This document shows positions 1-64,000 of a stretch of DNA of 64,000 bases, one piece after another. The stretch lies in NCBI GenBank assembly GCA_002269645.1, contig NIVC01000440.1, forward strand, positions 248,001 through 312,000, in the 5' to 3' direction. The translations under genes and the position numbers were made by a program. Numbering within the stretch: position 1 is the stretch's first letter; each line of letters starts with the position of its first letter. This DNA comes from Macrostomum lignano (Eukaryota). The notes under the pieces are model-generated. The model was not told the origin of the DNA, made no database searches, and worked only from the letters and a program-made list of their open reading frames with translations.

Positions 1-804
1 CTTGGTGAGAACACCTCAGTTTTCCAAGCTGAAATTTGCGCCATTGAGCAGTGTGCCCAGCAACTGTTTCAGGCGAACATTAATAATTTTGACATTAATT
101 TCTACACTGATAGCCAAGCTGCTATTAAGGCCTTAACCACTGAGAATATCTCCGCTGCTACAGTATCTCAATGCCACCGCAGTGTGCAATCTCTCTCAGT
201 CCTTAACAGGATTAGAATTATCTGGACACCTGGTCACAGCAACATCCTGGGCAACGAGCTCGCGGACTCTCTCGCCAAGGAGGGCAGCAACCCAGACGGC
301 AACCACCGTCTGATGAGGCTACCCACTCCCAGGTCGCAAGTCACCCGCCATATCAACAGGTGGCTCCATCAGCAGCACCAGCTCCACTGGAACAGCTGCA
401 CCGAGTACAGGCAGAGCCGCTCTGCCATGCCTAACCTGAACAGGAAAGTCTCTGATTATCTGATTTCGCTTAACAGAACCGACCTCAGGGAGATGTGCAT
501 GGTCCTAACCGGCCACGGATTCTTCCAGAGACATATATTGTTGCAAACCGGTTGCCCTCCCACCTGTCCCTTCTGTGGCATAGGAGAGGAGACCGCGGAG
601 CATCACGTCACCTTCTGCCCTTACTTCAACAAGGCGCGGCACAAATACCTCGGCCACCCCCAGCGGATGGACGAGCTGACCACCGCGGACAATATCCGAG
701 ACCTCCGCGCCTTCGTCCGGGACTCCGGCCGGATGAGGGTCGCCGATGCCTCCACTGCGGACCTGCCGACTACTGGCGGGGACTGGGCGCACCCCCAAGG
801 CTAA
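1..804 (+). CDS. Retrotransposon ORF2 C-terminus: RNase H plus C-terminal zinc knuckle (5' partial)
   Basis: Frame 1 is open from base 1. It contains [22 protein letters not shown] and [21 protein letters not shown] (RNase H acidic motifs), then LTGH...CPFCG..ETAEH..FCP. Confidence 0.9.
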
Positions 805-895
805 TCCTTGTGCTCTTTTACCTTGGGGTTGCGATAGGGGCCTCGCGGCCTATTCGCGGCGCCTGCGCCCCCCGTCAGTAGTAGTAGTAGTAGTA
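1..895 (+). mobile_element. 3' end of an RNase H-containing non-LTR retrotransposon (I-group, Loa/Lian/Nimb-like), cut by the window start
   Basis: ORF2 C-terminus with RNase H and a CCHC-like motif, a short GC-rich 3' UTR (805-876) and an (AGT)n tail at 877-895. Confidence 0.85.
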
Positions 896-2840
896 AGGTT
901 AGGGTTGGGGTTAGAGGGTTCAGGTCAAGATTGGTAGTCAATTTATAGCATGTTGATATTTGTTATTAATCATACATGCGCAACCCCCCTGATTTACACT
1001 GGCCATGCGATTTACTTTTTGACCAAAAATGCGACTTACCTGTCAAAAAACCCAAAATTTTGGGTAAACGACAGGAGTAACTATAACTGTCTTATAAGGG
1101 CTAAATGCCTCGTCATCTAACTAGTGCTACGTCTGTATTCTTTGGGGTGGGCATTTTTGCGACTTACCCCTGGTCCACCAAAATTTACAGTGGCCAGATC
1201 GGCCAGGTCGGCCAGCAGTTGCGCATGCATGTTATTAATAGTAAAATGCCTACTAAGTTTTTGTGTTATAGTTTATATAAAATATTAAACAACTTATACT
1301 TAAACTCAAAAAACAAAATTTGCTATAGTTAAGGACTTTAATGAGGGTCCCATGATTAGCCAATGCCCATATGTATATAGAAGGCAAATTTCAATAAAAA
1401 CAAAAAAGTTAATATATAGTCATATAGACTAGGTTTTTTGGAAATGATTAGGCCCTAGCTTTGTAATGCAATTATATAAATAAAATGAAATTTGAAATTA
1501 GAAATACAAAAAAATAAAGAAAGTTAGGCTAATTTGTCATAAGAAAAACTTTAAAAATATTTATTTAGCTTTCTGCCTTTCTTTAAAATGATAATAAATA
1601 AGGGTTAGACAAGATCTTGATCTTGGTTATCAAGATCTTAGAACTTTAATAAATGGCTATTAAAAAAACTTATCTTTACAAAAATAGATGCTTTCGATTA
1701 TTTTATTAAGCCTATGCTGCCTATTTTTAAAATTAAGAAATGGTAATTTCCAGCATTAAAAGCCAACAATTGTTAGGCCCTAGGCCTATTGTGACTGTTT
1801 ACAGTGATTATATAAATAGTAAGACAGTTGTTTTAATAGTCAATATATAAAACAAATCTATATACAGTATACTAATTTTGTGCTGTTTGTCAGTCAGTCA
1901 GCCAGTCAGTTGGTCTGTCATTGATTTTTTTAGAACTATCTCTCTGGTCTGGCCAATTTTTTTTTAAATCAGCTTTTAAAAAATTGTATTTTTTAATTTT
2001 TAGCATTCATGTATAACTTTTTTGATGGAAAATTCAATTGGAAAGGGGGTCAAATATTTAATATATAAGAAATATAAATTCAAATATATTTAAAGGCCTA
2101 TATTTATTATTTTAGCCTTGGGCCTAAAATTGACTTTTTAGACTTTAATGCCTTGCTAGGGGGCCTACTACAGCTAGGCTACAGCCTATGGCTATAGCTA
2201 GGCCTACAGGTAGGTTGTTAGGCCCCTAACAATCACAATCTCAAAAAATAATTGGTTCAATAACCGAGTTCAATTAAATTAATTTATATACTTTAAATTT
2301 AAATTAATTTTTGTGAAATTGAAACCAGGGGCAGGGCAGTAGGGCCTAGCCTAAGCCTAAGTGGCTCAGGCAAAACAGCCAATCTTAGGCAGTCTAGCAC
2401 TCCTAGCAGTCTGATTTCTGAGCTGTAGTTTAATTGGTGTTTGACGAATAATACGAAAACTTTGAAATATTTTTAAACAGCAAATAATAAGGTTATCATA
2501 TTGTTTTATGCGATATCTATAAACATTTAATATTAATCAAATTTGGCCGAACGCATATTTCCCTGATTTAAAACGTTATTTTTACCTCGATACAACAAAC
2601 TTAAAGAGAAAGAAACTGTGGTCTCTTGTATTTATGTACTTAAAGATGATTTAAAAAAGAATAACTTTTTATATTAATAAATGTTTAAAATAAGCTATCT
2701 GCTTTAGAGTGGTTTGTGTTTTTTAAGTTAAATTAAGATCTGACATTTTTGCAGGATTTTTTGTAATGCACGTGTTAAACATTCTTTTTAGTAGAATTAC
2801 TGAATAATATATAATTTTTGTTCCTTTGTGTGTACTAAAA

Positions 2841-4264
<1,424 letters not shown>

Positions 4265-4865
4265 CATCTGCTTGGCTTGGATTTTTAGAACTTCAAAAAG
4301 TGAACATTTTAACAATTATGAATTTACATAAATGCATGCTAGCTTTGATTTACTTAAGCGTGTTCCATTTGAAATACATTTATAAACAATTCCGTCCGTT
4401 AAACGGTGACCAATCATATATCAAGGACCACTAAAAGTAACCGTTGTATCAGGACGCAACACTCGTAGATATTGCAAAATTATTTGAAGGGCACACAGGT
4501 AGTTTTATCGCCAGGTTGCTTTAAATTTGGTTTTATTTAAGATGACAGCAAGTTTTACATGTACACCAATTTTGGAGATTCTGTGGATCAAAGAGGACGT
4601 CATCTAAAAGCACCTAAAAGCCGAAGTCCCAGTAGGCAGTAGGCAGCTCACAAGACGCCTCACGACAGATCAGGATGCCTCTGACGGGCCACGCCCTCAT
4701 GTCCTGTGGCGGCAGCTCAACTTCCTGAGTTTGCCGCGAGGTCCGAGTCGCGATCCTCGGGCTGCCGCGCCGCGCTGGCCTTCTAATTGTAATTCCTTAA
4801 TCTGATCGGACAATTGTACATGCAGTCAGAAAGCAGAGTCGGAATAAATAGTTCCTTAAATTCGA

Positions 4866-6375
4866 GAAACTGACACCCAGCTGACACCCAACTGAAACCC
4901 AACTGCAGACACCCAGCTGACACCCAACTGAAACCCAACTGCAGACACCCAACTGAAACCCAACTGCAGACACCCAACTGATACCCAACTGACACCCAAC
5001 TGACACCCAACTGATACCCAACTGACACCCAACTGACACCCAACTGATACCCAACTGACACCCAACTGACACCCAAATGATACCCAACTGACACCCAACT
5101 GACACCCAACTGATACCCAAATGACACCCAACTGACACCCAACTGATACCCAACTGACACCTAACTGATACCCAACTGACACCCAACTGACACCTAACTG
5201 ACACCCAGGTGACACCCAACTGAAACCCAACTGCAGACACCCAACTGATACCCAACTGACACCCAACTGACACCCAACTGATACCCAACTGACACCCAAC
5301 TGACACCTAACTGACACCCAGCTGACACCCAACTGACACCCAACTGCAGACACCCAACTGATACCCAACTGACACCTAACTGATACCCAACTGACACCCA
5401 ACTGACACCTAACTGACACCCAACTGACACCCAACTGATACCCAACTGACACCCAACTGACACCTAACTGACACCCAGCTGACACCCAACTGACACCCAA
5501 CTGCAGACACCCAACTGATACCCAACTGACACCTAACTGATACCCAACTGACACCCAACTGACACCTAACTGACACCCAGGTGACACCCAACTGAAACCC
5601 AACTGCAGACACCCAACTGATACCCAACTGACACCCAACTAACACCCAACTGATACCCAACTGACACCCAACTGACACCTAACTGACACCCAGCTGACAC
5701 CCAACTGACACCCAACTGCAGACACCCAACTGATACCCAACTGACACCCAACTGACACCCAACTGACACCCAACTGATACCCAACTGACACCCAACTGAC
5801 ACCCAACTGACACCCAACTGATACCCAACTGACACCCAACTGCAGGGGCGTAGCCAGGAATATTGATTGGGGGGGGGGCGCGGTGAGTTAGGGGGCGCCA
5901 GTTTCTTATAGAGGGGGGGCGCCAGTTTCTTATAGGGGGGGGGGGGGCGCGAGTTTCTTATAGGGGGGGGGGCGCCAGTTTCTTATAGGGGGGGGGGGGC
6001 GCCAGTTTCTTATAGGGGGGGGCGCCAGTTTCTTATAGGGGGGGGGGCGCCAGTTTCTTATAGGGGTCGCCAGTTTCAGGGGGGGCAGTTTTTTTAGGGG
6101 GAGGGCAGTTTATTTATGGGGGGGGCGCCAGGAAAGCGGCAGCATTTTCAAAGGGGCGGCAAAGCGCAGTTCTGGGGGGGGGGGGCGCCAAGGCCAGAGT
6201 TGGTGATTGGGGGGGGGCCGCGGCCCCCTTGCCCCCCCTCTGGCTACGCCCCTGCCCAACTGATACCCAACTGACACTTAACTAACACCCAACTGACACT
6301 CAACTAACACCCAACTGACGCTCAACTGACACCCAACTGGCATCCAACTGACACCAACTGACACCCGGCTGACAC
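4866..6375. repeat. 11-bp satellite (gacacccaact and variants), interrupted by a MITE
   Basis: Tandem array at about 4866-5842 that resumes at about 6255-6375. Confidence 0.95.
5843..6254. mobile_element. MITE-like element with 15-bp TIRs and an internal GGCGCC-core tandem repeat
   Basis: CAGGGGCGTAGCCAG at 5843 and CTGGCTACGCCCCTG ending at 6254 are exact reverse complements. The interior has (G)n-ggcgccagtttcttata units. No clear TSD. Confidence 0.8.
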
Positions 6376-6937
6376 CTCGATTATCCTTGCAGAACCGTTA
6401 ACAGATCGAAGTACAGTGATTGCTTGACAGAAATAAATATTTAGATTAAAGAAAATTCCGTGTATTTTTTTCATAGCTTCATGAAATGTGAAATTTAGTT
6501 AGAAAAAAACGTTGTGCGCTGGCACGGTAAAGAAACTACAATATTAAGTTTTATAACGGGTGGTAATAAAATATTTTCAAAATTTTCTCTAGTTAAAAAT
6601 GTATAGAATAAAATAAAACAAAATAAGGCAAAAATAATATAACTTGCATCGCACACCTAGAGATAATTAAAGCTGCTTAAAAGATTTTTCACCTGAACCA
6701 AAAAATCCAATATTCTTTGACTTGGGATAAAATGTGCAAATAGACTACGGAATTAAAACAAAAGCTGGTGAATTAAGTCGTCAAAATCCACAGATGAGAT
6801 TATAGGATCAGAATTGTTACGCTTTGCAGATGGGTTAGAGGCAAAAATCCATCATAGGTGGGATTAGATGGATTGAAAATAACTGGTAGGTGGATTACTA
6901 AATCGGAGTGAATCAGAGTTTCCAAACCTCAGACAGA

Positions 6938-7946
6938 TTATGGAACGCAGCCGCTCAGGTGGAACAGCTGGTTGATGACATCCTCAGTCAGGTACTTGTT
7001 AGCCATGGCCACCGTCTTCACTGTGCCGGCCAGCCTTCCAAACGGGTCGTTGAAATATCGCCAACCAATTTTGATGCAGAAGTCGGCAGTGCGATTGTTG
7101 TTATTATCGTTTTAGAGAGTGACGTTACTGTCGGACAGGAAGGCGCCATTATAGTACAGCTTGGACTTGCCCGTCACGTCTGAGACGTCGAAGGCAGAAC
7201 CGATGGCAGAATCTGCTGCTTGGACATGAGGCTGCGGTGTCCGTTCTGGATGTACAGCCGCCTGGTGTCCTTGGGGCTGCTGTAGCCCCACTCCCACAGG
7301 TGCAGCCAGTACTCTGTAAAGCTGCTGCAGTCGGTCAGCTTGATGAAGACGTTCACTTCAGGCGTCCTGCTGACCTCCATGAGCCAGGTGAAGCTGCTGT
7401 TGAAGTCGAGGCCCCGCGTGTCCGTCACCCGCGACGTAGCGCCGTCCATCCTGGCGCCGTCGCTGGCCCAGGCGACCCCGTCGTGCTCAACGGAGTTCCT
7501 CTGGCCGCGGGCGTCGCAGACCAGATTTTCCAGCCGAGCCCGCGGTTGCCGACCCACACGGCGGCGAAGTGCCGGTTGTCGACGAGGGCGTCCAACTCGG
7601 AGTCCACGAACATCTCGCAGTCGGCCGAGCCCAGCGCGGGGTCGTCGGGCGGGCTGCTCAGGCTGAGCAGGTGGCAGACTCGGCTGAACAGGAACAGCGA
7701 GCAGGCGGAGCTGCGCCGGTGCCGCTGCACCACCCCGACGCCCGACAGCGGCTGCCAGCGGGCCCGGATGACGCACTCGAGCGGGGAGGCTGCGGGAGCG
7801 GGCAGGGCCCAGGCGGCCAGGGACTGGCTGAGGCAGGGCCGCCAGAAGGCGGGCAGGTAGGCGGCGGAGGCGGCCGGCGGCAGGACGACAAAGGAGAGCA
7901 GAAGGCAGGCCAGCAGCGGGGCCGCGAAGTCCTTGGCGAGCGACAT
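6938..7946 (-). pseudogene. Secreted PAN/Apple-like + LamG/pentraxin-like protein with 2 frameshifts and 1 in-frame stop
   Basis: Signal peptide MSLAKDFAAPLLACLLLSFVVLPPAASA. The coding frame shifts near 7540 and near 7207, and there is an in-frame TAA at 7112-7114. The LamG-like tail KLYYNG...IKIGWRYFNDPFGRLAGTVKTVAMANKYLTEDVINQLF continues to a TAA at 6938. Confidence 0.65.
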
Positions 7947-8527
7947 GTCGATCTGCTGCTTCCAGGAGAGATTGTTGCAGAAATAGGAGAAATTTTTCCG
8001 CTAATATACAGCTGCTCCAGACGGACTAATTGATTGTTGAGTCAATAATAATCAGATTTTAACTGTGACAGATTAATTCCTAAAGGGGCTGAAATGCCTG
8101 CTTGTGATGGCGTTTTAACTGGCATAATTAGGTCAGATTTTTGTCTCTCCCTCTGTTTGCTTTGGATACAGGCAGAAATGCAAATTAATGGATGCTTTTG
8201 CATTTGAAGGATAATCAATTAAATTTCTGTGTCTAAATGCATTTCAACAGTTGAAAGATGGATCGATGCAGGCGCTAAAAACATTACGGGTGTTTGCCTT
8301 GTTGCTGCGCCCACCCCTCGCCAGCAGCAGGAAAGCTCGAGAGAGTGGCGTCTGCGATCTTCGTACAGGCTGGAGACCCGGATCCAGCTGTTCCAGTGCA
8401 GCGGCCAAGCCATCGGTGAACGGCGCGGTCGTCTAGTGGTCCTTGTCACCTGGCTTTGTGCACCCATGATAGGTTTTTTGTTTTGCATACATAGTATAAT
8501 AATGAAAGTAGCAGTAATGTACATGTA

Positions 8528-9077
8528 TTATCATCATCATCAGATCCATAGCCATCCTGCTCAGCTGAACCAGACTCTCTCCACTCTACTGCCTGTCCAG
8601 CCACCTTGTGACCCTTGACTCTGCCCCTCTGTCCCTGAGCAACACCCACCACCTTCAACCACAGCCTTCAGCACTTCATCGCTCCTCTCAACGTGCCCGG
8701 CGAAACGGAATTTCCTTCTTTTGATCAGATCCACTTTCTCCTTCCAGGAAATGCCCTGCATCCTTCTGTAGATCTTCATCTAGAAAGCTCTCAGTCGCTT
8801 TTTCTTTTCCATTGTCCAGCTCTCACACGCAGAGAGAGAGAGAGAATAGTTGCCGTGGCTAACGAGCTCATTAGCAGCATTTTATTTTCATGTGGATGTT
8901 TTTTGCTGCCCAGATGTTGTTCAGTTTCCCTAGCCGAATCTCCATGCCTGACTTTCCATTGTCTTCTGATCGATATGCAAGGAAGGTAAAGCTCCTTATG
9001 TGTTCCGAATGTACACAATAACCGTCAAATTCCCCAAACCGATTCTCCCTATCCCTCCTCTTGCCCGTCATCATCAC
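8528..9077 (-). mobile_element. Degenerate 5'-truncated RTE-type LINE
   Basis: Frame-broken pieces FTFLAYRSEDNGKSGMEIR..KLNNIWAAKNIHMKIK and MKIYRRMQGISWKEKV..IKRRKFRFAGHVERS...LKAVVEG match the RTE ORF C-terminus. A (TGA)n tail lies at about 8528-8542. Confidence 0.75.
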
Positions 9078-10045
9078 TGCTCAAGCTTGAAGGCAAGCCT
9101 GACGAAACTGAAGCAAATTGCAACTTAGATGTGGACTCAACTTAGAAGGATTTACAAGTGGAATAAAATATATGTCGATATGCTAGATAGCATAGTACAG
9201 CTTAACCATGACCATAAAATATATCCACACAGCTATATTCAAGTATATAGATTACAACTATCTTAAAGACTTTTATTTCAATAAAACATCATAAAGACAT
9301 AATCGCAAGGTCTTGAGTGCTTGAGTACTTAAGTACTTGAGTACTTGAGTACTTGAGTACTTGAGTACTTGAGTTAATTTGTTCATAAAGACGTAAGCGG
9401 ATGAATAGAAAACTATTTTATAATTTACAAGCAAATGTTCAATGTAAAAAAATAAATAGAATTTGGACATTTATAATTTTTTTGAGCACATGTAGAGATC
9501 ATGTACATGTAGAACTTAGTGAGCTCATACACGTACATATCCATACATTCATAATTGTCAATCCGGGGTCAGATATGGGTCATCTATGCAACGATTTGGA
9601 TTTTGAATTTCATCTGGGATTGAGTACCCCGAGACTCTTCGATTCGATAGGGCTGTCTATCTGAAATTAAATGTTATCGAAGTTATGGGATTACCTAGGA
9701 ATTGAGATTATCTCAGATTCAGAAATATGTTAGATTTGCAACTATAGGTCCAGGAGTTTAGATTATCAGGGATATTAAGGATGATCAGGGGGGCTTAAGA
9801 TTATCTTTGATTGAAGATTATCTGGGGTTCGGGAATATCTAGAGTTGGGGAATATCTGTGATTGGGGATTATCGTGCGTTGGGGATTATCTGGGGTTAGG
9901 AATTATTCAGAGTCGGGGATTATATGTGATAGGGGTTATTCGGGATCGATATTACCTGTAATCGGAAGTTCTTTGGGATTTTAAGTGTCTGGGATTTGAG
10001 ACCATCAATTTTCTTAGCAGTATTCCCCTGTAATCCTCAATTTAA

Positions 10046-13000
10046 TCAATCGCACCCCGCATTCGCAGTCAGCAGCCGCAGCGACACACTGCCATGCTCC
10101 GAAGCTCCGTAGCCGACAGCACTGTCGCCACTCAACATCTGACAGTCGATGCCGCTACCGCCGTCGCAGAAGCTGCCGCCGCCGCCGCCGCTGTCGGTGT
10201 AGTACAGCCCGGCCCCGCCGCCGCTGTAGCCGCCGCCGCCGCCCGCCGCTCCGTAGCACTCCTGCGTCGCGTCCGACTCCGTCGTGTAGCCGCCGCCGCC
10301 TCCGCCGCCGCCAAATCCGCCGTCACCGCCGCGGAGGTTGCCAGCTAGCGAGCCGTTGAACCCGCCGACGCCGCCAAGCCAGCCGTTGGCGAGGCCGCCG
10401 CCTCCGTCGCCGTCGATGGCGCTCCGACGCGGATTGACCGGCGAGCCGACGACCCAGCCAGCGCCGCAGCCGCCGTGGTTGCTGAAGTCGAGCTGGCTGG
10501 CTGTCGACATGCTGGCCGGTTCGTTGAACCCCGGCTGGCCGAGTGTGCCGCCCACGCCGTGGAAGCCGTCTCCTGTCGATGAGCCGTGCGAGTTGCTGCC
10601 GTTGCTGCTGCTGGTGCCGTGCATGCCTGGGGCGAGGGAGTCGGTGACATCTTCATCTTCATACTTCTCACGGCCTTATTCTTATTCTCGGCTTATGCCT
10701 CACTCATACCTCATTTTCTTTACTCCTCAAAGTTGTTTTAAGACGCAAAATCTTAAATTACAAATCTGATGTTCGAGCAGTATGGTTCTCTAGTCCAAAA
10801 ATCAAATCCAAAATTTAAAATCCCATGTGTCAACTCCCAAATTTAAAATCTCAAATCCCGAATCCCAACTCCCAAATCCCAAATCCCAAATTCCAAATTC
10901 CAAATCCCGAATTCCAAATACCAAATCCCAAATCTCTAATTCAAAATCCGAAATCCGAAGTCCCAATTCCCAAATCTCAAATCCCAAATCCCAGATTCCA
11001 AATCTCAAATCCAAAATCACAAATCCCAAATCCCTACTTCCAAATCCCGAATCTCAAATCCCATATCACAAATCCCAAATCCCTACTTCCAAATCCCGAA
11101 TCCCAAATCCCATATCACAAATCCCAAATCCCTACTTCCAAATCCCGAATCCCAAATCCCAACTCCCAAATCCCAAATTCCAACTCCCGAATTCCAAATC
11201 CCAAATCACAAATCCCTAATCCCAGATTCCAACTCCCGAATTCCAAATCCCAAATCCCAACTCCCAAATTCCAAATCTCAAATCCCAAACCCCAAATCCC
11301 AAATCCCAGATTCCAAATCCCAAATCCCAAACCCCAAATCCCAAATCCCAGATACCAAATCTCAAATCCCAAACCCCAAATCCCAAATCCCATTTAAAAT
11401 CTCACCGCCAGCCCAGTATGTGGCACCGCCGCCCCCGCCAGCGGCCAGGTACAACCTTGCTGGTTCGCCGTCGCCAGTGGCGCCTCTGTACACAAAGCTG
11501 CCGCCGCCGCCTCCGCCGCCTCGACTTCCGACGGCGCTGCCGGTGGCGCCTCCAGCCTGGCCGACCACTACAGACAGCTGGACGCCGATCGGGAAAACAA
11601 ATTTGCCAGTCGCCATGGCGCCGAGACCGCCGGGCTGGTTCTCCTCGAAGCTTCGACCGCCTTTGGCGCCGCGAGCGGTCAGCAGGTAGCAACCAGCCAC
11701 GGGTGTGGTGGCAGTTTGAACCGAGCCAGTGCGACCTGTGCTGCTGTCTGAGTGTGCCGATTGGATCAGATTAGAGTGGGATCAAAGTAGATGGGGATCA
11801 AAGTGAAACGTAATCAATATTCCCACATGTACGGCGCTTTGGATCATATCAGGATGGGATCCTATTGGGATCACATCGGGATGGGATCATATAGGGATGG
11901 GATCATATCGGGATGGGATCATATCGGGATGGGATCATATCGGGATGGGATCATATCGGGATGGGATCACATCGGGATGGGATCATATCGGGATGGGATC
12001 ATATCGGGATGGGATCATATCGGGATGGGGTCATATCGGGATGGGATCATATCGGGATGGGATCATATCGGGATGGGATCATATCGGGATGGGATCATAT
12101 CGGGATGGGATCATATCGGGATGGGATCATATCGGGATAGGATATCATACTCTCTGAGATCTCTTACTCGAAAAGTTCATATAGACGCTTTGACCGAGTA
12201 GATTTCGAAAATTCTCCTCCAGCCACACCTGGCTGCCGGAGTTTCCGAGTAGACGATGTTGGAAGCTGTGGGCAGGCGGGCTGTCTGCAAGGTTGCGTAT
12301 GATCACCAGTTGGCAGAGTTGGCCAGTCAGGACTGCGGCTGAGCACCCCAGTTGTCGACAGCGAGCTACGCAGTCGAGTTCCCGGTTGCCAGCAAAGCTG
12401 GTGACATTGATCACCTGGCTGCTGATTGTTGAGTCCAGCTCGAGCAAGGCGCTGCTTGACAGGCGGTAGTTGCGGCATCGAGTTGGTGAGGCTGCCAGGA
12501 CCAGAGTGACTGAAACTCGATAATTATTATAGATTGAGATTGATTGCTAATTCCATAATTAAGTAGTTAATTGAGCTAATTAAGGTAATTGACAACTTTC
12601 AATTTTCTGCACGGATTTTAGATTAGTTTTTGCGCAAGACATTTAGGTATGAAGAAGATGTAAATGGGTACATGTGCATGTAGATAAATATGTAAAGTAG
12701 AAAGAGATGCAGGTAGGAAGGTAGAGGTAGGTAGATAAGTGTACGTAGGCAGGATGGTAGGTACGTAGGTAAGTAGATAGATAATTGGGTAGCAGGTATA
12801 AGTATGCACTTGTGAGATATTTAGGTAGGTAGGTTCTTTGTTAGGTTGATAGGTTGGTAGGTAGGTAAGGTAGGCAGGTAGGCACTAAGGCAGGCAGGTA
12901 GGCAGGTAAGGTAGGCAAGTTGGTAGGTACGTAGGCAGGTAGGCAGGTAGATAATAGGTTAGATGCATGTGCAACTTACGCAGTTGGTTCGCACTCAAGA

Positions 13001-13052
13001 TCACGAGAGCAGATGCAACACAGAGAGTGGAATATAACCTCCGGAGTAGCAT
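10046..13052 (-). CDS. Secreted PAN/Apple + ALK/LTK-type glycine-rich-domain protein A, 4 exons (13052-12980, 12509-12195, 11747-11406, 10626-10046), 436 aa
   Basis: All introns are phase 1 and join into 1311 nt. Signal MLLRRLYSTLCVASALVILSA; PAN-like RELDCVARCRQLGCSAAVLTGQLCQL; GRD motifs GSVQTATTPVAGCYLLTARGAKGG, VVVGQAG, GGGGGSFV, LAAGGGGG, GGFGGGGGG, GGGGGYSGG and GGGGGSFC. The donor at 12194 (GTCAAA) is weak. Confidence 0.8.
10800..11395. repeat. Degenerate 7-bp (cccaaat) satellite, gene A intron 3
   Basis: Direct inspection. Confidence 0.9.
11850..12140. repeat. 16-bp minisatellite (gggatgggatcatatc), gene A intron 2
   Basis: Direct inspection. Confidence 0.92.
12690..12960. repeat. 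Degenerate (AGGT)n/(AGGC)n tract, gene A intron 1
   Basis: Direct inspection. Confidence 0.8.
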
Positions 13053-13579
13053 ACTCAAACGGCTTAGGACTCACAGTTTGGAGACTGCCTAAACAGCAGC
13101 AGCAGCAATGGGACGGAATTCTAAAACAAGTGGCTGCAGACAGTGTAATGAGCCGGAGCGGTGTGCCTAATAAAGGCATGGATTTTACTGCAGCTTATTA
13201 ATAATTCAAGTCGATTCGTGCATCCCTGGGCTCAATTTTTGCAATAAGACAGGGTTTTTTGACAATTTAATTTTTTGACGTTCTATACACAGGCTGGAGG
13301 GGCTGGGCTTTGATGGTATGGCTGCCTAAAAATAAATTAGTGCATATAAAAACACGTGTGTAGTATCCATATAGCTTAGCACTAAGCATTTGCAATTTTG
13401 TATTTCACTGCAGCTTTTCAACCCTGTGCAGGCTTGCATTTACCTCAGAAGAATGACGCCTAACTGGATGCCTGTATCGGCTGACCTTTAATTGAGACAT
13501 GTACATCATTCAGACGGAAGTGATGAAGTGAATTACCTTATTTAGTCTGACCTTAAGTATGAAGCTAACCCTAGTTCCT

Positions 13580-13980
13580 TACTGAGCCACTACATGTAGC
13601 TTACTGAGCCAATTAAATGTAGCTTACTGAGCTAACTACATGTAGCTTACTGAGCCAATTAAATGTAGCTTACTGAGCTAACTACATGTAGCTTACTGAG
13701 CTAATTACATGTAGCTTACTGAGCTAATTACATGTAGCTTACTGAGCTAATTACATGTAGCTTACTGAGCTAATTACATGTAGCTTACTGAGCTAATTAC
13801 ATGTAGCTTACTGAGCTAATTACATGTAGCTTACTGAGCTAATTACATGTAGCTTACTGAGCCAATTATATGTAGCTTACTGAGCTAACTACATGTAGCT
13901 TACTGAGCTAATTACATGTAGCTTACTGAGCCAATTACATGTAGCTTACTGAGCCAATTACATGTAGCTTACTGAGCTCA
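13580..13980. repeat. 23-bp minisatellite (tacatgtagcttactgagctaat)
   Basis: The period was measured between tacatg at 13683 and 13706. Confidence 0.92.
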
Positions 13981-14286
13981 GGTTATTAAGCTCAGCTAGC
14001 TCAGCCCTGCATTTTTTATAAATTAAACTTTTTAATAGATAAAGCCATCAAAAGCCATCTTTTTTATGCTCATTTTGTTTTATCAGCAGATGGATTCACT
14101 TCGTTTATTTTAAACTCTCAATATGGGGTTGATTCTTGCGCTCTCGATGCCGCAACTTGCCACCAAAATCACTGATCAAAATTGTCTCTTTTCATGTTGT
14201 TCGCTTTCCAGCTCTTAAGCAATGCTGAGATCAGTAGGTAGTTAGCTGGTTCGCAAGATTCGGTCGCTCCGACCAGTTCCAGTTAA

Positions 14287-14674
14287 TTAACAGCTGTAGC
14301 AGGGACAACGTTCGGCCACATAATTGCTGTAATAATTTTGTTCGCTGACGCAGTACCTGCGGTAGCGACCGCCTTGATGGATGCAGTGGATTGTACAGAT
14401 GATTTTCCAGGTGTTTCTGGGGTCTGAAAAAAACACAAATAGTTTACTGGGCATTGGTTATAGAAAGAGTTAGAAAGAATTTTGAAACATTTGCATCTTT
14501 AGTCCGACTCGAAAAACGGTTCAACTTACACACGACATTGCTGGGCAGGCGTCTCTTGTTGGCCAGGTGGTCGCTAGCGGCCGGATCAATCAGCGGATGG
14601 TTCCTGCTGATAGGTGAGGCACTAGAAGCAGCAAAGCCCAACAGACAGACGGTAGCAAGCAGCAGCAGATTCAT
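14287..14674 (-). CDS. Defensin-like cysteine-rich prepropeptide 1 (exons 14674-14530 and 14423-14287), 93 aa
   Basis: MNLLLLATVCLLGFAASSA / SPISRNHPLIDPAASDHLAN-KRR / LPSNVVYPRNTWKIICTIHCIHQGGRYRRYCVSEQNYYSNYVAERCPCYSC. Consensus GTAAGT donor and TTTTCAG acceptor, phase 1, with AATAAA downstream at about 14104-14109. Confidence 0.8.
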
Positions 14675-14890
14675 GCTAGCTATATCTTTCGAATTGAGAG
14701 GTTGCAGTTTTGCCAAGTTATCTTTGCGAGTGTTGGCTCCGCTCTCCCGGATCTGCCGCTCCGCTTAAAAACGCAGCCGGGAATCACGCGCCTGCCAAGT
14801 GCTGCGTCGGCGTTGCCAATCGTCGGCGCTGAAGCTGGATCGAGTTGGAAGCTCAAACAAACCTACACCAATTTCCATGAAGGTACCAGC

Positions 14891-15237
14891 ATGGAATTGG
14901 CGCCAAAATGGAAGCTTGCGATTGTAATTGGCGCCGCCTTCGCGGGTGCTCTTCTACAATCGCGCGTAAACGGTAGTTATAAGCAATCAAAAACGCCTAC
15001 GTATCTTCAGCTGCAGAAGCAGAGTGAGGGAGCGATCGGATGCCTGCATCAGCTTAATTTGAAGATTAAAGAGTCGGCTCGTCCTTAGAAAATTCTAGAA
15101 CAGTGTTTACACAGGCAAGCTGCAGCTTTACTTGTAAACAAGAGTCACCTCGCCCCTCTGGGCCAAGGCGGCCCTGTGAAAGTAAATGCATGCACAGAGC
15201 TGCTTTCCAGTGGTCAAGACGGATGTCCGGGACGTGA
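14891..15237 (+). CDS. Candidate small secreted peptide with two CxxxC motifs (exons 14891-14972 and 15104-15237), about 71 aa
   Basis: Signal-like MELAPKWKLAIVIGAAFAGALLQSRVN ends at a phase-1 GT. The in-phase acceptor at 15103 gives VFTQASCSFTCKQESPRPSGPRRPCESKCMHRAAFQWSRRMSGT*. The acceptor choice is uncertain. Confidence 0.3.
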
Positions 15238-15499
15238 GCCGCGCTTTCCTGCTGCAAGAGCCAAAAGGACCAAACGAAGCACCGCATCATCAAGCAAGGG
15301 ACAACTGGCAACCCCGTGGAATCCACTGACTTCACTGACGGGTCCCAAATCAACTCTGCGTCTGGCTGTGGCTATCGCCGGAGTCCGGGGGGATCTGTGG
15401 CAAACTTCCCAATGTTCTTCTAACTGCACATTGAACACAATCAATGACGTAAGAGTCAGATGCGTTTACCGCTGAGATACTCCACGGTAACGGTATAAA

Positions 15500-16090
15500 G
15501 GGTAAAGACTGTGATGACAATCCGGGGACTGCTATTAGAATTCGCCCAAATGGATTTCGAGCTAATTGGAACTCAAGAAAACATAGTTTTGCATTATGGA
15601 GTTCAACGGGCATCAGGTGCCAAAGATCTTTTTTGCCTGTGCCCAAGGCAGTGGAAATCTTGTCTGATCAGATGTTTTGCTCCACAGAGCTTAAATTGTC
15701 TGCAACACCTGGATCAACTTTGACCGAAAGTGAATTTTCTGACCTAAAATTTTTAACAATCCTCGTGTGTTTATCCAAAAGCACATTCACAAATTCGTTT
15801 CCATAACTATTTCCAAACAGAAAACACAGAAAACTGCTAAAACTGATTGCGTCCATCTCAATGAATCAGTTCTTGTCCTCCCCTTTCTCTGCGTGGGGAA
15901 AACTAAAAGGCACCTGCACACCAGAATCAGGGAGCACTGGCTCAATTAACCGTTGGCAATCCAAACTCACCTCTTAGAATGCAGCAGTTGCTCCAATTGT
16001 AAACCTGAGGAATGCTTCAAAGACATTGACCATTGCTTATTTGACTGCATTAAATCTCAGTCCCCCAGCCTCAACACTCAACATCAAAAT
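15500..16090 (+). mobile_element. Degenerate Penelope-like element 3' part (RT thumb + GIY-YIG endonuclease remnant)
   Basis: Frame-broken motifs CPRQWKSCLIRCF, NNPRVFIQKHIHKF, VGKTKRHLHTRIREH and IKSQSPSLNTQ are typical of Penelope-like elements. Confidence 0.7.
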
Positions 16091-17843
16091 AGTAGTGGCG
16101 CTGGTCATGTTCTCGGCGTGTTCTAAGACATTCTGTGTAGTTGGCTGCAACCCAAACCACCCGTCCCTGTAGACCTTGCCTTTCGATCACGGACTAAATT
16201 TACATAAATGTCATCACATTTATTCACTCGCAACCTACTCGTTAGTAATTAAATAAACCTCAACATGCACATTGTAGTGCGACACGCTTGGTTTCATTAA
16301 ACCGATGTTGATTTTCGGTTTCCTCTTCTTGCTGCTTGCCAAGCGAGCTAGCTTACAAGATCACAGATAATATTCTTACTTATCTACTAGTGCCCTAAAT
16401 TTAGTCGCTCGAATTCTAGCATCGCGACAATGCAGCAGAATCTTTTTGTTCAGCGTTTTCTGACTTTGATGGATCTCTCCATCAAACTATATACTTAGCT
16501 TACAGCAACAGTCAATAGAAGCGAGTAAATTGGAGTCAAAAAGACAACTTTTGACTCCAATTTGGAGTCAAAGACAAACAAAGTCGACAATTTTTTTCAA
16601 CTGAATGAAAAGCAGAAAAACAAGCACATGACAAACGACTGTTTCAAATGCAGATTTTTAAAAGACTCGCTATGCGTAGTGTCGCTTTGCGTCTATTCAG
16701 TGAGTGAGGAGCCATTGGGACAGAACAACAACTCTCAGAATAGAGAATAATAGATTTTTGTCGGGGGGCTGCTAGCCAGACAATGGTGGATCCTGCATCC
16801 TGGATGCTGAAACAGAAGACATACGACATACGTATCTTAACTACAGAGCTGAAAGCAGAGACAATGCAGTAACCAATTAAATGACTGATTGTGCCGAACT
16901 CAAATGCAGCGCTGGAAGCGCCTAACGGATCAACACAGTTTTTCCTCACAAAGCAAAACAATTCAAAGACTCGCTTTCTTGATCTGCACGGCATCTGTGA
17001 AGTCATTAATTAAATGTAAATAAATTTTAGTCTCCCACTTTCTACCATTAATTAAAAAATGTAAATAAATTTTAGTCTATGGTCCACATCGACATTAATA
17101 CGAACTGTAGTTTTTTGATCCCATAAAGAGAGGGAAGCTTGCTCGTCCAAACTCCAACCACAATAAGCGAAGCTACATTGGAAGAATGTGCGGATGCTTA
17201 TCAAGAGCCTGTCCAGACCGACAGCGCACTACGTGTGCAGGCTGCTCCGTCAAAGAAGATGAAAAGTGACCATTGGCGGCAGTCGCAATCTGATTGATAT
17301 TCTTTCTGAGTGACGTTACTGTGTAGGCCTGGTATTAATTGATTAACATGCGATTTCTTTGTTGAACAGTTTTTGATGTTTTTCTACCTAACATCAAAAA
17401 ATAAAATTTACCCTTTGTTATTGTTCAAATTGCCGTTGCGTGTTTATATCCAAAATGACATTACCACGCATCCCACGCGCGTGTTATTGTCACCAAAAGT
17501 GCATAGCAATGATATATTCTTCTGCACTATTTTTGAGTGTTAATGTCATTACCAGAAGAATATATCATTGTCAAGCGTGTTGAAGCGGCAGGACAACCAA
17601 ATGCTGATGGGGCTAATGATCGAAGCAGATCAGCACAGCACGTACAGAAATCGTTAAAAGTGTCACGCCTCATTCAACAGAAATCTGCAAGCATTCACGC
17701 CAAATTGAAAAGCTGGAAACTGCAGCATAAATAAAAGTCACTCCAGACACAAAATCTGCGTCTCCAAAAAAATTCTGGCCTTCCGAGAGAAAAATCAGTC
17801 TATTCGTCATAACCTAGAGGAAAGTCATCAATTGCCAGGAGAA

Positions 17844-18946
17844 ATGACTGCGGTTCTCACCTCTTGCTGCTGGCCTTCACTACTTGTGCTTTGCCTTCTC
17901 TGCCACCCGTCTCTGCCTCGTCAGTCTGGAGCTGGAAGCCGGTTCGCGGTGACCTCGCCGAGTACAGGGTGCTGTCAACGTTTAAGACTAACAGCAAGTC
18001 GTCTGTCTTAGCAAATCTCAGGCGGCGAAGGCTCATGTGGTGTCTTACGACACTGCATCGGGCGACTGCACCCTGCTGGAGTGTGACCGTGGCAGCAGAG
18101 ACAACTGCAGAAAGTGCCGGCACGATGGAGATCCGAGTTTACCGATACTCTGGGTGAGTTGGGCGTTTCTGTGAATTACCTTGATGCGCTGTGTGAGTGA
18201 GCTGCGTATCTGTCAGTTGCCTTCCTTTGCCATGGTGGCACTCTGGAAGCACCAGATAGCTTACATCTGTTCCATACCCTCCAATCGCAGGTCGATCAAG
18301 GAGCCGGACAGCTGCTGGCAGACCTTCCTACACAGAGTCGACCGCGACTCCGTCAGCTTCAACCGGAACTGGTCGGAGTACGCGAGCAGATTCGGTCAGG
18401 GCGAGAGTCGAAACTACTGGATGGGTCTGGAGCAGCTCCACCAGCTCACTAATTGACTGGAGTGTGGAGAGTCCGCTGGGAGTTCAGCGACTGGGATGAC
18501 AACTGGTACCTGGGCTGAGATGATCCCTTCTCTGTTGGCCCAGCTCTGTTGGCCCAGCGACCGACAAGTACAGGTGCTCGATGGGACCGCTGAACACGAG
18601 CAGGTCAAATTTCGGACAACGAACCACATCAAATCATGTAATGAACATGCAGTTCAGCATTATCGATTCTGATAACGATAATTGGTCCTCTGGAAGCTGC
18701 GCTGATGGTCCTGCTGGTGGTTCAACTGGTGCTCCTTGATGGTGCCCCAGTACAAAATACCTGTACCCACCGCTTTGGCTTTTAATTTCTATTTCATTCT
18801 TTTTCCTATCTTTTTCCAAAATGTTTAAAATAACAGGGTTTTTTTAAAAGTGCCTACGACACAGTGGGTATCTACTGCCTAACACCAACCCCGTGCTTCG
18901 AGTTTACTACTCCATGAAGAGCTTCGAGGGCATGATTCGGCAGTGA
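17844..18946 (+). pseudogene. Secreted PAN-like + fibrinogen-related-domain (FReD) gene, multiply disabled
   Basis: FReD motifs WQTFLHRVDRDSVSFNRNWSEYASRFG, YWMGLEQLHQLT, RVRWEFSDWD, SVGPATDKYR, MQFSIIDSDNDNWSSGSCA and YSMKSFEGMIRQ*. Frameshifts near 17862, 18005 and after 18450, internal stops, and a duplicated ctctgttggcccag near 18530-18557. Confidence 0.75.
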
Positions 18947-19773
18947 CCGCGTGAAACAACGGAAAATTTTTCGGAACTATTCAACTCTTAACAGTGATAT
19001 ATAGACGGAAGTTATTATATTGCAATTCTTTGAACAACCATTTTACTATCTCTTAAAAAAAGCTTAGCCTTTTAGTGGGCGTCCCCCTCCCCCCGATATT
19101 CGCAATGGTAAAACTGGAAGCTTCACTGGGTCGTTCTATGAATAAATGCAGGGGGTCCACCAAGTTGTCGTAGTGGTTTAAGTCCTAACAAATTTCCCAC
19201 AGTAGTCACAAGTTGCTATTACTAAGTTACCTACTTGACCTTATCTCACCTCTGTTGCCTCAAACTACGAATTTCTTACTAACTGACCGTGTATAGGCTA
19301 TCGTCAGTACGATTTACCCTGGTAGCTTCAGTACCCGAGCGGCAAGACCAAGGACGACTTAAGTAGCTAGGATGGGAAACCTTGTTTCTTAGAAAAATTT
19401 TGAAGGCTGCAGGTTTTTCCAAAAAAATCACTACGGAGATAGGAAGTTTTCATTTTTTCAGCACAAAAATTGTTATTGCTTTTGATAGGAGGCAGATCCA
19501 GTGTTCATCTTTTGATATGTTGTGCCTTTCTTATTGCTCTATCGATATTCATAAAGCTTTTCGATCAAAAAATTAGGATTCTATGTTAATTTTTTACTCT
19601 ACGTACATTTTTCTTCTTATTTATTCCCTTGGCCTTGGCCTTGGGCCTTCGTATAATCTAGAAGAGCTTGATCTTTTCTTCTAGTATTAGTTTAACATGA
19701 TCTAGAACGTGAATTAGGTGACCAATAGGGGACTAAATAAAAGTTCAAATTCCATCTATCACATTTGCTCTAG

Positions 19774-19887
19774 CGGCTATCCTGTAGTTTCGCACGTTAA
19801 ATTATTACCCCCACCCCCCACCACCCTTGAATAGAGGGCGAAATAATTCCGTAAAATAATTTAACGTGCGAAACTACAGGATAGCCG
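19774..19887. mobile_element. Tiny palindromic MITE-like element with 33-bp TIRs
   Basis: cggctatcctgtagtttcgcacgttaaattatt and its exact reverse complement, flanked on both sides by ctctag (19768-19773 and 19888-19893). Confidence 0.7.
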
Positions 19888-20532
19888 CTCTAGCATATTA
19901 TAGTGTGTTATAGGCATGGCATTATGAATAGTGTAAGACCAAAATAGCCACAATATTGAACAGTAGCAATGCAGGGCACAGGGCTGGGGGGGGCAGAGGC
20001 CAGAGGGGGCTGCTTCCCCGGGTGACCACACCCTCCCATCCCTCCATGGGGTGACCTACCATAGGCCTAGTTTTTTGTACAAGCTTAGGCCTATAATTAG
20101 CATTTTTGTAAGATTTTTCATGCAATGTGTTAGCACTAGGCTACTCTAATTCTAGAAAATTTGCTAGAGAAGGGGGTGACCACCTACCGTACCCCCTACT
20201 TCCTCTTATAATTGGAGGTGCTGTGTAGTGTAGTGCTGCCACTGATATTGAATCTTTTGTTGCTATTATATCTATCTTGACTATCTATTGACTATTCTCT
20301 ATCTTTAATTTGCAACTTAATATAATAGGGGGCCTAGGTCTAGCTATTGTGATATTAATTAAGTATACATTTTAATCATAGTATAAATACCATACAATTA
20401 TTGAAATAATATAAAATATTATTTTATATTTTTCTTTTTTAATTTTATGCTAGGTAGGTCTAGTAATAATAGGCCTATTACCTAACAGTTAGGCTAACTA
20501 AAATAAGTTTAGCCTAATATGAAGCTTGAGGC

Positions 20533-21894
20533 GGAAGGCCTTATAGTTTCAATAGATAGAATGGCAGCAAAGATTCTGCACTGCGTTGCACATGTATTTA
20601 TATGATTATAACAAACAGTATGAGATTGAAGGGCCAAGGAAGATGCGAAAAGATGACGTGGCATGATTGGCTACGCCAACCTCCGGCTTAGCAAGCCGGC
20701 TAGCTTGGCACGCACCCACCCCACCTTAGCTAGACAGAGGCGGGGGGGTTTCCAGTGTGGCTGCACTGGTGCTGCCGGTCGTGTAGTCTGGCTGCCACCC
20801 AGCTCCCTCCAGCACCAAGCTAGGCCCCAAACGTCGGGTGGTAGCCAAGGCTGTTAGAGTGCCGAGGAGCGGGCACCAAAAGCTAAGTACCAAAGACCAC
20901 GGAGCTGCTGAGGAGTGGGCGCCGAAGATCGCAGGGGCACAAGGCGGGCGCCAAAGGCGGCAAGGGCGCAAGGCGGGCGCCGAAGGTGGCAGGGCGCCGA
21001 GCGGGCGCCGATAGCAACAGGGCGCTGATGGTAGCAGGGCGCCAAGCAGGCGCCAGGCGGGCGCCGATGGCAGCAGGTCACGCCAATGGCAGCAGGGCGC
21101 TAGGCGGGCGCCAAAAGTAGCAGGTTGCCAAGCGGGCGCCGAAGGCAGCAGGGTGCCAGGCAGGCGCTGAAGGCAATAGCAGGGTGCCAGGCGGGCACCA
21201 AAGGCAGCAGCAAGGGTGCCAGGCGGGCGAAGAAGGCAGCAGCAGGGGTGCACGGCCGGACCACACCCGAGGCAATTGATAGTTAGTTGTCGCTGTGAGC
21301 TGGGTCGATGCTCCTGCATTGAGGCTGGGGATGTTAGGCTAGCAGCAGCGGTGCAAACCTAAAATTTGCTGCAGCATGTGGCGCTGGTTGGTCCAATGCG
21401 GGGGCTGAAAGGTGAGACCCCAGGAGCTATTGGGGGGCGGGCTGACTGGGCCAATTTGTGCTGCGGGGTACTGCTGTGGCTGCTAGGCTGCTGTGCTGCT
21501 GTGCTGCAGAGCTGTTGTGCTACTGTTGCGGTTGGCCAAGGCGGTTGGCTGCTAGGACCGCACAGGGCCGGCAAGGTAGGCCCAATGTTCCATGCTGGGA
21601 GTTGGGCTCACCAATGAGATGGAAGGCCTTTTAGTTTCAATAGATAGAATGGCAGCGAAGATTCTGCACTGCATTGCGTGTGTATTTATATGATTATAAC
21701 AAACAGTGCGAGATTGAGGGGCCAAGGGAGGTGCAAAAAGGTGGTGTGGCGTGATTGGCAATGGCTATGCCAACCCCCCTGGCTTAGCAAGCCGGCTAGC
21801 TTGGCACGCACCCACCCCACCTCAGCTAGACAGAGGTGGGGGGGTTTCCAGTGCAGCTGCACTGGTGCTGCTGGTCGCGTAGTCTGGCTGCCAC
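20533..21894. repeat. Two diverged direct repeats of about 265-275 bp (20533-20798 and 21621-21894) enclosing a GC-rich gggcgcc-motif tract
   Basis: Both copies run from ggaaggcctt...tagtttcaatagatagaatggcagc to ...agtctggctgccac. Confidence 0.8.
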
Positions 21895-22806
21895 AAGCTA
21901 CCAGTATTTTTAGTTTAATAATTCAAGTAACAATTAATTAATTTAATTATAAGCAGAAGCTACAAAAAAACTTGGAATATATCTTGGCCTAGGCTAGGTT
22001 TCATTTGCTTTATTTAATAGATAAATATCTGCAATAAAAGCTTAAGAGAATGCTTTTTGTTTGGTTAGGGCCTAATCCAGTTTTATTATAGTAGTACCTA
22101 TCTAAGATTTGTAGATCTAGGCCAGATACTATACCCAATTTCAATATTTATCATTATCATTACTAATAAGATATAGGCCCCCTATAGAAATCAGTGTTGG
22201 GCACCATTAATGAAAATCTAAACTTCCATTAATGGCAAAATAGTTGACTATAGTCTTGACTGTTTAACTAGTTTTAATGAATTTTTTCTATTTCTCTAAA
22301 TTAGTACACTCAATGGTTTAATACCAGGTACAATGCAAAATTGGATCCAAGTTCCAAGTTCAAGATGCAATTTGGAAGTCAGGATGTTGCATAGCATCCC
22401 TATTGCTAACCTTAGCCTAGGTTTCTTTTTTCTGGCACTAGTAGGATGCTAAATTGCATTAAGGTCTAACTTGAAGACACAATTTTGAAAGTCAAAATGC
22501 TATAGCATCCCTCTTGCACAAAAAATAAACTTATGTATTTAAAAATTGTTTTGTTGTAAATTACAGCAAGTTTAGGCCCTAATATATTATATATTAAAAT
22601 TTGTTAATGTCATTAATCTTCCTATTCTTATCATTTATAGGATAATTAAAAATTCACAATTGTAAAATTCTCAACTACTATATTTTTTATAATTGTGGCC
22701 ACAAGAGCAGTTGCTATCTGTAAGCATATGCAGTGAAAATTTCTGCAGAATAATCATCCATACATGTTTGCAGAAAATTGCATATAACCAACCAATAAGC
22801 AAATTA

Positions 22807-25609
22807 ATGGCTCTGCACCGACTTAGCTCAGCTTGCAATAGAATGTTTCTATCAGCATCAGTAGTGCAGACTGCCAGCGGACTACGCAGCCTGTCATCCG
22901 CAGGCGGACTGGCTGACAAATTCACCAAGGCGCAGTCAGCTCTGCAGCGGCTCACTGAGGATCCCGGCAATGCTGCCAAGCTGAAGATCTACAGCCTGTA
23001 TAAGCAGGCCACGGAGGGCAAGTGCACCAAGCCGAAGCCGGGATTCACCGATTTCGTTGGCCGAGCCAAATGGGACGCCTGGAGCGGCCTTGGGGACATG
23101 ACCAAGGATCAGGCTATGCAGCAGTACATTGACCTGGTGGAGTCCATGGGCGGCAAGCTGGATGCTCCCGATACTACTGCCGATACTACTAATCCCGCCG
23201 ATTCTAATACTGCGTCTGCTGATTATAAGGTACAAGCTTATTGATTGTGAAATATTTATTAAAATAACTGCATTTTTTGTTTTGCTGAAGATTTTCCTGT
23301 CTGAAGATTTTCTAATGACATTTCTCTGCAAGATTAGCTGTCATGCGCTCACTGATAGGCAGCTTGCTCTGTAGCTGGCGCCCCTCTGTAGCTGGCGCCC
23401 CTCTGTAGCTGGCGCCCCCTCTGTATCTGGCGCCCCTCTGTAGCTGGCGCCCCTCTGTAGCTGGCGCCCCTCTGTAGCTGGCGCCCCTCTGTAGCTGGCG
23501 CCCCTCTGTAGCTGGCGCCCCCTCTGTATCTGGCGCCCCTCTGTAGCTGGCGCCCCCTCTGTAGCTGGTGCCCCTTCTGTAGATGGCGCCCCTCTGTAGC
23601 TGGCGCCCCTCTGTAGCTGGCGCCCCCTCTGTAGCTGGCGCCCCTCTGTAGCTGGCGCCCCCTCTGTAGCTGGCGCCCCTCTGTAGCTGGCGCCCCCTCT
23701 GTATCTGGCGCCCCTCTGTAGCTGGCGCCCCCTCTGTAGCTGGTGCCCCTTCTGTAGCTGGCGCCCCTCTGTAGCTGGCGCCCCTCTGTAGCTGGCGCCC
23801 CCTCTTTATCTGGCGCCCCTCTGTAGCTGGCGCCCCTCTGTAGCTGGCGCCCCTCTGTAGCTGGCGCCCCTCTGTAGCTGGCGCCCCCTCTGTATCTGGC
23901 GCCCCTCTGTAGCTGGCGCCCCTCTGTAGCTGGCGCCCCTCTGTAGCTGGCGCCCCTCTGTAGCTGGCGCCCCCTCTGTATCTGGCGCCCCTCTGTAGCT
24001 GGCGCCCCTCTGTAGCTGGCGCCCCTCTGTAGCTGGCGCCCCTCTGTAGCTGGCGCCCCCTCTGTATCTGGCGCCCCTCTGTAGCTGGCGCCCCCTCTGT
24101 AGCTGGCGCCCCTCTGTAGCTGGCGCCCCCTCTGTAGCTGGCGCCCCCTCTGTAGTTGGCGCCCCTTCTGTAGATGGCGCCCCCTCTGTAGCTGGCGCCC
24201 CTCTGTAGTTGGCGCCCCCTCTGTAGCTGGTGCCCCTTCTGTAGATGGCGCCCCCTCTGTAGCTGGCGCCTTCTCTGTAGCTGGCGCCCCCTCTGTAGCT
24301 GGCGCCCCTTCTGTAGATGGCGCCCCCTCTGTAGCTGGCGCCCCTTCTGTAGATGGCGCCCCTCTGTAGCTGGCGCCCCCTCTGTAGATGGCGCCCCCTC
24401 TGTAGCTGGTGCCCCTTCTGTAGATGGCGCCCCCTCTGTAGCTGGCGCCTTCTCTGTAGCTGGCGCCCCCTCTGTAGCTGGCGCCCCTTCTGTAGATGGC
24501 GCCCCCTCTGTAGCTGGCGCCCCTTCTGTAGATGGCGCCCCCTCTGTAGCTGGCGCCCCCCTCTGTAGATGGCGCCCCCTCTGTAGCTGGTGCCCCTTCT
24601 GTAGATGGCGCCCCCTCTGTAGCTGGCGCCTTCTCTGTAGCTGGCGCCCCCTCTGTAGCTGGCGCCCCTTCTGTAGATGGCGCCCCCTCTGTAGCTGGCG
24701 CCCCTTCTGTAGATGGCGCCCCCTCTGTAGCTGGCGCCCCCCTCTGTAGCTGGCGGCCCCTCTGTAGCTGGTGCCCCTTTAGTTGGCGCTCCTGGATATA
24801 GGTGGATTAAGTTTTAACTACTTTAACTACTTCTAGCTACTAGTTGTAACAGTAAATTTAAGAACTATAAAAAAGGGTCCGAGCGAGGTCTGTTTTTACA
24901 TACGACATAATTATGTTTGCATGCACTCAAGGTTCAAATATCCGAATCTCAGTTACTGCAGCAATTCTCATTCGCATTGGTTTAAAAGACAATAAATGAA
25001 ACGTTGCATTTTTAGCACTAAAAGTTTGTTTTGTCTTTATTTTTTTGCCGTTACTTAAAACCAAGACCTAACATTAACAACATCTAAGGTCAATTGAGAG
25101 GATTCCAATATTTACAATATATAAAGATTGTTAAATTTTCATTTTGCTACTGTAAGTAGACGATTGCGCAGAAACTTAATTATGTATTTTTATTTACTTT
25201 CAGGAAGCTCTAGTATCCATCTCGCCTAGCGGGGTGCTTTGGTTCACCCTGAATCGGCCAGCCAAGAAGAATGCCATCTCAACCGATCTGTATGCTGAAT
25301 GGTCCAAAGCGATGGAGCAGGCCGCCGCTGACGACAAGGTCAAGGCTATGGTCATCACCGGTGCCGGGGAGTATTTCAGCTCCGGCAACGATTTGTCCAG
25401 CTTCACCAATTTAAAGCCCGGCGTCACCATGGAGCAGATGGCCGCCGATGGTAACGCCATTTTGCGTCGCTTTGTTGCGGCATTTATCGACTTCCCCAAG
25501 CCGTTGATTGCGCTGGTTAATGGGCCCGCGGTGGGCATCTCTGTGTCCACGCTGGGCCTGTACGATCAGGTGAGTCTTTTGAGAACTGGGCGCATTGGTT
25601 GGAAATGAG

Positions 25610-25662
<53 letters not shown>

Positions 25663-25678
25663 CGATAGATAGATAGGC

Positions 25679-25741
<63 letters not shown>

Positions 25742-25774
25742 CAGATAGATAGATAGATCGATAGATAGATAGGC

Positions 25775-25821
<47 letters not shown>

Positions 25822-27825
25822 CAGATAGATCGATAGACAGATAGATAGATAGATAGATAGATAGATGCAGACAGGTAGGTAGATAGTTAAGCTTTAACAA
25901 TAAAGTCAATTAACTTCCTAACTCCCTAATCGCAGGTGTTCGCCTCCGACTCAGCCACATTCCACATGCCATTCTCCTCGCTGGGCCAAACTCCCGAAGG
26001 CTGCTCCTCCTACACCCTGCCCCGCATCATGGGCCTGTCGGCTGCTGCCTCCCTGGTCATGTTCAACCGGAAGATCTCCGCCCAGGAGGCGCTGTCCTGC
26101 GGCCTCGTTAGCCGGGTCTTCCCGGCTGCCTCCTTCGCCGCCGAGGCCGGCGCCGCAGTTGAAGAGATTGCCGCCCTGCCCAGACAGGTGAGCGCCGGCC
26201 ATCTGCTAATTTTTGCTTAACCGATTTGTTCACTGGATGCACTGATCTCATTAATTCAATTTTCTGCTGCGGAGAGCTAGCTAGCGTAAAATTGTTTTCA
26301 GATTTTTAGAAGCCTACTGTTGTAACTTTTCTCTCTCCCTTCCTCTCCTATCTCCCTCTCTCCCTTCTCTCTTATCTCCCTCTCTCCCTTTCTCTCATAT
26401 CTCCCTTCTCTCTTATCTCCCTCTCTCCCTTCTCTCTTATCTCCCTCTCTCCCTTTCTCTCATATCTCCCTTCTCTCTTATCTCCCTCTCTCCCTTCTCT
26501 CTTATCTCCCTCTCTCCCTTTCTCTCATATCTCCCTTCTCTCTTATCTCCCTCTCTCCCTTCTCTCTTATCTCCCTCTCTCCCTTTCTCTCATATCTCCC
26601 TTCTCTCTTATCTCCCTCTCTCCCTTCTCTCTTATCTCCCTCTCTCCCTTTCTCTCATATCTCCCTTCTCTCTTATCTCCCTCTCTCCCTTCTCTCTTAT
26701 CTCCCTCTCTCCCTTTCTCTCATATCTCCCTTCTCTCTTATCTCCCTCTCTCCCTTCTCTCTTATCTCCCTCTCTCCCTTTCTCTCATATCTCCCTTCTC
26801 TCTTATCTCCCTCTCTCCCTTCTCTCTTATCTCCCTCTCTCCCTTTCTCTCATATCTCCCTTCTCTCTTATCTCCCTCTCTCCCTTCTCTCTTATCTCCC
26901 TCTCTCCCTTTCTCTCATATCTCCCTCTCTCCCTTCCTCTCCTATCTCCTTCTCTCCCTTCCTCTCCTATCTCCCTCTCTCCCTTCTCTCTTATCTCCCT
27001 CTCTCCCTTTCTCTCATATCTCCCTCTCTCCCTTTCTCTCATATCTCCCTCTCTCTCTCTCTCTCTCGCCTATCTCCCTCTCTCCCTTCTCTCTTATCTC
27101 CCTCTCTCCCTTTCTCTCATATCTCCTCTCTCCCTTCCTCTCCTATCTCCTTCTCTCCCTTCTCTCTTATCTCCCTCTCTCCCTTCCTCTCCTATCTCCC
27201 TCTCTCCCTTCCTCTCCTCTCTCCCTCTCTCCCTCTCTCTCCTATCTCCCTCTCTCCCTCTCTCTCCTATCTCCCTCTCTCCCTTCCTCTCCTATCTCCC
27301 TCTCTCCCTTCTCTCTTATCTCCCTCTCTCCCTTTCTCTCTTATCTCCCTCTCTCCCTTCTCTCTTATCTCCCTCTCTCCTTTTCTCTCATATCTCCCTC
27401 TCTCCCTTCCTCTCCTATCTCCTTCTCTCCCTTCTCTCTTATCTCCCTCTCTCCCTTCCTCTCCTATCTCCCTCTCTCCCTCTCTCTCCTATCTCCCTCT
27501 CTCCCTTCCTCTCCTATCTCCCTCTCTCCCTTCTCTCTTATCTCCCTCTCTCCCTTTCTCTCTTATCTCCCTCTCTCCCTTCTCTCTTATCTCCCTCTGT
27601 CCCTTTCTCTCTTATCTCCCTCTCCTTTCGTCTCCCATCTGCCTCTCTCCCTCTTCTATCTCTTTGCAGACGCTAATTTACGCCAAGCAGCTGTTGCGAG
27701 AGCCAATCAGAGCGGAGCTGCACGCCACTAACGAACGGGAGTGCAACCGGCTGCAGGAGCGCTGGATATCCGAGGACTGCTTCAATGCTGTGGCGAAATT
27801 TTTCTCGCGAAAGTCTAAGCTTTGA
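22807..27825 (+). CDS. ECI2: Enoyl-CoA delta isomerase 2 (ACBP + crotonase domains), 4 exons (22807-23229, 25204-25569, 25936-26187, 27670-27825)
   Basis: ACBP motifs [14 protein letters not shown] and GRAKWDAW; crotonase motifs [26 protein letters not shown] and [16 protein letters not shown]-terminal mitochondrial-like leader, C-terminal PTS1 -SKL, and three phase-0 GT-AG introns. Confidence 0.95.
23370..24790. repeat. 18/19-bp satellite (ctctgtagctggcgcccc), ECI2 intron 1
   Basis: Direct inspection. Confidence 0.95.
25609..25866. repeat. (GATA)n microsatellite, ECI2 intron 2
   Basis: Direct inspection. Confidence 0.97.
26329..27660. repeat. Polypyrimidine CT-rich tract with a 65-bp higher-order period in its first half, ECI2 intron 3
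   Basis: catat recurs at 26396, 26461 and 26526. Confidence 0.92.
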
Positions 27826-28255
27826 TGCGTTGGGAGTGACAAGCAGTCGCTGGGGTGTGAACTTCATTAAATTAAAGCAATTGATTTATCATGGTAATTT
27901 TGAAAAAAAAGAATTCGAGCATATGGATACTAGTAATGAGTGTATTGTTTTGTTATATTTTTACTAGTAGCAAGTAGCTTTTTTAATTTCCATAATCATT
28001 TCTGCTTGATCTTCTGGTTTTTTTTGTAGCGCGAACGCGAATATTACATAAAAAACACTTTAGAATGAAATAATATAAACTGATTTGTGCCTGATTTCTC
28101 TGTGAATTAGATATTAAGAAGAATCATAAATGAAAAATATTTTTTCCTCTTTGTTTTTAGGAACACGTTTAAATTTTTTTTCAGGCATTATTTCGGGAAA
28201 TCCTTGGGAAACCAGTCGGCTTATGTTAAAGACTGAGCCACACAAGCTGCTCTCT

Positions 28256-30546
28256 CTATGAAATATGATTCCAATTTATGTTGTCCAGTTCCATCTGAAG
28301 TGCCAACATTGTTGGACTGGTGTGGTTCGCTAGCTGGTTAAATAGCTGCTCAGCGCAATGTCGCACTGACTCAGAAACACCAATGTTGCTGCTGTTGCCG
28401 CAGCTGCGACTCGGCGAGCAATCTGGCAACAGGCTAATAATGAGCTTCTGCTCAGCAACCCACGCTTCAATGTCAGTCTGCGACCATTTATCACCGGCTG
28501 CAGTTTTCTGGCACCAGAGTCGGGTTGAATCGATGCAACTAAGCGTCGAATCACTGTGTTGCACTGCCTGACTAGCCGCTCTGATGCTGACTGCCTTGAG
28601 TACAGAGTTCGTCACTTGATCGCTTGACCTTGAGTCTATTTGGCATTTACTAGTATCCGTCTTGACAGCTTTATCGAGCGCCCTGTAAGCCATCAACGTG
28701 GCCAACTGCAATGACGAGTCAAGAAACGGCGCATAGAAGTGCACAGGAAGTTGAAATTCTTTTCCGCTAGATCTACGAGTAGATGGAAAAGTCGTTCCTA
28801 AAGCCGATTTGGTGAACAGTTGCAGAGCCTCGCGATCTTCTGTGCCACCCCGAGCAGCCATGACCGTCAGCATCGCCCTCGTGTGCCTGATAGTCGACAG
28901 AAGATCCAGTAAAAAATCTGCTTGGTCGTTTAAACTTAGGCCGTCGTAGAGATTGGCTAGAAGAGTTTCTGAAGGTACACCGCTGGCAGTCTTCAGGTTG
29001 AGTCCTGCTGGCAGACGGTGCACGAAAGCCCGACTCGCAACTGCCGGCATCGCTAATCGGACAGCTCGAGCGCAGGATTCGACCTGCGTCAGTCGGCCCT
29101 TGTCGCTGCTGCCCAGCAGAAAGCTTCTCAATCGTCCCGCGCCCTCGATGAATGCTAGACCGACCAACGTGTCGGGGTCCTGGGCTGTCAGCAGTCTCAG
29201 ACGTTGCCGCATAACTTCCAGTCGTCCGCGTACGCTAATAAATCCGAAACGGCCGTCCACGCTTACTAAAGTTCCGGTCCTGCTTCCGCTTGGTTGGGAC
29301 GCTTTGACCGCTGCTGGCAGTTGGTCCAGTTGGAAAGCTTTCCAACCACGTTCGCCACTCGGAAATAAGTCTACCAGGTCTGACAGCAGCACCGGTTTTG
29401 TGACGTCTGCATAGTGCGGCGCGTTTTTGGTCAAATTAAAAATACGAGCGTACATATTAATGATGCTCCTATAATTATTGCTGTTTTCCCACTTACTGCC
29501 TTCATCATCTCGCCGTTCTAATTGATTGAGCTGCAGTCTCAGACTGACAATTCGATCGGCTATGACTCCTGGCAGGCCGCGATCGACTCGTTCAAAAGCT
29601 GATGCTGCTTCTATTCGATACGCCCAAGCGCTTGCCATTTAAAAACAAAGACAGCAAATGTAAATGCGTGTATCGCCAGGCAGATTATAAAGTTAAACGC
29701 GACATTAACGAAATCCGAAATTTCTTACTTATCATCTACATCACTAGCATAAGTCGACATCTCAGACGCTTGCAGTCTTAGCGGCACAGTTATGTAATCG
29801 GCAGCTGGGTAAGTTGCGAGTTCGACTCCCGCCGGTAGGCCCAATCCCGCCAGGTAGCCTAACAGTCGCTCGGACGCTTCACCATTCCTAGGCTTAGTGA
29901 ATCGAGTGCTCAGCAGGCCGGTGTGCCTTCCTAGTAGGCGAGCCAGAGCCGGCTCCACCGCGATTGCCTCTCGTCCGAACAGGTCTCTGGCGGGGCTGGA
30001 CCTCATGCATGACAGCGCCAGGCTTGAGGCGGCTCGCATCCAACTCTTGGCGCTAATTGAAGGCCCCGGTCTAACCAGCGCTTCAATTAGCGCGCTAGCG
30101 GCTTGCTGTTGAACCAAGCGCAACCGATCAACGCTGCCGTCTTTAAATCCGGTGCCTTCAACGCTCCACTGTAGGCTAGCGACTCGCTGGAAACTGCGAC
30201 ACACTTGCAGCGGCTCGTACTGGCTGCAGTTGTCAGCCCCAGCGAACCCCTTGAATGATTTTTGATCGACGACATGCAAGGTACTTTCATTAGAGGTCTC
30301 TGACTCCTTGCGACAGTCGATCCTGCCGATGTAAAATGCCGAGAGAGCCGCGGCTGCAGCCGACAGGAGCACCGTCAGAATGGCTCCCAGTAGCAGCAGA
30401 CAGGCTGTCAGTTTTGAACGCCTACGACGAACTGGGAGTCGTTGAATATCGTCATCGGATTGACTTAGTCTAATCGAGACGTTGTTATCCTCATCTTGAT
30501 TTGCTTCGTTTCTGGTGTGTAACGTTGGCGTCCTGAAAATTGACAT
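28256..30546 (-). CDS. Divergent neprilysin/M13-like type II membrane protein without HExxH, 2 exons (30546-29729 and 29630-28256), 730 aa
   Basis: The two long ORFs join in frame via a 98-nt GTAAGA...AG phase-2 intron. It has a short cytosolic tail, a basic RRRRSK motif, a TM segment, a cysteine/tryptophan pair at the M13 N-terminal motif position (VCRSFQRVASLQW), LSCM and C-terminal RLWC. The length is typical of M13 proteins. Confidence 0.55.
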
Positions 30547-31057
30547 AGTTTAAGCTACTAATAGACGCATCGAAAGTATCAGTTGTTTTGTTTTATAATC
30601 AGCTTTGAGGCGATAGAAGCTGATTGGCTCTGCTTTAGATTCGCCCCAAATCAAAGCCTCGGTGACTGCTGAATATTTTGAATTTTAACGAATCTGGTAT
30701 TCAGCCTTTAGGCACGAGACAGCCTCCCGCATCTTGGTGACTGTGCAGTTAATTTAAATATAAATTGCATCGTCATGGCTATACATATATTCCCATCAGC
30801 GCGTTTTGCTTGCTAAAAAATTGAAGTAGCTGGAGAGCTTTTTTTACGGAAAATGCGTGCATGCCTTTGTTAGAAATATTAATCTAAGGCTTTTCGTCAG
30901 AAAAATAATTTCCTGTTTTTAATTACTTCGTTATTGATCCTGTCTTCCAAGTCCTCAGTCACAAAATTACCTTGGTTGTGACTCGGAATTTAATTAAAGA
31001 ATGCGTTTCACTTTATTCAATAGTAATTTTTATCGATTTTCCATGTTGATAACCTAA

Positions 31058-31242
31058 GGGGGGGCCGTAGCCCAGCGGTCTAGCGCAGGCTCTGGTGTGC
31101 CAGCAGGCTCGATTCCAAGTGCAGTCACATTAATTTGGGGCTGAATTGGAATCTCGGCTTGGCTCTGCTCGTGCAATTAACGGCCTTGAGAGCCAACCCC
31201 CCAAGGCGCAGTGAAGTGTACATGCCTAACGATAAAATAAAG
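31058..31242 (+). mobile_element. tRNA-derived SINE (family 2)
   Basis: A-box-like gtagcccagcggtctag, B-box-like ggctcgattcc, a non-tRNA body and an A-rich end (gataaaataaag). Confidence 0.6.
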
Positions 31243-32028
31243 TTAGGGCCGCTGTACACTCCTGTGTGAGTGTGTGCCTGCGTACGTATCCGCGCGCTTG
31301 TGTGCCTGCTCAGGGGAGTCGGCGGAATGGGCAGTAATGCCTCTCGCCGGTTGTGTGCCTATGTCGCTTAAAGTGCGCCAGGGTGCACACAACCCCCTGC
31401 CTCTAATAAAAAAATGTTGATAGCCGGGGGGGAGGGGCAGAGCTGCTCCGTTCAAACGCGGCTGAATCTCGCTCTTAAGTCCTAGGCTCGATTCCAAGCA
31501 CCCCAAAAGCAGTTAATGGGACTCATGCAAAAAAATGGTTTTTCCTTCTCAACCCTTAAGCACTGTACGAGTACAACCTCTATGAGTTCGTGTTTACGTA
31601 CGTTTCCGTGTGCACACGTGTGCTCAGGGTCAGCGGACCGATGTTTGCATGGCAGCCTTGACTAGCGGTAGTGTCATAGATAAAGGAGTCCTTGCTTCGA
31701 GAAGACAGTCCATGGACAGCGCAAGTTGTCAAACTAGATCGATTAATTTAGAAGCCAGAAAGTTCCTAACAGAAATCCAATCGATATTTATTCAACCCAA
31801 TTTCATAGTGCACTTAATTCTGTGAAAACTCCATTAAAAAGAAGAATCGAATGCATATTTCTCTCTCTTGCTAAAAAATTGACTGTTCTATCTATGCTCT
31901 TTTGAACTTCGGGAACTTCCTGCTAACGCTTAGGTGTAGAATTATTTTTTGCTGCTCAATGCAACAGTTAAATTATTTAAATTTAGATTATAGATATACA
32001 CTTGTTCCTGTAACATTCATCTACTTAT

Positions 32029-32337
32029 ATGAGTAGCGTGGTTAACATTTTGTTGTTCTGCTTTGGTGCTATGCTCTTACAGTACCGGTAAATGCATGTA
32101 TGCAGTATACTATATAGTTAGTTGGCTTTTAGCCACCCAGTTGCAGCACTTTCGGTCAAACAGCTTACAAACAGTGGTAATAATTTACTAATTTTATTAC
32201 CTGCCATACACTTTGGACAAGCCTGTAGAGCAATGCCGAAAATCAAGAATTCGTGTCCATATCGTTGTCAGCTGCACCTGATGTACAGTATGTACTCGGA
32301 TGTACAAAATTACACAAGATGTACAGTGGCCCTCTGA
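32029..32337 (+). CDS. Possible small secreted protein (exons 32029-32087 and 32133-32337), about 87 aa
   Basis: Signal-like MSSVVNILLFCFGAMLLQYR(HPVAA), a 45-nt phase-2 GT-AG intron that joins in frame, and 4 downstream Cys including CPYRC. No family recognised. Confidence 0.25.
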
Positions 32338-33498
32338 CTTTCTTTCCGTGAGGAAGTCTACTAGAAATCATAATGTGCTGTGTCTGGGTTGGCTCAAATG
32401 AGCAAAGATCGCTACGACAAGCTCTAGGCCGATTGTCGGTCTAGGCACTTAATTAAAGAAATTAATTTCGCCACAGGTGTATAGCCGAACTCGGGTACTT
32501 TTCACACAATGGTCGAAGAGAAACATTGTCGATCGGGAAAGTCAATCGGACGACAGCGTGTAGGAGGTAACAAGGGAAAGCTCGTGCTCATTTACATCTT
32601 AAGATATCAAGCTTTAGACTGTTGAGCCATCGGTTTGGAGGTTTAATCAAAATATTTTCAAGACTCGAGTGCACTCAAATCAACAGGTACACAGCTCATG
32701 CACTGATTACTTTGCCGAGCTCATTTGGAGGCTTTTGAATCGAAAGAACACATAATGCTTCAAAGTAAACCGCGGGTGAAAAATTAATTAAAGGCTGTTT
32801 TTCTACACCGAATGCATTTTTTACTGTTTACTATTTCCGTAATGCTTCTTGCTGTTGCCCAAAAAAAGAAGATAAATGTCGTGCCGAATATCTAATATCT
32901 CCTTCAGCACTATTTTATAATTTTTTTATCTGCATGACGCTTCAGTTTACACCAGTATCTAATATTAGATATGGAATTTTCTACTGTCAAAATCAGGGTC
33001 AGAGTAAACCCGATCTGCGGCAATGGCAAGCCTGCTGCCTCCAAAATTTTTCCAAGAAACGTAGTTTCCCTCTTATTTGAGCTACGAGCTAATAAGGCCT
33101 TGTTTGGTGCATGCACTACTAGAGCCAAAAGCAGCAGTAGTACATTTCGCCAAGTTAAGGATGCTTACCATTTTTTTCTGCTACGAGCGTATTAAGAAAA
33201 TATTTTGGTGATTCCTGATTTAATCCAGCCTAAGCTCGTACCGAATATGGAAAATCGCGAGCTCAACGAGGCCCCAATTCTTGAGTAAGCTCAATTTTTG
33301 ACTGTCAACTACCCTGGGGGTTTTAAAAATTACTTGACTCGATTTGTTTAATGTTTCCAATGCTATCTATACGACGTACATGCACTTCTGCAGTATGCTA
33401 CATGCGTTTTACTCGTAGATTTGAAAGAAATTCATTTTAGAATACATCGTAGTATGTGCATCAAAACACGGACGTAGTCAAGAATTTTTATCGTTAAG

Positions 33499-33717
33499 GG
33501 GGCGCCAGCACCAGGGGCGCCAACACCAGGGCCGCCAGCACCAGGGGCTTTAGCACCAAGGGCGCCAGCACCAGGGCCGCCAGCACCAGGGTCGCCAGCA
33601 CCAGGGGCTTTAGCACCAAGGGCGCCAGCACCAGGGTCACCAGCACCAGGGTCGCCATGCAGCACCAGGGTCGCCAGCACCAGGGGTCACCAGCACCGCA
33701 CCCTGGCTACGCCACTG
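33499..33717. mobile_element. MITE remnant: right TIR plus a 15-bp GGCGCC-core tandem array
   Basis: ctggctacgccactg (33703-33717) differs by one base from the TIR of the 5843-6254 element and is preceded by ggggcgccagcacca repeats. Confidence 0.65.
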
Positions 33718-33994
33718 CATCAGAGCTGCCTGAATCAATATAAATGTAGTAGAAAGCTAATGTTGATCTGGATTCTTTTTTTATTGCAGGACTGTTCCAT
33801 ACAAATTTGATCCAAGAACACTAAGAGCAATTTAATTCAATTAATCAAAAAAAGGCTATTCTAATTGCCTTGGATGACTCTAGTTAGATAGTTGCGTTTC
33901 GTGAAAGATTCTCACAATCTCGCGAATCCAAGCAATGAGTGTCTCATCTCTGGCAGCCTAATCCGGATTGGCCCGCTACTGATGTGGACTTCAT

Positions 33995-34002
33995 TATAAA
34001 TA
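33995..34002 (+). promoter_or_regulatory. TATA box upstream of defensin-like peptide 2
   Basis: TATAAATA lies 102 nt before the ATG at 34104, with a reverse CCAAT (gattgg) at about 33966. Confidence 0.45.
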
Positions 34003-34103
34003 CTCGCATAGGTGTGACTCTGCGTCCGTACTGCAGCTGACATACTCAAAGATTTTTCAGTAATATTTTCCCTGTCTCAATCAGTTTCGATACTAATTAG
34101 CCA

Positions 34104-34604
34104 ATGCATTCGTCCACTACAATACTGGCAGCTTGCCTTGTGCTGGTGCTAATCAGCGTTGACTATCAGGGTGGCGGAGTTAGCGCCACACCTTTGGCTA
34201 ATAAACCTGGCGAGATACAAACTCACCAAGTCAACAAAAGAGTTTTCTGTAAGTAATAAAGCCAACTGGTTTCAGATTTTAATTTTGCCAGGCAGTCGAT
34301 CGATAAGCTAAGCCAACAACCCCACGCCGCGTGCTAAATGTACATTTAGCTGAGAATGTACAGATTGGAGGGTAGGCAGAAATTCTCTGCTATCTCACCC
34401 ACCTCCCCACTGCGCGCTGAATGTACATTGAATGTACACTCGGAACTTTAAATGCCAATTTCTACCTACTTTCCAGATTTTCACACGGTTTTTCGCTACT
34501 GCATCCGCCGTTGTCGTCAGCACTTTGGCGTCACCGCCGGCTGCGTTGGATACCTGAACATGCCTTTAGGCACCTGCGACTGCGTCTGTTCCAACTATCC
34601 TTGA
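34104..34604 (+). CDS. Defensin-like cysteine-rich prepropeptide 2 (exons 34104-34248 and 34477-34604), 90 aa
   Basis: MHSSTTILAACLVLVLISVDYQGGGVSA / TPLANKPGEIQTHQVN-KR / VFYFHTVFRYCIRRCRQHFGVTAGCVGYLNMPLGTCDCVCSNYP. GTAAGT donor, TTCCAG acceptor, phase 1, with ATTAAA downstream near 34651. Confidence 0.8.
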
Positions 34605-35178
34605 CCTTGAGTCGCAGCCACGGCTGGCCATGACAACTAAAATTAATATAATTAAACATCAAATTCGCTAATTTCAAGTTGCGATGGAAATTACACAACA
34701 ACGAAGTTGACTGTGCTGTTTGCAGTCTGTGATTATAAGAAAATTGAAATGTTGAGATTGAGAATGCCGTATTCAAGCAGAATTTTGCAACTTTTCGTTA
34801 CCTTTCAATTCGAAACAGAAGAACTAAATATACGAGCGCACAATCACAATTACACAAATAACAAATTTCAGAGGGACCCTAAGTCCCAAATTAGGCAAGC
34901 CGGCTCAAAAGCAAATGAATACATTACTAGGTGTCTCTTTTTTACTTTAAAACAAAAAATGCATTTCGCAGAAATTTTTTAGCATAAACTACGAGCGTAA
35001 ATCTGATAGATAAAGTTAGGTTTCAGATTTTTTGGCATTTAAACTTGCTGCGTCTCAATTTTTAGGCTTCAGAACAGAACTGCGAATGAGGCGGCATGTA
35101 GCTGTTTTGCTCAGGGTTGAATTCACAAAAAAGGAAAATGCTTAACTGAGGACTGGCAGTTAAATGAAATAAGGCCGG

Positions 35179-35825
35179 TAGGGTTGCCAACAATACCGTC
35201 CCCTATCAAGAGACAGGGGACGCCCACCAAGAGACAGGGGACGCCCACCAAGAGACAGGGGACGCCCACCAAGAGACAGGGGGCGCCCACCAAGAGACAG
35301 GGGACACCCGCCAAGAGACAGGGGACACCCGCCAAGAGACAGGGGACACCCGCCAAGAGACATGGATGTCCACCAAGAGACAGGGGGCGCCCACCAAGAG
35401 ACAGGGGACACCCGCCAAGAGACATGGATGTCCACCAAGAGACAGGGGACGCCCACCAAGAGACAGGGGACGCCCACCAAGAGACAGGGGACGCCCACCA
35501 AGAGACAGGGGCACCTATCAAGAGACAGGGACGACCACCAAGAGACAGGGGACACCCGCCAAGAGACATGGATGTCCACCAAGAGACAGGGGACGCCCAC
35601 CAAGAGACAGGGGGCGCCCACCAAGAGACAGGGGGCGCCCACCAAGAGACAGGGGACGCCCACCAAGAGACAGGGGCACCTATCAAGAGACAGGGACGAC
35701 CACCAAGAGACAGAGGACACCCGCCAAGAGACATGGATGTCCACCAAGAGACAGGGGCGCCCACAAAAAGACGGGCGCCCACCATGAGACTCGCATATTA
35801 GTGCCCCTAAGAGTTGCAAACCCTG
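35179..35825. repeat. 21-bp satellite (acgcccaccaagagacagggg) with higher-order variants, between imperfect hAT-like inverted ends
   Basis: Array at about 35205-35785. The ends tagggttgccaac and gttgcaaaccctg are imperfect complements; no 8-bp TSD. Confidence 0.85.
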
Positions 35826-36381
35826 AAATCAAAATTCCCAAGCACAACAGTTGGAGACAGGCACGATGTTTAGCTGATTTTAGAATACTTCGTAATACCA
35901 CAAATAGCCTTCTATCTCGCGCATGTTGTCACGCTGCAAGCTCGCATTTCTTCAACCCTCTATTCCTTCCATGTCCTTTCTCAGTTTTTTTCATACCCCT
36001 ATATGGTCACAGTGTCGAGGTTTGACTTTTTTCCCAACTGGATATGCAGGTGCACGAGACCATAGCGCCAACAGCTGTCAGGTAGGCAGTTATTCTGCCT
36101 TTCCGATCACGGGATTAGGCCGATCTGTGAGAGAGAGAGCATTTTCTGGGATATTGCGAGAAAACAAGGGGCTGAGTTTTAATGGCCTTGAGACTAAGAA
36201 TCGATAACTGATCAATCTTTAATTTTCCCTTGCGAAGATAAGGCAAGTTATACGTACACTAATGGGATTTTTGCGTTAAATAGGCGAAATAATCATTTAG
36301 GTTTCCCACTGTTTTAATTGATGCAAAAATTATTAAACTATTTAATCGTCTGGACAGCACAAAAATAAGAATACCACAGGT

Positions 36382-39300
36382 ATGAAACCACTGAGCATTG
36401 TGGTCACAATTCAGGTGTGCCTGACTGTTGCTTTTCTTGTTTTAAACGGTAAGTTCAATTTATAAACTGTTTTTAATGAGGTAGTGACTTAATAAACAGG
36501 TAAATATTGTATTAGCAGTGGACTTAAATACCCACAGCATGGGTAGGAGTGGACCTAAATATCCACAGCATGGGCAGGAGTGGACCTAAATTCCCACAGC
36601 ATGGGTAGGAGTGGACCTAAATTCCCACAGCATGGGTAGCAGTGGACCTAAATACCCACAGCATGGGTAGGAGTGGACCTAAATTCCCACAGCATGGGTA
36701 GCAGTGGACCTAAATATCCACAGCATGGGTAGCAGTGGACCTAAATACCCACAGCATGGGTAGCAGTGGACCTAAATACCCACAGCATGGGCAGCAGTGG
36801 ACCTAAATACCCACAGCATGGGCAGCAGCGGACCTAAGTTACCCTCAACTCAAACGGTTTGTCAAACAGGTGTCGCAACCGCCAACCCGGCCAACGCTTC
36901 CAAGCCCCGAACCCCGCCGCCACCACCGCCGCCGCCGCCGGTGGTTCTGCCCTCGGTGCCGGGCGGTCGACGCTGCGTGTTCCCGTTCTGGTGGCACGGC
37001 AGGTGGCATCACACCTGCGTGCGGTACGACCTCAAAGGCGAAGAGTGGTGCTCAATCACTGCAAACTTCACTAAAGACGAAAATTGGATGCGGTGCGACA
37101 GTGAGTTGGGAAGTCACGTGACTGCTACGATGACGTCAGCCTGTTAGATATGAGCACTGAGTGTTATGATTGAGTCAGTCTGTTAGACAGAAGTGGTGAG
37201 CATAATGATATAAAGATTTTATTGCCTATATTCGCAATATTTTCCATTTCAGCAATTAATTTTTGTTGCCTAAAGCAAAAACGACAATTTTTGAAATGAG
37301 CTCAGCCGCTCGCAATCTGTTTCCGGTTCAACATCTTTTATCCCTAACTCTAATTGCATCCTGACGGCTATTCGAGAGAAGTGTTCGGTGCACCTTCCAT
37401 CTAATTAACTGGCAGATTAGTCAGAAATAAGGAGCTTTGTTTGAGACAGAGCGTGCCATTTCCGCAACCTTTTAAGCTTGGAAATCTGCAGGAAGTTTGA
37501 ACTCAGACCATCTTTGAGGCTGCTCAATGAAACGTGGGCGTGGGAAATTTCGATAATTTGTTTGATGTTGGCTCCCTTGAAAAGGAAATGCGTTATGCAT
37601 CACGTTTGGAGCGCTCAAAGTAGCTGCTTGAACTGCAAAACTTTACCTGTTAAATATTAAATTTCAAATTTTACAGGACAGATGCTTACCTGTTGCAAGA
37701 CAAGCCCTGAATTTTTATCGAAAAGAGGGGTAACTAGCCTAGTGGTTAGAGCGTCAGACTTACGACTGGAAGGACAGGTCGACCCATTCGAGACAATTTG
37801 TGTCCTTGAGCAAGACACTTAACTCTGCATTGCTTCAGTTCACCCAGCTGTAAATGGGTGCCAGCATTAGCTGGGGTAATTGAGGGTGTGTGTGGCGACC
37901 CCCCAGTCCTTGGACTGAACAGCCGTACACAGCCTTCAGATGATTTTTCACCTATTTTTCCCAGGCCACGACAAGAGCCGCTTCCACTGTCGCATTACGT
38001 TCGCCTACGGCGGCCGCCTGCACTACAGCTGCCTGCAACTGTCTATGGCCGGACCTACTCCCGTTGCTCCGGCGACCAGCGGCTTCTGGTGCGGCCTGAA
38101 AGCCTCGATCGCCTCGGTCAGCTGGTCGAGCAGAGACTGGGCCTTCTGCGAGTCCACCAACGCCACCACCGCTGACTATTTGAAGGCTGTCGGCTGGCAC
38201 CGGGGCCTGACGGGCGCCAGGCTGGAGGCGCTGCTCAAGATCGCTAGGCATCGGAATGCCGTGCAGAGCGAGGCCGCCGAGGTCGCGAGTTCGAATCACG
38301 CAGCGGCGGGAGCGGCAAAGGCGGTCGCAGCCAGCGATTCATCCGGTGGCGTCGAAGGCGGCGAGGGCGAGGGTGCCGGAGACGATGGCGGCAGCTCCAG
38401 GTGGGGCGTCGGCCTGGTTGTGTCGCTTGGTGTCGCCTGCGGCTTGCTGACCTTGGCGGTGGCCATCACCGGCTGCGCTGTGCACAGGCGCTACTTCAGG
38501 TGAGCTGGACGGCTGGCTCATTTCAGGAGCTTCGGCGGTGCCAGGGACGCATCACAGCTCTCTTGGTGGGCGCCCCTGTCTCTCTCGGTGGGCGCCCCTG
38601 TCTCTCTCGGTGGGCGCCCCTGTCTCTTGGTGGGCACCCCTGTCTCTCTTGGTGGGCGCCCCTGTCTCTCTCGGTGGGCGCCCCTGTCTCTCTTGGTGGG
38701 CACCCCTGTCTCTCTTGGTAGGCGCCCCTTTCTCTCTTGGTGGGCGCCCCTGTCTCTCTTGGTGGGCGCCCCTGTCTCTCTTGGTGGGCGCCCCTGTCTC
38801 TCTTGGTGGGCGCCCCTGTCTCTCTTGGTGGGCGCCCCTGTCTCTCTTGGTGGGCGCCCCTGTCTCTCTTGGTGGGCGCCCCTGTCTCTCTTGGTGGGCG
38901 CCCCTGTCTCCTGGTGGGCGCCCCTGTCTTTTGGTGGGCGCCCCTGTCTCTCTTGGTGAGCGCCCCTGTCTCTCTTGGTGGGCGCCCCTGTCTCTCTTGG
39001 TGGGCGCCCCTGTCTCCTGGTGGGCGCCCCTGTCTTTTGGTGGGCGCCCCTGTCTCTCTTGGTAGGCGCCCCTGTCTCTCTTGGTGGGCGCCCCTGTCTC
39101 TCTTGGTGGGCGCCCCTGTCTCTTGGTGGGCGCCCCTGTCTCTTGGTGGGCGCCCCTGTCTCTTGGTGGGCGCCCCTGTCTCTTGGTGGGCGCCCCTGTC
39201 TCTTGATTGGCGCCCCTGTCTCTTGATTGGCGCCCCTGTCTCTTGATTGGCGCCCCTGTCTCTTGATAGGCGCCCCTGTCTCTTGATAGGCGCCCCTGTC

Positions 39301-40194
39301 TCTTGATAGGCGCCCCTGTCTCTTGATAGGCGCCCCTGTCTCTTGATAGGCGCCCCTGTCTCTTGATTGGCGCCCCTGTCTCTTGATAGGCGCCCCTGTC
39401 TCTTGATAGGCGCCCCTGTCTCTTGATAGGCGCCCCTGTCTCTTGATTGGCGCCCCCGTCTCTTGATAGGCGCCCCTGTCTCTTGATTGGCGCCCCTGTC
39501 TCTTGATTGGCGCCCCTGTCTCTTGATAGGCGCCCCTGTCTCTTGGTGGGCGCCCCTGTCTCTTGGTGGGCGCCCCTGTCTCTTGGTGGGCGCCCCTGTC
39601 TCTTGGTGGGCGCCCCTGTCTCTTGGTGGGCGCCCCTGTCTCTTGGTGGGCGCCCCTGTCTCTTGGTGGGCGCCCCTGTCTCTTGGTGGGCGCCCCTGTC
39701 TCTTGGTGGGCGCCCCTGTCTCTTGGTGGGCGCCCCTGTCTCTTGGTGGGCGCCCCTGTCTCTTGGTGGGCGCCCCTGTCTCTTGGTGGGCGCCCCTGTC
39801 TCTTGGTGGGCGCCCCTGTCTATTGGTGGGCGCCCCTGTCTCTTGGTGGGCGCCCCTGTCTCTTGGTGGGCGCCCCTGTCTCTTGGTGGGCGCCCGTCTT
39901 TGGTTGGCGCCCCTGTCTTTTAGGCCAGTGGTGAGGGTGGCAAAGGTTGAGCTCACTGTCTTTTGTCGAGCCTGGCTGCCTCTTTCATTTAGTTTTTGGA
40001 GAAGCGCAGGTTTTGTGAGGCCGAATGAGGGGGGGGGGTCCCTGTACATGTACATGTATAACAGCGCCCAGTTTGTAACACAAATTTCAGAGGCCGGTAC
40101 AAGCGCGTCGACCCGCTTCTCACCTCTGACTCGATGGAGAGAAGCGGCTACGGAGGCGTCGATGCCTACCACGACTGACAATTACCGTTTCTAA
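36382..40194 (+). CDS. Type I membrane protein with two fibronectin type II-like modules, 4 exons (36382-36448, 36870-37100, 37965-38499, 39924-40194)
   Basis: Signal MKPLSIVVTIQVCLTVAFLVLNG, a proline-rich stalk, CVFPFWWHGRWHHTC...EWCSITANFTKDENWMRC (FN2 consensus), a second CRITFAYGGRLHYSC...FWCG module, and TM WGVGLVVSLGVACGLLTLAVAITGCAV followed by HRR. Intron phases 1, 1 and 2 are compatible. The last exon is the least certain. Confidence 0.72.
36515..36835. repeat. 31-bp minisatellite (gcagtggacctaaatacccacagcatgggta), FN2 gene intron 1
   Basis: Direct inspection. Confidence 0.9.
37726..37944 (+). mobile_element. tRNA-derived SINE (family 1) with a conserved-core-like central domain
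   Basis: A-box tagcctagtggttag and core gtgtccttgagcaagacacttaac...gcttcagttcacccagctgtaaatgggt. A second copy lies at about 51935-52085. Confidence 0.75.
38555..39920. repeat. 20/22-bp satellite (ggtgggcgcccctgtctctt), FN2 gene intron 3
   Basis: Same family as the 35.2-35.8 kb array, in opposite orientation. Confidence 0.95.
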
Positions 40195-40424
40195 GCCTAT
40201 GGAGTGTGCAGAAAAGTTATGCTTCTAGCCATTAGAGCTATTTGTAGTAGTAAATGCGAGTCTTTTCTGTTTTTTTTTAACTATTCATTTGTCAGCCTCT
40301 GTGTTCGTTCCCATTGGTTTTGTTTTCAGCGTATTTGGCAGAAATGCGGTTTTTTGTTTTATGGTTAGTGACAAATCAGTGACAAATCAGTGACAAATCA
40401 GTGACCGGTAACTTCTTGTGGTCC

Positions 40425-41330
40425 TGTGAATTGAGTGAATGGTGTGAATCGAGTGAATGATGTGAATTGAGTGAATGGTGTGAATTGAGTGAATGGTGTG
40501 AATCGAGTGAATGATGTGAATTGAGTGAATGGTGTGAATTGAGTGACTGGCACAGCTATCAGCACAGCAATGTGCAAAAAAATTCCAAAGGTTGTCATAC
40601 CTTGAGGCTCGCTCACACCGTCAAGAAACGAGGCAAGATTTCTTGCGATCAAAAAACATTTGCTTTAACTTACGCGCTCTAATTAGCTTTTATATTTGTG
40701 AACTGAGTGAATGGTTAGAATTGAGTGAATCGTGACAATTAAATGAATGGTGTGAATCGGGTGAATTATATGAATTTAGTCAATGGTGTGAATTGAGTGA
40801 ATCGTGACAATTGAGTAACTGGTGTGAATCGAGTGAATGGTGTGAATTGAGTGACTGGTGTGAATCGAGTGAATGATGTGAATTGAGTGACTGGTGTGAA
40901 TCGAGTGAATGATGTGAATTGAGTGAATGGTGTGAATTGAGTGAAAGGTGTGAATCGAGTGAATGATGTGAATTGAGTGAATGGTGTGAATTGAGTGAAT
41001 TATGTGAATTGAGTGAATGGTGTGAATTGAGTGAATGGTGTGAATCGAGTGAATGATGTGAATTGAGTGACTGGTGTGAATCGAGTGAATGATGTGAATT
41101 GAGTGAATGGTGTGAATTGAGTGAATGATGTGAATTGAGTGAATGGTGTGAATCGAGTGAATGGTGTGAATCGAGTGAATGGTGTGAATCGAGTGAATGG
41201 TGTGAATTGAGTGAATGGTGTGAATCGAGTGAATGATGTGAATTGAGTGAATGGTGAGAATCTAGTGAATGATGTGAATTGAGTCAATGGTGTGAATCGA
41301 GTGAATCGTGAGAAACTAGTGAATTGCAAT
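40425..41330. repeat. 18-bp minisatellite (gtgaattgagtgaatggt), two blocks
   Basis: Direct inspection; it explains the TQFTPF repeat ORFs. Confidence 0.92.
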
Positions 41331-41877
41331 TATTGAATGAAAGAATATTTCTGGCTTTTGACCTTATCATGAGAACTAAGCCATTTTTGAGTTGTTGATC
41401 GTGAAATCGTTATTCCTATTATATAAGCTAAATATGTTTTATTATCAAATCGAAGACAAAATATACAAAGCTCGTTTGTTGTAGTTCAATTTTAAAATTT
41501 CATTTGGGGAATTAATTAAAAGTATAAAAAACAATAATAATGTGGTCTTTTGAGTTCTTCTTGTAGTTTAACTCAGCTCAGAATATGCATACATGTACAT
41601 GGACGAGCTACATGTAAGTCGTCTTTGGCTAAACACCGTTGCATATCTGCCCCGAGCGTACACCGGTCACCAGCTCAACTTAGTTAAAGAGTAAACTGCA
41701 CTCGCAAGCCACTTTGCTTTTCAAACTTCTCAAGCCCGGTGAGCCCAACCCAAGTCTCTATTGTTCTCCTGGATTCAACGTGCGCGTTATGCACTGAGCT
41801 AGGCAGAAGACTGCGATATAAGCATTAGCTACTCTCTCTTGTGTGAGCTGCAAGCTAAGCTACAGCTCTATTCGATC

Positions 41878-44045
41878 ATGTCCACTGCCGAGCAGCTGAG
41901 CGAGGAAGAACTGGCTCTGTACAAAGCCGCCTTCGGCATCTTCGATCGGGACAGTGACGGGTCCATCACGGCGGCGGAGCTGGGCTCGGTGATGCGGTCA
42001 CTGGGGCGGCATCCTTCAGATGCCGAGATTAAGGTTAGTATACCTGCATGTCATATTTAATTAGTAGGTAAAAAACATTTCTTACAGGGAGCGTTTTACA
42101 AGCCCGAATCTTCACAGGGTTGAATCTTTACAAGCTCGAATCTTCACAAGATCGAATCTTCACAAGCTTGAATCTTCACAAGCTCGAATCTTCACAAGCT
42201 CAAATCTTCACAAACTCAAATCTTCACAAGCTCGAATCTTCACAAGCTCGAATCTTCACAAGCTCAAATCTTCACAAGCTCGAATCTTCACAAGCTCAAA
42301 TCTTCACAAGCTCGAATCTTCACAAGCTCAAATCTTCACAAGCTCAAATCTTCACAAGCTTGAATCTTCACAAGCTCGAATCTTCACAAGCTTGAAACTT
42401 AACGACACATTTCCGAAAAGTCTTGCTGGCCACTTTCGCTAGTTCACAACTTAAGATGAATTCAATATTATAAAATTTCGAACTTGTGAAGTTTTGAGAT
42501 TATAAAAAGCGAATCAAGGGCAACTTTATCACTCAGGATGGGAGTCTCGCAATTTATGGTGAAAAAATCACGAGGTTCGTTTAAATGCAGTGCAGTGTTC
42601 TATGGCCAAGCCGTACTGCAGATCCCACAGACACAAAATCACCGACGACAAGGCAAGGACTACACTAGTCAAAAAACACACAATTTTAGTACGAGCCAGC
42701 TACCCTGTTACTGCCGATTTTTAAATAATCTTTCAGTCCTGGGATCTCGCACATCATGTAACATGACCAAGACTTTCAAATTTCTCGTGTGCAAACCGAC
42801 CAAAAATTGAAAGCAAAAAATCGCTGCTGGGGAGAAAGTTTCCTATGGCTAAAAGATTTTAGATTGATTTAGTGCGAAGCCAGCGTCTGTGTTAAATCCT
42901 CACTTAGTGCAATGCTAGCAACAATATTCATTGACTGCTCAAGTACAGTCTGAAGCACTGTACATTGAATCGTATAGTACGATGGGTGTCCAGAGAAAGT
43001 TCTGACACTTTTAATCTCAGAGCAAAATGAATTCAGTCGCGGGTATTTTGATCATTTCACTCAAAAGAATAAAAAAATAAAAAGTGATATTGAATATTTT
43101 GTCCTCAAAAAAACGAATCATATTCATAAAGTCATATTCATCATCATCATCAACCCTCAAGGCAGCCTTCTCAACCTGTAGCAACACACACTTTTCCCAT
43201 TGCTTGAGCATTCTGTAACTTCGGCCTTCTTTCGATTGTAGACTCACGATGATGTCAATAATCATAAAAATAAAAAAAACTTGACTAATTAAGTAAACTT
43301 TCGCAAGGTGCAAACACAGTGAGATTTGCTTACGGAGTGTATAAAATACTCAACAGAGAAGGGGTGGACGGTAAGAGAGGGATGCACTGTACATCAGAGC
43401 CGTTTTGTGTACACTCGTACTTGCGTACTGCAAAGAAGATCCATAAAAAACTGACTAAGTTATGTTCTTCACCTTTTACTGTAAGACTATCAGTGACATT
43501 GCGATGGCTTTTCACACACATCACTTTTGAATGAAATGATCAAAATACACGCGACTGAATTCATTGGAAAGAAGAGACGTGCCGCTTAAAAATGACACTA
43601 ATCTGGGATTAAGCTAGTCAGAACTTTCCGGAAACACCTCGTACATTGTAGAATACCTCCTTTGGTCCTACTGTTTAATAATAAAGAGTCCCTGAAAACG
43701 CAGGAGATGATCAACGAGGTGGACGAGGACGACAACGGCAGCGTGGACCTGTCCGAGTTCCTCACCCTGATGCTGCGCAAAACCAGCGACGCGGATGCTG
43801 AAGAAGAGATCCGCGAGACTTTCCGCGTGTTCGACAGAGACGAGGACGGCTATTTGTCCGTCAAGGAGCTGCGTCACGTGATGTCCTGCCTGGGCGAGGA
43901 GGTCAGCGAAGTCGAGGCCGTGAAGATGCTGCTCACAGCCAAGGCGAAGAATGGCGGCGAGTCCGGCAGCGTCTCGAACTCCGAGGAGCTGCTGGTGAGC
44001 TTCGATGAGTTCCGAGCGTTGGCCACTGGCCAGAACTGGCCGTGA
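41878..44045 (+). CDS. Calmodulin-like protein, 2 exons (41878-42033 and 43704-44045), 165 aa; EF-hand 4 degenerate
   Basis: EF loops [24 protein letters not shown] and [12 protein letters not shown]; calmodulin-like [12 protein letters not shown] and [12 protein letters not shown]; phase-0 GT-AG intron. Confidence 0.9.
42100..42395. repeat. 16-bp minisatellite (ctcgaatcttcacaag), calmodulin-like gene intron
   Basis: Direct inspection. Confidence 0.92.
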
Positions 44046-45442
44046 CGTTTGATCCGATTCGTTTTTACTGCATTAGACTGCATTTGCTTATGCTACAGAA
44101 ATAAATCATGTTGGTTCCGCACATTCACGTTCTGATTGTTCAATAAATTACCAAACTGGCTTGTAGTCATCCTGATGCAATGCACTATAAATGAACTATA
44201 ACACGGAAATTCAAGTTCAACAAACCTTCAGTAAAGAATGGTATAGTTTCTAATGTAAGCAAACACGTAGACAAGTTCATTTTTCGAAGTTGTTTTGAAG
44301 AAACTTTTTAAAAAGGCTAAGCTATGCAATATAGCACGGAACGTCAATTAAAAAAACTCTAAAGGCTAAATTGTCTGAATTGGAAACGAAGTATTCCAAC
44401 AGTCTATGGCCAAAACCGCCTCGTAGTGGCGACTGACATTTTGGAAGTTCATGTCTGGAAGTTCATGTCTGGAAGTTCATGTCTGGAAGTTCAGACAGTT
44501 CAGGATTTTCTCGAGTTTCTCAACCAAGAATTCTCTCATTTCCTGATCGACCTTGCACAACCCTGTCTTTCCGACCACCGCGAGGAAGGGATTCCACCCT
44601 GCCATCGAAGTCGATAGTTGGCAGCGATTCAGAATGCGGTTGTTTTCTTGATTTGCAAGATTCTTGCAGCTCCTGGCGATCTGCTACAGGAATTGGTGGC
44701 GCCATTGAATGGGGTCGCTTTCAGGTCAAAGACGAGCAAACAGGATAGTGAAGGGACAGTCCGATTCCCGTTTTGAATGGCTTTTTCTCGTATTGAATGT
44801 CCAAAGTTATAGTCTATGGCCAAGCCTCCCTCAGCAGTAGACTCTGCTAAACTGCTTAAGTCCATGACTAGGGTGGTGATCTGTGGCCTGGCTTGAATGT
44901 CTATGGTGTGGGGCAGTGTACATCTGCCTCCCTCTCTCTCTCCCTCGCTCACTTGGTCCGGCGCTATCACTGCCCCGTACAAGTACGTACAGCCAACCAC
45001 TCACTTCAATAATTGATTTATTACGCAATTAGTCATAGCCAAATATACGTCGGCCCTGCTAAGAGTTATTCTTCATGCCTGCCTAGCACCATATCGCGGC
45101 ATTAAATTTTCTACATATGGCGTCCCGTTTTGATTGTCCGAATTCCCATTTAGATCGTCAAAAGCGATGTACTAAAGCGTAAAATGGTGTACTAGAAGCA
45201 TCAGCAACAACATATGCAATAAAATACACTGTCAGCTAGGTCTTTAGAATGAGAGCAGCGTCATGGGCTTAGGCTTAGACGGACGAGGCTGGTGCAGTGA
45301 TAGAGCCGTAATAAAACAAAACAAGGCACATCTTGCAAACGTTTGAGAGAATCATCATCAAAATCACGATGTTGTTGTCAGGCAAAAAACTAGACCGTTT
45401 TTATGTCTTATCTATAACAGAATATCAGAATAAACTCTCAGC

Positions 45443-47722
45443 TCAGGTGCAGTGAGCCTCGCGCTCCACGCTTAGCAACTGCATGGCAACTCGACCTGGC
45501 TGGTTGATGGAACTCCACCCCATCGATCCGGCGACAATCGAGCAGTTGCGGCCTGAGCAGAAGGAGCCGCCGCCGCCTCCGGCATCCGTGTAGCGGAGAC
45601 TCGCGCCGCCTCCGCTGTAGCCGCCGCCGCCTCCGCCAGCTCCGTACCGGTAGTAGCCAGTATAGTTCAAGGCTCCGCCACCGCCGCCGCCTCCGAAGCC
45701 GCCGTGGCCGACGCTGCCGTCGCCCGCCGTGCCGCCGATCCAGCCGTCGATGCGACTGCCGCCACCATCGCCGTCTTCGCCGCCTCGCCGTGGGTTGATC
45801 GGCTTGCCAAGCCAGCCGGCTCCGCAACCGCCGTGGTTGGTTATTGAGTTAACTCGGTACTCAGTTGAGCTGGCCATGAGACTGGGATCGTTCAGGCCGG
45901 GGCTCCCATTGGCCCCGCCGAATCCGTACTGAGGATTATAATCGCTTACCGGATAATAATTGCTGGCGTCTGTGCCGTTTTGTCCTTCCTGACCGCCGAG
46001 GCCTTTGCAGATGAAATCGAATAGGAAGATTTTTATGGGATTTGAGGTCGCAACGAACTGAACAGTTGAATACAGTTGCAGTGTGTAAATCCAAGGACTG
46101 CTCAAGCAGAAGAACAGGAAACCGCGTTTCTTGGAAAATTTTAGGAGACATGTCTTAACCGAAAAAATACATTATTGAGATTAGAGGCTTTCATTTTTCA
46201 GCAAAAAACTAGCAATCAGCGCCCCCCCCCCCGGGAATTCTGACTTCTCAGTCTTGACATCTCAGCAATTCCCCCTTAACACAGAATCCTAATTTTATCA
46301 ATGAAAAGCTTTATGGATATCAATAGAGTAATAAGAAAGGCCACACATGCTTTAGTCCTTGTTTAAATCATTCATGCACACTTTGAATCTTTCAATGGTT
46401 TCCTGACCGGGATTCGGAAATCAAAAGTACACAAGACCACTAGGCCCAAATCTCACCATATCTCCAATAGGTGGATCCGCCGCCTCCTCCAGCTGCCAGA
46501 AGGAGCTCGCAGCTCTCCGATGAGTTCAGCTGGCACACGAAGCTGCCTCCGCCGCCGCCGCCTCCGCGATAGTAAGGGACTTCGCCGCCAGCCTGACCGA
46601 CCACAATCTCCAGCCGGGTGCCGGCAGTTAGGAAGAAGTTCCCGATTGCAGTGGCACCGTTGCCTCCTCTTCTATTGGAGCTTTGGCCGCCGGACGCGCC
46701 TCGGGCCTCAAGCTTGTAGCAGCCGCTAGCCACCACAACTTTGCGCTGGATCGAACCGAAGCGACCGGAACTGGAATCTAAAATGTTTTAAATTAGTTGA
46801 TTTGTCTTTGAAAATCTGCACTCGTCAAAATCTTGCCTTCTGACTTAGTCTATTTAATCTCCTGGCCAGATGGGCATAGATTGTACATGCCTGACGATTA
46901 GAAAGTCAGAGCCGCTGTGCAATCTGCGTAAGAGTGATTAAGTCTATAGAAATCTCTCTTGCACGTATAGTGCAAAAATCTTAGTTCAGGAGGACTATAC
47001 GTGCAGGTTTCAATGGGATTGAAAGTTCATATTTATTAAAACGCTATTATTGTAGTCCTCCATTAGTCCTTGGTTGGGCAAATGGAAAATCCTAAGGCAA
47101 TGGTACGCTCGTAGTGATGACGGAGCACGCTACACTGCGCAAGTCGCACTTCTAAAGGAATCGAGGCCCACAAGTCTTCAAGTACACTCTTATTACGCAT
47201 GTGTACTTTTCTTGATCATGGATTTTCACTTAACAGAGCCAAAAAAGACCTCCCGAAAAACAACGCTCTAAACAGTTAACAAGCCGCAGAGAACTCACTG
47301 ACGAACTCCGGGTTGACATTCCGCTCAGCTTCGCTGAGCAGCTTGGCGAAGTTGTCGATCCTCCAAACCACCGCGCCCGCCTCTGTGGCCAGCAGCCGGC
47401 GCTGGTGGCTGCCCTCCGGCCCCGGTCCGACTGACTCATTGTGGACGACGACCAGCTGGCAGAGGCGACTGGCGTTCACCAACACTGCGGCAGCGCAGCG
47501 CCTCGTCCGGCACCTCAGAACGCACTGGAGCTCGTTGTCGACTTCCGTCTCGTTGATGATCTCGCTGCTCACCGCAATGTCCAGCTCGACCGGGCCGCCC
47601 CCTCGGTGAAAGTCGGCGCAGCTACCGTCGTCGACACCTACGACGGAACTCGCGCCTGCGGACAACTCACCACAGATGGCTACGAGTTGCATCAGGAAGA
47701 TCCTATCGATATTGATGAGCAT
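45443..47722 (-). CDS. Secreted PAN/Apple + ALK/LTK-type glycine-rich-domain protein B, 3 exons (47722-47299, 46777-46457, 46002-45443), 434 aa
   Basis: 1305 nt in frame with phase-1 GTGAG donors. PAN-like ELQCVLRCRTRRCAAAVLVNASRLCQL; GRD motifs GSIQRKVVVASGCYKLEARGASGG, IVVGQAG, LAAGGGGG, NHGGCGAGW, GGFGGGGGG and GGGGGSFC. Paralog of gene A. Confidence 0.82.
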
Positions 47723-48484
47723 AGTTGATCTAAAAAGCGACTGATATCAAATCAACTAACTGAAGAGAATACACTGTTTACAGCTTTGCCCGCAAGCATC
47801 GCTAGAAATAAATAGGCCAGCTAGAGCTTCTATGCTAATCGCCGGCGCCCACCACCGGCCCGAGCGGTTTGCACCTGCCTGTACATCAATCACACTGAGA
47901 TAATGTAAGGTTGTTGCTTCACCAAGGCTACCGTTAATAGAGGGATAGAAAGAGTTGAAGAGAGAGAGAGAGAGAGGGGTGACGCATGATTGCTTCGTGC
48001 TGGTATTTTCTCCCCGTTTCTCTGATATGGCAGAAATGGCTTTGGTCCTCCCCTCTGCATCTCTGAGGGAAGGGGTTGATGAGATGGCAGAGATGGCATC
48101 GATCGCCAGACCCGCTTGAAGTTTTGAAGGACAAATTGAATAAAAAACAAGAACAGTACTTCATCTATGGGAACCAACTATGGATGTGCCCAGCCACCCC
48201 TTCTCCCCATTCCCTAATTTGTTAGATCAACCTTGCTCTCATCTCAACACATGGACCATTGAACACCTGGACTGGTGCGTGTGCGTGTGTACTTCTAGTC
48301 CACGTATTCCGCAGTGGCCCCTCCCTGATCTGTCGGACAACAGCAAATTTATTTTTGCGCTGCCAGAATAGGGGCAGATATGCTGGTCCGGTCTTAACGG
48401 AATGCGATTCGTATTGCAATATTTTTATTGCAAAATGAGGTAAGTGTGCGTTACAAGGTCACAATCACTGCGTTTAATACGATA

Positions 48485-49620
48485 CTCGTAAGCATGGTGT
48501 ATGACTCGATAAGCATGGTGTATGACTCGATGAGCATGGTGTATGACTCGATGAGCATGGTGTATGACTCGATAAGCATGGTGTATGACTCGATGAGCAT
48601 AGTGTATGACTGATGTGCTCCTTATTACCAGACTTTCTCTGTAATCAAGGAACAATCACTTCTAGCTACTGCTAGGCAACCCAGTAATCAACTGAAGGTA
48701 TTTATTACCTTTAATCCGGATTAGATGTCTCTTCAGTAGTTCTCGATGTACATCTCGTCGTAGATCTCTTCAATGCGTCTAGACGTCTTGAATCTGCAGC
48801 TCTGGTCCTGGTTCCTCTTGTACTTCTGATAAAGCCGTTTCCGGCCGGTATCTGCAGTCAGGACCAATCAGAGGCCTCGTATCAACAATGGGATCCCTGC
48901 GCCAACTGCGGTTTCGCCTAAGCCTTCTCCTTCTAGCAGTGCCTCCGGTAATCACTGATAGTTATTCTAAGAGCTATCAGAGTAGTCCTTCTGGAGACTA
49001 CGACCAATGGAGTCTCAAATGGACTCAAGAGTCTCAACAGACTCTAACATTATAACAATACGCTCGTAGTGAGTCGACTCAAACGACGGGCGCAAATGAG
49101 CAAGGCTTACCGCAACAACTCGACCGAGTTGCGATTGACTTGGTGATCAGGAAGTCTTCCTAAAGCTTCCTCTTCGGAGCTCTCCTGTAGTCGGGAGAAT
49201 GACTCCGGTTCCGCTTCGGACCGCTTGTATTTATAGACGATTCGGCCAGCCAAAAATAGTAACATGACTCGTTTGTTGCGCTATAAGGGGTAACATGACT
49301 CATCGCCGCTATAATTAGTAACATGATTCATTTCAGGTTATAAATAGTATTAGGATTCATATTTAAATTTTCTGTGCGCATGTGTGCACTAACTTAGTTA
49401 CAGTAGGATTCTGTGATTAACAATTTTACTTCTTTTTGTGGGAGGTAGAACACTCTACATGACTCGATGAGCATGGTGTATGACTCGATGAGCATGGTGT
49501 ATGACTTGATGAGCATGGTGTATGACTTGATGAGCATGGTGTATGACTCGATGAGCATGGTGTATGACTTGATGAGCATGGTGTATGACTTGATGAGCAT
49601 GGTGTATGACACGATGAGCA
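48485..49620. repeat. 21-bp minisatellite (gagcatggtgtatgactcgat) in two blocks (about 48485-48612 and 49455-49620)
   Basis: Direct inspection. Confidence 0.9.
48640..49402 (-). mobile_element. Possible solo LTR between the two 21-bp blocks
   Basis: Inverted TGTAA...TTACA termini. On the minus strand: three short agtaacatga repeats, TATAAATA (49235-49228), a GTAAG donor and AATAAA (48706-48701), in U3-R-U5 order. No TSD seen. Confidence 0.4.
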
Positions 49621-50036
49621 TTTAAAGCCATAGGAATACTTTAAAATTGCTTATCCGAGCAGAGCTACTCTTGGACTAGATAATAGGCGCCTAGTAGTCA
49701 GAACTGACTCCAGCTGTTCATATTGTTTTAGGGGAGCTACAGGGCTCTTTGCCAGTCATATATGGACGTACCCTTGAAAGCGCGGGAAGTAAGCCGTAGT
49801 GTGTGCTCAAACTGAGCTGCTCATGCATAGAACTGAGAATCTATCGATTTTTCTTGGACCAGGAGTGGGTCGATATTGACTATAATTGCGCTGTGGCTTA
49901 AATCGAACTGCTTGCTCAAGAGTCAAAAAAGAAACTGTTGAGCACAGGCCACCAGTAGACAATTTGTGACAACTCGATCTCAACTTTTTTTCTGAGATTC
50001 TCTGCAGAGGTGACTGAGTCTGCGTTTAATTTGTCT

Positions 50037-51289
<1,253 letters not shown>

Positions 51290-51540
51290 AAGGCCAGGAG
51301 AGAGCAGCGCCAAGTGTTCAACAGTTACCGAAATTTCATATTCACTCAGCTAACGAAGAATGACGGCAACGCTGCCAAATACATGTACCTGTATGCTCGT
51401 CTTTTAATCGTCTGGATCACGGTTGGCAAACTTTTTTTACTTCAATTGAGCCGATCCCGGTGTAGAGAATGTAGCGCATGGCTGCGGGCCAGCGGAGGGG
51501 AGAGGGGAGATTAGAGGAGAGGAGATTAGAGAGAAGAGAA

Positions 51541-51656
51541 GAGACGCCAAACTATGGGCGGGCCGGATTGCTATTGTAAAGAGTGTCAATTACGACCCGA
51601 GGGACCGGATAGAGAGGCCGCATGTGACCCGCGGGCCGGAGTGTGCCGGCCCCTGT
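51541..51656. mobile_element. Short hAT-type MITE remnant
   Basis: The right end ...gcatgtgacccgcgggccggagtgtgccggcccctg and a degenerate left end caaactatgggcgggccggat resemble common non-autonomous hAT termini. Confidence 0.45.
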
Positions 51657-51934
51657 TCTGGATTGACCCAGCCATGTTTTGATCCGAACAAAAGACAAAG
51701 GTTTGTTGCTTTCTTTTTCTTCCTTATAGCTACGGTCTTAGTTGTCCATACATTTTAATGTCTGAATAATGTTTCCGCATGTGCATGCATACAAATATTT
51801 TAATGAGGTATTTGGACGCCGTGAATGAATATATATTTTTCATAAATACCATTCTTCTGTTATTAATTTTGCATTAATTTTCTAAGAAATAAGTTAATGG
51901 GAGCTGGAAGGTTGGGGTTTAGATTCTGGACCTA

Positions 51935-52085
51935 CTCGGAACAATTTGTGCCCTTGAGCAAGACACTTACGCTCGTAACTCTGTATTGCTTCAGTTCACC
52001 CAGCTGTAAAATGGGTGGGTAGTTGAGGGTGTGTGGCGACCTCCCAGTCCTTGGACTGAACAACCGCACACCAGTCTGTGTTCAG
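51935..52085 (+). mobile_element. 5'-truncated copy of SINE family 1
   Basis: Near-identical to 37785-37935 (acaatttgtg.ccttgagcaagacactta...cagtccttggactgaac). Confidence 0.8.
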
Positions 52086-52633
52086 TACCTGCATGTTCAT
52101 CAGTATCTACATATAACAGATCCAGCTGAAAATTGAAGCCATTTCCAAGCGCCATGACATCTATGCCTCTATTGCAGCGCGTCCTAGCAGGTGCAATCAC
52201 TATTCGCAAAGCAGGCCTGCTGAGACGAACTAAGAAGAATATATTATAGAAAGGGACCTTTTGTCTGCTTTTAATCATGAATAAGAGCAGGTAATGGGGA
52301 GTTGCTCCGCCGGCGCAATTATAAGCTCAAGCATGCACACCTGACGGTCTTCTTCTTTCGCGAGCGGGTTTCTCTTCCCTTCGAAGCCTACCTCTGCATA
52401 ATAGAGATTCCTCTAAGCCTGGCTAATTCCCGAGCTCGGCCTAATCACCTCCCTTCAAGCAGTCTAATTGCATACATAGGGCCAGGTGTAGGAAAGAGAT
52501 GGACAGGTGGGCAGGAGGTTTGATCGAGTATGTAAGAAAGCTCCCGGCCAAGAGAGCCGCGCTCCCTCCTTATCGCTCACTCCTAAAGCCCAGCTTCAAT
52601 TCCCGCTCTTCATCGAAAATCGCGAGCTACGAT

Positions 52634-53501
52634 ATGAAATTTCGGCATCGACATCAGCTGCCCACTGAGCCGCTGAGCCTGCTCATTCGCAAAATTAATG
52701 ACACTCACTTCGTTGCCAAAGTCGACACGGACTCTTCTGTTGGTTCCGGCAGCACTTCGACGGGAAGCGACAACAGCGGCGCCGTCTTCTATGTCGTTGC
52801 CGTGGTTTTCATTTGGGGCTTCTCCATCATATTACTGATCGCGTCCTACATCCGCAAGAGTCGCATGGACAATAACATCTCGCTGTATCTGAAAGAGATT
52901 CAAACTGTGCAACGTCGAACTCGCAAGGAGAAGATTCTGCGCTTCATCAGCCTGCTGCAATCGCACGGCAACAACAGCGCTAGCGGTGGCAATGTCACAC
53001 CGAAGCTCGCCAGCGGCAGCTCAGGTCGACGGGCGAGCTCCCAGTCATGCAACGTGAGCTACGCCTATTGCCGAAGTAGGTCGCCATCCCCGACTATAGG
53101 CTTAGCTGCGGCTGCAGGCGCAAGTGGCAGTCTGCAGCTCCTATCAACGTCGCATCGTCAGCAGACTAAGAAGAAGCCGACAGAAGTTCTTCGCGGTCAC
53201 CTGCAGCCTCCCGCTCCGCCAATGACACCTAAAATTGATTAATTCAGAAACTGCTACCGCTAATTATGAATTAGCTGCTGCAACCGGAGCAAAAGTAGAG
53301 CGACACAACTATGGCTGCTTTCTCCCGGAGATTTGCATTGAAAGTGACGTCGATTTGACGGGCGCTGAGTCATCGATATCAGATGTGGATGAAATTGCCC
53401 AGCAGATCAACACTAGTCCAGAGCAGGAAGACATTTACCTGCCTGATACTACCTTTTCAGTCAACAAAAGTGATCGAAATCGAAATGTTACTGACATGTG
53501 A
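52634..53501 (+). CDS. Single-pass membrane protein with a KCNE/MinK-like TM segment; apparent 1-nt frameshift at 53231-53234
   Basis: No signal peptide, an N-D-T sequon, and TM YVVAVVFIWGFSIILLIASYIR. Removing one A from aaaa joins the ORF ending at 53242 to the ORF 53235-53501. An upstream in-frame start at 52499 is also possible. Confidence 0.55.
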
Positions 53502-54347
53502 AGTTTAAGACAAAAATTCCTTGTTTGGTTATGGTGAAATACGCTCGAATTCATGTTTGTATACGTACATGTACACCTGCATGTACATGTCATATTTACG
53601 TACACTTAAACAATCGTTAATTCTACGCAAATTACCTCCATGAAGTTCGGTTAATTTAAAATATAAAATAATCTTTATGGAAAACATAAACATGCAGCGA
53701 TTGGAAACAATGTGGTATGCTCTTGGAGTTTTTGCAATTGAATGTATACATGTCGTAATAGTAAATTGGGCTGCAATTTATTGTGAATAAAATGTTAACA
53801 GAATGTGGCAAATAAGTGCTGATGTTAAGGGGCCATTGGATTGTGCAGAGTTGTTCATTAAAGTACTTGCCCGTCGCAAATTTCTGCTAACTTCCGCTAG
53901 ATAGCAGCTAGAAGTGCAAAAAACGGAATGCATCTTAAAACGCTAGACATATATTTTTATAATTTAAAATCCGAAAAGTGAATAAAAACAATATTTAAAA
54001 GGGTTTTCACAGTACTTTTAAATTATTTATTTGTTTTTTTAGTGATCTTCGTTGACTTGGCGTCCCATTTTTTTAACTGCAACTTTTATGAATAATATTA
54101 ACTAAGTCTAGCTGAATCTCTTGCCGCCACTTGCTAATCTCTGTTTGGCTTGTACAGTAAAAATAGTTTTAAGAGAAATGATGAAGCTACTGTTTGAAAC
54201 AAGAATAATATTTTCAACATGGATTTTTGCGTTCATATTTTTACAATGCCACGTTAAAGGTATGTTTTTCACTACACCATGCTTGCATTGCCATTGGCTT
54301 GGCCTAGGCGAACCGAACAACGCTGCAACGCACCTGCTGTTGCCAGT

Positions 54348-57300
54348 ATGCTGTTATACCTCCTTATACTAGCCTACTTCTGGAGTTTTGTTTTGCCTAG
54401 GTCTTATTTAACTTACTGTCGTCTATATACCACTAAGGCTATGTCTTTACATTCATTTTTTCTGCTTTGTAACTCGTGTTATAGTCCTATTCTTTTAAAT
54501 CTACCAGCACTTGTCTTTGTCTTGACCACACGTTGCATCGCAAATAATTAATAAGTTCATATCATATATCGACTTTAGTTGCGACTTGATTTGATTGATA
54601 TGGTATAGGCCCTATAGCCATACACATTTTAACAGTTTTCTAGAAGACTGATTTTACTATGCCTAGGCCCTACTTAAATGCTAAATAAATAGGAGTGAGT
54701 AGTGAGCACAATATAGGGGCCTACTTTGCTAACTAAAAGTCAGATAATTTGCTATTGACATTGAAATGAAATATTGTATCTAAAAATAATAAAAGTATAG
54801 AACCATTTAATTCTAAATACTCATTTAAGATAGAAGCCATATTTAAAAAATCTAATTCTAGTCTAACTTGAATTTTTAATTTTTCAAAAAATGTTTAGGC
54901 CCCTATAGTTTAGCATAGCCATAGTGTAATAGTTTATATTATTATAATTAGGGGCCTATTTGAATTACATTAAACAAAAATTAAAAATCAGTTTATTTTT
55001 GGTCTCTTGGTTTTTTAATGCAAGTACCAGTACTAACTGATTAAATTAGATTTTTATTAAAAGCTTAAGATGTTAAGTAGGCCTATTATAGAAACAAAAA
55101 TAATTAGTGGCCTAGGTGTAACTTCTTATAATAATAGAATTAAATTAATTAGGCCCTACTGATGTATTATATAATTATACTACAATCTAGCTTTCTATGT
55201 TTTACCTTCAAAACTGAAATAAATTTATTAACTAGCATTAAATTCTTTTATTACCAATTCAGTGTACAATATGCAAATTTACATTAGGACAATATAGGTC
55301 TTTTAAATAAAAAGGGAAACAATAGTATAAAACAATTTAAATTGTTCTTACCATTTGTTTTAAATGTAAATTCTAAATAAATTGTAAATATATTGGAAAA
55401 TATTTGTCCCCTGGCTTAAGCTTAAGTATGTTAAATAGAATTCGAAAAAAAAGAAATAGAAAAGTTATTGTCAATTAATAATTAAAGGGTACAATTGACA
55501 TTTTTTGTCATAATCTAAATATACTAAATCTCTAAGGTTTGTATGTCCATAACGCTCTAGAGATCGCAATTCTTCACCGATTTTGATCGCGTTTTCGCCA
55601 AAAGATTTGTAATCAGCCTGGGATTGTATGGTTAAGATAATATACTAATTTTAATGATTAGCATAGTTGTCATAACTATGCTATAAGGGTATCCACACTT
55701 TTCAGTGCCTGGCATTTTGGTGCCCTAGTTTGCTTCTCAGTGCCAGATTTTAAAATAGAATTGGACATAAACAGATAGATCTAAATATACTAAATCTCTA
55801 ATATTTGTATGCTTGTCCATAACGCTCTAGAGAGAGCAATTCTTCACCGATTTTGATTGCATTTTCGCCAAAAGATTTGTAATCAGCCTGGGATTGTATG
55901 GTTAAGATAATATACTAATTTTAATGATTAGCATAGTTGTCATAACTATGCTATAAGGGTATCCACACTTTTCAGTGCCCGGCATTTTGGTGCCCTAGTT
56001 TGCTTCTCAGTGCCAGATTTTAAAATAGAATTGGACATAAACAGATAGATAGTAAGCTCTGATTTAGCAATAGGTGCTTTGCAATACTTCTTTACTTAAA
56101 AAGTAAAGTTATATTTTCATTATTTATTTTGTTAAGCTGATTAGCTGTTTTAATATTTTTTAAAATTCTCTTGTTTCATATAAATTTAGAATCTTTCAAA
56201 TACCATATTTAATACAAATTTGTTATTATCCTTCTACTGTTGAACTTTTATTAAATACATTGACGTATACCAGCCAAACAGGCTTGCTGCCTGAGCAAAA
56301 CTTACTACTACTACTAAATTTTTTGTCTCAACTGAGTTAAGACTTGACTTGACTTCTCAAGAAAAAAACACAATTGTGTAACACAGGAAATCAATACTAA
56401 AATTTATTTGTCACATTTCATAATTTCAATAAAAACTATACATGTAAACATAGTTAGATGGATTTCATCTTTACCTAAAACTAAGTCTTCTTTATCTTAG
56501 CACATGTGCTAAGTGCAGCCTTGTATATACACTAGATACAGCAAATGCTTGCAATTAAATCAAACAGATTTTTCGAAATTTAAGAAACATGTCAGTTTAA
56601 CAAAATGGATACTGCTTTTGTTAGGAATCATTAACAAATATTTATTATATTTGTTATTAGATTAATTTTTCTATTATTTAAGCGTCATACACTGAGGCAC
56701 CAAAATGCCAGACGCTGAATAGCATGGGCACCAAAAAGCATGGAAACTGCTATAAGTATTAGTATAACTATGCCAAAAAGACAATTGGGAACAATTATAA
56801 GTCTCCCAATTGGCATTAATGTTCCATAGTAGGCAATATGTTTAACCTTTTAATTATAAATAAGTTATTAGGTTAATCATATATATACCAACAAACAATT
56901 TTTTAGTATATGCATTGTCTATTAAACAACTTATTAAGTGAGTCAAAAAACAACCATTTTAACATTTAACAATTTTAACAATTATTTAAGCTTGCTCAAT
57001 TTGCTCCATTGAAGCAAATGGAAGTCTTTTTGGGCAGTGTCTTGCCTAGACATAAAAAATCAATTGGCATGTCAACACATTTTAACATGTTTAGAATCCT
57101 TAACTTGAGAAATCATCAAATTCAAATTGCATAAAAGTAGGTTTTTTCATTCAAGGAGTACAAACAAGGTATACTAAGAGTGAAAAATGAAATAAAGTTA
57201 GATTATACTATGAAAATGTATTAAAGATAATAAGTTTAATCCAACAAACACTTGATAGTTCTTAGTTTAAGTCAGCCATAGCTACCATACTTAGCAAATA

Positions 57301-58342
57301 TTCAATCCAAAGTTTTGCTGACTACTGATTAGATGACGAAGTATTTGCTTATACTAAAGAAGTTAAAGTTACTCATGCCGTTTACCCATGGCTGTCATTC
57401 ACTCCACCCAGGCAGCTTATTCGACTTTGTCACCTGCGGCTCGGTGCTAAAACTACAAAATCTGGCGCACAATGTTCGCTTGCACTCGCACGAGGTTCGC
57501 TACGGCTCGGGCTCTGGCCAGCAGTCTGTCACTGGCGTGGAGGCCACCGAGGACGCCAACTCGTATTGGCGAGTGCGCGACGCCACCAGCGGCACCGGCT
57601 GTCGCCGTGGCGACCCCGTCCGATGCGGCGACACTCTGCGACTGACTCACCTGGCCACGGGAAAAAACCTGCACAGTCATCTGTATAGCTCGCCTATCAC
57701 GCAGGAACAAGAGGTTTGTAGACTTAAAATCCAGATCCCAAATCCCAATGTTAGTTTTAGATCTTAAATCCCAATGTTAGTTTTAGATCCCAAATCCCAA
57801 TGTTAGTTTTAGATCCCAAATCCCAATGTTAGTTTTAGATCCCAAATCCCAATGTTAGGTTTAGATCCCAAATCCCAATGCTAGTTTTAGATCCGAAATC
57901 CCAATTCTCGCGGATCCCAATGCAAAAACAAATTTTTATGCGTCTTTTGCTGCAGGTTTCCGCCTACGGCGACGCCAAAGGCGAAGGCGACCGCGGCGAC
58001 GATTGGACCGTCGTCTGCGACACCTCCGGCGGCGGCGGCGGCGGCGGCCTGTGGCTTCGGTCTCAGCGGGTGCGCCTGCGGCACAGCGTCACCGAGCGCT
58101 ACCTGCACGTTGCCGGCGCGCGTTTCGGTCGACCCATCGCCGGCCAGGCGGAGGTCAGCGCCGTGGCGAGCGGCGGCGGCCGCGGCAGCTACTGGCTGGC
58201 CGCGGAGGGCGTCTTCGTGAAGCCGAACGAGGCGTCGGAGTCGCCTGGGATGGGCCGCGCGCCAAGCGTTGAACGGCCGGCGTTTGTCGTGTCGGGCGAC
58301 GGAGCCGACGGCGGCGGCCTGCACGACTCTGGGGAGCTGTGA
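54348..58342 (+). CDS. SDF2: Stromal cell-derived factor 2(-like 1), three MIR domains; exons 54348-54400 (tentative signal exon), 57416-57713 and 57956-58342
   Basis: VTCGSVLKLQN...VRLHSHEVRYGSGSGQQSVTGV, CRRGDPVRCG..LRLTHLATGKNLHSHLYSSP, EVSAYG...EGDRGDDW and WLAAEGVFVKP. The signal exon joins in frame only through the second AG of CAGGCAG, so exon 1 is less certain than the MIR exons. Confidence 0.88.
55515..56050. repeat. Tandem duplication of about 266 bp (two near-identical copies) in SDF2 intron 1
   Basis: ctaaatatactaaatctcta...ggacataaacagatagat occurs at about 55515-55780 and again at 55781-56050. Confidence 0.9.
57722..57920. repeat. About 27-bp minisatellite (tagatcccaaatcccaatgttagtttt), SDF2 intron 2
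   Basis: Direct inspection. Confidence 0.88.
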
Positions 58343-58379
58343 TTGTTTTTAGTTGCAGCGCTAATCTCGCTTAGTGTGT

Positions 58380-58760
58380 GATCCCACATCCCGTCTTTGT
58401 TTTAGATCCCACATCCCAGTCTTTGTTCTAGATCCCACATCCCAGTCTTCGTTCTAGATCTCACATCCCAGTCTTTGTTCTAGATCCCACATCCCAGTCT
58501 TTGTTCTATTGCAATAGATCCTACATCCCAGTCTTTGTTCTAGATCCCACATCCCAGTCTTTGTTCTATTGCAATAGATCCCACATCCCAGTCTTTGTTC
58601 TAGATCCCACATCCCAGTCTTTGTTCTATTGCAATAGATCCTACATCCCAGTCTTTGTTCTAGATCCCACATCCCAGTCTTTGTTCTATTGCAATAGATC
58701 CTACATCCCAGTCTTTGTTCTAGATCCCACATCCCAGTCTTTGTTCTAGGTCCCATATCT
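58380..58760. repeat. 26-bp unit (tagatcccacatcccagtctttgttc) arranged as a 60-bp higher-order repeat
   Basis: Direct inspection; the repeat-derived ORF has a 20-aa period. Confidence 0.9.
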
Positions 58761-59149
58761 TAAGTCTTTGTTCCGGGATCCCAGTAGCCCCAATTTAGGT
58801 TTAAAAATCCCAAACGACAAGATCCTAACAATGGTTGTAGATCCCCGTTTCCAAACCTTGACTTTTTATCTATCTGTTATTTCTATTTTGCTTATAGTCA
58901 TCTGTAGAGGTGAGCTACTAATAATAACAAATATTTATAGTCAGCTATGCCGCGTTTATACAAAAGCGCCTGAAGCGCTAATTTAATCGAGGCCAAATGC
59001 TTTTTCACCCGCTGTGCTTTAAGTACCAGCGCTAAGTTCTCTCTTTCCTAAACTGCACTAACTCATGATTTTCCACGTCAGAGAGAAGAACTTATCTGTC
59101 GTTAAGGATTTTTTTGCATTATTGAAATGATTTTTGACGATTATTATCG

Positions 59150-59460
59150 ACTATTATGACCAATTAAAAGATTGGTATGACCAATTAGACAATTATTATG
59201 ACCAATTAAATAATAAGTATGACCAATTAGACGATTAATATGACTAATTAGACAATTATTATGACTAATTAGACTATTACTATGACCAATTAGACGATTA
59301 CTATGACTGATTAGACGATTACTATGACCAATTAGACGATTACTATGACTGATTAGACAATTAATGTCCAATTAGACAATAAGTATGACTAGTTAGACGA
59401 TTGTTATGACCGATTATACGAGTAGTATGATGAATTAAACGATTAGTCTGACAGATTAGA
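59150..59460. repeat. Degenerate 21-bp minisatellite (gaccaattagacgattactat)
   Basis: Direct inspection. Confidence 0.85.
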
Positions 59461-59949
59461 AGAAGCCCATATTTACACGTTTTTTTGTTTTAACCTTCTT
59501 TAATGACAATATTTTTAATTTTGATACTCATACTCATTACATGTATTATTATTACTATTTAGACGCAATTGACGACCATTCTGCATGCAAGCCTCAGGAA
59601 CCTTTAATGACCATTAAGGTGACGCCGCTCATGCCCATTTGATCATTTAGTGCGTCTAAATGACCAGTTTTTTTCTGCTATGACTTGTTTGGGCTTCATC
59701 TAGTTGATCAGTAATGATTTTTTAATTCCTGTTAACATTTATAACTTTATTAGACCTAGTCAAATATTCTAATCATCTTTCTAACTATTTAGTATTTATT
59801 ATTAATGTATTTATTCATTGTTGAGAAGTCTGCTTCGCATTATAGTTTAGTTATAATTACACATTCCTTAGTAGATCTGTTTAATAAAAAAATCCTCGCT
59901 TATTTCTGACTCAAAGGGTGTGCTTTTGTTTTTTATTTATTTTCTTTTG

Positions 59950-60720
59950 TTAGGGCTCTGATATTTGATGACTAACTGGTATTTTGATGCTTGATTGATT
60001 GCTTGACATTTTGATTTCTGTTGATCGATTGTATGATGTTTGATGATTGACAGTTTGATATTTGATGACTAATTGGTATTTTGATGATTGATCGATTGCA
60101 TGATGTTTGATGATTGACACTTTGATATTTGATGACTAATTGGTATTTTGATGATTGATCGATTGCATGATGTTTGATGATTGACACTTTGATATTTGAT
60201 GACTAATTGGTATTTTGATGATTGATCGATTGCATGATGTTTGATGATTGACAGTTTGATATTTGATGACTAATTGGTATTTTGATGATTGATCGATTGC
60301 ATGATGTTTGATGATTGACACTTTGATATTTGATGACTAATTGGTATTTTGATGATTGATCGATTGCATGATGTTTGATGATTGACACTTTGATATTTGA
60401 TGACTAATTGGTATTTTGATGATTGATCGATTGCATGATGTTTGATGATTGACACTTTGATATTTGATGACTAATTGGTATTTTGATGATTGATCGATTG
60501 CATGATGTTTGATGATTGACACTTTGATATTTGATGACTAATTGGTATTTTGATTATTGATCGATTTCATGATGTTTGATGATTGACACTTTGATATTTG
60601 ATGACTAATTGGTATTTTGATGATTGATTGATTGTCTGATTGACATTTTGATTTCTGATGATCGATTGACATGATATTTGATGATTGATATACTTTGATA
60701 GTTGATGCTTGATTTGACGA
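59950..60720. repeat. 67-bp AT-rich satellite, about 11 copies
   Basis: Identical ORF-track entries are spaced 67 nt apart (60321, 60388, 60455, 60522). Confidence 0.93.
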
Positions 60721-61108
60721 TTCAATAAATTGAATGGTTTGAAATTTTGTAATGTCCTGATCCAAGAAACCACTAAAGTCCTTAATTGGGCATAATTCTA
60801 GATTAACTTTTCTATGAACTATTTATTTATTTATCGTAGAAAAATTCTGTTCCATTCGAATTCCTATATTAGGCCAGAGAAAATGCTGAATGCATGAGAG
60901 AGTGTGCGTGAGATTGTTATCTTCTCGTGTCTTGTAACTGCATGTTTATTCAATCGAGTGCAGTTGAGTGGGCGGCGCTTATTCGCTGTGTCAGATTTTT
61001 CGGCTCCGATACGGTTTCCCCGAGTGGCGAGGTGCCGAGACTCTGTATAAATATCTGCTTGTGCACGACTGCTTGGCCGAACTGCGTCTGTTAAAAAATT
61101 AGCTAGCG

Positions 61109-62233
61109 ATGGGTAATAAATCGTCGAAACGGGCCGCTTTGAAACCTGCCACCAGCGTTCCCAATGTCTGTCGCGGCACCGCGGACAGCGGCACTAATAG
61201 CAAAGGCGTGACGCTGCGACGCTCGAAACCGCCAGCCCGACCGGTCACTTGCGTCGCGGATCGTCCGGCATCGGTTCAGCCCAGGTCCACTCGGCACTCG
61301 GATACCAGACTTATCATTAATCAGCTGTGCTCAAAGCGGCCAAAGTACTGCCTACTCAAACAGTTGGACTTTGATCAGCTAGACGAGCAGGTGCAGTTTC
61401 TCCTGTTCGAGTCCGTGTGCGACCAGCTCGATCAGCTGGGCACCATCGATCGGCTGCGATCGGCGCAGGCTGCACAAAGACCTGCCATGGTCAAGACAAA
61501 GACAAGCGGCAATAGTTTAGAGCAGATTGTGACAGATTATCGCCAGCTGTGCAGCAAATTTATGGCTGTCGCAATGCCCGAACTGCTGTTGCTAACCGGT
61601 TGCCAGCCGGAAGAATTGTACAGCTCCGCGCACAGAATCCTTGCCGAGATGTTGAGTGAAACTGAGACGCTGTGGCATTCGAAGGCGGACTCATTAACCT
61701 GTAGCCTTCTCGACTGCAGCTCGCCTTCGTCGAGCAGCTCCACGAATCGATCGATGGTCAGACAGCAGGTGCAGCAACTGCTCTGCTCAACTTCAGCCGA
61801 GGTTGCCGCAACCATCGGTTGGAGTTCTTTGCTGTCAGCCAACTCGTTGGCTTTGCTGCTGTCTTCCGAAAGCGATAGGGATCAAAATCCCCAGTCGCTG
61901 GGCTTGGCTACCCAGCGGTTCCTCGACGCTGCAGCCGTTTGGTGCTGGGGCGCAGTTTGCGCCTGTCATTCGAGCTTCAGCGGCCAAGCGTCATCCAGTC
62001 TGACTGTACTTGTCGAAGACCTTGTCGAAGGCAGTGGCACTACTCTGAAATTCGATCCCAGACTGCACCGGACTGTGGTTGGTGCGGAACGAGCCGGGGC
62101 TCGCATCGGGTGCGTCCTATGGCCGGCCCTGTGTCACAGAGTTGATCCCAAACAGCAGGATTCGAACCCATGCGATGCGACCAAGCTTAAACCGGAGACA
62201 ATCTTGTGCAAAGCGATGGTTAAGCTGTGTTGA
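61109..62233 (+). CDS. Intronless 374-aa protein with an N-myristoylation motif and a MIEAP/SPATA18-like C-terminal domain
   Basis: The start MGNKSS fits M-G-x-x-x-S. The C-terminus ...VWCWGAV...LKFDPRLHRTVVG...IGCVLWPAL...ILCKAMV resembles the MIEAP C-terminal pattern FD..H.R...I...WP.L...L.KG.V as recalled. Confidence 0.55.
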   Translation: MGNKSSKRAALKPATSVPNVCRGTADSGTNSKGVTLRRSKPPARPVTCVADRPASVQPRSTRHSDTRLIINQLCSKRPKYCLLKQLDFDQLDEQVQFLLFESVCDQLDQLGTIDRLRSAQAAQRPAMVKTKTSGNSLEQIVTDYRQLCSKFMAVAMPELLLLTGCQPEELYSSAHRILAEMLSETETLWHSKADSLTCSLLDCSSPSSSSSTNRSMVRQQVQQLLCSTSAEVAATIGWSSLLSANSLALLLSSESDRDQNPQSLGLATQRFLDAAAVWCWGAVCACHSSFSGQASSSLTVLVEDLVEGSGTTLKFDPRLHRTVVGAERAGARIGCVLWPALCHRVDPKQQDSNPCDATKLKPETILCKAMVKLC

Positions 62234-62574
62234 TGAGAAGTTCAACAAAATGTATTGAAATTGAGCTCCAAAGTTCTCAACCAGCTGCTTGACCTGCAAC
62301 CTTCAAAACATTTTTAAACAAAGTTTCTAAAACTAACATTTTCATAATCTTTGTCATTGTGTGTGTACATTATCTGTGTTTGTGTTTAACAAATAAATTA
62401 AAAACGTGTTTACCTATTTTTTATTGAAAAAAATGTTATTTAGAGTTTATTATTGGCTGGAATATTTTCACCGCTGATTGTACGACAATGCCACCGAAGG
62501 GGGTCCACAGCTGTTTTTAAAATATGTGTAGCAGAATGCTTCTCAGTGTAACAGAATGCTTGATTATGCAAAAG

Positions 62575-63245
62575 GATGCCTGTTTGTGTAACAGGATAAT
62601 TCTCAGTGTGTAACAGGATGATTCTCAGTGTGTAACAGGATGCTTCTCAGTGTGTAACAGGATGATTCTCAGTGTGTAACAGGATGATTCTCAGTGTGTA
62701 ACAGGATGCTTCTTAGTGTGTAACAGGATGATTCTCAGTGTGTAACAGGATGCTTCTTAGTGTGTAACAGGATGATTCTCAGTGTGTAACAGGATGCTTC
62801 TCAGTGTGTAACAGGATGATTCTCAGTGTGTAACAGGATGATTCTCAGTGTGTAACAGAATGATTCTCAGTGTGTAACAGGATGATTCTCAGTGCGTAAC
62901 AGGATGATTCTCAGTGTGTAACAGGATGCTTCTTAGTGTGTAACAGGATGATTCTCAGTGTGTAACAGGATGCTTCTTAGTGTGTAACAGGATGATTCTC
63001 AGTGTGTAACAGGATGATTCTCAGTGTGTAACAGGATGATTCTCAGGGTGTAACAGGATGATCAGTGTGTAACAGGATGATTCTCAGTGTGTAACAGGAT
63101 GATTCTCAGTGTGTAACAGGATGATTCTCAGTGTGTAACAGGATGATTCTCAGGGTGTAACAGGATGATCAGTGTGTAACAGGATGATTCTCAGTGTGTA
63201 ACAGGATGATTCTCAGTGTGTAACAGGATGATTCTCAGTGTGTAA
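62575..63245. repeat. 22-bp minisatellite (gtgtaacaggatgattctcagt)
   Basis: Direct inspection. Confidence 0.95.
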
Positions 63246-63305
63246 TTTTGCTTTCAAACAGACAAAATAAAAATCATTAATGCGCTTGACCTCAAAAACA
63301 GAGTC

Positions 63306-63740
63306 ATGACCTCAGCTTCTGATTCAACGACCCTGTCGCGTCGCATTGGCTGGGGACTGCGCGGCGCGTTGATCACTGCGGATGTACTTTTGAGCACAGC
63401 ATGTCATAGTCTGTTCCTGCTTCTGTTGAAACCGCTCATGTGCCGCCTTCTTGGCCGCGAGGATCTTTACTGGCGCATTGAGGGCTTCTTGTTCGAGCGA
63501 ATATTCGGTCACGTGGCCACCTGGACACACACGGCCGGCTATCGGCTGTGTCTCCATGGCGATGCCATTCCTAGCCAAGCCTATTCAAGCCGCACACTGG
63601 TGATTTGCAATCACGTGTCCACGGCGGATGTGCCCACCCTGTTCTACCTGTGGGTGAACAGCCACCCCTGTCCCATTCCCAACCTGTGGTGGGTCATGGA
63701 TATGCTGTTCAAGTGGACACCTTTTGGTTGGGTGTCACAG
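63306..63740 (+). CDS. LPGAT1: Lysophospholipid acyltransferase LPGAT1-like, first exon (3' partial)
   Basis: PlsC motif NHVSTAD and WVMDMLFKWTPFGWVS match the LPGAT1 subfamily pattern; phase-0 donor CAG/GTAAC at 63740. Confidence 0.8.
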
Positions 63741-63852
63741 GTAACGGAGATGAATGTTGAACTTTTTGGTTTAATTATTGTTGCCATATTTATCTTTGAT
63801 ACTCTGTTTCATTTTGTAATTCTTAACTTGTTTAAGTCTTCTACTGCCCTTT

Positions 63853-64000
63853 AAGAATCGCCCGGTCAAGAATCGCCCAATTAAGAATCGCCCAGTCAAG
63901 AATCGCCCAGTCAAGAATCGCCCAATTAAGAATCGCCCAGTCAAGAATCGCCTAATTAAGAATCACCCGATTAAGAATCGCCCAGTTAAGAATCGCCTGA
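63853..64000. repeat. 15-bp minisatellite (aagaatcgcccagtc), LPGAT1 intron 1, running off the window
   Basis: Direct inspection. Confidence 0.92.

Follow-up and report, generated by a model that had tools for sequence, protein, structure and literature searches.

The 64-kb window, i.e., the whole stretch of Macrostomum lignano DNA that was analyzed, contains two short, divergently transcribed genes, A and B, separated by 19.4 kb, and the arrangement is repeated on all three near-identical contigs. Gene A (BOX15_Mlig033545g3) is on the minus strand. Its first coding exon (14674..14530, 145 nt) encodes a signal peptide, a propiece, the sequence NKR(R), and seven more residues and stops one base into a Tyr codon. 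A phase-1 intron of 106 nt (14424..14529, minus strand; GTAAGT...TTTTTTTCAG) splits this codon as T|AC, and the second exon encodes the entire six-Cys domain up to and including the stop codon (14423..14287, minus strand; PRNTWKIICTIHCIHQGGRYRRYCVSEQNYYSNYVAERCPCYSC). The 93-residue precursor starts with a hydrophobic N terminus followed by the propiece and NKR, with the KR pair 7 residues ahead of the split codon. Its Cys frame is C-x3-C-x10-C-x14-C-x-C-x2-C, with a Val directly after the third Cys. An AATAAA sequence on the same strand (14104..14109), 177 nt past the stop codon, is a candidate poly(A) signal by motif.

Gene B (BOX15_Mlig034330g3) is on the plus strand and has the same layout. 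The first coding exon (34104..34248, 145 nt) encodes a signal peptide, a propiece, NKR, and the residues VF and, as in gene A, breaks off after the first base of a Tyr codon. It is followed by a phase-1 intron (34249..34476, GTAAGT...CTTTCCAG), 228 nt long in all three near-identical copies, that splits the codon as T|AT, and by a second exon with the entire six-Cys domain and the stop codon (34477..34604; FHTVFRYCIRRCRQHFGVTAGCVGYLNMPLGTCDCVCSNYP). The product has 90 residues, with a hydrophobic N terminus, then the propiece and NKR, and KR 2 residues ahead of the split codon. The Cys frame is C-x3-C-x9-C-x10-C-x-C-x-C, again with a Val directly after the third Cys. Judged by motif, a TATA-like box (TATAAA, 33995..34000) lies 109 nt 5′ of the ATG, and a variant poly(A) signal (ATTAAA, 34651..34656) lies 46 nt past the stop codon, both on the plus strand.

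The spliced models of genes A and B are identical to the GenBank proteins PAA82951.1 and PAA82953.1, respectively, and the GenBank annotation of M. lignano derives from a genome-guided RNA-seq transcriptome (PMC5730564). The two genes are thus real, transcribed, and spliced as modeled in the first-pass annotation. For both, we confirmed the features that it described: a first exon of 145 nt, a phase-1 intron that splits a Tyr codon, and a six-Cys second exon. The Cys pattern shared by A and B exceeds chance: translating the window in six frames gives exactly two matches to the strict pattern, compared with none in 100 block shuffles, and random placement of six Cys in 41 to 52 residues meets it with p ~1e-4.

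Both genes belong to a multigene family, as had been proposed. The M. lignano genome has at least seven groups of paralogs (A-type, three; B-type, four), which amount to 21 copies, every one with an intact ORF, GT-AG splice sites, and all six Cys. The blueprint is family-wide, namely, a signal peptide, a propiece, KR, a phase-1 intron, and a single exon that holds all six Cys. The intron is in phase 1 in 7/7 groups, 6 to 10 codons 5′ of the first Cys; its position in gene A is also present in the A-type paralogs. The split codon encodes Tyr in five groups (A, A2, A3, B, and B4) and Thr in the other two. The first exons of A and B are indeed both 145 nt long, but the match is coincidental because first exons vary from 127 to 169 nt across the family (127, 142, 148, 157, and 169 nt in the paralogs, every one in phase 1). 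The mature peptides predicted after KR have 44 to 52 residues and six Cys, and all are cationic (net charge, +1 to +7; pI, 7.8 to 9.5). Paralog A3 terminates in C-x-C-x-C, which is exactly the B-type ending. The C terminus of paralog B4, ...GWGR, may be an amidation signal like those known from neuropeptides and toxins.

Within the databases searched, only M. lignano has members of the family: a representative library of 1.84 billion proteins gave no homologue beyond this species. No Pfam entry matches any of the seven members, and Defensin_2 (PF01097) gives no hit to them even at E ≤10; scanning the whole genome with PF01097 gave nothing over the cutoff and nothing at the A or B locus, and a PDB sequence search gave no match. 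Very short ORFs devoid of Pfam matches and of outside homologues might be chance or nonfunctional, i.e., no true genes or decaying pseudogenes. We regard this as extremely improbable, given the exact correspondence of the models to transcript-derived proteins, the intactness of all 21 copies, the absence of the Cys pattern from shuffled sequence, and a pN/pS ratio, in recent copies, of ~0.24 in the mature exon versus ~1.2 in the prepro part. The first-pass annotation also took the family to be rapidly diversifying. This was not borne out, because dN/dS values are mostly below 1 (mostly 0.2 to 0.6), and the low ratio in the mature exon agrees with them.

The same annotation had assigned A and B to one family while calling their other residues almost unalignable. 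The latter is correct, because BLASTP of A against B yields no match (E = 4). Comparison of the two types by hhalign gave no significant similarity (E = 0.18), nor was similarity significant in the non-Cys columns (z = 1.5, p = 0.07). Homology between A-type and B-type thus cannot be demonstrated from sequence. What connects the two types is the shared Cys frame, the place of the intron, and adjacency, which suggest common descent. The two types might instead be unrelated Cys-rich families with convergent spacing that are neighbors by chance, the A-type being mostly helical, e.g., ShKT-like. The lack of significant similarity fits such a scenario, and intron phase by itself argues little against it because introns after signal peptides are generally enriched for phase 1. 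However, the alignment of the two types matches all six Cys with just three short gaps, A3 has the B-type ending, each of the seven groups has its intron 6 to 10 codons before the first Cys, five of them with a split Tyr codon, and any A-type/B-type pair within 20 kb is expected by random placement with p ~0.002. We therefore consider convergence quite unlikely, and the database labels and structure predictions bear on it further.

UniProt automatically names B and B2 [quoted passage not shown] and these names (A0A267GAC6 and A0A267EP56 for B) imply a match to PROSITE PS51378. A borderline PS51378 score is suggested, because one near-identical B copy stays “Uncharacterized.” The gene A product is named “ShKT domain-containing protein,” in line with convergence. 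ShKT domains (PS51670, PF01549) resemble A in having six Cys in ~40 residues and a Cys at the extreme C terminus, but their Cys spacing is different: they end in C-x3-C-x2-C, which is incompatible with the A frame (C-x3-C...C-x-C-x2-C). Pfam PF01549 does not match A, and no ShK protein is among its fold matches. An ShKT domain in A is thus not supported, and its label seems to reflect a weak profile match. The first-pass annotation called the family undescribed, but it is not wholly unrecognized, since UniProt names B, B2, and A. Pfam-based annotation is wholly blind to such families, and under automatic PROSITE labels, members of a single gene family are split between “defensin” and “ShKT.”

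We predicted the structures of A and B with AlphaFold2. The B model has a mean pLDDT of 83, and four of the five models are at 77 to 83. It comprises a predicted helix (residues 2 to 16) bearing C8 and C12 of the CxxxC motif and a predicted hairpin (strands 22 to 27 and 32 to 37) that holds C22, C33, C35, and C37. The A model, obtained from a separate alignment of A-type sequences only, has a best mean pLDDT of 86 and is unstable, with the five models at 86, 71, 71, 54, and 50. Its predicted helix (residues 2 to 15) bears C9 and C13 of CxxxC, with only short helices beyond it and zero β-strands by DSSP, and both the missing strands and the instability fit a mostly helical, convergent A-type. 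In contrast, the top Foldseek matches of A are all CSαβ proteins, i.e., AtLURE1.2 (TM, 0.55/0.64), scorpion P01, and tamapin. For B, the best whole-length small protein is mytilin B (2EEM; TM, 0.48/0.54; rmsd, 2.8 Å; 28% identity), with the plant defensin AtD90 also among the best. The best small-protein matches of A and B have TM scores of 0.4 to 0.64, E-values of ≥0.6, and probabilities of ≤0.18, and they are suggestive only because every E-value exceeds 0.5. In line with the defensin-like family initially proposed, the predicted structures of both are best read as a CSαβ fold, although for A this fold is inferred. The family peptides most likely fold like invertebrate defensins, but with a shifted Cys pattern.

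We infer the following route for the family peptides, from KR processing to disulfide pairing and antimicrobial function. The signal peptide would be removed from the prepropeptide, and a furin/kexin-type convertase would then cleave after the dibasic KR. The mature peptide would take the cysteine-stabilized α-helix/β-hairpin (CSαβ, or “cis-defensin”) scaffold, in which disulfides would tie the CxxxC of the helix to the last strand at its CxC (Cys1-Cys4 and Cys2-Cys5). The third disulfide would be noncanonical: because the usual pre-helix Cys is absent, the hairpin-start Cys would have to pair with the extra Cys after CxC (Cys3-Cys6). The folded peptide would most likely serve as a secreted antimicrobial effector of host defense. 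Cationic charge, the sole feature of this sort, is consistent with the antimicrobial class, and a putative host-defense role is plausible. Altogether, we hold with slightly better than even confidence that A and B are diverged members of an M. lignano-restricted family of secreted six-Cys peptides with a CSαβ-like fold, probably in host defense.

Peptides of the same fold might rather be toxin-like ion-channel modulators deployed against predators or secreted peptides with a role in signaling or reproduction, e.g., products of glands or of the seminal fluid. The structural neighbors of A, the signaling peptide AtLURE1.2 and the K+-channel toxins P01 and tamapin, are in keeping with this, as is the possible amidation signal of B4, and a six-Cys CSαβ sequence alone cannot tell a toxin from an antimicrobial peptide (PMC5116183). 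Restriction to one lineage, seen for this family, also typifies the rapidly evolving genes that are linked to reproduction in Macrostomum (PMC7336406). However, antimicrobial peptides are equally well fitted by cationic charge and a multicopy family. The papers and supplements searched mention neither gene A nor gene B and give expression evidence in neither direction; the gene identifiers are absent from the portion covered of the supplements of a Macrostomum reproduction-related RNA-seq study, and the literature searched includes no paper on defensin-type peptides of Macrostomum. Predatory venom is unlikely because M. lignano feeds by grazing on diatoms. We consider a nonantimicrobial role, taken as a whole, rather unlikely.

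To our knowledge, hardly any secreted immune effectors have been described from free-living flatworms. If the M. lignano peptides are CSαβ effectors, Macrostomorpha joins the taxa with this scaffold, the third disulfide is relocatable while the helix-hairpin core is kept, and seven small, easily synthesized candidates become available for antimicrobial or ion-channel testing. RNA interference and transgenesis are available in this species (PMC5730564).

The six-Cys invertebrate defensins (PS51378, PF01097) share with the family a CxxxC...CxC core in a small, cationic, secreted peptide; their canonical array is C...CxxxC...GxC...CxC (PMC5234102, PMC6435467). The CSαβ defensin genes of scorpions, mollusks, and arthropods have a phase-1 intron followed by one exon with the whole mature peptide (PMC6435467), and 7/7 groups have this organization, with an unsplit mature exon and a phase-1 intron upstream of it. 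In contrast to those defensins, all members of the flatworm family lack a Cys N-terminal to the helix, between KR and CxxxC, and have an additional Cys 1 or 2 residues past CxC. The hairpin loop is also longer (10 to 14 residues versus 4 to 9). The family therefore departs from the canonical CSαβ framework (C1...C2xxxC3...C4...C5xC6), and none of the seven members belongs to Pfam Defensin_2 by HMM match. A strict GXC before the hairpin Cys is absent: B, B2, and B3 have G/Q-C at this position and the A-types have (Y/R)-C, and all B-types have F-G five residues ahead of the G/Q-C position. The family had been put forward as a novel system. We view it as a CSαβ-like variant that is specific to its lineage and falls in a superfamily already known, and not as a new kind of system, because UniProt names exist and the organization with a phase-1 intron and a single mature exon has already been described for defensins (PMC6435467).

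The eight-Cys defensins MGD-1, myticins, and ASABF also have an extra Cys soon after CxC. MGD-1 and the myticins end in C-x-C-x2-C, the same spacing as in the A-type ending. The extra Cys is “C10” of the reference array (PMC5116183). The eight-Cys defensins retain the Cys of the N-loop and have a fourth bridge on top of the three canonical ones, whereas the flatworm peptides would have three bridges only. ASABF-6Cys-alpha, with a six-Cys array in which the missing Cys are not a pair (PMC5116183), is a precedent for the flatworm array, but other positions are missing in it. P01, tamapin, and AtLURE1.2 are CSαβ peptides similar to A in size and are the top Foldseek neighbors of its model (TM of 0.44 to 0.64 normalized on the target), but they have canonical Cys arrays and match A with E of 3.5 to 10 and 16 to 20% identity. 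The first two block channels and AtLURE1.2 attracts pollen tubes; neither function is supported for A.

Mytilin B of Mytilus (2EEM) resembles the B-type peptides in being cationic, spiralian, and made as a prepropeptide. By hhalign, the B-type profile aligns with it over 30 columns with 37% identity and five Cys aligned (P = 0.007), a comparison that was picked after the fold match, so that it is suggestive only of relatedness. The alignment pairs the C-x3-C of the helix, the Cys before the “GY” that opens the hairpin, and the C-x-C-x-C of the last strand. Mytilin and B-type are unlinked in Pfam and PDB sequence searches, and their similarity is not statistically secure. The mytilin array in the 2EEM sequence has eight Cys (C-x3-C-x3-C-x4-C-x11-C-x-C-x-C-x2-C) and the B-type has six. 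The B-type covers six of the eight mytilin positions, five as Cys-Cys and one as Phe versus Cys; missing are the last Cys and the third Cys of the helix, where an invariant Phe (in “HFG”) stands instead. In mytilin, these two Cys reportedly belong to different disulfides. Because of this, the two leftover partners in the B-type would have to pair, forming a rewired third bridge. The family might accordingly have arisen, by rewiring of the disulfides, from a mytilin-like CSαβ ancestor common to spiralians, with one Cys lost from each of two bridges and the orphans paired, which we consider quite unlikely. If it did, its CSαβ connectivity is one not yet described, the “mussel-specific” mytilins become a spiralian-wide lineage, and the flatworm peptides are the first defensin-type effectors to be genetically tractable in a transgenic flatworm model.

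Splicing in silico yielded two small genes for six-cysteine peptides. Gene A, on the minus strand, comprises a 145-nt exon 1 (14674..14530), a 106-nt phase-1 intron (GTAAGT...CAG) and exon 2 (14423..14287), and its product is 93 aa long (MNLLLLATVCLLGFAASSASPISRNHPLIDPAASDHLANKR/RLPSNVV-Y-PRNTWKIICTIHCIHQGGRYRRYCVSEQNYYSNYVAERCPCYSC). Gene B, on the plus strand, joins a 145-nt exon 1 (34104..34248) to exon 2 (34477..34604) across a 228-nt phase-1 intron, giving a product of 90 aa (MHSSTTILAACLVLVLISVDYQGGGVSATPLANKPGEIQTHQVNKR/VF-Y-FHTVFRYCIRRCRQHFGVTAGCVGYLNMPLGTCDCVCSNYP). The intron splits a Tyr codon in both genes, T/AC in gene A and T/AT in gene B, and the Cys frames are C-x3-C-x10-C-x14-C-x-C-x2-C and C-x3-C-x9-C-x10-C-x-C-x-C, respectively. 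In silico splicing thus bore out the exon, intron, split-codon and Cys description of the first-pass annotation. Sequence motifs include a TATA-like box upstream of gene B and poly(A) signals 3′ of both genes.

Both products have exact matches in GenBank, the M. lignano proteins BOX15_Mlig033545g3 (PAA82951.1; gene A) and BOX15_Mlig034330g3 (PAA82953.1; gene B). The annotation of the 764-Mb Mlig_3_7 assembly is a genome-guided RNA-seq transcriptome built with StringTie and TACO, together with poly(A) and trans-splicing data (PMC5730564). On the basis of these transcript-derived GenBank models, we take both genes to be transcribed and spliced as modeled. The gene identifiers were not found in the full texts searched or in the supplements of four M. 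lignano transcriptome papers.

The six-frame translation of the window contains the strict Cys pattern at genes A and B and nowhere else, and the pattern did not occur in 100 block shuffles of the window. Random placement of six Cys residues in 41 to 52 residues matches it with p ~1e-4. A looser CxxxC...CxC pattern gives false matches to an (AGAC)n microsatellite at 50286-50706, whose minus-strand translation is (CLSV)n, which should be borne in mind when genomes are scanned for this family by pattern.

The whole genome (764.4-Mb assembly of 5269 contigs, in which the window is C440:248001-312000) was searched in six frames with A, B and three paralogs as queries; together with exon modeling, this identified seven paralog groups. 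Three are A-type, namely A, A2 (contigs C713 and C70) and A3 (C3175, C1370, C1723 and C1003), and four are B-type, namely B, B2 (C1493, C1419 and C725), B3 (C942, C1236 and C1234) and B4 (C1124, C1672 and C1717). Each group has two to four near-identical copies, as expected in the neopolyploid genome of M. lignano, and all 21 copies have an intact ORF, a GT-AG intron and six Cys residues. GenBank entries P0007, P0009 and P0010 are identical to spliced paralog models, and P0012 has the length of the B4 model. The paralog entries P0003, P0008, P0010 and P0011 start 5′ of the ATG, in translated 5′UTR, which gives them the look of transcript-derived models.

Genome searches with four single paralogs as queries yielded no further groups. 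The weak extra matches (L069-L073, L089, L016-L018, L037 and L048) were read and found to be non-members. Among them, L069-L072 (contigs C4722, C2682, C2609 and C173) are devoid of the Cys frame and contain stop codons; they represent a dispersed repeat encoding '...AKIAYSWAFICSKYP...', a weak mimic of the A3 N-terminal motif 'YSWTFVC'.

All seven groups share one blueprint, a signal peptide, a propiece closed by the dibasic site KR, 0 to 7 further residues, a phase-1 intron and a single exon for the Cys domain. The intron lies 6 to 10 codons 5′ of the first Cys codon, exactly 8 in the four B-types, and splits a Tyr codon in A, A2, A3, B and B4 or a Thr codon in B2 and B3. The first-pass annotation had stressed the shared 145-nt first exon, which is real in A and B, but first exons measure 127, 142, 145, 145, 148, 157 and 169 nt over the seven groups, a spread showing that the equality is coincidental. 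The conserved features are intron phase and position, not exon 1 length. The predicted mature peptides have 44 to 52 residues, a net charge of +1 to +7 and a pI of 7.8 to 9.5. The B4 precursor (L010, G000:C1124:228192-231311) ends in ...AAFNGWGR, a Gly-plus-basic C terminus of the type classically read as an amidation signal, which the other six groups do not have.

The case for A and B as one family draws on Cys frame, intron and adjacency, not on significant sequence similarity. The two proteins are indeed almost unalignable, with no similarity by BLASTP (E = 4), and the two loci share no DNA similarity, introns and flanks included. Comparison of the A-type and B-type subfamily profiles by hhalign was nonsignificant (E = 0.18), and similarity at the 31 non-Cys columns of the seven-sequence alignment exceeded that of column-shuffled controls only weakly and nonsignificantly (z = 1.5, p = 0.07). 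The B-type profile aligned all six Cys residues of A3 at 33% identity, also nonsignificantly (P = 0.18). Kinship of the two types is therefore not demonstrated by sequence statistics.

Other features favor common descent. Only three short gaps are needed to bring all six Cys residues of the two types into register, and the C-x-C-x-C ending of the B-types recurs unchanged in A3. Both types depart from the canonical array of the cysteine-stabilized α/β (CSαβ) fold in the same odd way, in that they lack a Cys N-terminal to CxxxC and carry an additional one shortly after CxC. Genes A and B are divergently transcribed neighbors separated by 19.4 kb, an interval that holds one unrelated single-copy gene, and all three near-identical contigs show this arrangement. 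If seven loci were placed at random over a third of the assembly, we estimate that chance would bring an A-type and a B-type locus to within 20 kb of each other with p ~0.002. Together with the shared intron position and Tyr codon, these observations make common descent of the A-types and B-types probable.

Between the two genes, the minus strand has long open frames of 460 aa (28256-29638) and 274 aa (29725-30549), neither with a Pfam domain. The 460-aa frame is a real gene rather than a repeat; it occurs once on each of three near-identical contigs (97 to 100% identity), with distant relatives (~40%) within ~800-aa frames on three other contigs. A 1.3-kb CT-rich array at 26331-27663, with 24-nt and 65-nt periods (82 to 87% matches), accounts for the extreme strand skews (GC skew -0.66, AT skew -0.56). 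Minisatellite arrays at 5891-6066, 23367-24789, 33499-33697, 35207-35790 and 38559-39918 have a GGCGCC(C) core in common. By eye, the 21-nt unit of 35207-35790 (CAAGAGACAGGGGACGCCCAC) nearly equals the reverse complement of the 20-nt unit of 38559-39918 (TCTCTTGGTGGGCGCCCCTG), which makes these arrays inverted copies of one satellite, ~2.8 kb apart. Exons of ordinary conserved genes lie on the plus strand at 3191-3790 (DPCD family, E = 8e-15) and 63246-63854 (acyltransferase, PF01553, E = 3e-5).

The family had also been called rapidly diversifying, which is unproven. Between paralog groups, dN/dS is mostly 0.2 to 0.6, with dS often saturated, and approaches 1 only in comparisons with B4. Among recent copies, pN/pS is ~0.24 in the mature exon (8 synonymous and 7 nonsynonymous differences) and ~1.2 in the prepro exon (5 and 18), tiny counts in both cases. 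No signal of positive selection was obtained by dN/dS from paralogs and recent copies. These values are consistent with ancient duplications, after which the scaffold came under purifying selection. Nonsynonymous divergence is about twofold faster in the mature than in the prepro part of the A-types, and the reverse holds for the B-types. Between gene A (14287-14674) and its paralogs L025 and L029, dS is 0.54 to 0.61 in the prepro part and 0.70 to 2.55 in the mature part, on small counts; the low prepro values could reflect gene conversion in exon 1 or constraint at the nucleotide level.

To avoid circularity in any agreement between the A and B folds, we predicted each domain from an alignment of its own subfamily only. 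The B model has a mean pLDDT of 83, with four of five models scoring 77 to 83, and its layout is that of a CSαβ domain, in which a predicted helix (2-16) carries C8 and C12 and a β-hairpin (22-27/32-37) carries C22, C33, C35 and C37. Foldseek gave no significant E-value against the PDB, as is usual with queries of 40 residues. Among small proteins, the best matches over the whole length, likewise nonsignificant, were the plant defensin AtD90 and mytilin B (2EEM; TM 0.48/0.54, rmsd 2.8 Å, 28% identity). We verified the mytilin B sequence and compared it with the B-type profile by hhalign (30 columns, 37% identity, P = 0.007); as this test was picked after the fold match, it is supportive but not independent of it. 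Unlike mytilin, the B-types have the invariant Phe of 'HFG' in place of the third helix Cys, and they lack mytilin's last Cys. We rate a CSαβ fold as likely for the B-types.

For A, the best model has a pLDDT of 86 and the others 71, 71, 54 and 50. DSSP assigned a helix (2-15) with C9 and C13, then short helical turns only. The best Foldseek neighbors (E = 3.5 to 10) are all CSαβ peptides, namely AtLURE1.2 (TM 0.55/0.64), scorpion P01 and tamapin, and the prediction leans modestly toward a CSαβ fold for the A-types. UniProt automatically names A a 'ShKT domain-containing protein'; we reject this assignment, as no ShK-type structure was among the Foldseek matches of the A model and Pfam gave no match.

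The precursors would enter the secretory pathway, lose their signal peptide and be cut after the invariant KR by a kexin/furin-type convertase; the A-types may shed more N-terminal residues. Oxidation of the domain would form three disulfides. By analogy with CSαβ peptides, Cys1-Cys4 and Cys2-Cys5 would join the helix to the last strand, and the relocated Cys3-Cys6 bridge would link the beginning of the hairpin with the C terminus, before release of the cationic peptide. Antimicrobial host defense is the most likely single role, which we put forward tentatively. A channel toxin or signaling role carries substantial weight, because such peptides are built on the CSαβ scaffold just as antimicrobials are, and sequence alone cannot separate CSαβ toxins, signals and antimicrobials (PMC5116183).

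Searches of Pfam with all seven members gave only spurious matches (YacG and Peptidase_C3G), Defensin_2 found nothing above threshold genome-wide and nothing at the gene A and gene B loci, and PDB sequence searches with B and the B-type and A-type profiles were negative. A full HMM search of 1.84 billion representative proteins with the family profile retrieved five clusters, all from M. lignano, and a word-indexed search of 5.8 billion proteins gave no match outside this species. The metagenome scan used the B-type alignment, the family-wide one being too diverse; its one matching contig, L090, had a chance 'HFGVTAGC' match without the Cys frame. The family therefore consists of M. lignano-restricted, Pfam-missed six-Cys peptides with predicted KR processing, and our literature search found no paper on it. 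It is not entirely unrecognized, as UniProt already names B and B2 automatically as 'Invertebrate defensins family profile / INVERT_DEFENSINS domain-containing protein'. Near-identical copies stay 'Uncharacterized', which suggests that the underlying PROSITE profile scores are borderline.

The gene organization matches that of scorpion, mollusc and arthropod CSαβ defensins, in which the mature peptide is encoded by one unsplit exon and the flanking intron is strictly phase 1 (PMC6435467). In the CSαβ reference array, canonical six-Cys defensins have C2, C3, C4, C6, C8 and C9, and the eight-Cys peptides of molluscs and nematodes have C5 and C10 in addition (PMC5116183). In this numbering, the Cys residues of the flatworm peptides would fall on C3, C4, one of C5-C7, C8, C9 and C10, a six-Cys set that lacks C2. 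A six-Cys array in which the absent Cys residues do not form a bonded pair has a precedent in ASABF-6Cys-alpha (PMC5116183). Four Schistosoma sequences carry a long-chain-toxin-like array (PMC5116183), so that CSαβ-like sequences are not unprecedented in Platyhelminthes. The reading we favor is that the family represents a cysteine-shifted variant of the CSαβ/cis-defensin superfamily.

Follow-up and report, generated by a model that had tools for sequence, protein, structure and literature searches.

A small secreted six-cysteine peptide of Macrostomum lignano, its family, and its partly defensin-like features

Gene structure and transcript features

We analyzed a window of 64,000 nucleotides (nt) from the flatworm Macrostomum lignano (contig NIVC01000440.1 of assembly GCA_002269645.1, positions 248,001 to 312,000 of the forward strand). 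A two-exon gene for a small secreted six-cysteine peptide, BOX15_Mlig033545 (here Mlig033545), lies on the minus strand of this window. Its features, in the direction of transcription, are as follows.

14779 to 14817, minus strand: two conserved upstream blocks, GGCAACGCCGACGCAGCACT (14817-14798) and GCGCGTGAYTCCC (14791-14779), candidate regulatory elements
14764 to 14772, minus strand: TATA-like box GTTTTTAAG, lying ~25 nt upstream of the point where transcription is inferred to start
14675 to 14747, minus strand: inferred 5' UTR of about 73 nt, its 5' end taken from the annotated partial coding sequence and transcript start of a paralog
14530 to 14674, minus strand: coding exon 1, 145 nt, identical to the annotated coding sequence of BOX15_Mlig033545
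14618 to 14674, minus strand: signal peptide, residues 1 to 19, MNLLLLATVCLLGFAASSA
14549 to 14617, minus strand: propeptide, residues 20 to 42, SPISRNHPLIDPAASDHLANKRR, ending in a dibasic site
14424 to 14529, minus strand: intron, 106 nt, GTAAGT...TTTTTTTCAG (3' end CAG), phase 1
14287 to 14423, minus strand: coding exon 2 of 137 nt, which ends with the TAA stop (14289-14287) and encodes the six-cysteine domain
14286 to about 14085, minus strand: 3' UTR, with an inferred transcript end
14104 to 14109, minus strand: poly(A) signal AATAAA, read from the sequence

Joining 14674-14530 to 14423-14287 on the minus strand, across a GT..AG intron of phase 1, yielded a spliced coding sequence of 282 nt (93 codons plus the stop), whose product is MNLLLLATVCLLGFAASSASPISRNHPLIDPAASDHLANKRRLPSNVVYPRNTWKIICTIHCIHQGGRYRRYCVSEQNYYSNYVAERCPCYSC. 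This reproduces the splice and translation of a preliminary description of the locus, in which two short exons were joined to give a signal peptide, a propiece, KRR, and a 51-residue peptide. The intron splits the codon of Tyr49 (T/AC), and this residue is invariant in the paralogs. The GenBank model BOX15_Mlig033545 has the identical two-exon coding span of 388 nt, and the product is 100% identical across its 93 residues to PAA82951.1 and PAA63327.1. The annotated gene is one of three near-identical homeologous copies, and its annotation is based on RNA-seq transcript assembly (PMC5730564). The gene had been described as hidden; while it is indeed absent from the prokaryote-style open reading frame track, it was already public, with entries in GenBank and UniProt and a listing in supplementary data of an antimicrobial peptide (AMP) screen of helminths, and no new gene is reported here.

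A chance open reading frame was ruled out by the annotation match, by conservation among paralogs, and by a shuffle test. A regular expression for the six-cysteine framework, widened after the fact so as to cover both genes, matched twice in the window (Mlig033545 and a neighboring gene) against 0.003 matches per window in composition-preserving shuffles. Because the locus coincides with an annotated model, the paralog keeps the intron and all six cysteines, the overall dN/dS between Mlig033545 and the paralog Mlig029134 is about 0.36, and the framework is enriched, the gene is not a product of chance. It is a real, independently transcribed two-exon gene encoding a small secreted six-cysteine peptide.

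To describe the flanking sequence, we relied on alignments of the window with the paralog loci. The TATA-like box is matched by GTATTTAAG in the promoter of Mlig029134 and may function as a promoter element. The annotated 5' end of the paralog transcript (GGAGAGC) aligns to window position ~14747, and the 5' UTR downstream of this point is conserved with the paralog. Farther upstream, in an alignment of the window and two other loci, the blocks GGCAACGCCGACGCAGCACT and GCGCGTGAYTCCC are kept between the paralog promoters, whereas the sequence flanking them has diverged. At the 3' end, the paralog has ATTAAA at the place aligned with the poly(A) signal. A scan of the region for bacterial promoters and terminators was empty, a result that is irrelevant to a eukaryotic gene.

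The precursor encoded by this gene opens with the predicted signal peptide. In the published screen, SignalP 4.1 returned 'Y' for exactly this protein (PMC10414684, file S5), which bears out the signal peptide proposed earlier. Cleavage would fall after Ala19, given the SignalP-derived start of the paralog Mlig016290 (SAISRN...) and the -3/-1 rule. In the propeptide, ISRN, H36, K40, and the Arg next to K40 are invariant in an alignment of the three paralog groups; the K-R site is thus common to all three, and NKR is also present in the neighboring gene. The precursor is probably processed at this Lys-Arg. ProP 1.0 missed the KRR site and called RYRR within the cysteine domain instead (PMC10414684, file S5). 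We rejected this furin-like sequence as the true processing site, as it sits in the stretch from Cys20 to Cys31 and the paralogs do not keep it (they have RYYYSR and RYSRR).

The peptide that follows KRR is 51 residues long, with cysteines at positions 16, 20, 31, 46, 48, and 51 (spacings of 3, 10, 14, 1, and 2). Its translation confirms the pattern C-x3-C-x10-C-x14-C-x-C-x2-C, the six Lys or Arg and two Glu residues, and the segment CTIHCIHQGG, all as previously described; it also contains two His and seven Tyr.

A peptide family in M. lignano and a look-alike neighbor

The protein encoded by Mlig029134 is 54% identical to that of Mlig033545 and keeps all six cysteines. Its locus has an intron at the same position and in the same phase 1, with a length of 85 nt versus 106 nt in Mlig033545. 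Between the two genes, 64 aligned intron positions match, versus 199 of 282 positions in the coding sequence. Intron position was compared for Mlig029134 only, and the family membership of a further relative, Mlig016290 (taken from PMC10414684, file S5), comes from its protein sequence, which matches exon 2 of Mlig033545 in tblastn with an E value of 1.8e-8. Judged by their sequences, Mlig033545, Mlig029134, and Mlig016290 are clear paralogs that form one family.

Invariant across this family are Y49, W54, the six cysteines, G66, Y69, and ERCPC, the last of these occurring as AERCPC in all three proteins. Mlig033545 carries the complete family signature, which consists of a signal peptide, an ISRN propeptide, K-R, a Tyr codon interrupted by an intron of phase 1, and W-x3-C-x3-C-x3-G-x2-Y-x3-C...ERCPC-x(1,2)-C. 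In the one pairwise comparison made, with Mlig029134, dN was 0.18 for the signal peptide plus propeptide and 0.49 for the mature part. Better conservation in the signal peptide and in the propeptide than in the mature part is typical of secreted effector peptides.

Searching 5.8 billion proteins by word index, and 1.84 billion representatives with HMMER in full, returned M. lignano sequences only, and the family is so far restricted to M. lignano in the libraries searched. The match P0006, a tandem-repeat translation of 1170 residues, was set aside as an artefact whose score sums 20 weak stretches.

A second gene with a similar layout resides 20 kb from Mlig033545 on the opposite strand.

34104 to 34604, plus strand: BOX15_Mlig034330g3 (here Mlig034330), with exon 1 at 34104-34248, an intron, and exon 2 at 34477-34604

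The 90-residue product of Mlig034330 consists of a signal peptide, a propeptide, NKR, and a cysteine domain of the form C-x3-C-x9-C-x10-C-x-C-x-C. As in Mlig033545, the Tyr codon that closely follows KR is interrupted by a phase-1 intron, and the peptide likewise has no N-terminal cysteine and one extra C-terminal cysteine. Sequence homology between the two products was not significant by BLASTP or hhalign. Mlig034330 is therefore placed by its architecture, not by its sequence, as a probable distant member of the family.

Three of these genes had appeared separately in a 2023 helminth screen for AMPs by Irvine et al., where the Mlig033545 protein is listed as the AMP-like peptide fAMP-LP 530, Mlig016290 as group 60, and the neighboring gene as group 149 (PMC10414684). 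The screen cut the Mlig033545 protein at RYRR, leaving a 22-residue fragment that was dropped as 'Ungrouped', and groups 530, 60, and 149 were left unlinked (PMC10414684). What is new here is that Mlig033545 and two further gene groups of M. lignano are joined in a single family, together with a look-alike neighbor 20 kb away that has the same unusual cysteine framework.

Cysteine framework and fold

The preliminary description had assigned the peptide to the CSαβ type. CSαβ peptides are defined by two parallel disulfides that connect a helix to the last strand (PMC7203481). The corresponding motif, CxxxC with a downstream CxC, is present in the peptide as C16-x3-C20 and C46-x-C48, and these are the only cysteine spacings that are constant across the four gene groups (Mlig033545, Mlig029134, Mlig016290, and Mlig034330). 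In six-cysteine CSαβ members, the canonical third disulfide pairs an N-terminal cysteine with a cysteine of strand β2. None of the four groups has a cysteine between the KR site and CxxxC; each has a C-terminal cysteine instead. This framework would suit a CSαβ scaffold in which the N-terminal cysteine has been lost and the β2 cysteine would pair with a new C-terminal one. The peptide would then be a true CSαβ (cis-defensin) descendant, with CxxxC on an α-helix bonded in parallel to the CxC of the last strand, a Cys31-Cys51 bond rewired after loss of the N-terminal cysteine, and antimicrobial or ion-channel activity. We consider this origin possible, with the odds running against it.

Comparison with the mussel defensin MGD-1 (query sequence verified as PDB 1FJN) illustrates both sides. 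By hhalign, the six cysteines map onto Cys10, 14, 25, 33, 35, and 38, which are six of the eight MGD-1 cysteines, with one gap (P=4e-4, probability 35%). Only the N-terminal Cys4 and the loop Cys21 of MGD-1 are left without partners, in agreement with the earlier statement that the peptide lacks the first cysteine and gains a C-terminal one. The two also have in common a signal peptide, a cysteine-rich mature peptide (in Mlig033545 probably released by processing), a cysteine 10 residues after CxxxC, and a C terminus of the form R-C-x-C-Y-x-C; MGD-1 and ASABF/mytilin-type CSαβ peptides end in CxCxxC. However, two of the four MGD-1 disulfides are impossible as such without equivalents of Cys4 and Cys21, the loop before CxC is 12 to 14 residues long in the M. 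lignano peptides versus 7 in MGD-1, and the glycine of the GxC γ-core is missing. Nothing is similar beyond the cysteine framework, and for the M. lignano peptide there is no support for a helical CxxxC segment. Because 12.8% of column shuffles with fixed cysteines reached the same score, the framework by itself accounts for the MGD-1 alignment.

The likeness to insect defensins has a different basis. Cys16, Cys20, and Cys30/31 fall at nearly the same mature residue numbers in insect defensin A and the PF01097 family, and IICTIHCIHQGGR matches SACAAHCLLRGNR at identical positions (14-26) in the helix-loop segment of insect defensin A, following the pattern xxC-x-x-H-C-x-x-x-G-x-R. The score of this local match was reached by only 3% of cysteine-fixed shuffles. 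A signal peptide, a propeptide, KR, and a mature peptide make up the precursor layout of insect and mollusc defensins, and the Mlig033545 precursor has the same layout. In UniProt, the name 'Invertebrate defensins family profile domain-containing protein', derived from a PROSITE profile, is applied to the product of the neighboring gene, though not to that of Mlig033545. Set against these points, the peptide lacks Cys3 of the insect defensins, its hairpin loop is x14 versus x5, and it has an extra C-terminal cysteine. Profile comparisons by hhalign gave a probability of 1.5 to 4.8% against insect defensins (nine PF01097 members) and 0.3 to 0.5% for the neighboring gene. Across the hhalign comparisons, nothing but the cysteine framework withstood the column-shuffle controls. 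Pfam Defensin_2 and all other relevant Pfam models were silent at E<=10 for the four peptides and the precursor. Searched against PDB chains at E<=10, the family profile retrieved no defensin, whereas MGD-1 alone finds 12, and a PDB sequence search with the Mlig033545 peptide gave no match.

Structure prediction, proposed as a check in the preliminary description, did not place CxxxC on a helix. Two AlphaFold2 models, both too weak to settle the fold and built from the 44-residue exon 2 peptide with 2 sequences (pLDDT 56.7) and from the 51-residue peptide with 3 sequences (pLDDT 62.3), put CxxxC on a β-strand of a hairpin with a GG turn. The same low-pLDDT models have a short helix at NYVAER, just before CPC. 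Foldseek comparison of the better model with the PDB gave no match at E<=0.001. Ile, Thr, Tyr, and Phe are abundant around CxxxC, and the Chou-Fasman propensities of this segment lean toward strand in each of the four M. lignano groups, whereas those of the seven correctly scored true defensins lean to neutral or helix. In a published survey by HMM and BLAST that included the M. lignano proteome, no flatworm yielded CSαβ peptides (PMC10414684). Taken together, the models, the propensities, the PDB profile search, and the MGD-1 shuffles point mildly away from a CSαβ fold. The CSαβ assignment is unproven: it draws support from the invariant CxxxC and CxC and from the cysteines aligned with MGD-1, but none from Pfam and PDB profiles or from the hhalign probabilities against insect defensins; the peptide is partly defensin-like and is not at present classifiable as a defensin.

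A toxin-like fold was suggested by an automatic UniProt annotation, which gives the name ShKT to A0A267ER24, one of two near-identical entries. Under this annotation the peptide would be a helical six-cysteine domain with 1-6, 2-4, and 3-5 pairing, as is known for ShK, and possibly a blocker of potassium channels. Both are secreted six-cysteine domains with a C-x2-C end, and hhalign can place Cys16, 20, and 31 on Cys12, 17, and 28 of ShK (sequence verified as PDB 1ROO) with one gap, albeit with a probability of 0.2% (P=0.26). The ShK spacings of 8, 4, 10, 3, and 2 differ from the 3, 10, 14, 1, and 2 found here, and the defining ShK end C-x3-C-x2-C is replaced by C-x-C-x2-C in Mlig033545 and by C-x-C-x-C in Mlig016290. 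There was no match to Pfam ShK (PF01549) at E<=10. The sister UniProt entry, which differs at 5 residues, is named 'Uncharacterized', and the look-alike neighbor carries another automatic name. By these sequence comparisons, the ShKT assignment, for which that automatic name is the sole support, appears close to refuted, and automatic UniProt names for such peptides ('ShKT', 'invertebrate defensin') are not reliable.

According to a published report, the classical lophotrochozoan AMP families are all missing from flatworms, CSαβ peptides among them, an absence that its authors found surprising (PMC10414684). Mlig033545, its paralogs, and the neighboring gene might be the first CSαβ lineage recognized in Platyhelminthes, diverged to the point of being invisible to profiles, with rewired disulfides and a C-terminal cysteine that slides between CxCxC and CxCxxC. 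This remains a tentative proposal that we would sooner doubt than accept. If the CSαβ fold is true, the gap in flatworm AMP families closes and the conclusion of PMC10414684 is overturned, and the defensin scaffold would be seen to tolerate the exchange of a whole disulfide. If the fold is another one, the family adds a disulfide-rich scaffold that is new, in a genetically tractable animal open to transgenesis and RNAi, so that its role is directly testable.

Candidate functions

We favor the explanation that Mlig033545 encodes a secreted, probably KR-processed, three-disulfide extracellular effector peptide, with host defense (antimicrobial activity) as the first choice; we put the probability of this reading at roughly 0.45. 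The 19-residue signal peptide would direct the product into the secretory pathway, and a prohormone-convertase or kexin-type protease would cut at the invariant Lys-Arg that ends the conserved 23-residue propeptide. Cleavage would free a C-terminal peptide of ~50 residues, in which the six invariant cysteines would form three disulfides.

A secretory role outside immunity has to be taken seriously, because many secreted proteins of M. lignano that are linked to reproduction evolve fast and are specific to the lineage (PMC7336406). The peptide could be a fast-evolving, lineage-specific secretion from a gland of the reproductive system or elsewhere (prostate or seminal fluid, eggshell, adhesive, rhabdite, or mucus) that has no immune role and acts on the mating partner or as extracellular material. 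[quoted passage not shown] On the other hand, Mlig033545 is absent from the searched supplements of a seminal-fluid in situ screen and from reproduction-related gene lists, a weak argument given that these may be incomplete, and the searched supplements hold no positive evidence for any tissue. On balance we hold a glandular product to be unlikely, though worth serious attention. Another reading of the same precursor is a disulfide-rich neuropeptide, hormone, or pheromone that is cut at KR and acts on a receptor. The layout of signal peptide, propeptide, invariant dibasic site, and C-terminal peptide would suit such a signal, but the family has no match to known hormone families in Pfam or the PDB, the precursor has no amidation signal, and paralogs differ strongly in a mature part that diverges fast, as receptor ligands seldom do. 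A signaling peptide is thus quite improbable.

For the host-defense effector, we looked for an expression site, induction, peptide-level evidence, and activity and found none; the gene identifiers gave no match in the full-text library searched or in the searched supplements of four M. lignano papers, and we found no literature on Macrostomum defensins or AMPs. The earlier proposal of an antimicrobial candidate is in part sustained by the published screen, in which the Mlig033545 protein was called AMP-like by 54.5% of 11 predictors, as scored on the 22-residue fragment, and the Mlig016290 group by 90.9 to 100% (PMC10414684). AMP predictors are weak evidence by the authors' own statement, and the screen synthesized linear peptides only, so none of groups 530, 60, and 149 was assayed (PMC10414684). 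Less favorable to that proposal is the charge. Counted from the sequences, net charge is +4 in Mlig033545 and falls to +2 and +1 in the other two of the three closest forms. Cationicity is therefore not conserved in the family, which weakens a classical cationic-AMP reading.

Gene 1, its transcription unit and its copies

Gene 1 (BOX15_Mlig033545) is a real, transcribed and conserved gene; its product is predicted to start with a signal peptide, and its six cysteines are invariant. Spliced translation gives a 93-aa precursor, MNLLLLATVCLLGFAASSASPISRNHPLIDPAASDHLANKRRLPSNVVYPRNTWKIICTIHCIHQGGRYRRYCVSEQNYYSNYVAERCPCYSC, with 51 residues C-terminal to KRR (6 K/R, 2 E, 2 H) and mature-peptide cysteines at 16, 20, 31, 46, 48 and 51, spaced by 3, 10, 14, 1 and 2. 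Minus-strand reading and translation thereby reproduced each figure of the preliminary description, namely the two-exon splice model, KRR, the 51-aa peptide, the Cys spacing and the residue counts.

Features of gene 1 and its flanks
14817-14798 and 14791-14779, minus strand: upstream blocks GGCAACGCCGACGCAGCACT and GCGCGTGAYTCCC, retained in the paralog Mlig029134, with diverged flanks
14772-14764, minus strand: TATA-like box GTTTTTAAG, conserved (GTATTTAAG in the paralog)
14674-14530, minus strand: exon 1, 145 nt, starting with the ATG at 14674 (sequence reading and translation)
14529-14424, minus strand: intron, 106 nt, GTAAGT...TTTTTTTCAG, phase 1, Tyr codon split T/AC
14423-14287, minus strand: exon 2, 137 nt, stop codon TAA
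14109-14104, minus strand: AATAAA (ATTAAA at the aligned paralog position)

Although it had been described as hidden, gene 1 is present in public databases. Among 5.8 billion proteins searched, two full-length GenBank entries matched it (93 aa, 100% identity), PAA82951.1 and PAA63327.1, titled 'hypothetical protein BOX15_Mlig033545g3/g2 [Macrostomum lignano]', and the annotated gene on NIVC01000440.1 covers the same 388 nt (14287-14674). This contig of assembly GCA_002269645.1 matches the window at 100% identity over 4287-24674 (locus L001), which puts the window at contig positions 248001-312000. The M. lignano gene annotation is RNA-seq-derived (Wudarski et al., PMC5730564), and the splice junction, for which a transcript check had been proposed, is therefore backed by an existing public transcript model. 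The broader interpretation is supported in part: the gene encodes a Cys-rich secretory precursor whose framework would be compatible with a defensin.

M. lignano DV1 has duplicated chromosomes, and gene 1 is found in three copies. The CDS is identical in two (NIVC01000440.1 and NIVC01001855.1), while the third (NIVC01001338.1, locus L004, 10001-10386; PAA69241.1) has 7 exonic differences, too few for a selection test; 5 are non-synonymous, and K13E, N36K and A43D change charge in the mature peptide.

Promoter and transcript ends were compared by aligning the window, the third copy and the Mlig029134 locus. The annotated paralog transcript starts ~25 nt 3' of the TATA-like box, equivalent to ~14747 in the window, which would give gene 1 a 5' UTR of ~73 nt. 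The upstream blocks (14817-14779) are candidate shared regulatory sites. Gene 1 thus looks like a stand-alone unit of ~0.66 kb, with a putative promoter and putative transcript ends. A 23-bp minisatellite (13578-13978; 17.5 copies, 94% matches) begins ~110 nt past the poly(A) signal; the window holds >20 such arrays, in keeping with the 15% share of simple and tandem repeats reported for the M. lignano genome.

The family and a look-alike neighbour

Mlig029134 (PAA77978.1, PAA91838.1) is 54% identical to gene 1 and retains the six cysteines and AERCPCxSC, as well as the position, phase and split Tyr codon of the intron. The intron itself is poorly conserved (85 vs 106 nt, 64 matches), with 199/282 matches in the CDS. 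Between the two genes dN/dS is ~0.36 (Nei-Gojobori method), and dN is 0.18 for signal plus propeptide and 0.49 for the mature part. In secreted effector peptides the leader is usually conserved and the mature region evolves faster.

A further group, Mlig016290 (MKILLVAITICLLVFAATSASAISRNRPLVQPVAKADHLAIKRLANRVTYSWTFVCNLYCRILGGRYSRRCVRNYATTVLAERCPCFCYK, listed in the supplementary data to Irvine et al. 2023, PMC10414684), matches exon 2 of gene 1 in the window (tblastn, E=1.8e-8) and has the framework C-x3-C-x10-C-x12-C-x-C-x-C. Invariant positions in the five-sequence family alignment include ISRN, H36 and K40-R, among others, in the propeptide, and Y49, W54, G66, Y69, ERCPC and the six cysteines beyond it. 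No relatives outside M. lignano came out of a full HMMER scan against 1.84 billion cluster representatives, whose hits were the query family itself plus one artefact, and the six-Cys family so far appears restricted to this species in the databases searched. The artefact, P0006, is a database protein of 1170 aa with ~20 tandem repeats that reached E=1e-11 by summing weak repeat matches to the family profile, an effect worth remembering with short Cys-rich queries.

A six-frame Cys-framework scan of the whole window gave exactly one match besides gene 1, at 34500-34589 (+), in what we call gene 2. The framework regex, widened afterwards to take in both genes, has 2 matches in the window vs 0.003 per shuffled window.

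Gene 2 and surrounding genes
22783-27825, plus strand: ACBP/enoyl-CoA hydratase/isomerase gene (406 aa, ECI2-like), the sole annotated gene between genes 1 and 2
34104-34248 and 34477-34604, plus strand: exons of gene 2, 90-aa product (GenBank BOX15_Mlig034330g3, PAA82953.1)
41866-44045, plus strand: annotated EF-hand protein gene (169 aa, weak AIF-1-like matches), downstream of gene 2

The gene 2 precursor has the layout of gene 1, with a signal peptide, a propeptide, NKR, a phase-1 intron splitting a Tyr codon (T/AT) and six cysteines in the framework C-x3-C-x9-C-x10-C-x-C-x-C. Both peptides lack the N-terminal Cys and have an extra C-terminal one, which in gene 2 sits as in Mlig016290. Neither BLASTP (E=5.2) nor hhalign (probability 0.5-0.9%, aligning H-x-x-N-K-R only) detected homology between the two. 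Gene 2 is probably a distant family member, and accession numbers suggest the same gene order across the three homeologous copies. This paired neighbour and the grouping of three M. lignano gene groups into one family are new here.

Three repeat tracts, presumably intronic, fall within the ACBP/enoyl-CoA-isomerase gene span: an 18-bp minisatellite x80 (23367-24789), (TAGA)n (25610-25886) and a CT-rich 24-bp array (26331-27652). GC-rich minisatellites at 38559-39918 and 35207-35790 (20-bp and 21-bp units) have reverse-complementary-looking units, TCTCTTGGTGGGCGCCCCTG vs CAAGAGACAGGGGACGCCCAC; the two arrays, which flank the 36-38 kb region, may represent a single repeat family present in both orientations.

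Comparison with CSαβ defensins and ShKT

CxxxC and CxC are the sole non-varying Cys spacings in the four groups (Mlig033545, Mlig029134, Mlig016290 and Mlig034330). Hhalign placed the six family cysteines onto Cys10, 14, 25, 33, 35 and 38 of the mussel defensin MGD-1 (sequence checked against PDB 1FJN) with a single 7-residue gap (P=4e-4, probability 35%). The disulfides of MGD-1 are Cys4-25, 10-33, 14-35 and 21-38. Its Cys4 and Cys21, which have no counterpart in the family, bond to Cys25 and Cys38 respectively; the proposed pairing of the two 'orphaned' cysteines with each other is therefore coherent. With nine aligned PF01097 insect-type defensins, hhalign matched IICTIHCIHQGGR to SACAAHCLLRGNR, residues 14-26 in both peptides, at a score reached by 0/300 full-column shuffles and 3% of Cys-fixed shuffles.

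Other results point away from this fold. The MGD-1 score was equalled by 12.8% of shuffles with only the Cys columns fixed; it is the Cys framework and nothing beyond. Hhalign probability against insect defensins was 1.5-4.8%, and Pfam gave no match at E<=10 for any of the four peptides. The family profile retrieved no defensin at E<=10 from PDB chains, whereas MGD-1 alone retrieved 12 other CSαβ defensins (scorpion, oyster, tick, fungi) at E<0.01, so true members do recognise one another. The CxxxC segment is Ile/Thr/Tyr/Phe-rich, with Pa-Pb of -0.18 to -0.32 in the four M. lignano groups vs -0.04 to +0.32 in seven true defensins, a set that leaves out MGD-1. Two weak AlphaFold2 models (pLDDT 56.7 and 62.3) agree with these propensities, with CxxxC in strand 1 of a GG-turn hairpin and a short helix at NYVAER directly before CPC; a Foldseek search of the PDB with the better model gave no match at E<=0.001, and we consider the models too weak to refute CSαβ. 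Irvine et al. (PMC10414684) searched 33 flatworm species, this proteome included, with CSαβ HMMs and BLAST, and concluded that flatworms are without CSαβ peptides.

The CSαβ reading keeps its compatible framework and the alignment of six cysteines to MGD-1, but Pfam, the PDB profile search and hhalign added no more than the Cys framework. We consider the fold rather unlikely (roughly 0.3). If it were true, gene 1 may carry a rewired CSαβ scaffold within a phylum reported to lack it, a new and testable possibility.

Automatic names differ, with ShKT given for the gene 1 product and invertebrate defensin for that of gene 2. UniProt A0A267ER24, the gene 1 protein, is a 'ShKT domain-containing protein', and the copy differing by five residues is 'Uncharacterized'. 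ShK (checked as 1ROO) has spacings of 8, 4, 10, 3 and 2, in contrast to 3, 10, 14, 1 and 2 in gene 1, and the ShKT-defining end is C-x3-C-x2-C, compared with C-x-C-x2-C in gene 1 and C-x-C-x-C in Mlig016290. These spacings, the absence of a Pfam ShK match and an hhalign probability of 0.2% make ShKT identity very unlikely, and we regard the name as a borderline automatic match. The name for gene 2, 'Invertebrate defensins family profile domain-containing protein', was not corroborated by Pfam or hhalign.

Processing and possible role

The exact gene 1 protein is fAMP-LP 530, an AMP-like peptide entry in file S5 of PMC10414684 (pipeline step 'Ungrouped'). It is SignalP 4.1 positive, bearing out the proposed signal peptide, and 54.5% of 11 AMP predictors were positive. 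ProP 1.0 called one site, yielding a 22-aa fragment, YCVSEQNYYSNYVAERCPCYSC. That site is not KRR, as the preliminary description had it, but RYRR (residues 68-71, listed at window 14465-14476), a furin-type R-x-R-R inside the Cys domain, between Cys20 and Cys31. The motif is not conserved in paralogs (RYYYSR, RYSRR), and we therefore consider it a false positive, probably unused. The K-R, invariant among paralogs, is the more likely cleavage site. Of the other entries, Group 60 (Mlig016290; 90.9-100% AMP score) was discarded as >60 aa and Group 149 (gene 2; 54.5%) as 'Same genome'; none of the three was synthesised (PMC10414684).

The gene 1 peptide would be released at KR, be closed by three intramolecular disulfides and act extracellularly. 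The literature searched, M. lignano paper supplements included, yielded no expression or activity data on gene 1. The peptide had been called cationic, and the 6 K/R and 2 E are confirmed, but the net charge counted from the sequences is not conserved (+4 in gene 1, +2 in the third copy, +1 in Mlig029134). Together with this variable charge, the richness of the peptide in Tyr makes a product of reproductive or other glands a serious rival; a signalling peptide is a lesser one. Host defence is our leading guess, favoured by the defensin-like precursor layout, the conserved leader with a variable mature part, and the multi-copy, lineage-restricted family.

Follow-up and report, generated by a model that had tools for sequence, protein, structure and literature searches.

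CS-alpha-beta defensins range from sponges to arthropods, and a phylum-wide BLAST/HMM survey, which was surprised by this absence, reported flatworms to be without CS-alpha-beta peptides (PMC10414684). The locus studied here lies in a stretch of 64,000 nucleotides of Macrostomum lignano contig NIVC01000440.1 (hereafter the window) and had been described, from its letters alone, as a hidden gene for an antimicrobial, defensin-like peptide. It therefore raises the question of whether a flatworm defensin has escaped notice: is there a gene, is its product secreted, does it belong to the CS-alpha-beta superfamily, and would it serve in defence?

As regards the gene itself, the TATA box, signal, propiece, KR, 44-aa peptide and 34248/34477 junction proposed in the initial annotation were all recovered in place (Table 1). 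Joined together, the two coding parts (145+128 = 273 nt) stay in frame and specify a 90-aa precursor, MHSSTTILAACLVLVLISVDYQGGGVSATPLANKPGEIQTHQVNKR followed by VFYFHTVFRYCIRRCRQHFGVTAGCVGYLNMPLGTCDCVCSNYP. The TATA-like element falls inside a block of 58 nt (33978-34035) without differences among three genomic copies of the locus, with variable flanks. The gene had been said to be absent from the open reading frame track; this is correct for the track, because the intron leaves two ORFs of 50 aa, one per exon, and the ORF lister requires 60 aa by default, but the gene is annotated in GenBank. The motif AATGTACA occurs four times in the intron of Mlig034330g3, which also contains a palindrome of 18 nt. 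Considered as a structured RNA, the intron gave no significant fold (z = -0.88) and no Rfam match. A scan for promoters and terminators of bacterial type was set aside, the host being a eukaryote.

Table 1. Coordinates of the features at the BOX15_Mlig034330g3 locus and of the neighbouring peptide 1 gene, counted from the first nucleotide of the window
Feature	Position	Strand	Description and basis
Peptide 1 gene, BOX15_Mlig033545g3	14287-14674	-	93 aa; UniProt name 'ShKT domain-containing', not defensin
TATA-like element TATAAATA	33995..34002	+	TATAAA at 33995, 109 nt 5' of ATG; sequence-based, weak
Exon 1, coding part	34104..34248	+	145 nt from ATG at 34104; donor CT/GTAAGT; ends one base into Tyr codon (T/AT)
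Signal peptide, residues 1-28 MHSSTTILAACLVLVLISVDYQGGGVSA	34104..34187	+	Hydrophobic core and published SignalP 4.1
Propiece, residues 29-46 TPLANKPGEIQTHQVNKR	34188..34241	+	Sequence; terminates in dibasic KR (34236-34241, residues 45-46)
Intron	34249..34476	+	228 nt, phase 1, GTAAGT...polypyrimidine-CAG; acceptor ending in CTACTTTCCAG
Exon 2, coding part	34477..34604	+	128 nt including TGA at 34602-34604; entire six-cysteine domain; Cys codons 34500 to 34589
ATTAAA, candidate polyadenylation signal	34651..34656	+	47 nt 3' of stop; sequence match only

This gene is not hidden but already catalogued, because it has a GenBank entry (PAA82953.1) and was listed in 2023 in the group fAMP-LP-149 (PMC10414684). 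Its product is 100% identical, over the full length, to PAA82953.1, 'hypothetical protein BOX15_Mlig034330g3' (Macrostomum lignano), and contig NIVC01000440.1 carries a public gene model with the same 501-bp span, the same splice and the same product. The annotation of this assembly was built solely from RNA-seq (StringTie/TACO guided by the genome together with de novo transcript assembly, followed by TransDecoder; PMC5730564), and the gene model is therefore evidence for a spliced transcript. BOX15_Mlig034330g3 is a gene of two exons with transcript support, and it encodes a secretory precursor with a predicted signal peptide. The M. lignano literature and supplements that we searched yielded no expression-site or activity data for Mlig034330.

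The previous listing deserves attention as it also concerns function. Irvine et al. 2023 (PMC10414684) placed BOX15_Mlig034330g3 and g2 in the AMP-like peptide group fAMP-LP-149, which was scored positive by 54.5% of 11 AMP predictors (6/11) on a 62-aa form. The group was dropped at the 'Same genome' filter, i.e. as occurring in a single genome, and was not prioritised. The same authors synthesised no cysteine-rich candidates and caution that AMP predictors over-call cysteine-rich signalling and inhibitor peptides (PMC10414684). The peptide described here is thus a member of fAMP-LP-149; unlike here, it was assigned a length of 62 aa there, with no cleavage at the KR, and no fold or family was given. 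A motif search of their flatworm AMP-LP table returned no other family members. On the side of automatic naming, UniProt/UniRef gives g3 and g2 the rule-based name 'Invertebrate defensins family profile domain-containing protein', whereas g1 is named 'Uncharacterized' although its mature peptide is identical to that of g2; the defensin-profile rule has therefore been applied inconsistently.

The genome holds three syntenic and near-identical copies (g1, g2 and g3), with g1 and g2 located on other contigs, and these extra copies fit the known large-scale duplication of the sequenced M. lignano line. In 3/3 copies the ORF is intact, and splice sites, KR and six cysteines are retained. Compared with g3, g1 carries the substitutions I38M, H41R and I58T, and g2 carries I58T alone. 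An ACBP/enoyl-CoA-hydratase gene is found upstream at 3/3 loci, and an EF-hand/AIF-1 gene downstream at loci L001 and L003, none being called in the examined flank of L002. Exons and introns have diverged about equally between L001 and L002 (1.8% and 2.2%, respectively), and the five exon differences among the three copies comprise four non-synonymous nucleotide changes (in 3 codons) and one synonymous change. As the copies are only about 2% apart, they have no power to indicate selection either way.

Beyond these copies, relatives were sought at several levels. No Pfam family was retrieved for the peptide at E<=10 and no match by PDB sequence search. When phmmer was run exhaustively against 1.84 billion representative proteins, no relative of the precursor was found besides itself; one match (P0004), a cysteine-free repeat protein of 636 aa aligned in 8 stretches, was rejected as spurious. 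These representatives therefore offer no evolutionary evidence of constraint. A tblastn search of the 64-kb window with the precursor, and scans of all six frames for the cysteine pattern, detected only the peptide 1 gene besides this gene.

The precursor has a clear secretory layout. Residues 6-18 form the hydrophobic core of the signal peptide (Kyte-Doolittle 11-residue means up to 3.5), and SignalP 4.1 was positive for fAMP-LP-149, with a cut between VSA and TPL after Ala28 (Irvine et al. 2023, S5 File, PMC10414684). ProP 1.0 called no propeptide site in that group, hence the 62-aa predicted peptide (PMC10414684). Release after the KR would instead give the predicted mature peptide of 44 aa, which has an aromatic N-terminus. 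The phase-1 intron stands 2 1/3 codons past the KR and leaves the cysteine domain undivided on exon 2. A sequence check bore out the initial annotation on the cysteine spacing (C-x3-C-x9-C-x10-C-x-C-x-C) and on the count of 4 Arg against 1 Asp. The full charged composition (R=4, D=1, K=0, E=0, H=2) corresponds to a net charge of about +2.9 and a pI of 8.66. The amphipathicity named in the earlier description is weak: for residues 2-19 taken as a helix, the hydrophobic moment (0.476) is reached by 13% of shuffles and is not significant.

[quoted passage not shown] The helix motif is present in the 44-aa peptide as C11/C15 followed by C36-D-C38. The same succession of CxxxC then CxC arises in 5.5% of composition-preserving shuffles, or in 1.3% when a defensin-like order and spacing are added. 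A gamma-core tripeptide can be read by inspection in both orientations, as C25-V-G (CXG) and as G34-T-C36 (GXC). For the third disulfide, we found no N-terminal cysteine in the 10 residues before CxxxC nor in the propiece. The peptide thus departs from the canonical CS-alpha-beta framework because this N-terminal cysteine is missing; the canonical partner of C25 is absent.

A closer look at the canonical invertebrate defensin framework, C-X4-15-C-X2-H-C-X6-9-G-X-C-X4-9-C-X-C (PMC6435467), leads to the same view. The first cysteine is missing, the helix motif is CIRRC without His, Gly stands at -1 and not at -2 of the beta-1 Cys (A-G), the spacing in the hairpin amounts to 10 and a C-terminal Cys is added, so that only the X9 and the CxC agree. 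An HMM built on 10 PDB-verified defensins/ABFs scored the peptide at -1.6 bits, a value equalled by 918/3000 shuffles, and our own profile tests agree at the sequence level with the published absence of CS-alpha-beta peptides in flatworms. The gene architecture points the other way. Defensin genes of arthropods and molluscs are reported to have a strictly conserved phase-1 intron next to the exon of the mature peptide (PMC6435467), and Mlig034330g3 shares this feature, its phase-1 intron lying beside an undivided mature-peptide exon.

Compared with individual invertebrate defensins, namely Phormia defensin A (1ICA), BmKDfsin3 (5XA6) and MGD-1 (1FJN), the flatworm peptide is similar in being made as a prepropeptide with a dibasic site and a cysteine domain of about 40 aa. 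It shares with invertebrate defensins CxxxC then CxC, a helix and two antiparallel strands (as predicted) and the phase-1 intron, and with Phormia defensin A the 9 residues that separate the second Cys of the helix from the beta-1 Cys. It differs in lacking the N-terminal loop and the first cysteine, which makes the canonical C1-C4 bond impossible, in having an added Cys two residues after CxC, and in its longer hairpin (x10), its predicted helix of 18 residues and its aromatic N-terminus; moreover, there is no similarity at the profile level.

The three-dimensional model was obtained with AlphaFold2 from the single 44-aa sequence. It predicts, with fair confidence, a helix at 2-19 and strands at 25-30 and 35-40 (mean pLDDT 81.6, pTM 0.53). 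Of the cysteines, C11 and C15 (C11-IRR-C15) are placed in the helix, C25 in the first strand and C36, C38 and C40 in the second. In the register of these strands, C25 faces C40. By analogy with mytilins and from this hairpin register, the most likely pairing would be C11-C36, C15-C38 and C25-C40; the canonical N-terminal disulfide would then probably be replaced by a cross-hairpin bond, with the extra C40 as substitute partner. The CS-alpha-beta reading of the initial annotation is partly supported: a helix/hairpin is predicted with a fair pLDDT, but the canonical third disulfide is impossible. The broader CS-alpha-beta assignment divides similarly. The placement of CxxxC and CxC in the predicted helix and final strand, the phase-1 intron and the UniProt rule name speak for it, whereas the missing N-terminal Cys, defensin and mytilin profiles that do no better than shuffles and a Foldseek result without significance speak against it. 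Altogether, we hold a CS-alpha-beta-like fold to be slightly more likely than not. The predicted helix/hairpin is in tension with the published lack of flatworm CS-alpha-beta peptides (PMC10414684).

Foldseek against the PDB, a search with little statistical power for a 44-residue query, gave no match at E<=0.001. The nematode peptide ASABF (2d56) came third (36 columns, E=1.5, TMq 0.44) and a plant defensin, AtD90 (7jn6), came 33rd, and these were the only whole-domain small proteins among the matches; most of the others were partial alignments of 20-29 columns (chiefly SH3 domains) or segments of far larger proteins. ASABF is thus the best whole-domain structural match of the model, suggestive but at a non-significant level. 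Within this family, ASABF-6Cys-alpha also belongs to the CS-alpha-beta peptides although it lacks the N-terminal cysteine, and its bonding pattern is suspected to be altered (PMC5116183). The absence of that cysteine is common to it and to the flatworm peptide; unlike the latter, ASABF/ABF peptides keep another cysteine subset, and they show no sequence similarity to it and come from a different phylum.

Mytilins provide the other instructive comparison. Their array is C-X3-C-X3-C-X4-C-X11-C-X-C-X-C-X2-C (PMC7168163); Mytilin B corresponds to PDB entry 2EEM. The C-terminal half of the flatworm peptide (C-x10-C-x-C-x-C) recalls the mytilin C-X11-C-X-C-X-C, and the fold of one helix and two strands is shared, as a prediction on the flatworm side. 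A mytilin HMM aligned C11, C15, C25, C36, C38 and C40 with mytilin C1, C2, C4, C5, C6 and C7, at a score of 1.1 bits that was equalled by 251/3000 shuffles and is not significant. In contrast to mytilins, the flatworm peptide has six cysteines and not eight, the counterparts of mytilin C3 and C8 being missing; its propiece is N-terminal, whereas mytilins bear an anionic C-terminal extension, and its stop comes four residues past the last Cys; it is encoded by two exons instead of four, and its charge is +3 against +7 to +10.

Another line of evidence comes from the neighbouring peptide 1 gene and from its paralogue Mlig029134g2, located on another contig (54% identical). Between peptides 1 and 2 (the latter being the product of Mlig034330g3) no sequence similarity is detectable (BLASTP E=4), and a joint alignment of the two was dropped on account of this value and of the mis-registration of CxxxC by MAFFT. 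Modelling of peptide 1 with AlphaFold2 gave no useful information (pLDDT 53). The gene design is nevertheless common to Mlig034330, Mlig033545 and Mlig029134: exon 1 measures 142-145 nt from the ATG and encodes signal peptide and propiece, 'NKR' occurs at the equivalent place, a phase-1 intron splits a Tyr codon (T/AY) 2-7 residues past NKR, and a single exon carries the framework C-x3-C-x9-10-C-x10-14-C-x-C-x1-2-C. This shared design hints at a common gene type, short of proof of homology. As it has been kept at 54% identity between Mlig033545 and Mlig029134, it implies an older, maintained gene type.

Among the possible explanations, the idea of chance ORFs with chance splice-like signals and no gene at all could invoke the ORF of 50 aa given by each exon alone. 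It is practically refuted by the independent transcript-based annotation, which has exactly the same splice and product, and the three intact copies and the predicted signal peptide also contradict it; a real secreted cysteine-rich peptide is very probably made here. We also regard as very improbable an ordinary canonical defensin of the arthropod or mollusc type. It would agree with the name that the UniProt/PROSITE rule gives to g3 and g2, and also with the phase-1 intron, the CxxxC...CxC motif and its x9 spacing to the beta-1 Cys, but the missing first Cys contradicts the C-X4-15-C-X2-H-C-X6-9-G-X-C-X4-9-C-X-C framework, neither a Pfam family at E<=10 nor a profile signal supports it, and g1, with the same mature peptide as g2, was left 'Uncharacterized'. 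A transcribed young gene, specific to the lineage, not under selection and devoid of specific function, appears quite improbable as well. It would account for the lack of relatives outside M. lignano among the 1.84 billion representatives, for the 4 non-synonymous changes against 1 synonymous among copies with exon divergence close to that of the intron, and for the exclusion of a single-genome group from the pipeline of Irvine et al. 2023 (PMC10414684). However, the divergence of about 2% gives no power on selection, the 3/3 copies are intact, the layout is coherent (signal peptide, propiece, dibasic site, even cysteine number and a confident predicted fold), and Mlig033545 and Mlig029134, mutually 54% identical, share the exon/intron design and the cysteine framework.

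More difficult to set aside is a non-antimicrobial role for a secreted peptide rich in disulfides, whether or not it is CS-alpha-beta-like: it would be a toxin-like ion-channel modulator, a signalling molecule or a secretion of reproductive, adhesive or rhabdite glands. Scorpion channel toxins also use the CS-alpha-beta scaffold (PMC5116183), the classical defensin N-terminal loop and first cysteine are absent, the AMP predictors are barely positive (54.5%) and over-call cysteine-rich peptides (PMC10414684), and the UniProt rule gives the architecturally similar peptide 1 the name of a ShKT toxin-type domain. Since the charge is just +3 and the helix not significantly amphipathic, such a role stays a serious rival, even if we hold it to be unlikely overall. 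Against it stand the prepropeptide layout and phase-1 intron, which are like those of defensin genes, and the Pfam and PDB searches, which linked the peptide to no toxin, hormone or inhibitor family. M. lignano is not known to be venomous. We lean, tentatively and with a confidence somewhat short of even, towards a secreted peptide that is restricted to the lineage, has a defensin-like but non-canonical fold and probably serves in defence; an antimicrobial role taken by itself is possible, and we consider it rather doubtful.

According to this preferred reading of a defence peptide, the signal peptide would be removed after Ala28 and a convertase of the Kex2/furin type would cut after Lys45-Arg46, a cleavage that ProP did not predict. 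The mildly cationic (+3) peptide of 44 aa so released may be oxidised to form three disulfides. The helix with C11xxxC15 is predicted to pack on the beta-hairpin with C25 and C36xC38xC40 as a cis-defensin-like core, which would be held by two bonds between the helix and the last strand and by a third bond in a new place. The secreted product may then act as a host-defence peptide on microbial envelopes, and it would be lineage-restricted, with a divergence too great for detection by homology searches. In some classical defensins, the N-terminal loop contributes to lipid II binding; as this loop is absent here, lipid II and a membrane-directed or different target are equally likely.

The gene, its product, the signal peptide and the AMP-like scoring were already public. 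New here are the KR/phase-1 architecture common to two other M. lignano genes, the reasonably confident prediction of a helix/hairpin with the cysteines of the cysteine-stabilised helix in their proper elements, and the account of which canonical defensin features fail. A wider possibility, which we judge unlikely at present, is that flatworms possess cryptic cis-defensin peptides (Mlig034330, perhaps Mlig033545/Mlig029134) derived from an ancestral invertebrate defensin gene, in which the phase-1 intron and the helix-to-strand pair would have been kept, the N-terminal Cys lost and the third disulfide rewired. Such cryptic cis-defensins would explain the reported absence of the superfamily from Platyhelminthes in BLAST/HMM surveys. 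If the CS-alpha-beta fold is true, this reported absence would be an artefact of homology searches, the displacement of the third disulfide would be a new way to stabilise the scaffold, and M. lignano, a transgenic and RNAi-tractable model, would offer an innate-immune effector.

The three near-identical copies of Mlig034330 (g1 to g3) lie in similar surroundings. The ACBP and enoyl-CoA hydratase/isomerase fusion (ECI2-like) annotated upstream of g3, the copy in the window, is found upstream at all three loci, and the EF-hand/AIF-1-like gene is called downstream at two of them (L001 and L003). The window also includes a second gene for a small secreted cysteine-rich peptide (peptide 1), a copy of which is also present on contig NIVC01001855.1, which indicates that the whole block was duplicated. 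Coordinates of these features and of the repeats described below are listed in the table.

Features of the window around Mlig034330g3
Feature	Position	Strand	Remark
Peptide 1 gene, small secreted cysteine-rich peptide	14287-14674	minus	second such gene in window
Peptide 1 exon 1	14674-14530	minus	
Peptide 1 exon 2	14423-14287	minus	
Minisatellite array	23367-24789		
ACBP + enoyl-CoA hydratase/isomerase fusion	up to 24104-27825		annotated; upstream of Mlig034330g3
(TAGA)n array	25610-25886		
CT-rich 24-mer array	26331-27652		
Minisatellite array	33499-33697		near/around Mlig034330g3
Palindrome GCTAAATGTACATTTAGC	34333-34350		perfect, 18 nt; in Mlig034330g3 intron
Four AATGTACA copies	34337, 34355, 34420, 34431	plus	in Mlig034330g3 intron, region 34333-34441
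Minisatellite array, 21-mer	35207-35790		near/around Mlig034330g3
Minisatellite array, 20-mer	38559-39918		
EF-hand/AIF-1-like gene	41866-44045		annotated; downstream of Mlig034330g3
(AGAC)n array	50286-50706		

Tandem arrays are very dense across the whole window (about 20 with a TRF score of at least 300, among them the (TAGA)n, (AGAC)n and CT-rich 24-mer arrays) and account for the extreme GC and AT skews of its composition profile. Minisatellites border Mlig034330g3 itself on both sides. Upstream, at a distance of about 400 nt, there is a 15-mer repeated 13 times, and downstream, about 600 nt away, a 21-mer repeated 28 times. This 21-mer array and the 20-mer array belong to one repeat family, in opposite orientation, and a GGCGCCCC-like core is common to several of these minisatellites, which also give rise to long spurious ORFs (for example 35123-35819).

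Within the Mlig034330g3 intron, AATGTACA is concentrated to the extent that four of its six plus-strand occurrences in the entire 64-kb window fall there, together with the palindrome and a 30-nt internal duplication whose copies are 83 nt apart. The RNA fold of the intron was without significance (z = -0.88) and no Rfam match was found for it. This motif cluster could be a cluster of protein-binding sites or a small inverted-repeat element.

Peptide 1 is encoded by two exons separated by a phase-1 intron of 106 nt, and its 93-aa product, identical to BOX15_Mlig033545g3, has the cysteine framework C-x3-C-x10-C-x14-C-x-C-x2-C. Its paralogue Mlig029134g2 (54% identity) has the same intron position. 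The AlphaFold2 model of peptide 1 is poor (pLDDT 53), and the flatworm survey of Irvine et al. entered this peptide as "Ungrouped" no. 530 (PMC10414684). In UniProt, rule-based naming makes Mlig034330 g3 and g2 invertebrate-defensin-profile proteins and leaves g1 "Uncharacterized" although its mature peptide is the same as that of g2, while peptide 1, architecturally similar to Mlig034330, is "ShKT domain-containing". Such rule-based names look inconsistent for small cysteine-rich peptides and should not be taken as family membership.

What the first reader, a model, noticed from the sequence alone, without database searches (positions are those of the whole stretch)
52634..52900. KCNE/MinK-like potassium-channel accessory subunit candidate in an invertebrate
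Seen: a single TM without signal peptide, an upstream N-glycosylation sequon, and YVVAVVFIWGFSIILLIASYIR (52790-52855). Recalled knowledge: human KCNE1 has [22 protein letters not shown], which aligns without gaps at 9 of 22 positions (YV..V....GF.......SYIR), followed in both by a basic patch and a later Tyr. Sequence-recognisable KCNEs are mainly known from chordates, while nematode MPS proteins are only loosely similar. Inference: a deep homolog or a convergent Kv/KCNQ modulator.
Basis: partly seen in the sequence, partly recalled or inferred. Interest (0 to 1): 0.7.

Follow-up and report, generated by a model that had tools for sequence, protein, structure and literature searches.

The report
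KCNE-like orphan single-pass membrane protein
A real flatworm gene, not called in the gene table I could see, encodes a small one-helix membrane protein of an uncharacterised family; it resembles vertebrate KCNE potassium-channel subunits no more strongly than it resembles an unrelated mitochondrial protein, so KCNE ancestry is not shown.

Summary
ORF 52634-53242(+) encodes one transmembrane helix, no signal peptide and an upstream NDT sequon. The 22-mer at 52790-52855 matches human KCNE1 at 9 of 22 positions.

The window is Macrostomum lignano contig NIVC01000440.1, and no gene is called at this ORF. The protein has 212 relatives (best E=5.7e-17). All 12 named ones are spiralians and are labelled uncharacterised; none of the 21 relatives listed with precomputed Pfam domains has one.

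KCNE membership is not demonstrated:
- Pfam ISK_Channel is the only hit, but it scores 13.6 bits against a cut-off of 22.1.
- Family consensus sequences do not hit ISK_Channel at all.
- The Tyr of "SYIR" is not a family feature.
- hhalign against KCNE gives Prob 78-86% (P=6e-6 to 2e-5) and beats 200 of 200 shuffles.
- Against PDB, KCNE2 ranks first (E=0.048) but ties with mitochondrial NDUFB11 (E=0.054).
- NDUFB11 outscores every single KCNE sequence, and the decoy SMAGP equals KCNE3 and KCNE4.

Best reading: an orphan N-out single-pass membrane protein whose very conserved helix docks into an unknown membrane partner. I put true KCNE homology at about 15%.

The gene probably continues into a second exon or frame ending at 53501.

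The parts
52634..53242 (+). Open reading frame (202 aa plus stop). It holds the whole conserved part of the protein and is probably coding exon 1.
   Evidence: ORF list and translation. phmmer found 212 relatives at E<=1e-3, best 5.7e-17. The start Met aligns with Met1 of P0001. No gene is called here in the contig's gene table.
52676..52726 (+). Predicted extracellular beta-hairpin (aa 15-31) carrying the N-D-T sequon (52697-52705) at its turn.
   Evidence: The AlphaFold2 model has strands at 15-22 and 25-31. An N-x-S/T sequon lies upstream of the helix in 143 of 145 relatives, at a median of 27 residues before it.
52772..52849 (+). Transmembrane helix (aa 47-72).
   Evidence: Hydropathy peak of 2.81. 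Model pLDDT is 94-95. D46, G49, Y53 and I65 are invariant, and every position from 49 to 71 carries at least 2.2 bits of information on all helix faces.
52850..52969 (+). Cytoplasmic continuation of the helix (aa 73-112): basic patch RKSR, then near-invariant Asp79 and Tyr85, then a conserved charged stretch (family consensus V92-R93 ... E96-R97-R98).
   Evidence: The model shows one continuous helix from 47 to 112, with pLDDT 80-97 up to about residue 110. Relatives average 4.8 Lys/Arg in the 15 residues after the helix and 1.3 before it.
52970..53239 (+). Ser/Ala-rich tail predicted to be disordered (aa 113-202). It is not conserved, and part of it may be intron.
   Evidence: pLDDT is about 46-67 and no secondary structure is predicted. 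Relatives do not align here.
53248..53501 (+). Probable second coding exon, or the continuation after a frameshift, in another reading frame. It carries the motif LPEICIESD (53322-53348).
   Evidence: The motif [LIV]P.I[CF][IV][ED].[DSE] occurs about 33 residues from the C-terminus of three close relatives (P0001, P0005, P0009). It occurs exactly once in the six-frame translation of the whole window, here, against 0.0065 expected by chance. In-frame GT..AG introns exist, for example 53076-53247 or 53196-53247. This is inferred: I had no transcript data, and the motif was defined after I had seen the site.
52499..52633 (+). In-frame upstream extension (45 codons from an earlier ATG), probably 5' UTR rather than coding sequence.
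   Evidence: The ORF list shows a 247-aa version. P0001 aligns only from the Met at 52634.

Best explanation
Shown:
- 52634-53242(+) is a genuine protein-coding gene of the flatworm Macrostomum lignano, and no gene is called at this position.
- It belongs to an uncharacterised family whose named members are all spiralians (molluscs, annelids, a nemertean, a brachiopod).

Inferred from sequence:
- The protein is a small N-out, C-in single-pass membrane protein without a signal peptide.
- It has a short ectodomain hairpin that is probably glycosylated.
- One long helix forms the membrane span and continues into the cytoplasm.
- A disordered tail follows, probably ending in a second exon.

Inferred mechanism:
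- The membrane helix is almost unchanged across phyla and is conserved on every face. It is therefore probably buried inside a membrane-protein complex rather than serving as a lipid anchor.
- The protein most likely acts as a small auxiliary subunit that docks into a multi-pass partner (a channel, transporter or receptor).
- The juxtamembrane helix (Asp79, Tyr85, basic residues) would contact the partner's cytoplasmic face, and the tail would carry trafficking or scaffolding signals.

Its resemblance to vertebrate KCNE subunits is real at the level of architecture. It is too weak to count as membership, and is either convergent or too remote to demonstrate.
For: - Gene and organism: an exact gene look-up places the window on GCA_002269645.1 contig NIVC01000440.1, which papers name as M. 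lignano Mlig_3_7.
- Family: 212 relatives at E<=1e-3 and 33 at E<=1e-10, with the match centred on aa 18-115.
- Named relatives: Pecten, Octopus (two species), Elysia, Physella, Potamilus, Batillaria, Capitella, Ridgeia, Tubulanus and Lingula, all labelled 'uncharacterized' or 'hypothetical'. None of the 21 relatives listed with precomputed Pfam domains has one, and no member's Pfam match approaches a cut-off.
- Conservation: the core alignment has invariant D46, G49, Y53 and I65, and near-invariant A50, V54, V57, S64, I69, S71, D79 and Y85. Information content is at least 2.2 bits at all 23 helix positions, with a low helical moment of 0.12.
- Topology: a sequon upstream of the helix in 143 of 145 relatives; Lys/Arg 4.8 after the helix against 1.3 before; 134 of 138 lack a signal-peptide-like N-terminus.
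- Model: hairpin 15-31, continuous helix 47-112, disordered tail.
- KCNE resemblance is above shuffles but below thresholds.
Against: - No partner has been identified and there is no expression or functional evidence.
- All-round helix conservation would also fit a homo-oligomer.
- The family consistently ranks KCNE at or near the top. Pfam gave ISK_Channel as the only hit for the window protein and the most frequent hit among members, 20 of 106. KCNE2 ranked first against PDB. hhalign gave Prob 85.6%. Real members have a median of 11.3 bits against a KCNE model, compared with -0.9 for 7,550 decoys. Dismissing homology may therefore be too cautious.
- Most relatives come from unnamed assemblies, so the spiralian-only distribution rests on 12 names.
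Confidence: 0.55

Rival explanations
1. The family is the true, highly diverged invertebrate counterpart of KCNE, sharing common ancestry with it. It assembles with KCNQ or other Kv channels in the cleft between voltage sensor and pore, as KCNE3 does with KCNQ1.
For: - ISK_Channel is the only Pfam hit of the window protein and the most frequent weak hit among members, 20 of 106.
- hhalign gives Prob 77.6% with P=1.9e-5 and Prob 85.6% with P=5.6e-6.
- None of 200 block-preserving column shuffles reaches the real score (mean 16.1, max 33.5, real 37.8).
- Separate KCNE1, KCNE3, KCNE4 and KCNE5 profiles all align in the same register, Tyr on Tyr and Arg/Lys on Arg/Lys.
- The family profile ranks KCNE2 first of 177,635 PDB sequences, with KCNE3 and KCNE1 also listed.
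- Topology and an upstream sequon are shared.
- Canonical KCNE has not been found in invertebrates (PMC13516689), so the taxonomic distributions do not overlap.
Against: - All scores fall below curated or conventional thresholds (13.6 against 22.1 bits; best member E=0.0021; PDB E=0.048).
- NDUFB11 ties with KCNE2 in PDB (E=0.054) and beats every single KCNE sequence in hhalign (30.7 against 27.3 or less). An arbitrary decoy, SMAGP, reaches 24.4.
- Five family and subfamily consensus sequences give no ISK_Channel hit at E<=10, only scattered unrelated families.
- Weak hits of equal strength go to LMBR1 (17 members), CytochromB561_N and TssO.
- The KCNE hallmarks Ser68 and 'DP[FY]..YI' are missing, and the Tyr spacing differs by 3 residues.
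- The ectodomain is predicted as a hairpin, whereas I recall KCNE ectodomains as helical.
- No bridging members were seen in ecdysozoans or non-vertebrate deuterostomes among the named hits.
Confidence: 0.15
2. The protein works without a heterologous partner. It could be a homo-oligomeric small membrane protein (a pore or a regulator), or a sorting or adhesion adaptor whose conserved helix mediates self-association.
For: - Helix conservation on all faces (moment 0.12) is what a tight homo-oligomeric bundle would show.
- There are small and polar residues in the helix (G49, A50, G62, S64, S71).
- A long cytoplasmic helix rich in Arg, Lys and Glu could form a coiled coil.
Against: There is no direct evidence. 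No repeat or pore-lining polar stripe is evident. The conserved ectodomain hairpin and the invariant Asp46 at the membrane edge suggest recognition of something else. This reading remains untested.
Confidence: 0.2
3. The ORF is a chance reading frame or a decaying pseudogene copy in a repeat-rich neopolyploid genome.
For: - No gene is called here and the exact protein is not on record.
- The conserved C-terminal motif lies in another frame after the stop, which could reflect a frameshift.
- The surrounding sequence is full of tandem repeats.
Against: - The closest relative matches at E=5.7e-17, and all family-invariant residues are retained.
- The conserved 110 residues are intact.
- In-frame GT..AG introns can join the two frames.
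Confidence: 0.05

Closest known systems
KCNE / MinK-related peptides (Pfam PF02060 ISK_Channel), vertebrate auxiliary subunits of KCNQ1 and other Kv channels
   Same: - Small N-out single-pass protein without a signal peptide, with an N-x-S/T sequon in a short ectodomain.
- An acidic residue about 7 positions before a conserved Tyr at the outer end of the helix.
- A Gly in mid-helix, a small residue plus Arg/Lys at the inner end, a basic patch, then Asp/Glu and a Tyr.
- KCNE is the best-ranked known family in Pfam and PDB searches, and hhalign gives Prob up to 86%.
   Different: - Scores fall below the Pfam cut-off.
- Family consensus sequences do not hit the model.
- There is no 'RS[KR][KR]' Ser and no 'DP[FY]..YI', and the Tyr spacing is 3 residues shorter.
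- The helix is far more conserved than it is among KCNE paralogues.
- The ectodomain is predicted as a beta-hairpin.
- The tails are much longer.
- It is found in spiralians, where canonical KCNE has not been reported (PMC13516689).
NDUFB11 / ESSS subunit of mitochondrial complex I (Pfam PF10183)
   Same: A 'YD', a short spacer, then 'V.FFFGFSIVLVLGS' closely resembles the family's 'YDD.GALYYVVAV.FIYGFSI.LMIGS'. The PDB E-value is 0.054, equal to that of KCNE2. The hhalign score is 30.7, higher than for any single KCNE sequence. Eight members give weak ESSS hits.
   Different: NDUFB11 is a mitochondrial inner-membrane protein with a presequence (from my own knowledge). The family has a near-universal sequon upstream of the helix and N-termini that do not look like mitochondrial presequences by eye, which points to the secretory pathway. 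I treat it as a look-alike that calibrates how far chance or convergence can go.
C. elegans MPS-1 to MPS-4 (MiRP/KCNE-like proteins)
   Same: Invertebrate single-pass proteins described as loosely KCNE-like (PMC13516689).
   Different: They are described as nematode-specific. I did not compare their sequences here, and no nematode appeared among the named relatives.
FXYD proteins (single-pass regulators of the Na,K-ATPase)
   Same: The same general kind: a small single-pass regulator with an acidic/aromatic motif before the helix and conserved Gly and Ser within it.
   Different: There was no Pfam hit to the FXYD family. hhalign scores were 11.6 for FXYD2 and 15.3 for phospholemman, at background level, and the motif spacing differs.

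Membership tests
KCNE (Pfam PF02060 ISK_Channel) | Scores at or above the curated Pfam gathering threshold (22.1 bits) | tested here: not met
   The window protein scores 13.6 bits, E=0.057. The best of 106 relatives has E=0.0021, which I estimate at about 18 bits by scaling from the window's score. Five consensus sequences give no hit at all. One of five shuffled controls gave an unrelated hit at E=0.042.
KCNE (Pfam PF02060 ISK_Channel) | Profile-profile similarity at a reliable level (HH probability above about 95%) and specific to KCNE | tested here: inconclusive
   hhalign gives Prob 77.6% and 85.6%. None of 200 shuffles reaches the real score. However, NDUFB11 outscores all single KCNE sequences, and SMAGP equals KCNE3 and KCNE4.
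KCNE (Pfam PF02060 ISK_Channel) | N-out single-pass topology, no signal peptide, short N-terminus with N-glycosylation sequons | tested here: met
   This feature is shared with many unrelated proteins, so it has little discriminating power.
KCNE (Pfam PF02060 ISK_Channel) | Juxtamembrane signature after the helix: [RK]-S-[KR]-[KR], then D-P-[FY]-x-x-Y-I (KCNE1-3) | tested here: not met
   The family has [RK]-K-[NS]-x-x-D-x-x-[LIV]-x-x-Y-[LM]-K-[ED]. It has no Ser at the position of the KCNE-invariant Ser68, no Pro, and needs a 3-residue gap to align the Tyr.
   At position 72, the 50 aligned members have His in 16, Leu in 10 and Tyr in 9. Position 74 is Arg in 25 and Lys in 22. Ser71 is near-invariant.
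KCNE (Pfam PF02060 ISK_Channel) | Assembles with and modulates KCNQ1 or other Kv channels | not testable with these tools
   No complex prediction or electrophysiology was available.
KCNE (Pfam PF02060 ISK_Channel) | Phylogenetic continuity with vertebrate KCNE through intermediate taxa | tested here: inconclusive
   All 12 named relatives are spiralians. Most relatives are unnamed, so absence elsewhere is not proven.
Uncharacterised spiralian single-pass family (no Pfam model) | Significant sequence similarity over hairpin, helix and juxtamembrane helix, with the invariant residues kept | tested here: met
   E=5.7e-17 to P0001, and 33 relatives at E<=1e-10. D46, G49, Y53 and I65 are present.
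NDUFB11 / ESSS (Pfam PF10183) | Passes the Pfam threshold; mitochondrial presequence | tested here: not met
   Only 8 of 106 members give weak hits, the best at E=0.014. The window protein has no ESSS hit. A near-universal sequon points to the secretory pathway, and the N-termini do not look like mitochondrial presequences by eye (no predictor was run).

The most novel reading that the evidence does not exclude
This spiralian family is the long-missing invertebrate counterpart of KCNE. That would make single-pass Kv/KCNQ auxiliary subunits ancestral to bilaterians rather than a vertebrate invention, with the flatworm, mollusc and annelid proteins tuning KCNQ-type currents.
Probability: 0.13. 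Interest if true: 0.85.

Novelty: new variant of a known kind. Interest (0 to 1): 0.45.

Why it matters
Current literature states that canonical KCNE genes have not been found in invertebrates and that the family's origin is unclear (PMC13516689). A demonstrable invertebrate relative would move the origin of Kv auxiliary subunits back by hundreds of millions of years. It would also offer tractable models (Macrostomum, molluscs).

Setting KCNE aside, the family is worth attention in its own right. It spans several phyla and has no Pfam model. It has one of the most conserved single membrane helices one is likely to see, which usually marks an obligatory partner inside the membrane.

The analysis is also a cautionary example. 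Helix-centred similarity that beats every shuffle can still be matched by an unrelated natural protein (NDUFB11).

Tried and rejected
- Word-indexed protein search with the single protein found nothing.
- phmmer of the protein against PDB gave no KCNE hit, only chance hits.
- A profile of the full-length alignment A1 against PDB gave no KCNE hit. The trimmed core alignment A3 changed this, so the first result reflected a poor profile.
- Exact-protein look-ups for the 202-aa and 247-aa products found nothing on record.
- Rfam on the whole window gave nothing.
- Foldseek of the AlphaFold model against PDB gave no match below E=7, as expected for one long helix.
- The FXYD, phospholamban, DAP12, CD3-zeta and syndecan decoys, along with most of the others, scored at background.
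- Reading the family as NDUFB11-related: rejected on topology and the sequon.
- No second copy of the gene exists in the window.
- The tail similarity to P0001 and P0005 by tblastn alone was too weak to use (about 18 bits). A motif search supports it.

Full report
**1. What is in the sequence**

The + strand carries an ORF from 52499 to 53242. From the Met at 52634 it encodes 202 residues.
- The peptide YVVAVVFIWGFSIILLIASYIR is at 52790-52855, as reported.
- It lies within the only hydrophobic segment of the protein (19-mer hydropathy peak 2.81).
- The N-terminus is hydrophilic, so there is no signal peptide.
- An N-D-T sequon is at 52697.
- RKSR and Tyr85 follow the helix.
- The ungapped identity to the KCNE1 segment is 9/22. 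Shuffling the 22-mer 2,000,000 times gives P=4e-5 for this single comparison. That is not compelling once one allows for the thousands of membrane helices a reader can recall.

**2. Where the window comes from**

A neighbouring ORF (61109-62233) is an exact match to a gene on NCBI assembly GCA_002269645.1, contig NIVC01000440.1. Several papers identify that assembly as Macrostomum lignano Mlig_3_7, a free-living flatworm. In the gene table for this contig, genes are called on both sides but none between about 51290 and 54112. The ORF is therefore not called as a gene there, and neither the 202-aa nor the 247-aa product is on record.

**3. It is a real gene of a real family**

An exhaustive phmmer search of 1.84 billion representatives found 212 relatives at E<=1e-3 and 33 at E<=1e-10. 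The best was 5.7e-17, and the match always centred on residues 18-115.

Every relative that carries a name is a spiralian:
- Molluscs: Pecten maximus, two Octopus species, Elysia, Physella, Potamilus, Batillaria.
- Annelids: Capitella, Ridgeia.
- Nemertean: Tubulanus.
- Brachiopod: Lingula.

All are labelled uncharacterised or hypothetical. None of the 21 relatives listed with precomputed Pfam domains has one, and no member's Pfam match comes near a curated cut-off. There are two large subfamilies and several small ones.

A trimmed alignment of 50 members (A3) shows D46, G49, Y53 and I65 invariant. A50, V54, V57, S64, I69, S71, D79 and Y85 are at least 90% conserved. All 23 helix positions from 49 to 71 carry at least 2.2 bits, with no preferred helical face (moment 0.12).

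Other family-wide features:
- A sequon lies upstream of the helix in 143 of 145 members.
- Lys/Arg averages 4.8 in the 15 residues after the helix and 1.3 before it.
- 134 of 138 members lack a signal-peptide-like start.

AlphaFold2 with a 22-sequence alignment predicts a hairpin at 15-31, one continuous helix at 47-112 (pLDDT 80-97) and a disordered tail. tblastn of the closest relative starts at the Met at 52634, which supports that start codon.

**4. Gene model**

Three close relatives (P0001, P0005, P0009) carry the motif [LIV]P.I[CF][IV][ED].[DSE] about 33 residues before their C-termini. In the six-frame translation of the entire window this motif occurs once, as LPEICIESD at 53322(+). 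That is 80 bases past the ORF's stop, on the same strand, in another frame, against 0.0065 expected by chance. In-frame GT..AG introns can join the frames. Donor GAA|GTAGGT at 53076, or donor GCG|GTCACC at 53196, can pair with acceptor TTAATTCAG| at 53247, giving products of 231 or 271 aa.

I infer a second coding exon ending at 53501, or else a frameshift. The motif was defined after I had seen the site, and I had no transcript data.

**5. Is it a KCNE?**

In favour:
- ISK_Channel is the only Pfam hit of the window protein (E=0.057). It is also the most frequent weak hit among 106 members, at 20 members with best E=0.0021.
- hhalign of the family against KCNE sequences retrieved from the database gives Prob 77.6%, P=1.9e-5, score 37.8. 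With a more balanced KCNE1-5 alignment it gives Prob 85.6%, P=5.6e-6, score 38.7.
- None of 200 shuffles that permute KCNE alignment columns within the N-terminal, helix and C-terminal blocks reaches the real score (mean 16.1, sd 4.1, max 33.5).
- Separate KCNE1, KCNE3, KCNE4 and KCNE5 profiles align in the same register.
- A locally built KCNE model scores real family members at a median of 11.3 bits (window 22.4). The 7,550 block-shuffled decoys have a median of -0.9 and a maximum of 17.1.
- The clean family profile against 177,635 PDB sequences ranks KCNE2 first (E=0.048, 16.5 bits), with KCNE3 (E=0.73) and KCNE1 (E=1.7) also in the list of 23.

Against:
- Nothing passes a curated or conventional threshold. 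Pfam gives 13.6 bits against a cut-off of 22.1.
- The same Pfam scan gives equally strong hits to plainly unrelated families: LMBR1 in 17 members (best E=0.001), CytochromB561_N at 0.00029, and TssO at 0.00061. E-values for these proteins are therefore optimistic.
- In the PDB search, NDUFB11, the ESSS subunit of mitochondrial complex I, ties with KCNE2 (E=0.054).
- In hhalign against single sequences, NDUFB11 scores 30.7, above KCNE1 (27.3), KCNE4 (25.6), KCNE3 (24.9), KCNE2 (21.1) and KCNE5 (17.1). An arbitrary decoy, SMAGP, reaches 24.4.
- Because the family carries a near-universal sequon upstream of its helix, it is very unlikely to be a mitochondrial NDUFB11 relative. At least one of the two equally good matches must therefore be convergent. 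Natural single-pass proteins share an order of features that shuffling destroys: an acidic flank, an interfacial Tyr, small residues, then a basic patch. Shuffles are thus too lenient a null.
- Consensus sequences of the whole family, of both main subfamilies, of the 'KRK..ED' subgroup and of the window's closest group give no ISK_Channel hit at E<=10. They give only scattered unrelated hits. One of five shuffled controls produced an unrelated hit at E=0.042.
- The Tyr of the eye-catching 'SYIR' is not a family feature: position 72 is His in 16, Leu in 10 and Tyr in 9 of 50 members.
- The KCNE-invariant Ser68 and the 'DP[FY]..YI' motif have no counterpart, and aligning the Tyr needs a 3-residue gap.

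My verdict is that this is similarity in the range where homology cannot be told from chance. KCNE is the best-ranked known family, but membership is not shown. I put common ancestry at about 15%.

**6. How it most likely works**

Shown: a conserved gene and a family spanning several phyla.

Inferred from sequence: N-out single-pass topology, probable glycosylation, and a helix that continues into the cytoplasm.

Inferred mechanism: a membrane helix that is nearly invariant on all faces, from flatworms to cephalopods, is not a passive anchor. It is most simply explained as being buried within a membrane-protein assembly. I therefore propose a small auxiliary subunit of an unidentified multi-pass partner.
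- The juxtamembrane Asp79 and Tyr85 helix would contact the partner's cytoplasmic side.
- The variable tail would carry trafficking or scaffolding signals. Many members end in an acidic 'hydrophobic-x-x-E-[DE]' motif, or in ...S-[ST]-V or ...T-S-L, which resemble PDZ ligands. I judged this by eye.

A Kv/KCNQ partner is one possibility among several. A homo-oligomer is the main alternative.

**7. Comparison and novelty**

A 2026 eLife paper states that canonical KCNE genes have not been identified in invertebrates and that the nematode MPS proteins are only loosely KCNE-like (PMC13516689). The family described here is not a canonical KCNE by the tests above. It is best filed as a previously undescribed family of KCNE-like architecture, a new variant of the single-pass auxiliary-subunit kind. 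Its sequences already sit in databases as 'uncharacterized protein'.

**8. Caveats**
- The KCNE alignment I could retrieve is mammal-dominated.
- Most relatives are unnamed, so the spiralian-only distribution is provisional.
- No expression, interaction or electrophysiology data were available.

Noticed in passing
window 53248-53501 (+), motif at 53322-53348: A family-specific C-terminal motif (LPEICIESD) lies in a different frame just past the ORF's stop. This implies a second exon or a frameshift, and several in-frame GT..AG introns are possible.
   Followed up: partly
window 10046-10624 (-) and 45443-46105 (-): Two ORFs contain very glycine-rich stretches (GGGGGYSGGGA...GGGGGSF). They remind me of the glycine-rich region of ALK/LTK-type receptor ectodomains. 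Neither had a Pfam hit at E<=1e-3.
   Followed up: partly
window 22693-23244 (+) and 25234-25608 (+): An acyl-CoA-binding domain (ACBP, E=6e-30) is followed about 2 kb downstream by an enoyl-CoA hydratase/isomerase domain (E=9e-17). Together they look like exons of an ECI2-like gene.
   Followed up: partly
window 43662-44045 (+): A calmodulin-like protein fragment with EF-hands (EF-hand_1 E=2e-16).
   Followed up: partly
window 184-804 (+): A remnant resembling the RNase H part of a retrotransposon polyprotein. The Pfam RNase_H hit is weak (E=1.6e-4, below the cut-off).
   Followed up: partly
window 38523-40194 (both strands), 35123-36025, 4783-5638, 10825-11397, 25517-25909, 50243-50726: Long tandem repeats create spurious ORFs in several frames. 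Examples are the 66% GC block at 38-40 kb, which encodes repeated '...APTKRQGRPPRDRGAHQETG...', and a (GTCT)n-type array at about 50.2-50.7 kb.
   Followed up: no
window 54112-58342 (+), 61109-62233 (+), 63285 onward (+): Called genes downstream of the ORF: a MIR-domain protein of 278 aa; a 374-aa protein with no Pfam domain that starts MGNKSSK (a possible myristoylation signal); and an acyltransferase with PF01553 and PF16076.
   Followed up: no
window 28256-30546 (-): Two long ORFs on the minus strand (460 aa and 273 aa, the latter with a membrane helix) have no Pfam match. They may be exons of one uncharacterised gene.
   Followed up: no
relatives P0001-P0150 (not in the window): Many family members end in ...QVVS[ST]V...TSL or ...[IV][IV]NE[DEN]..L. 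These are possible PDZ-binding or acidic sorting motifs. The window protein's predicted ends do not show them.
   Followed up: partly
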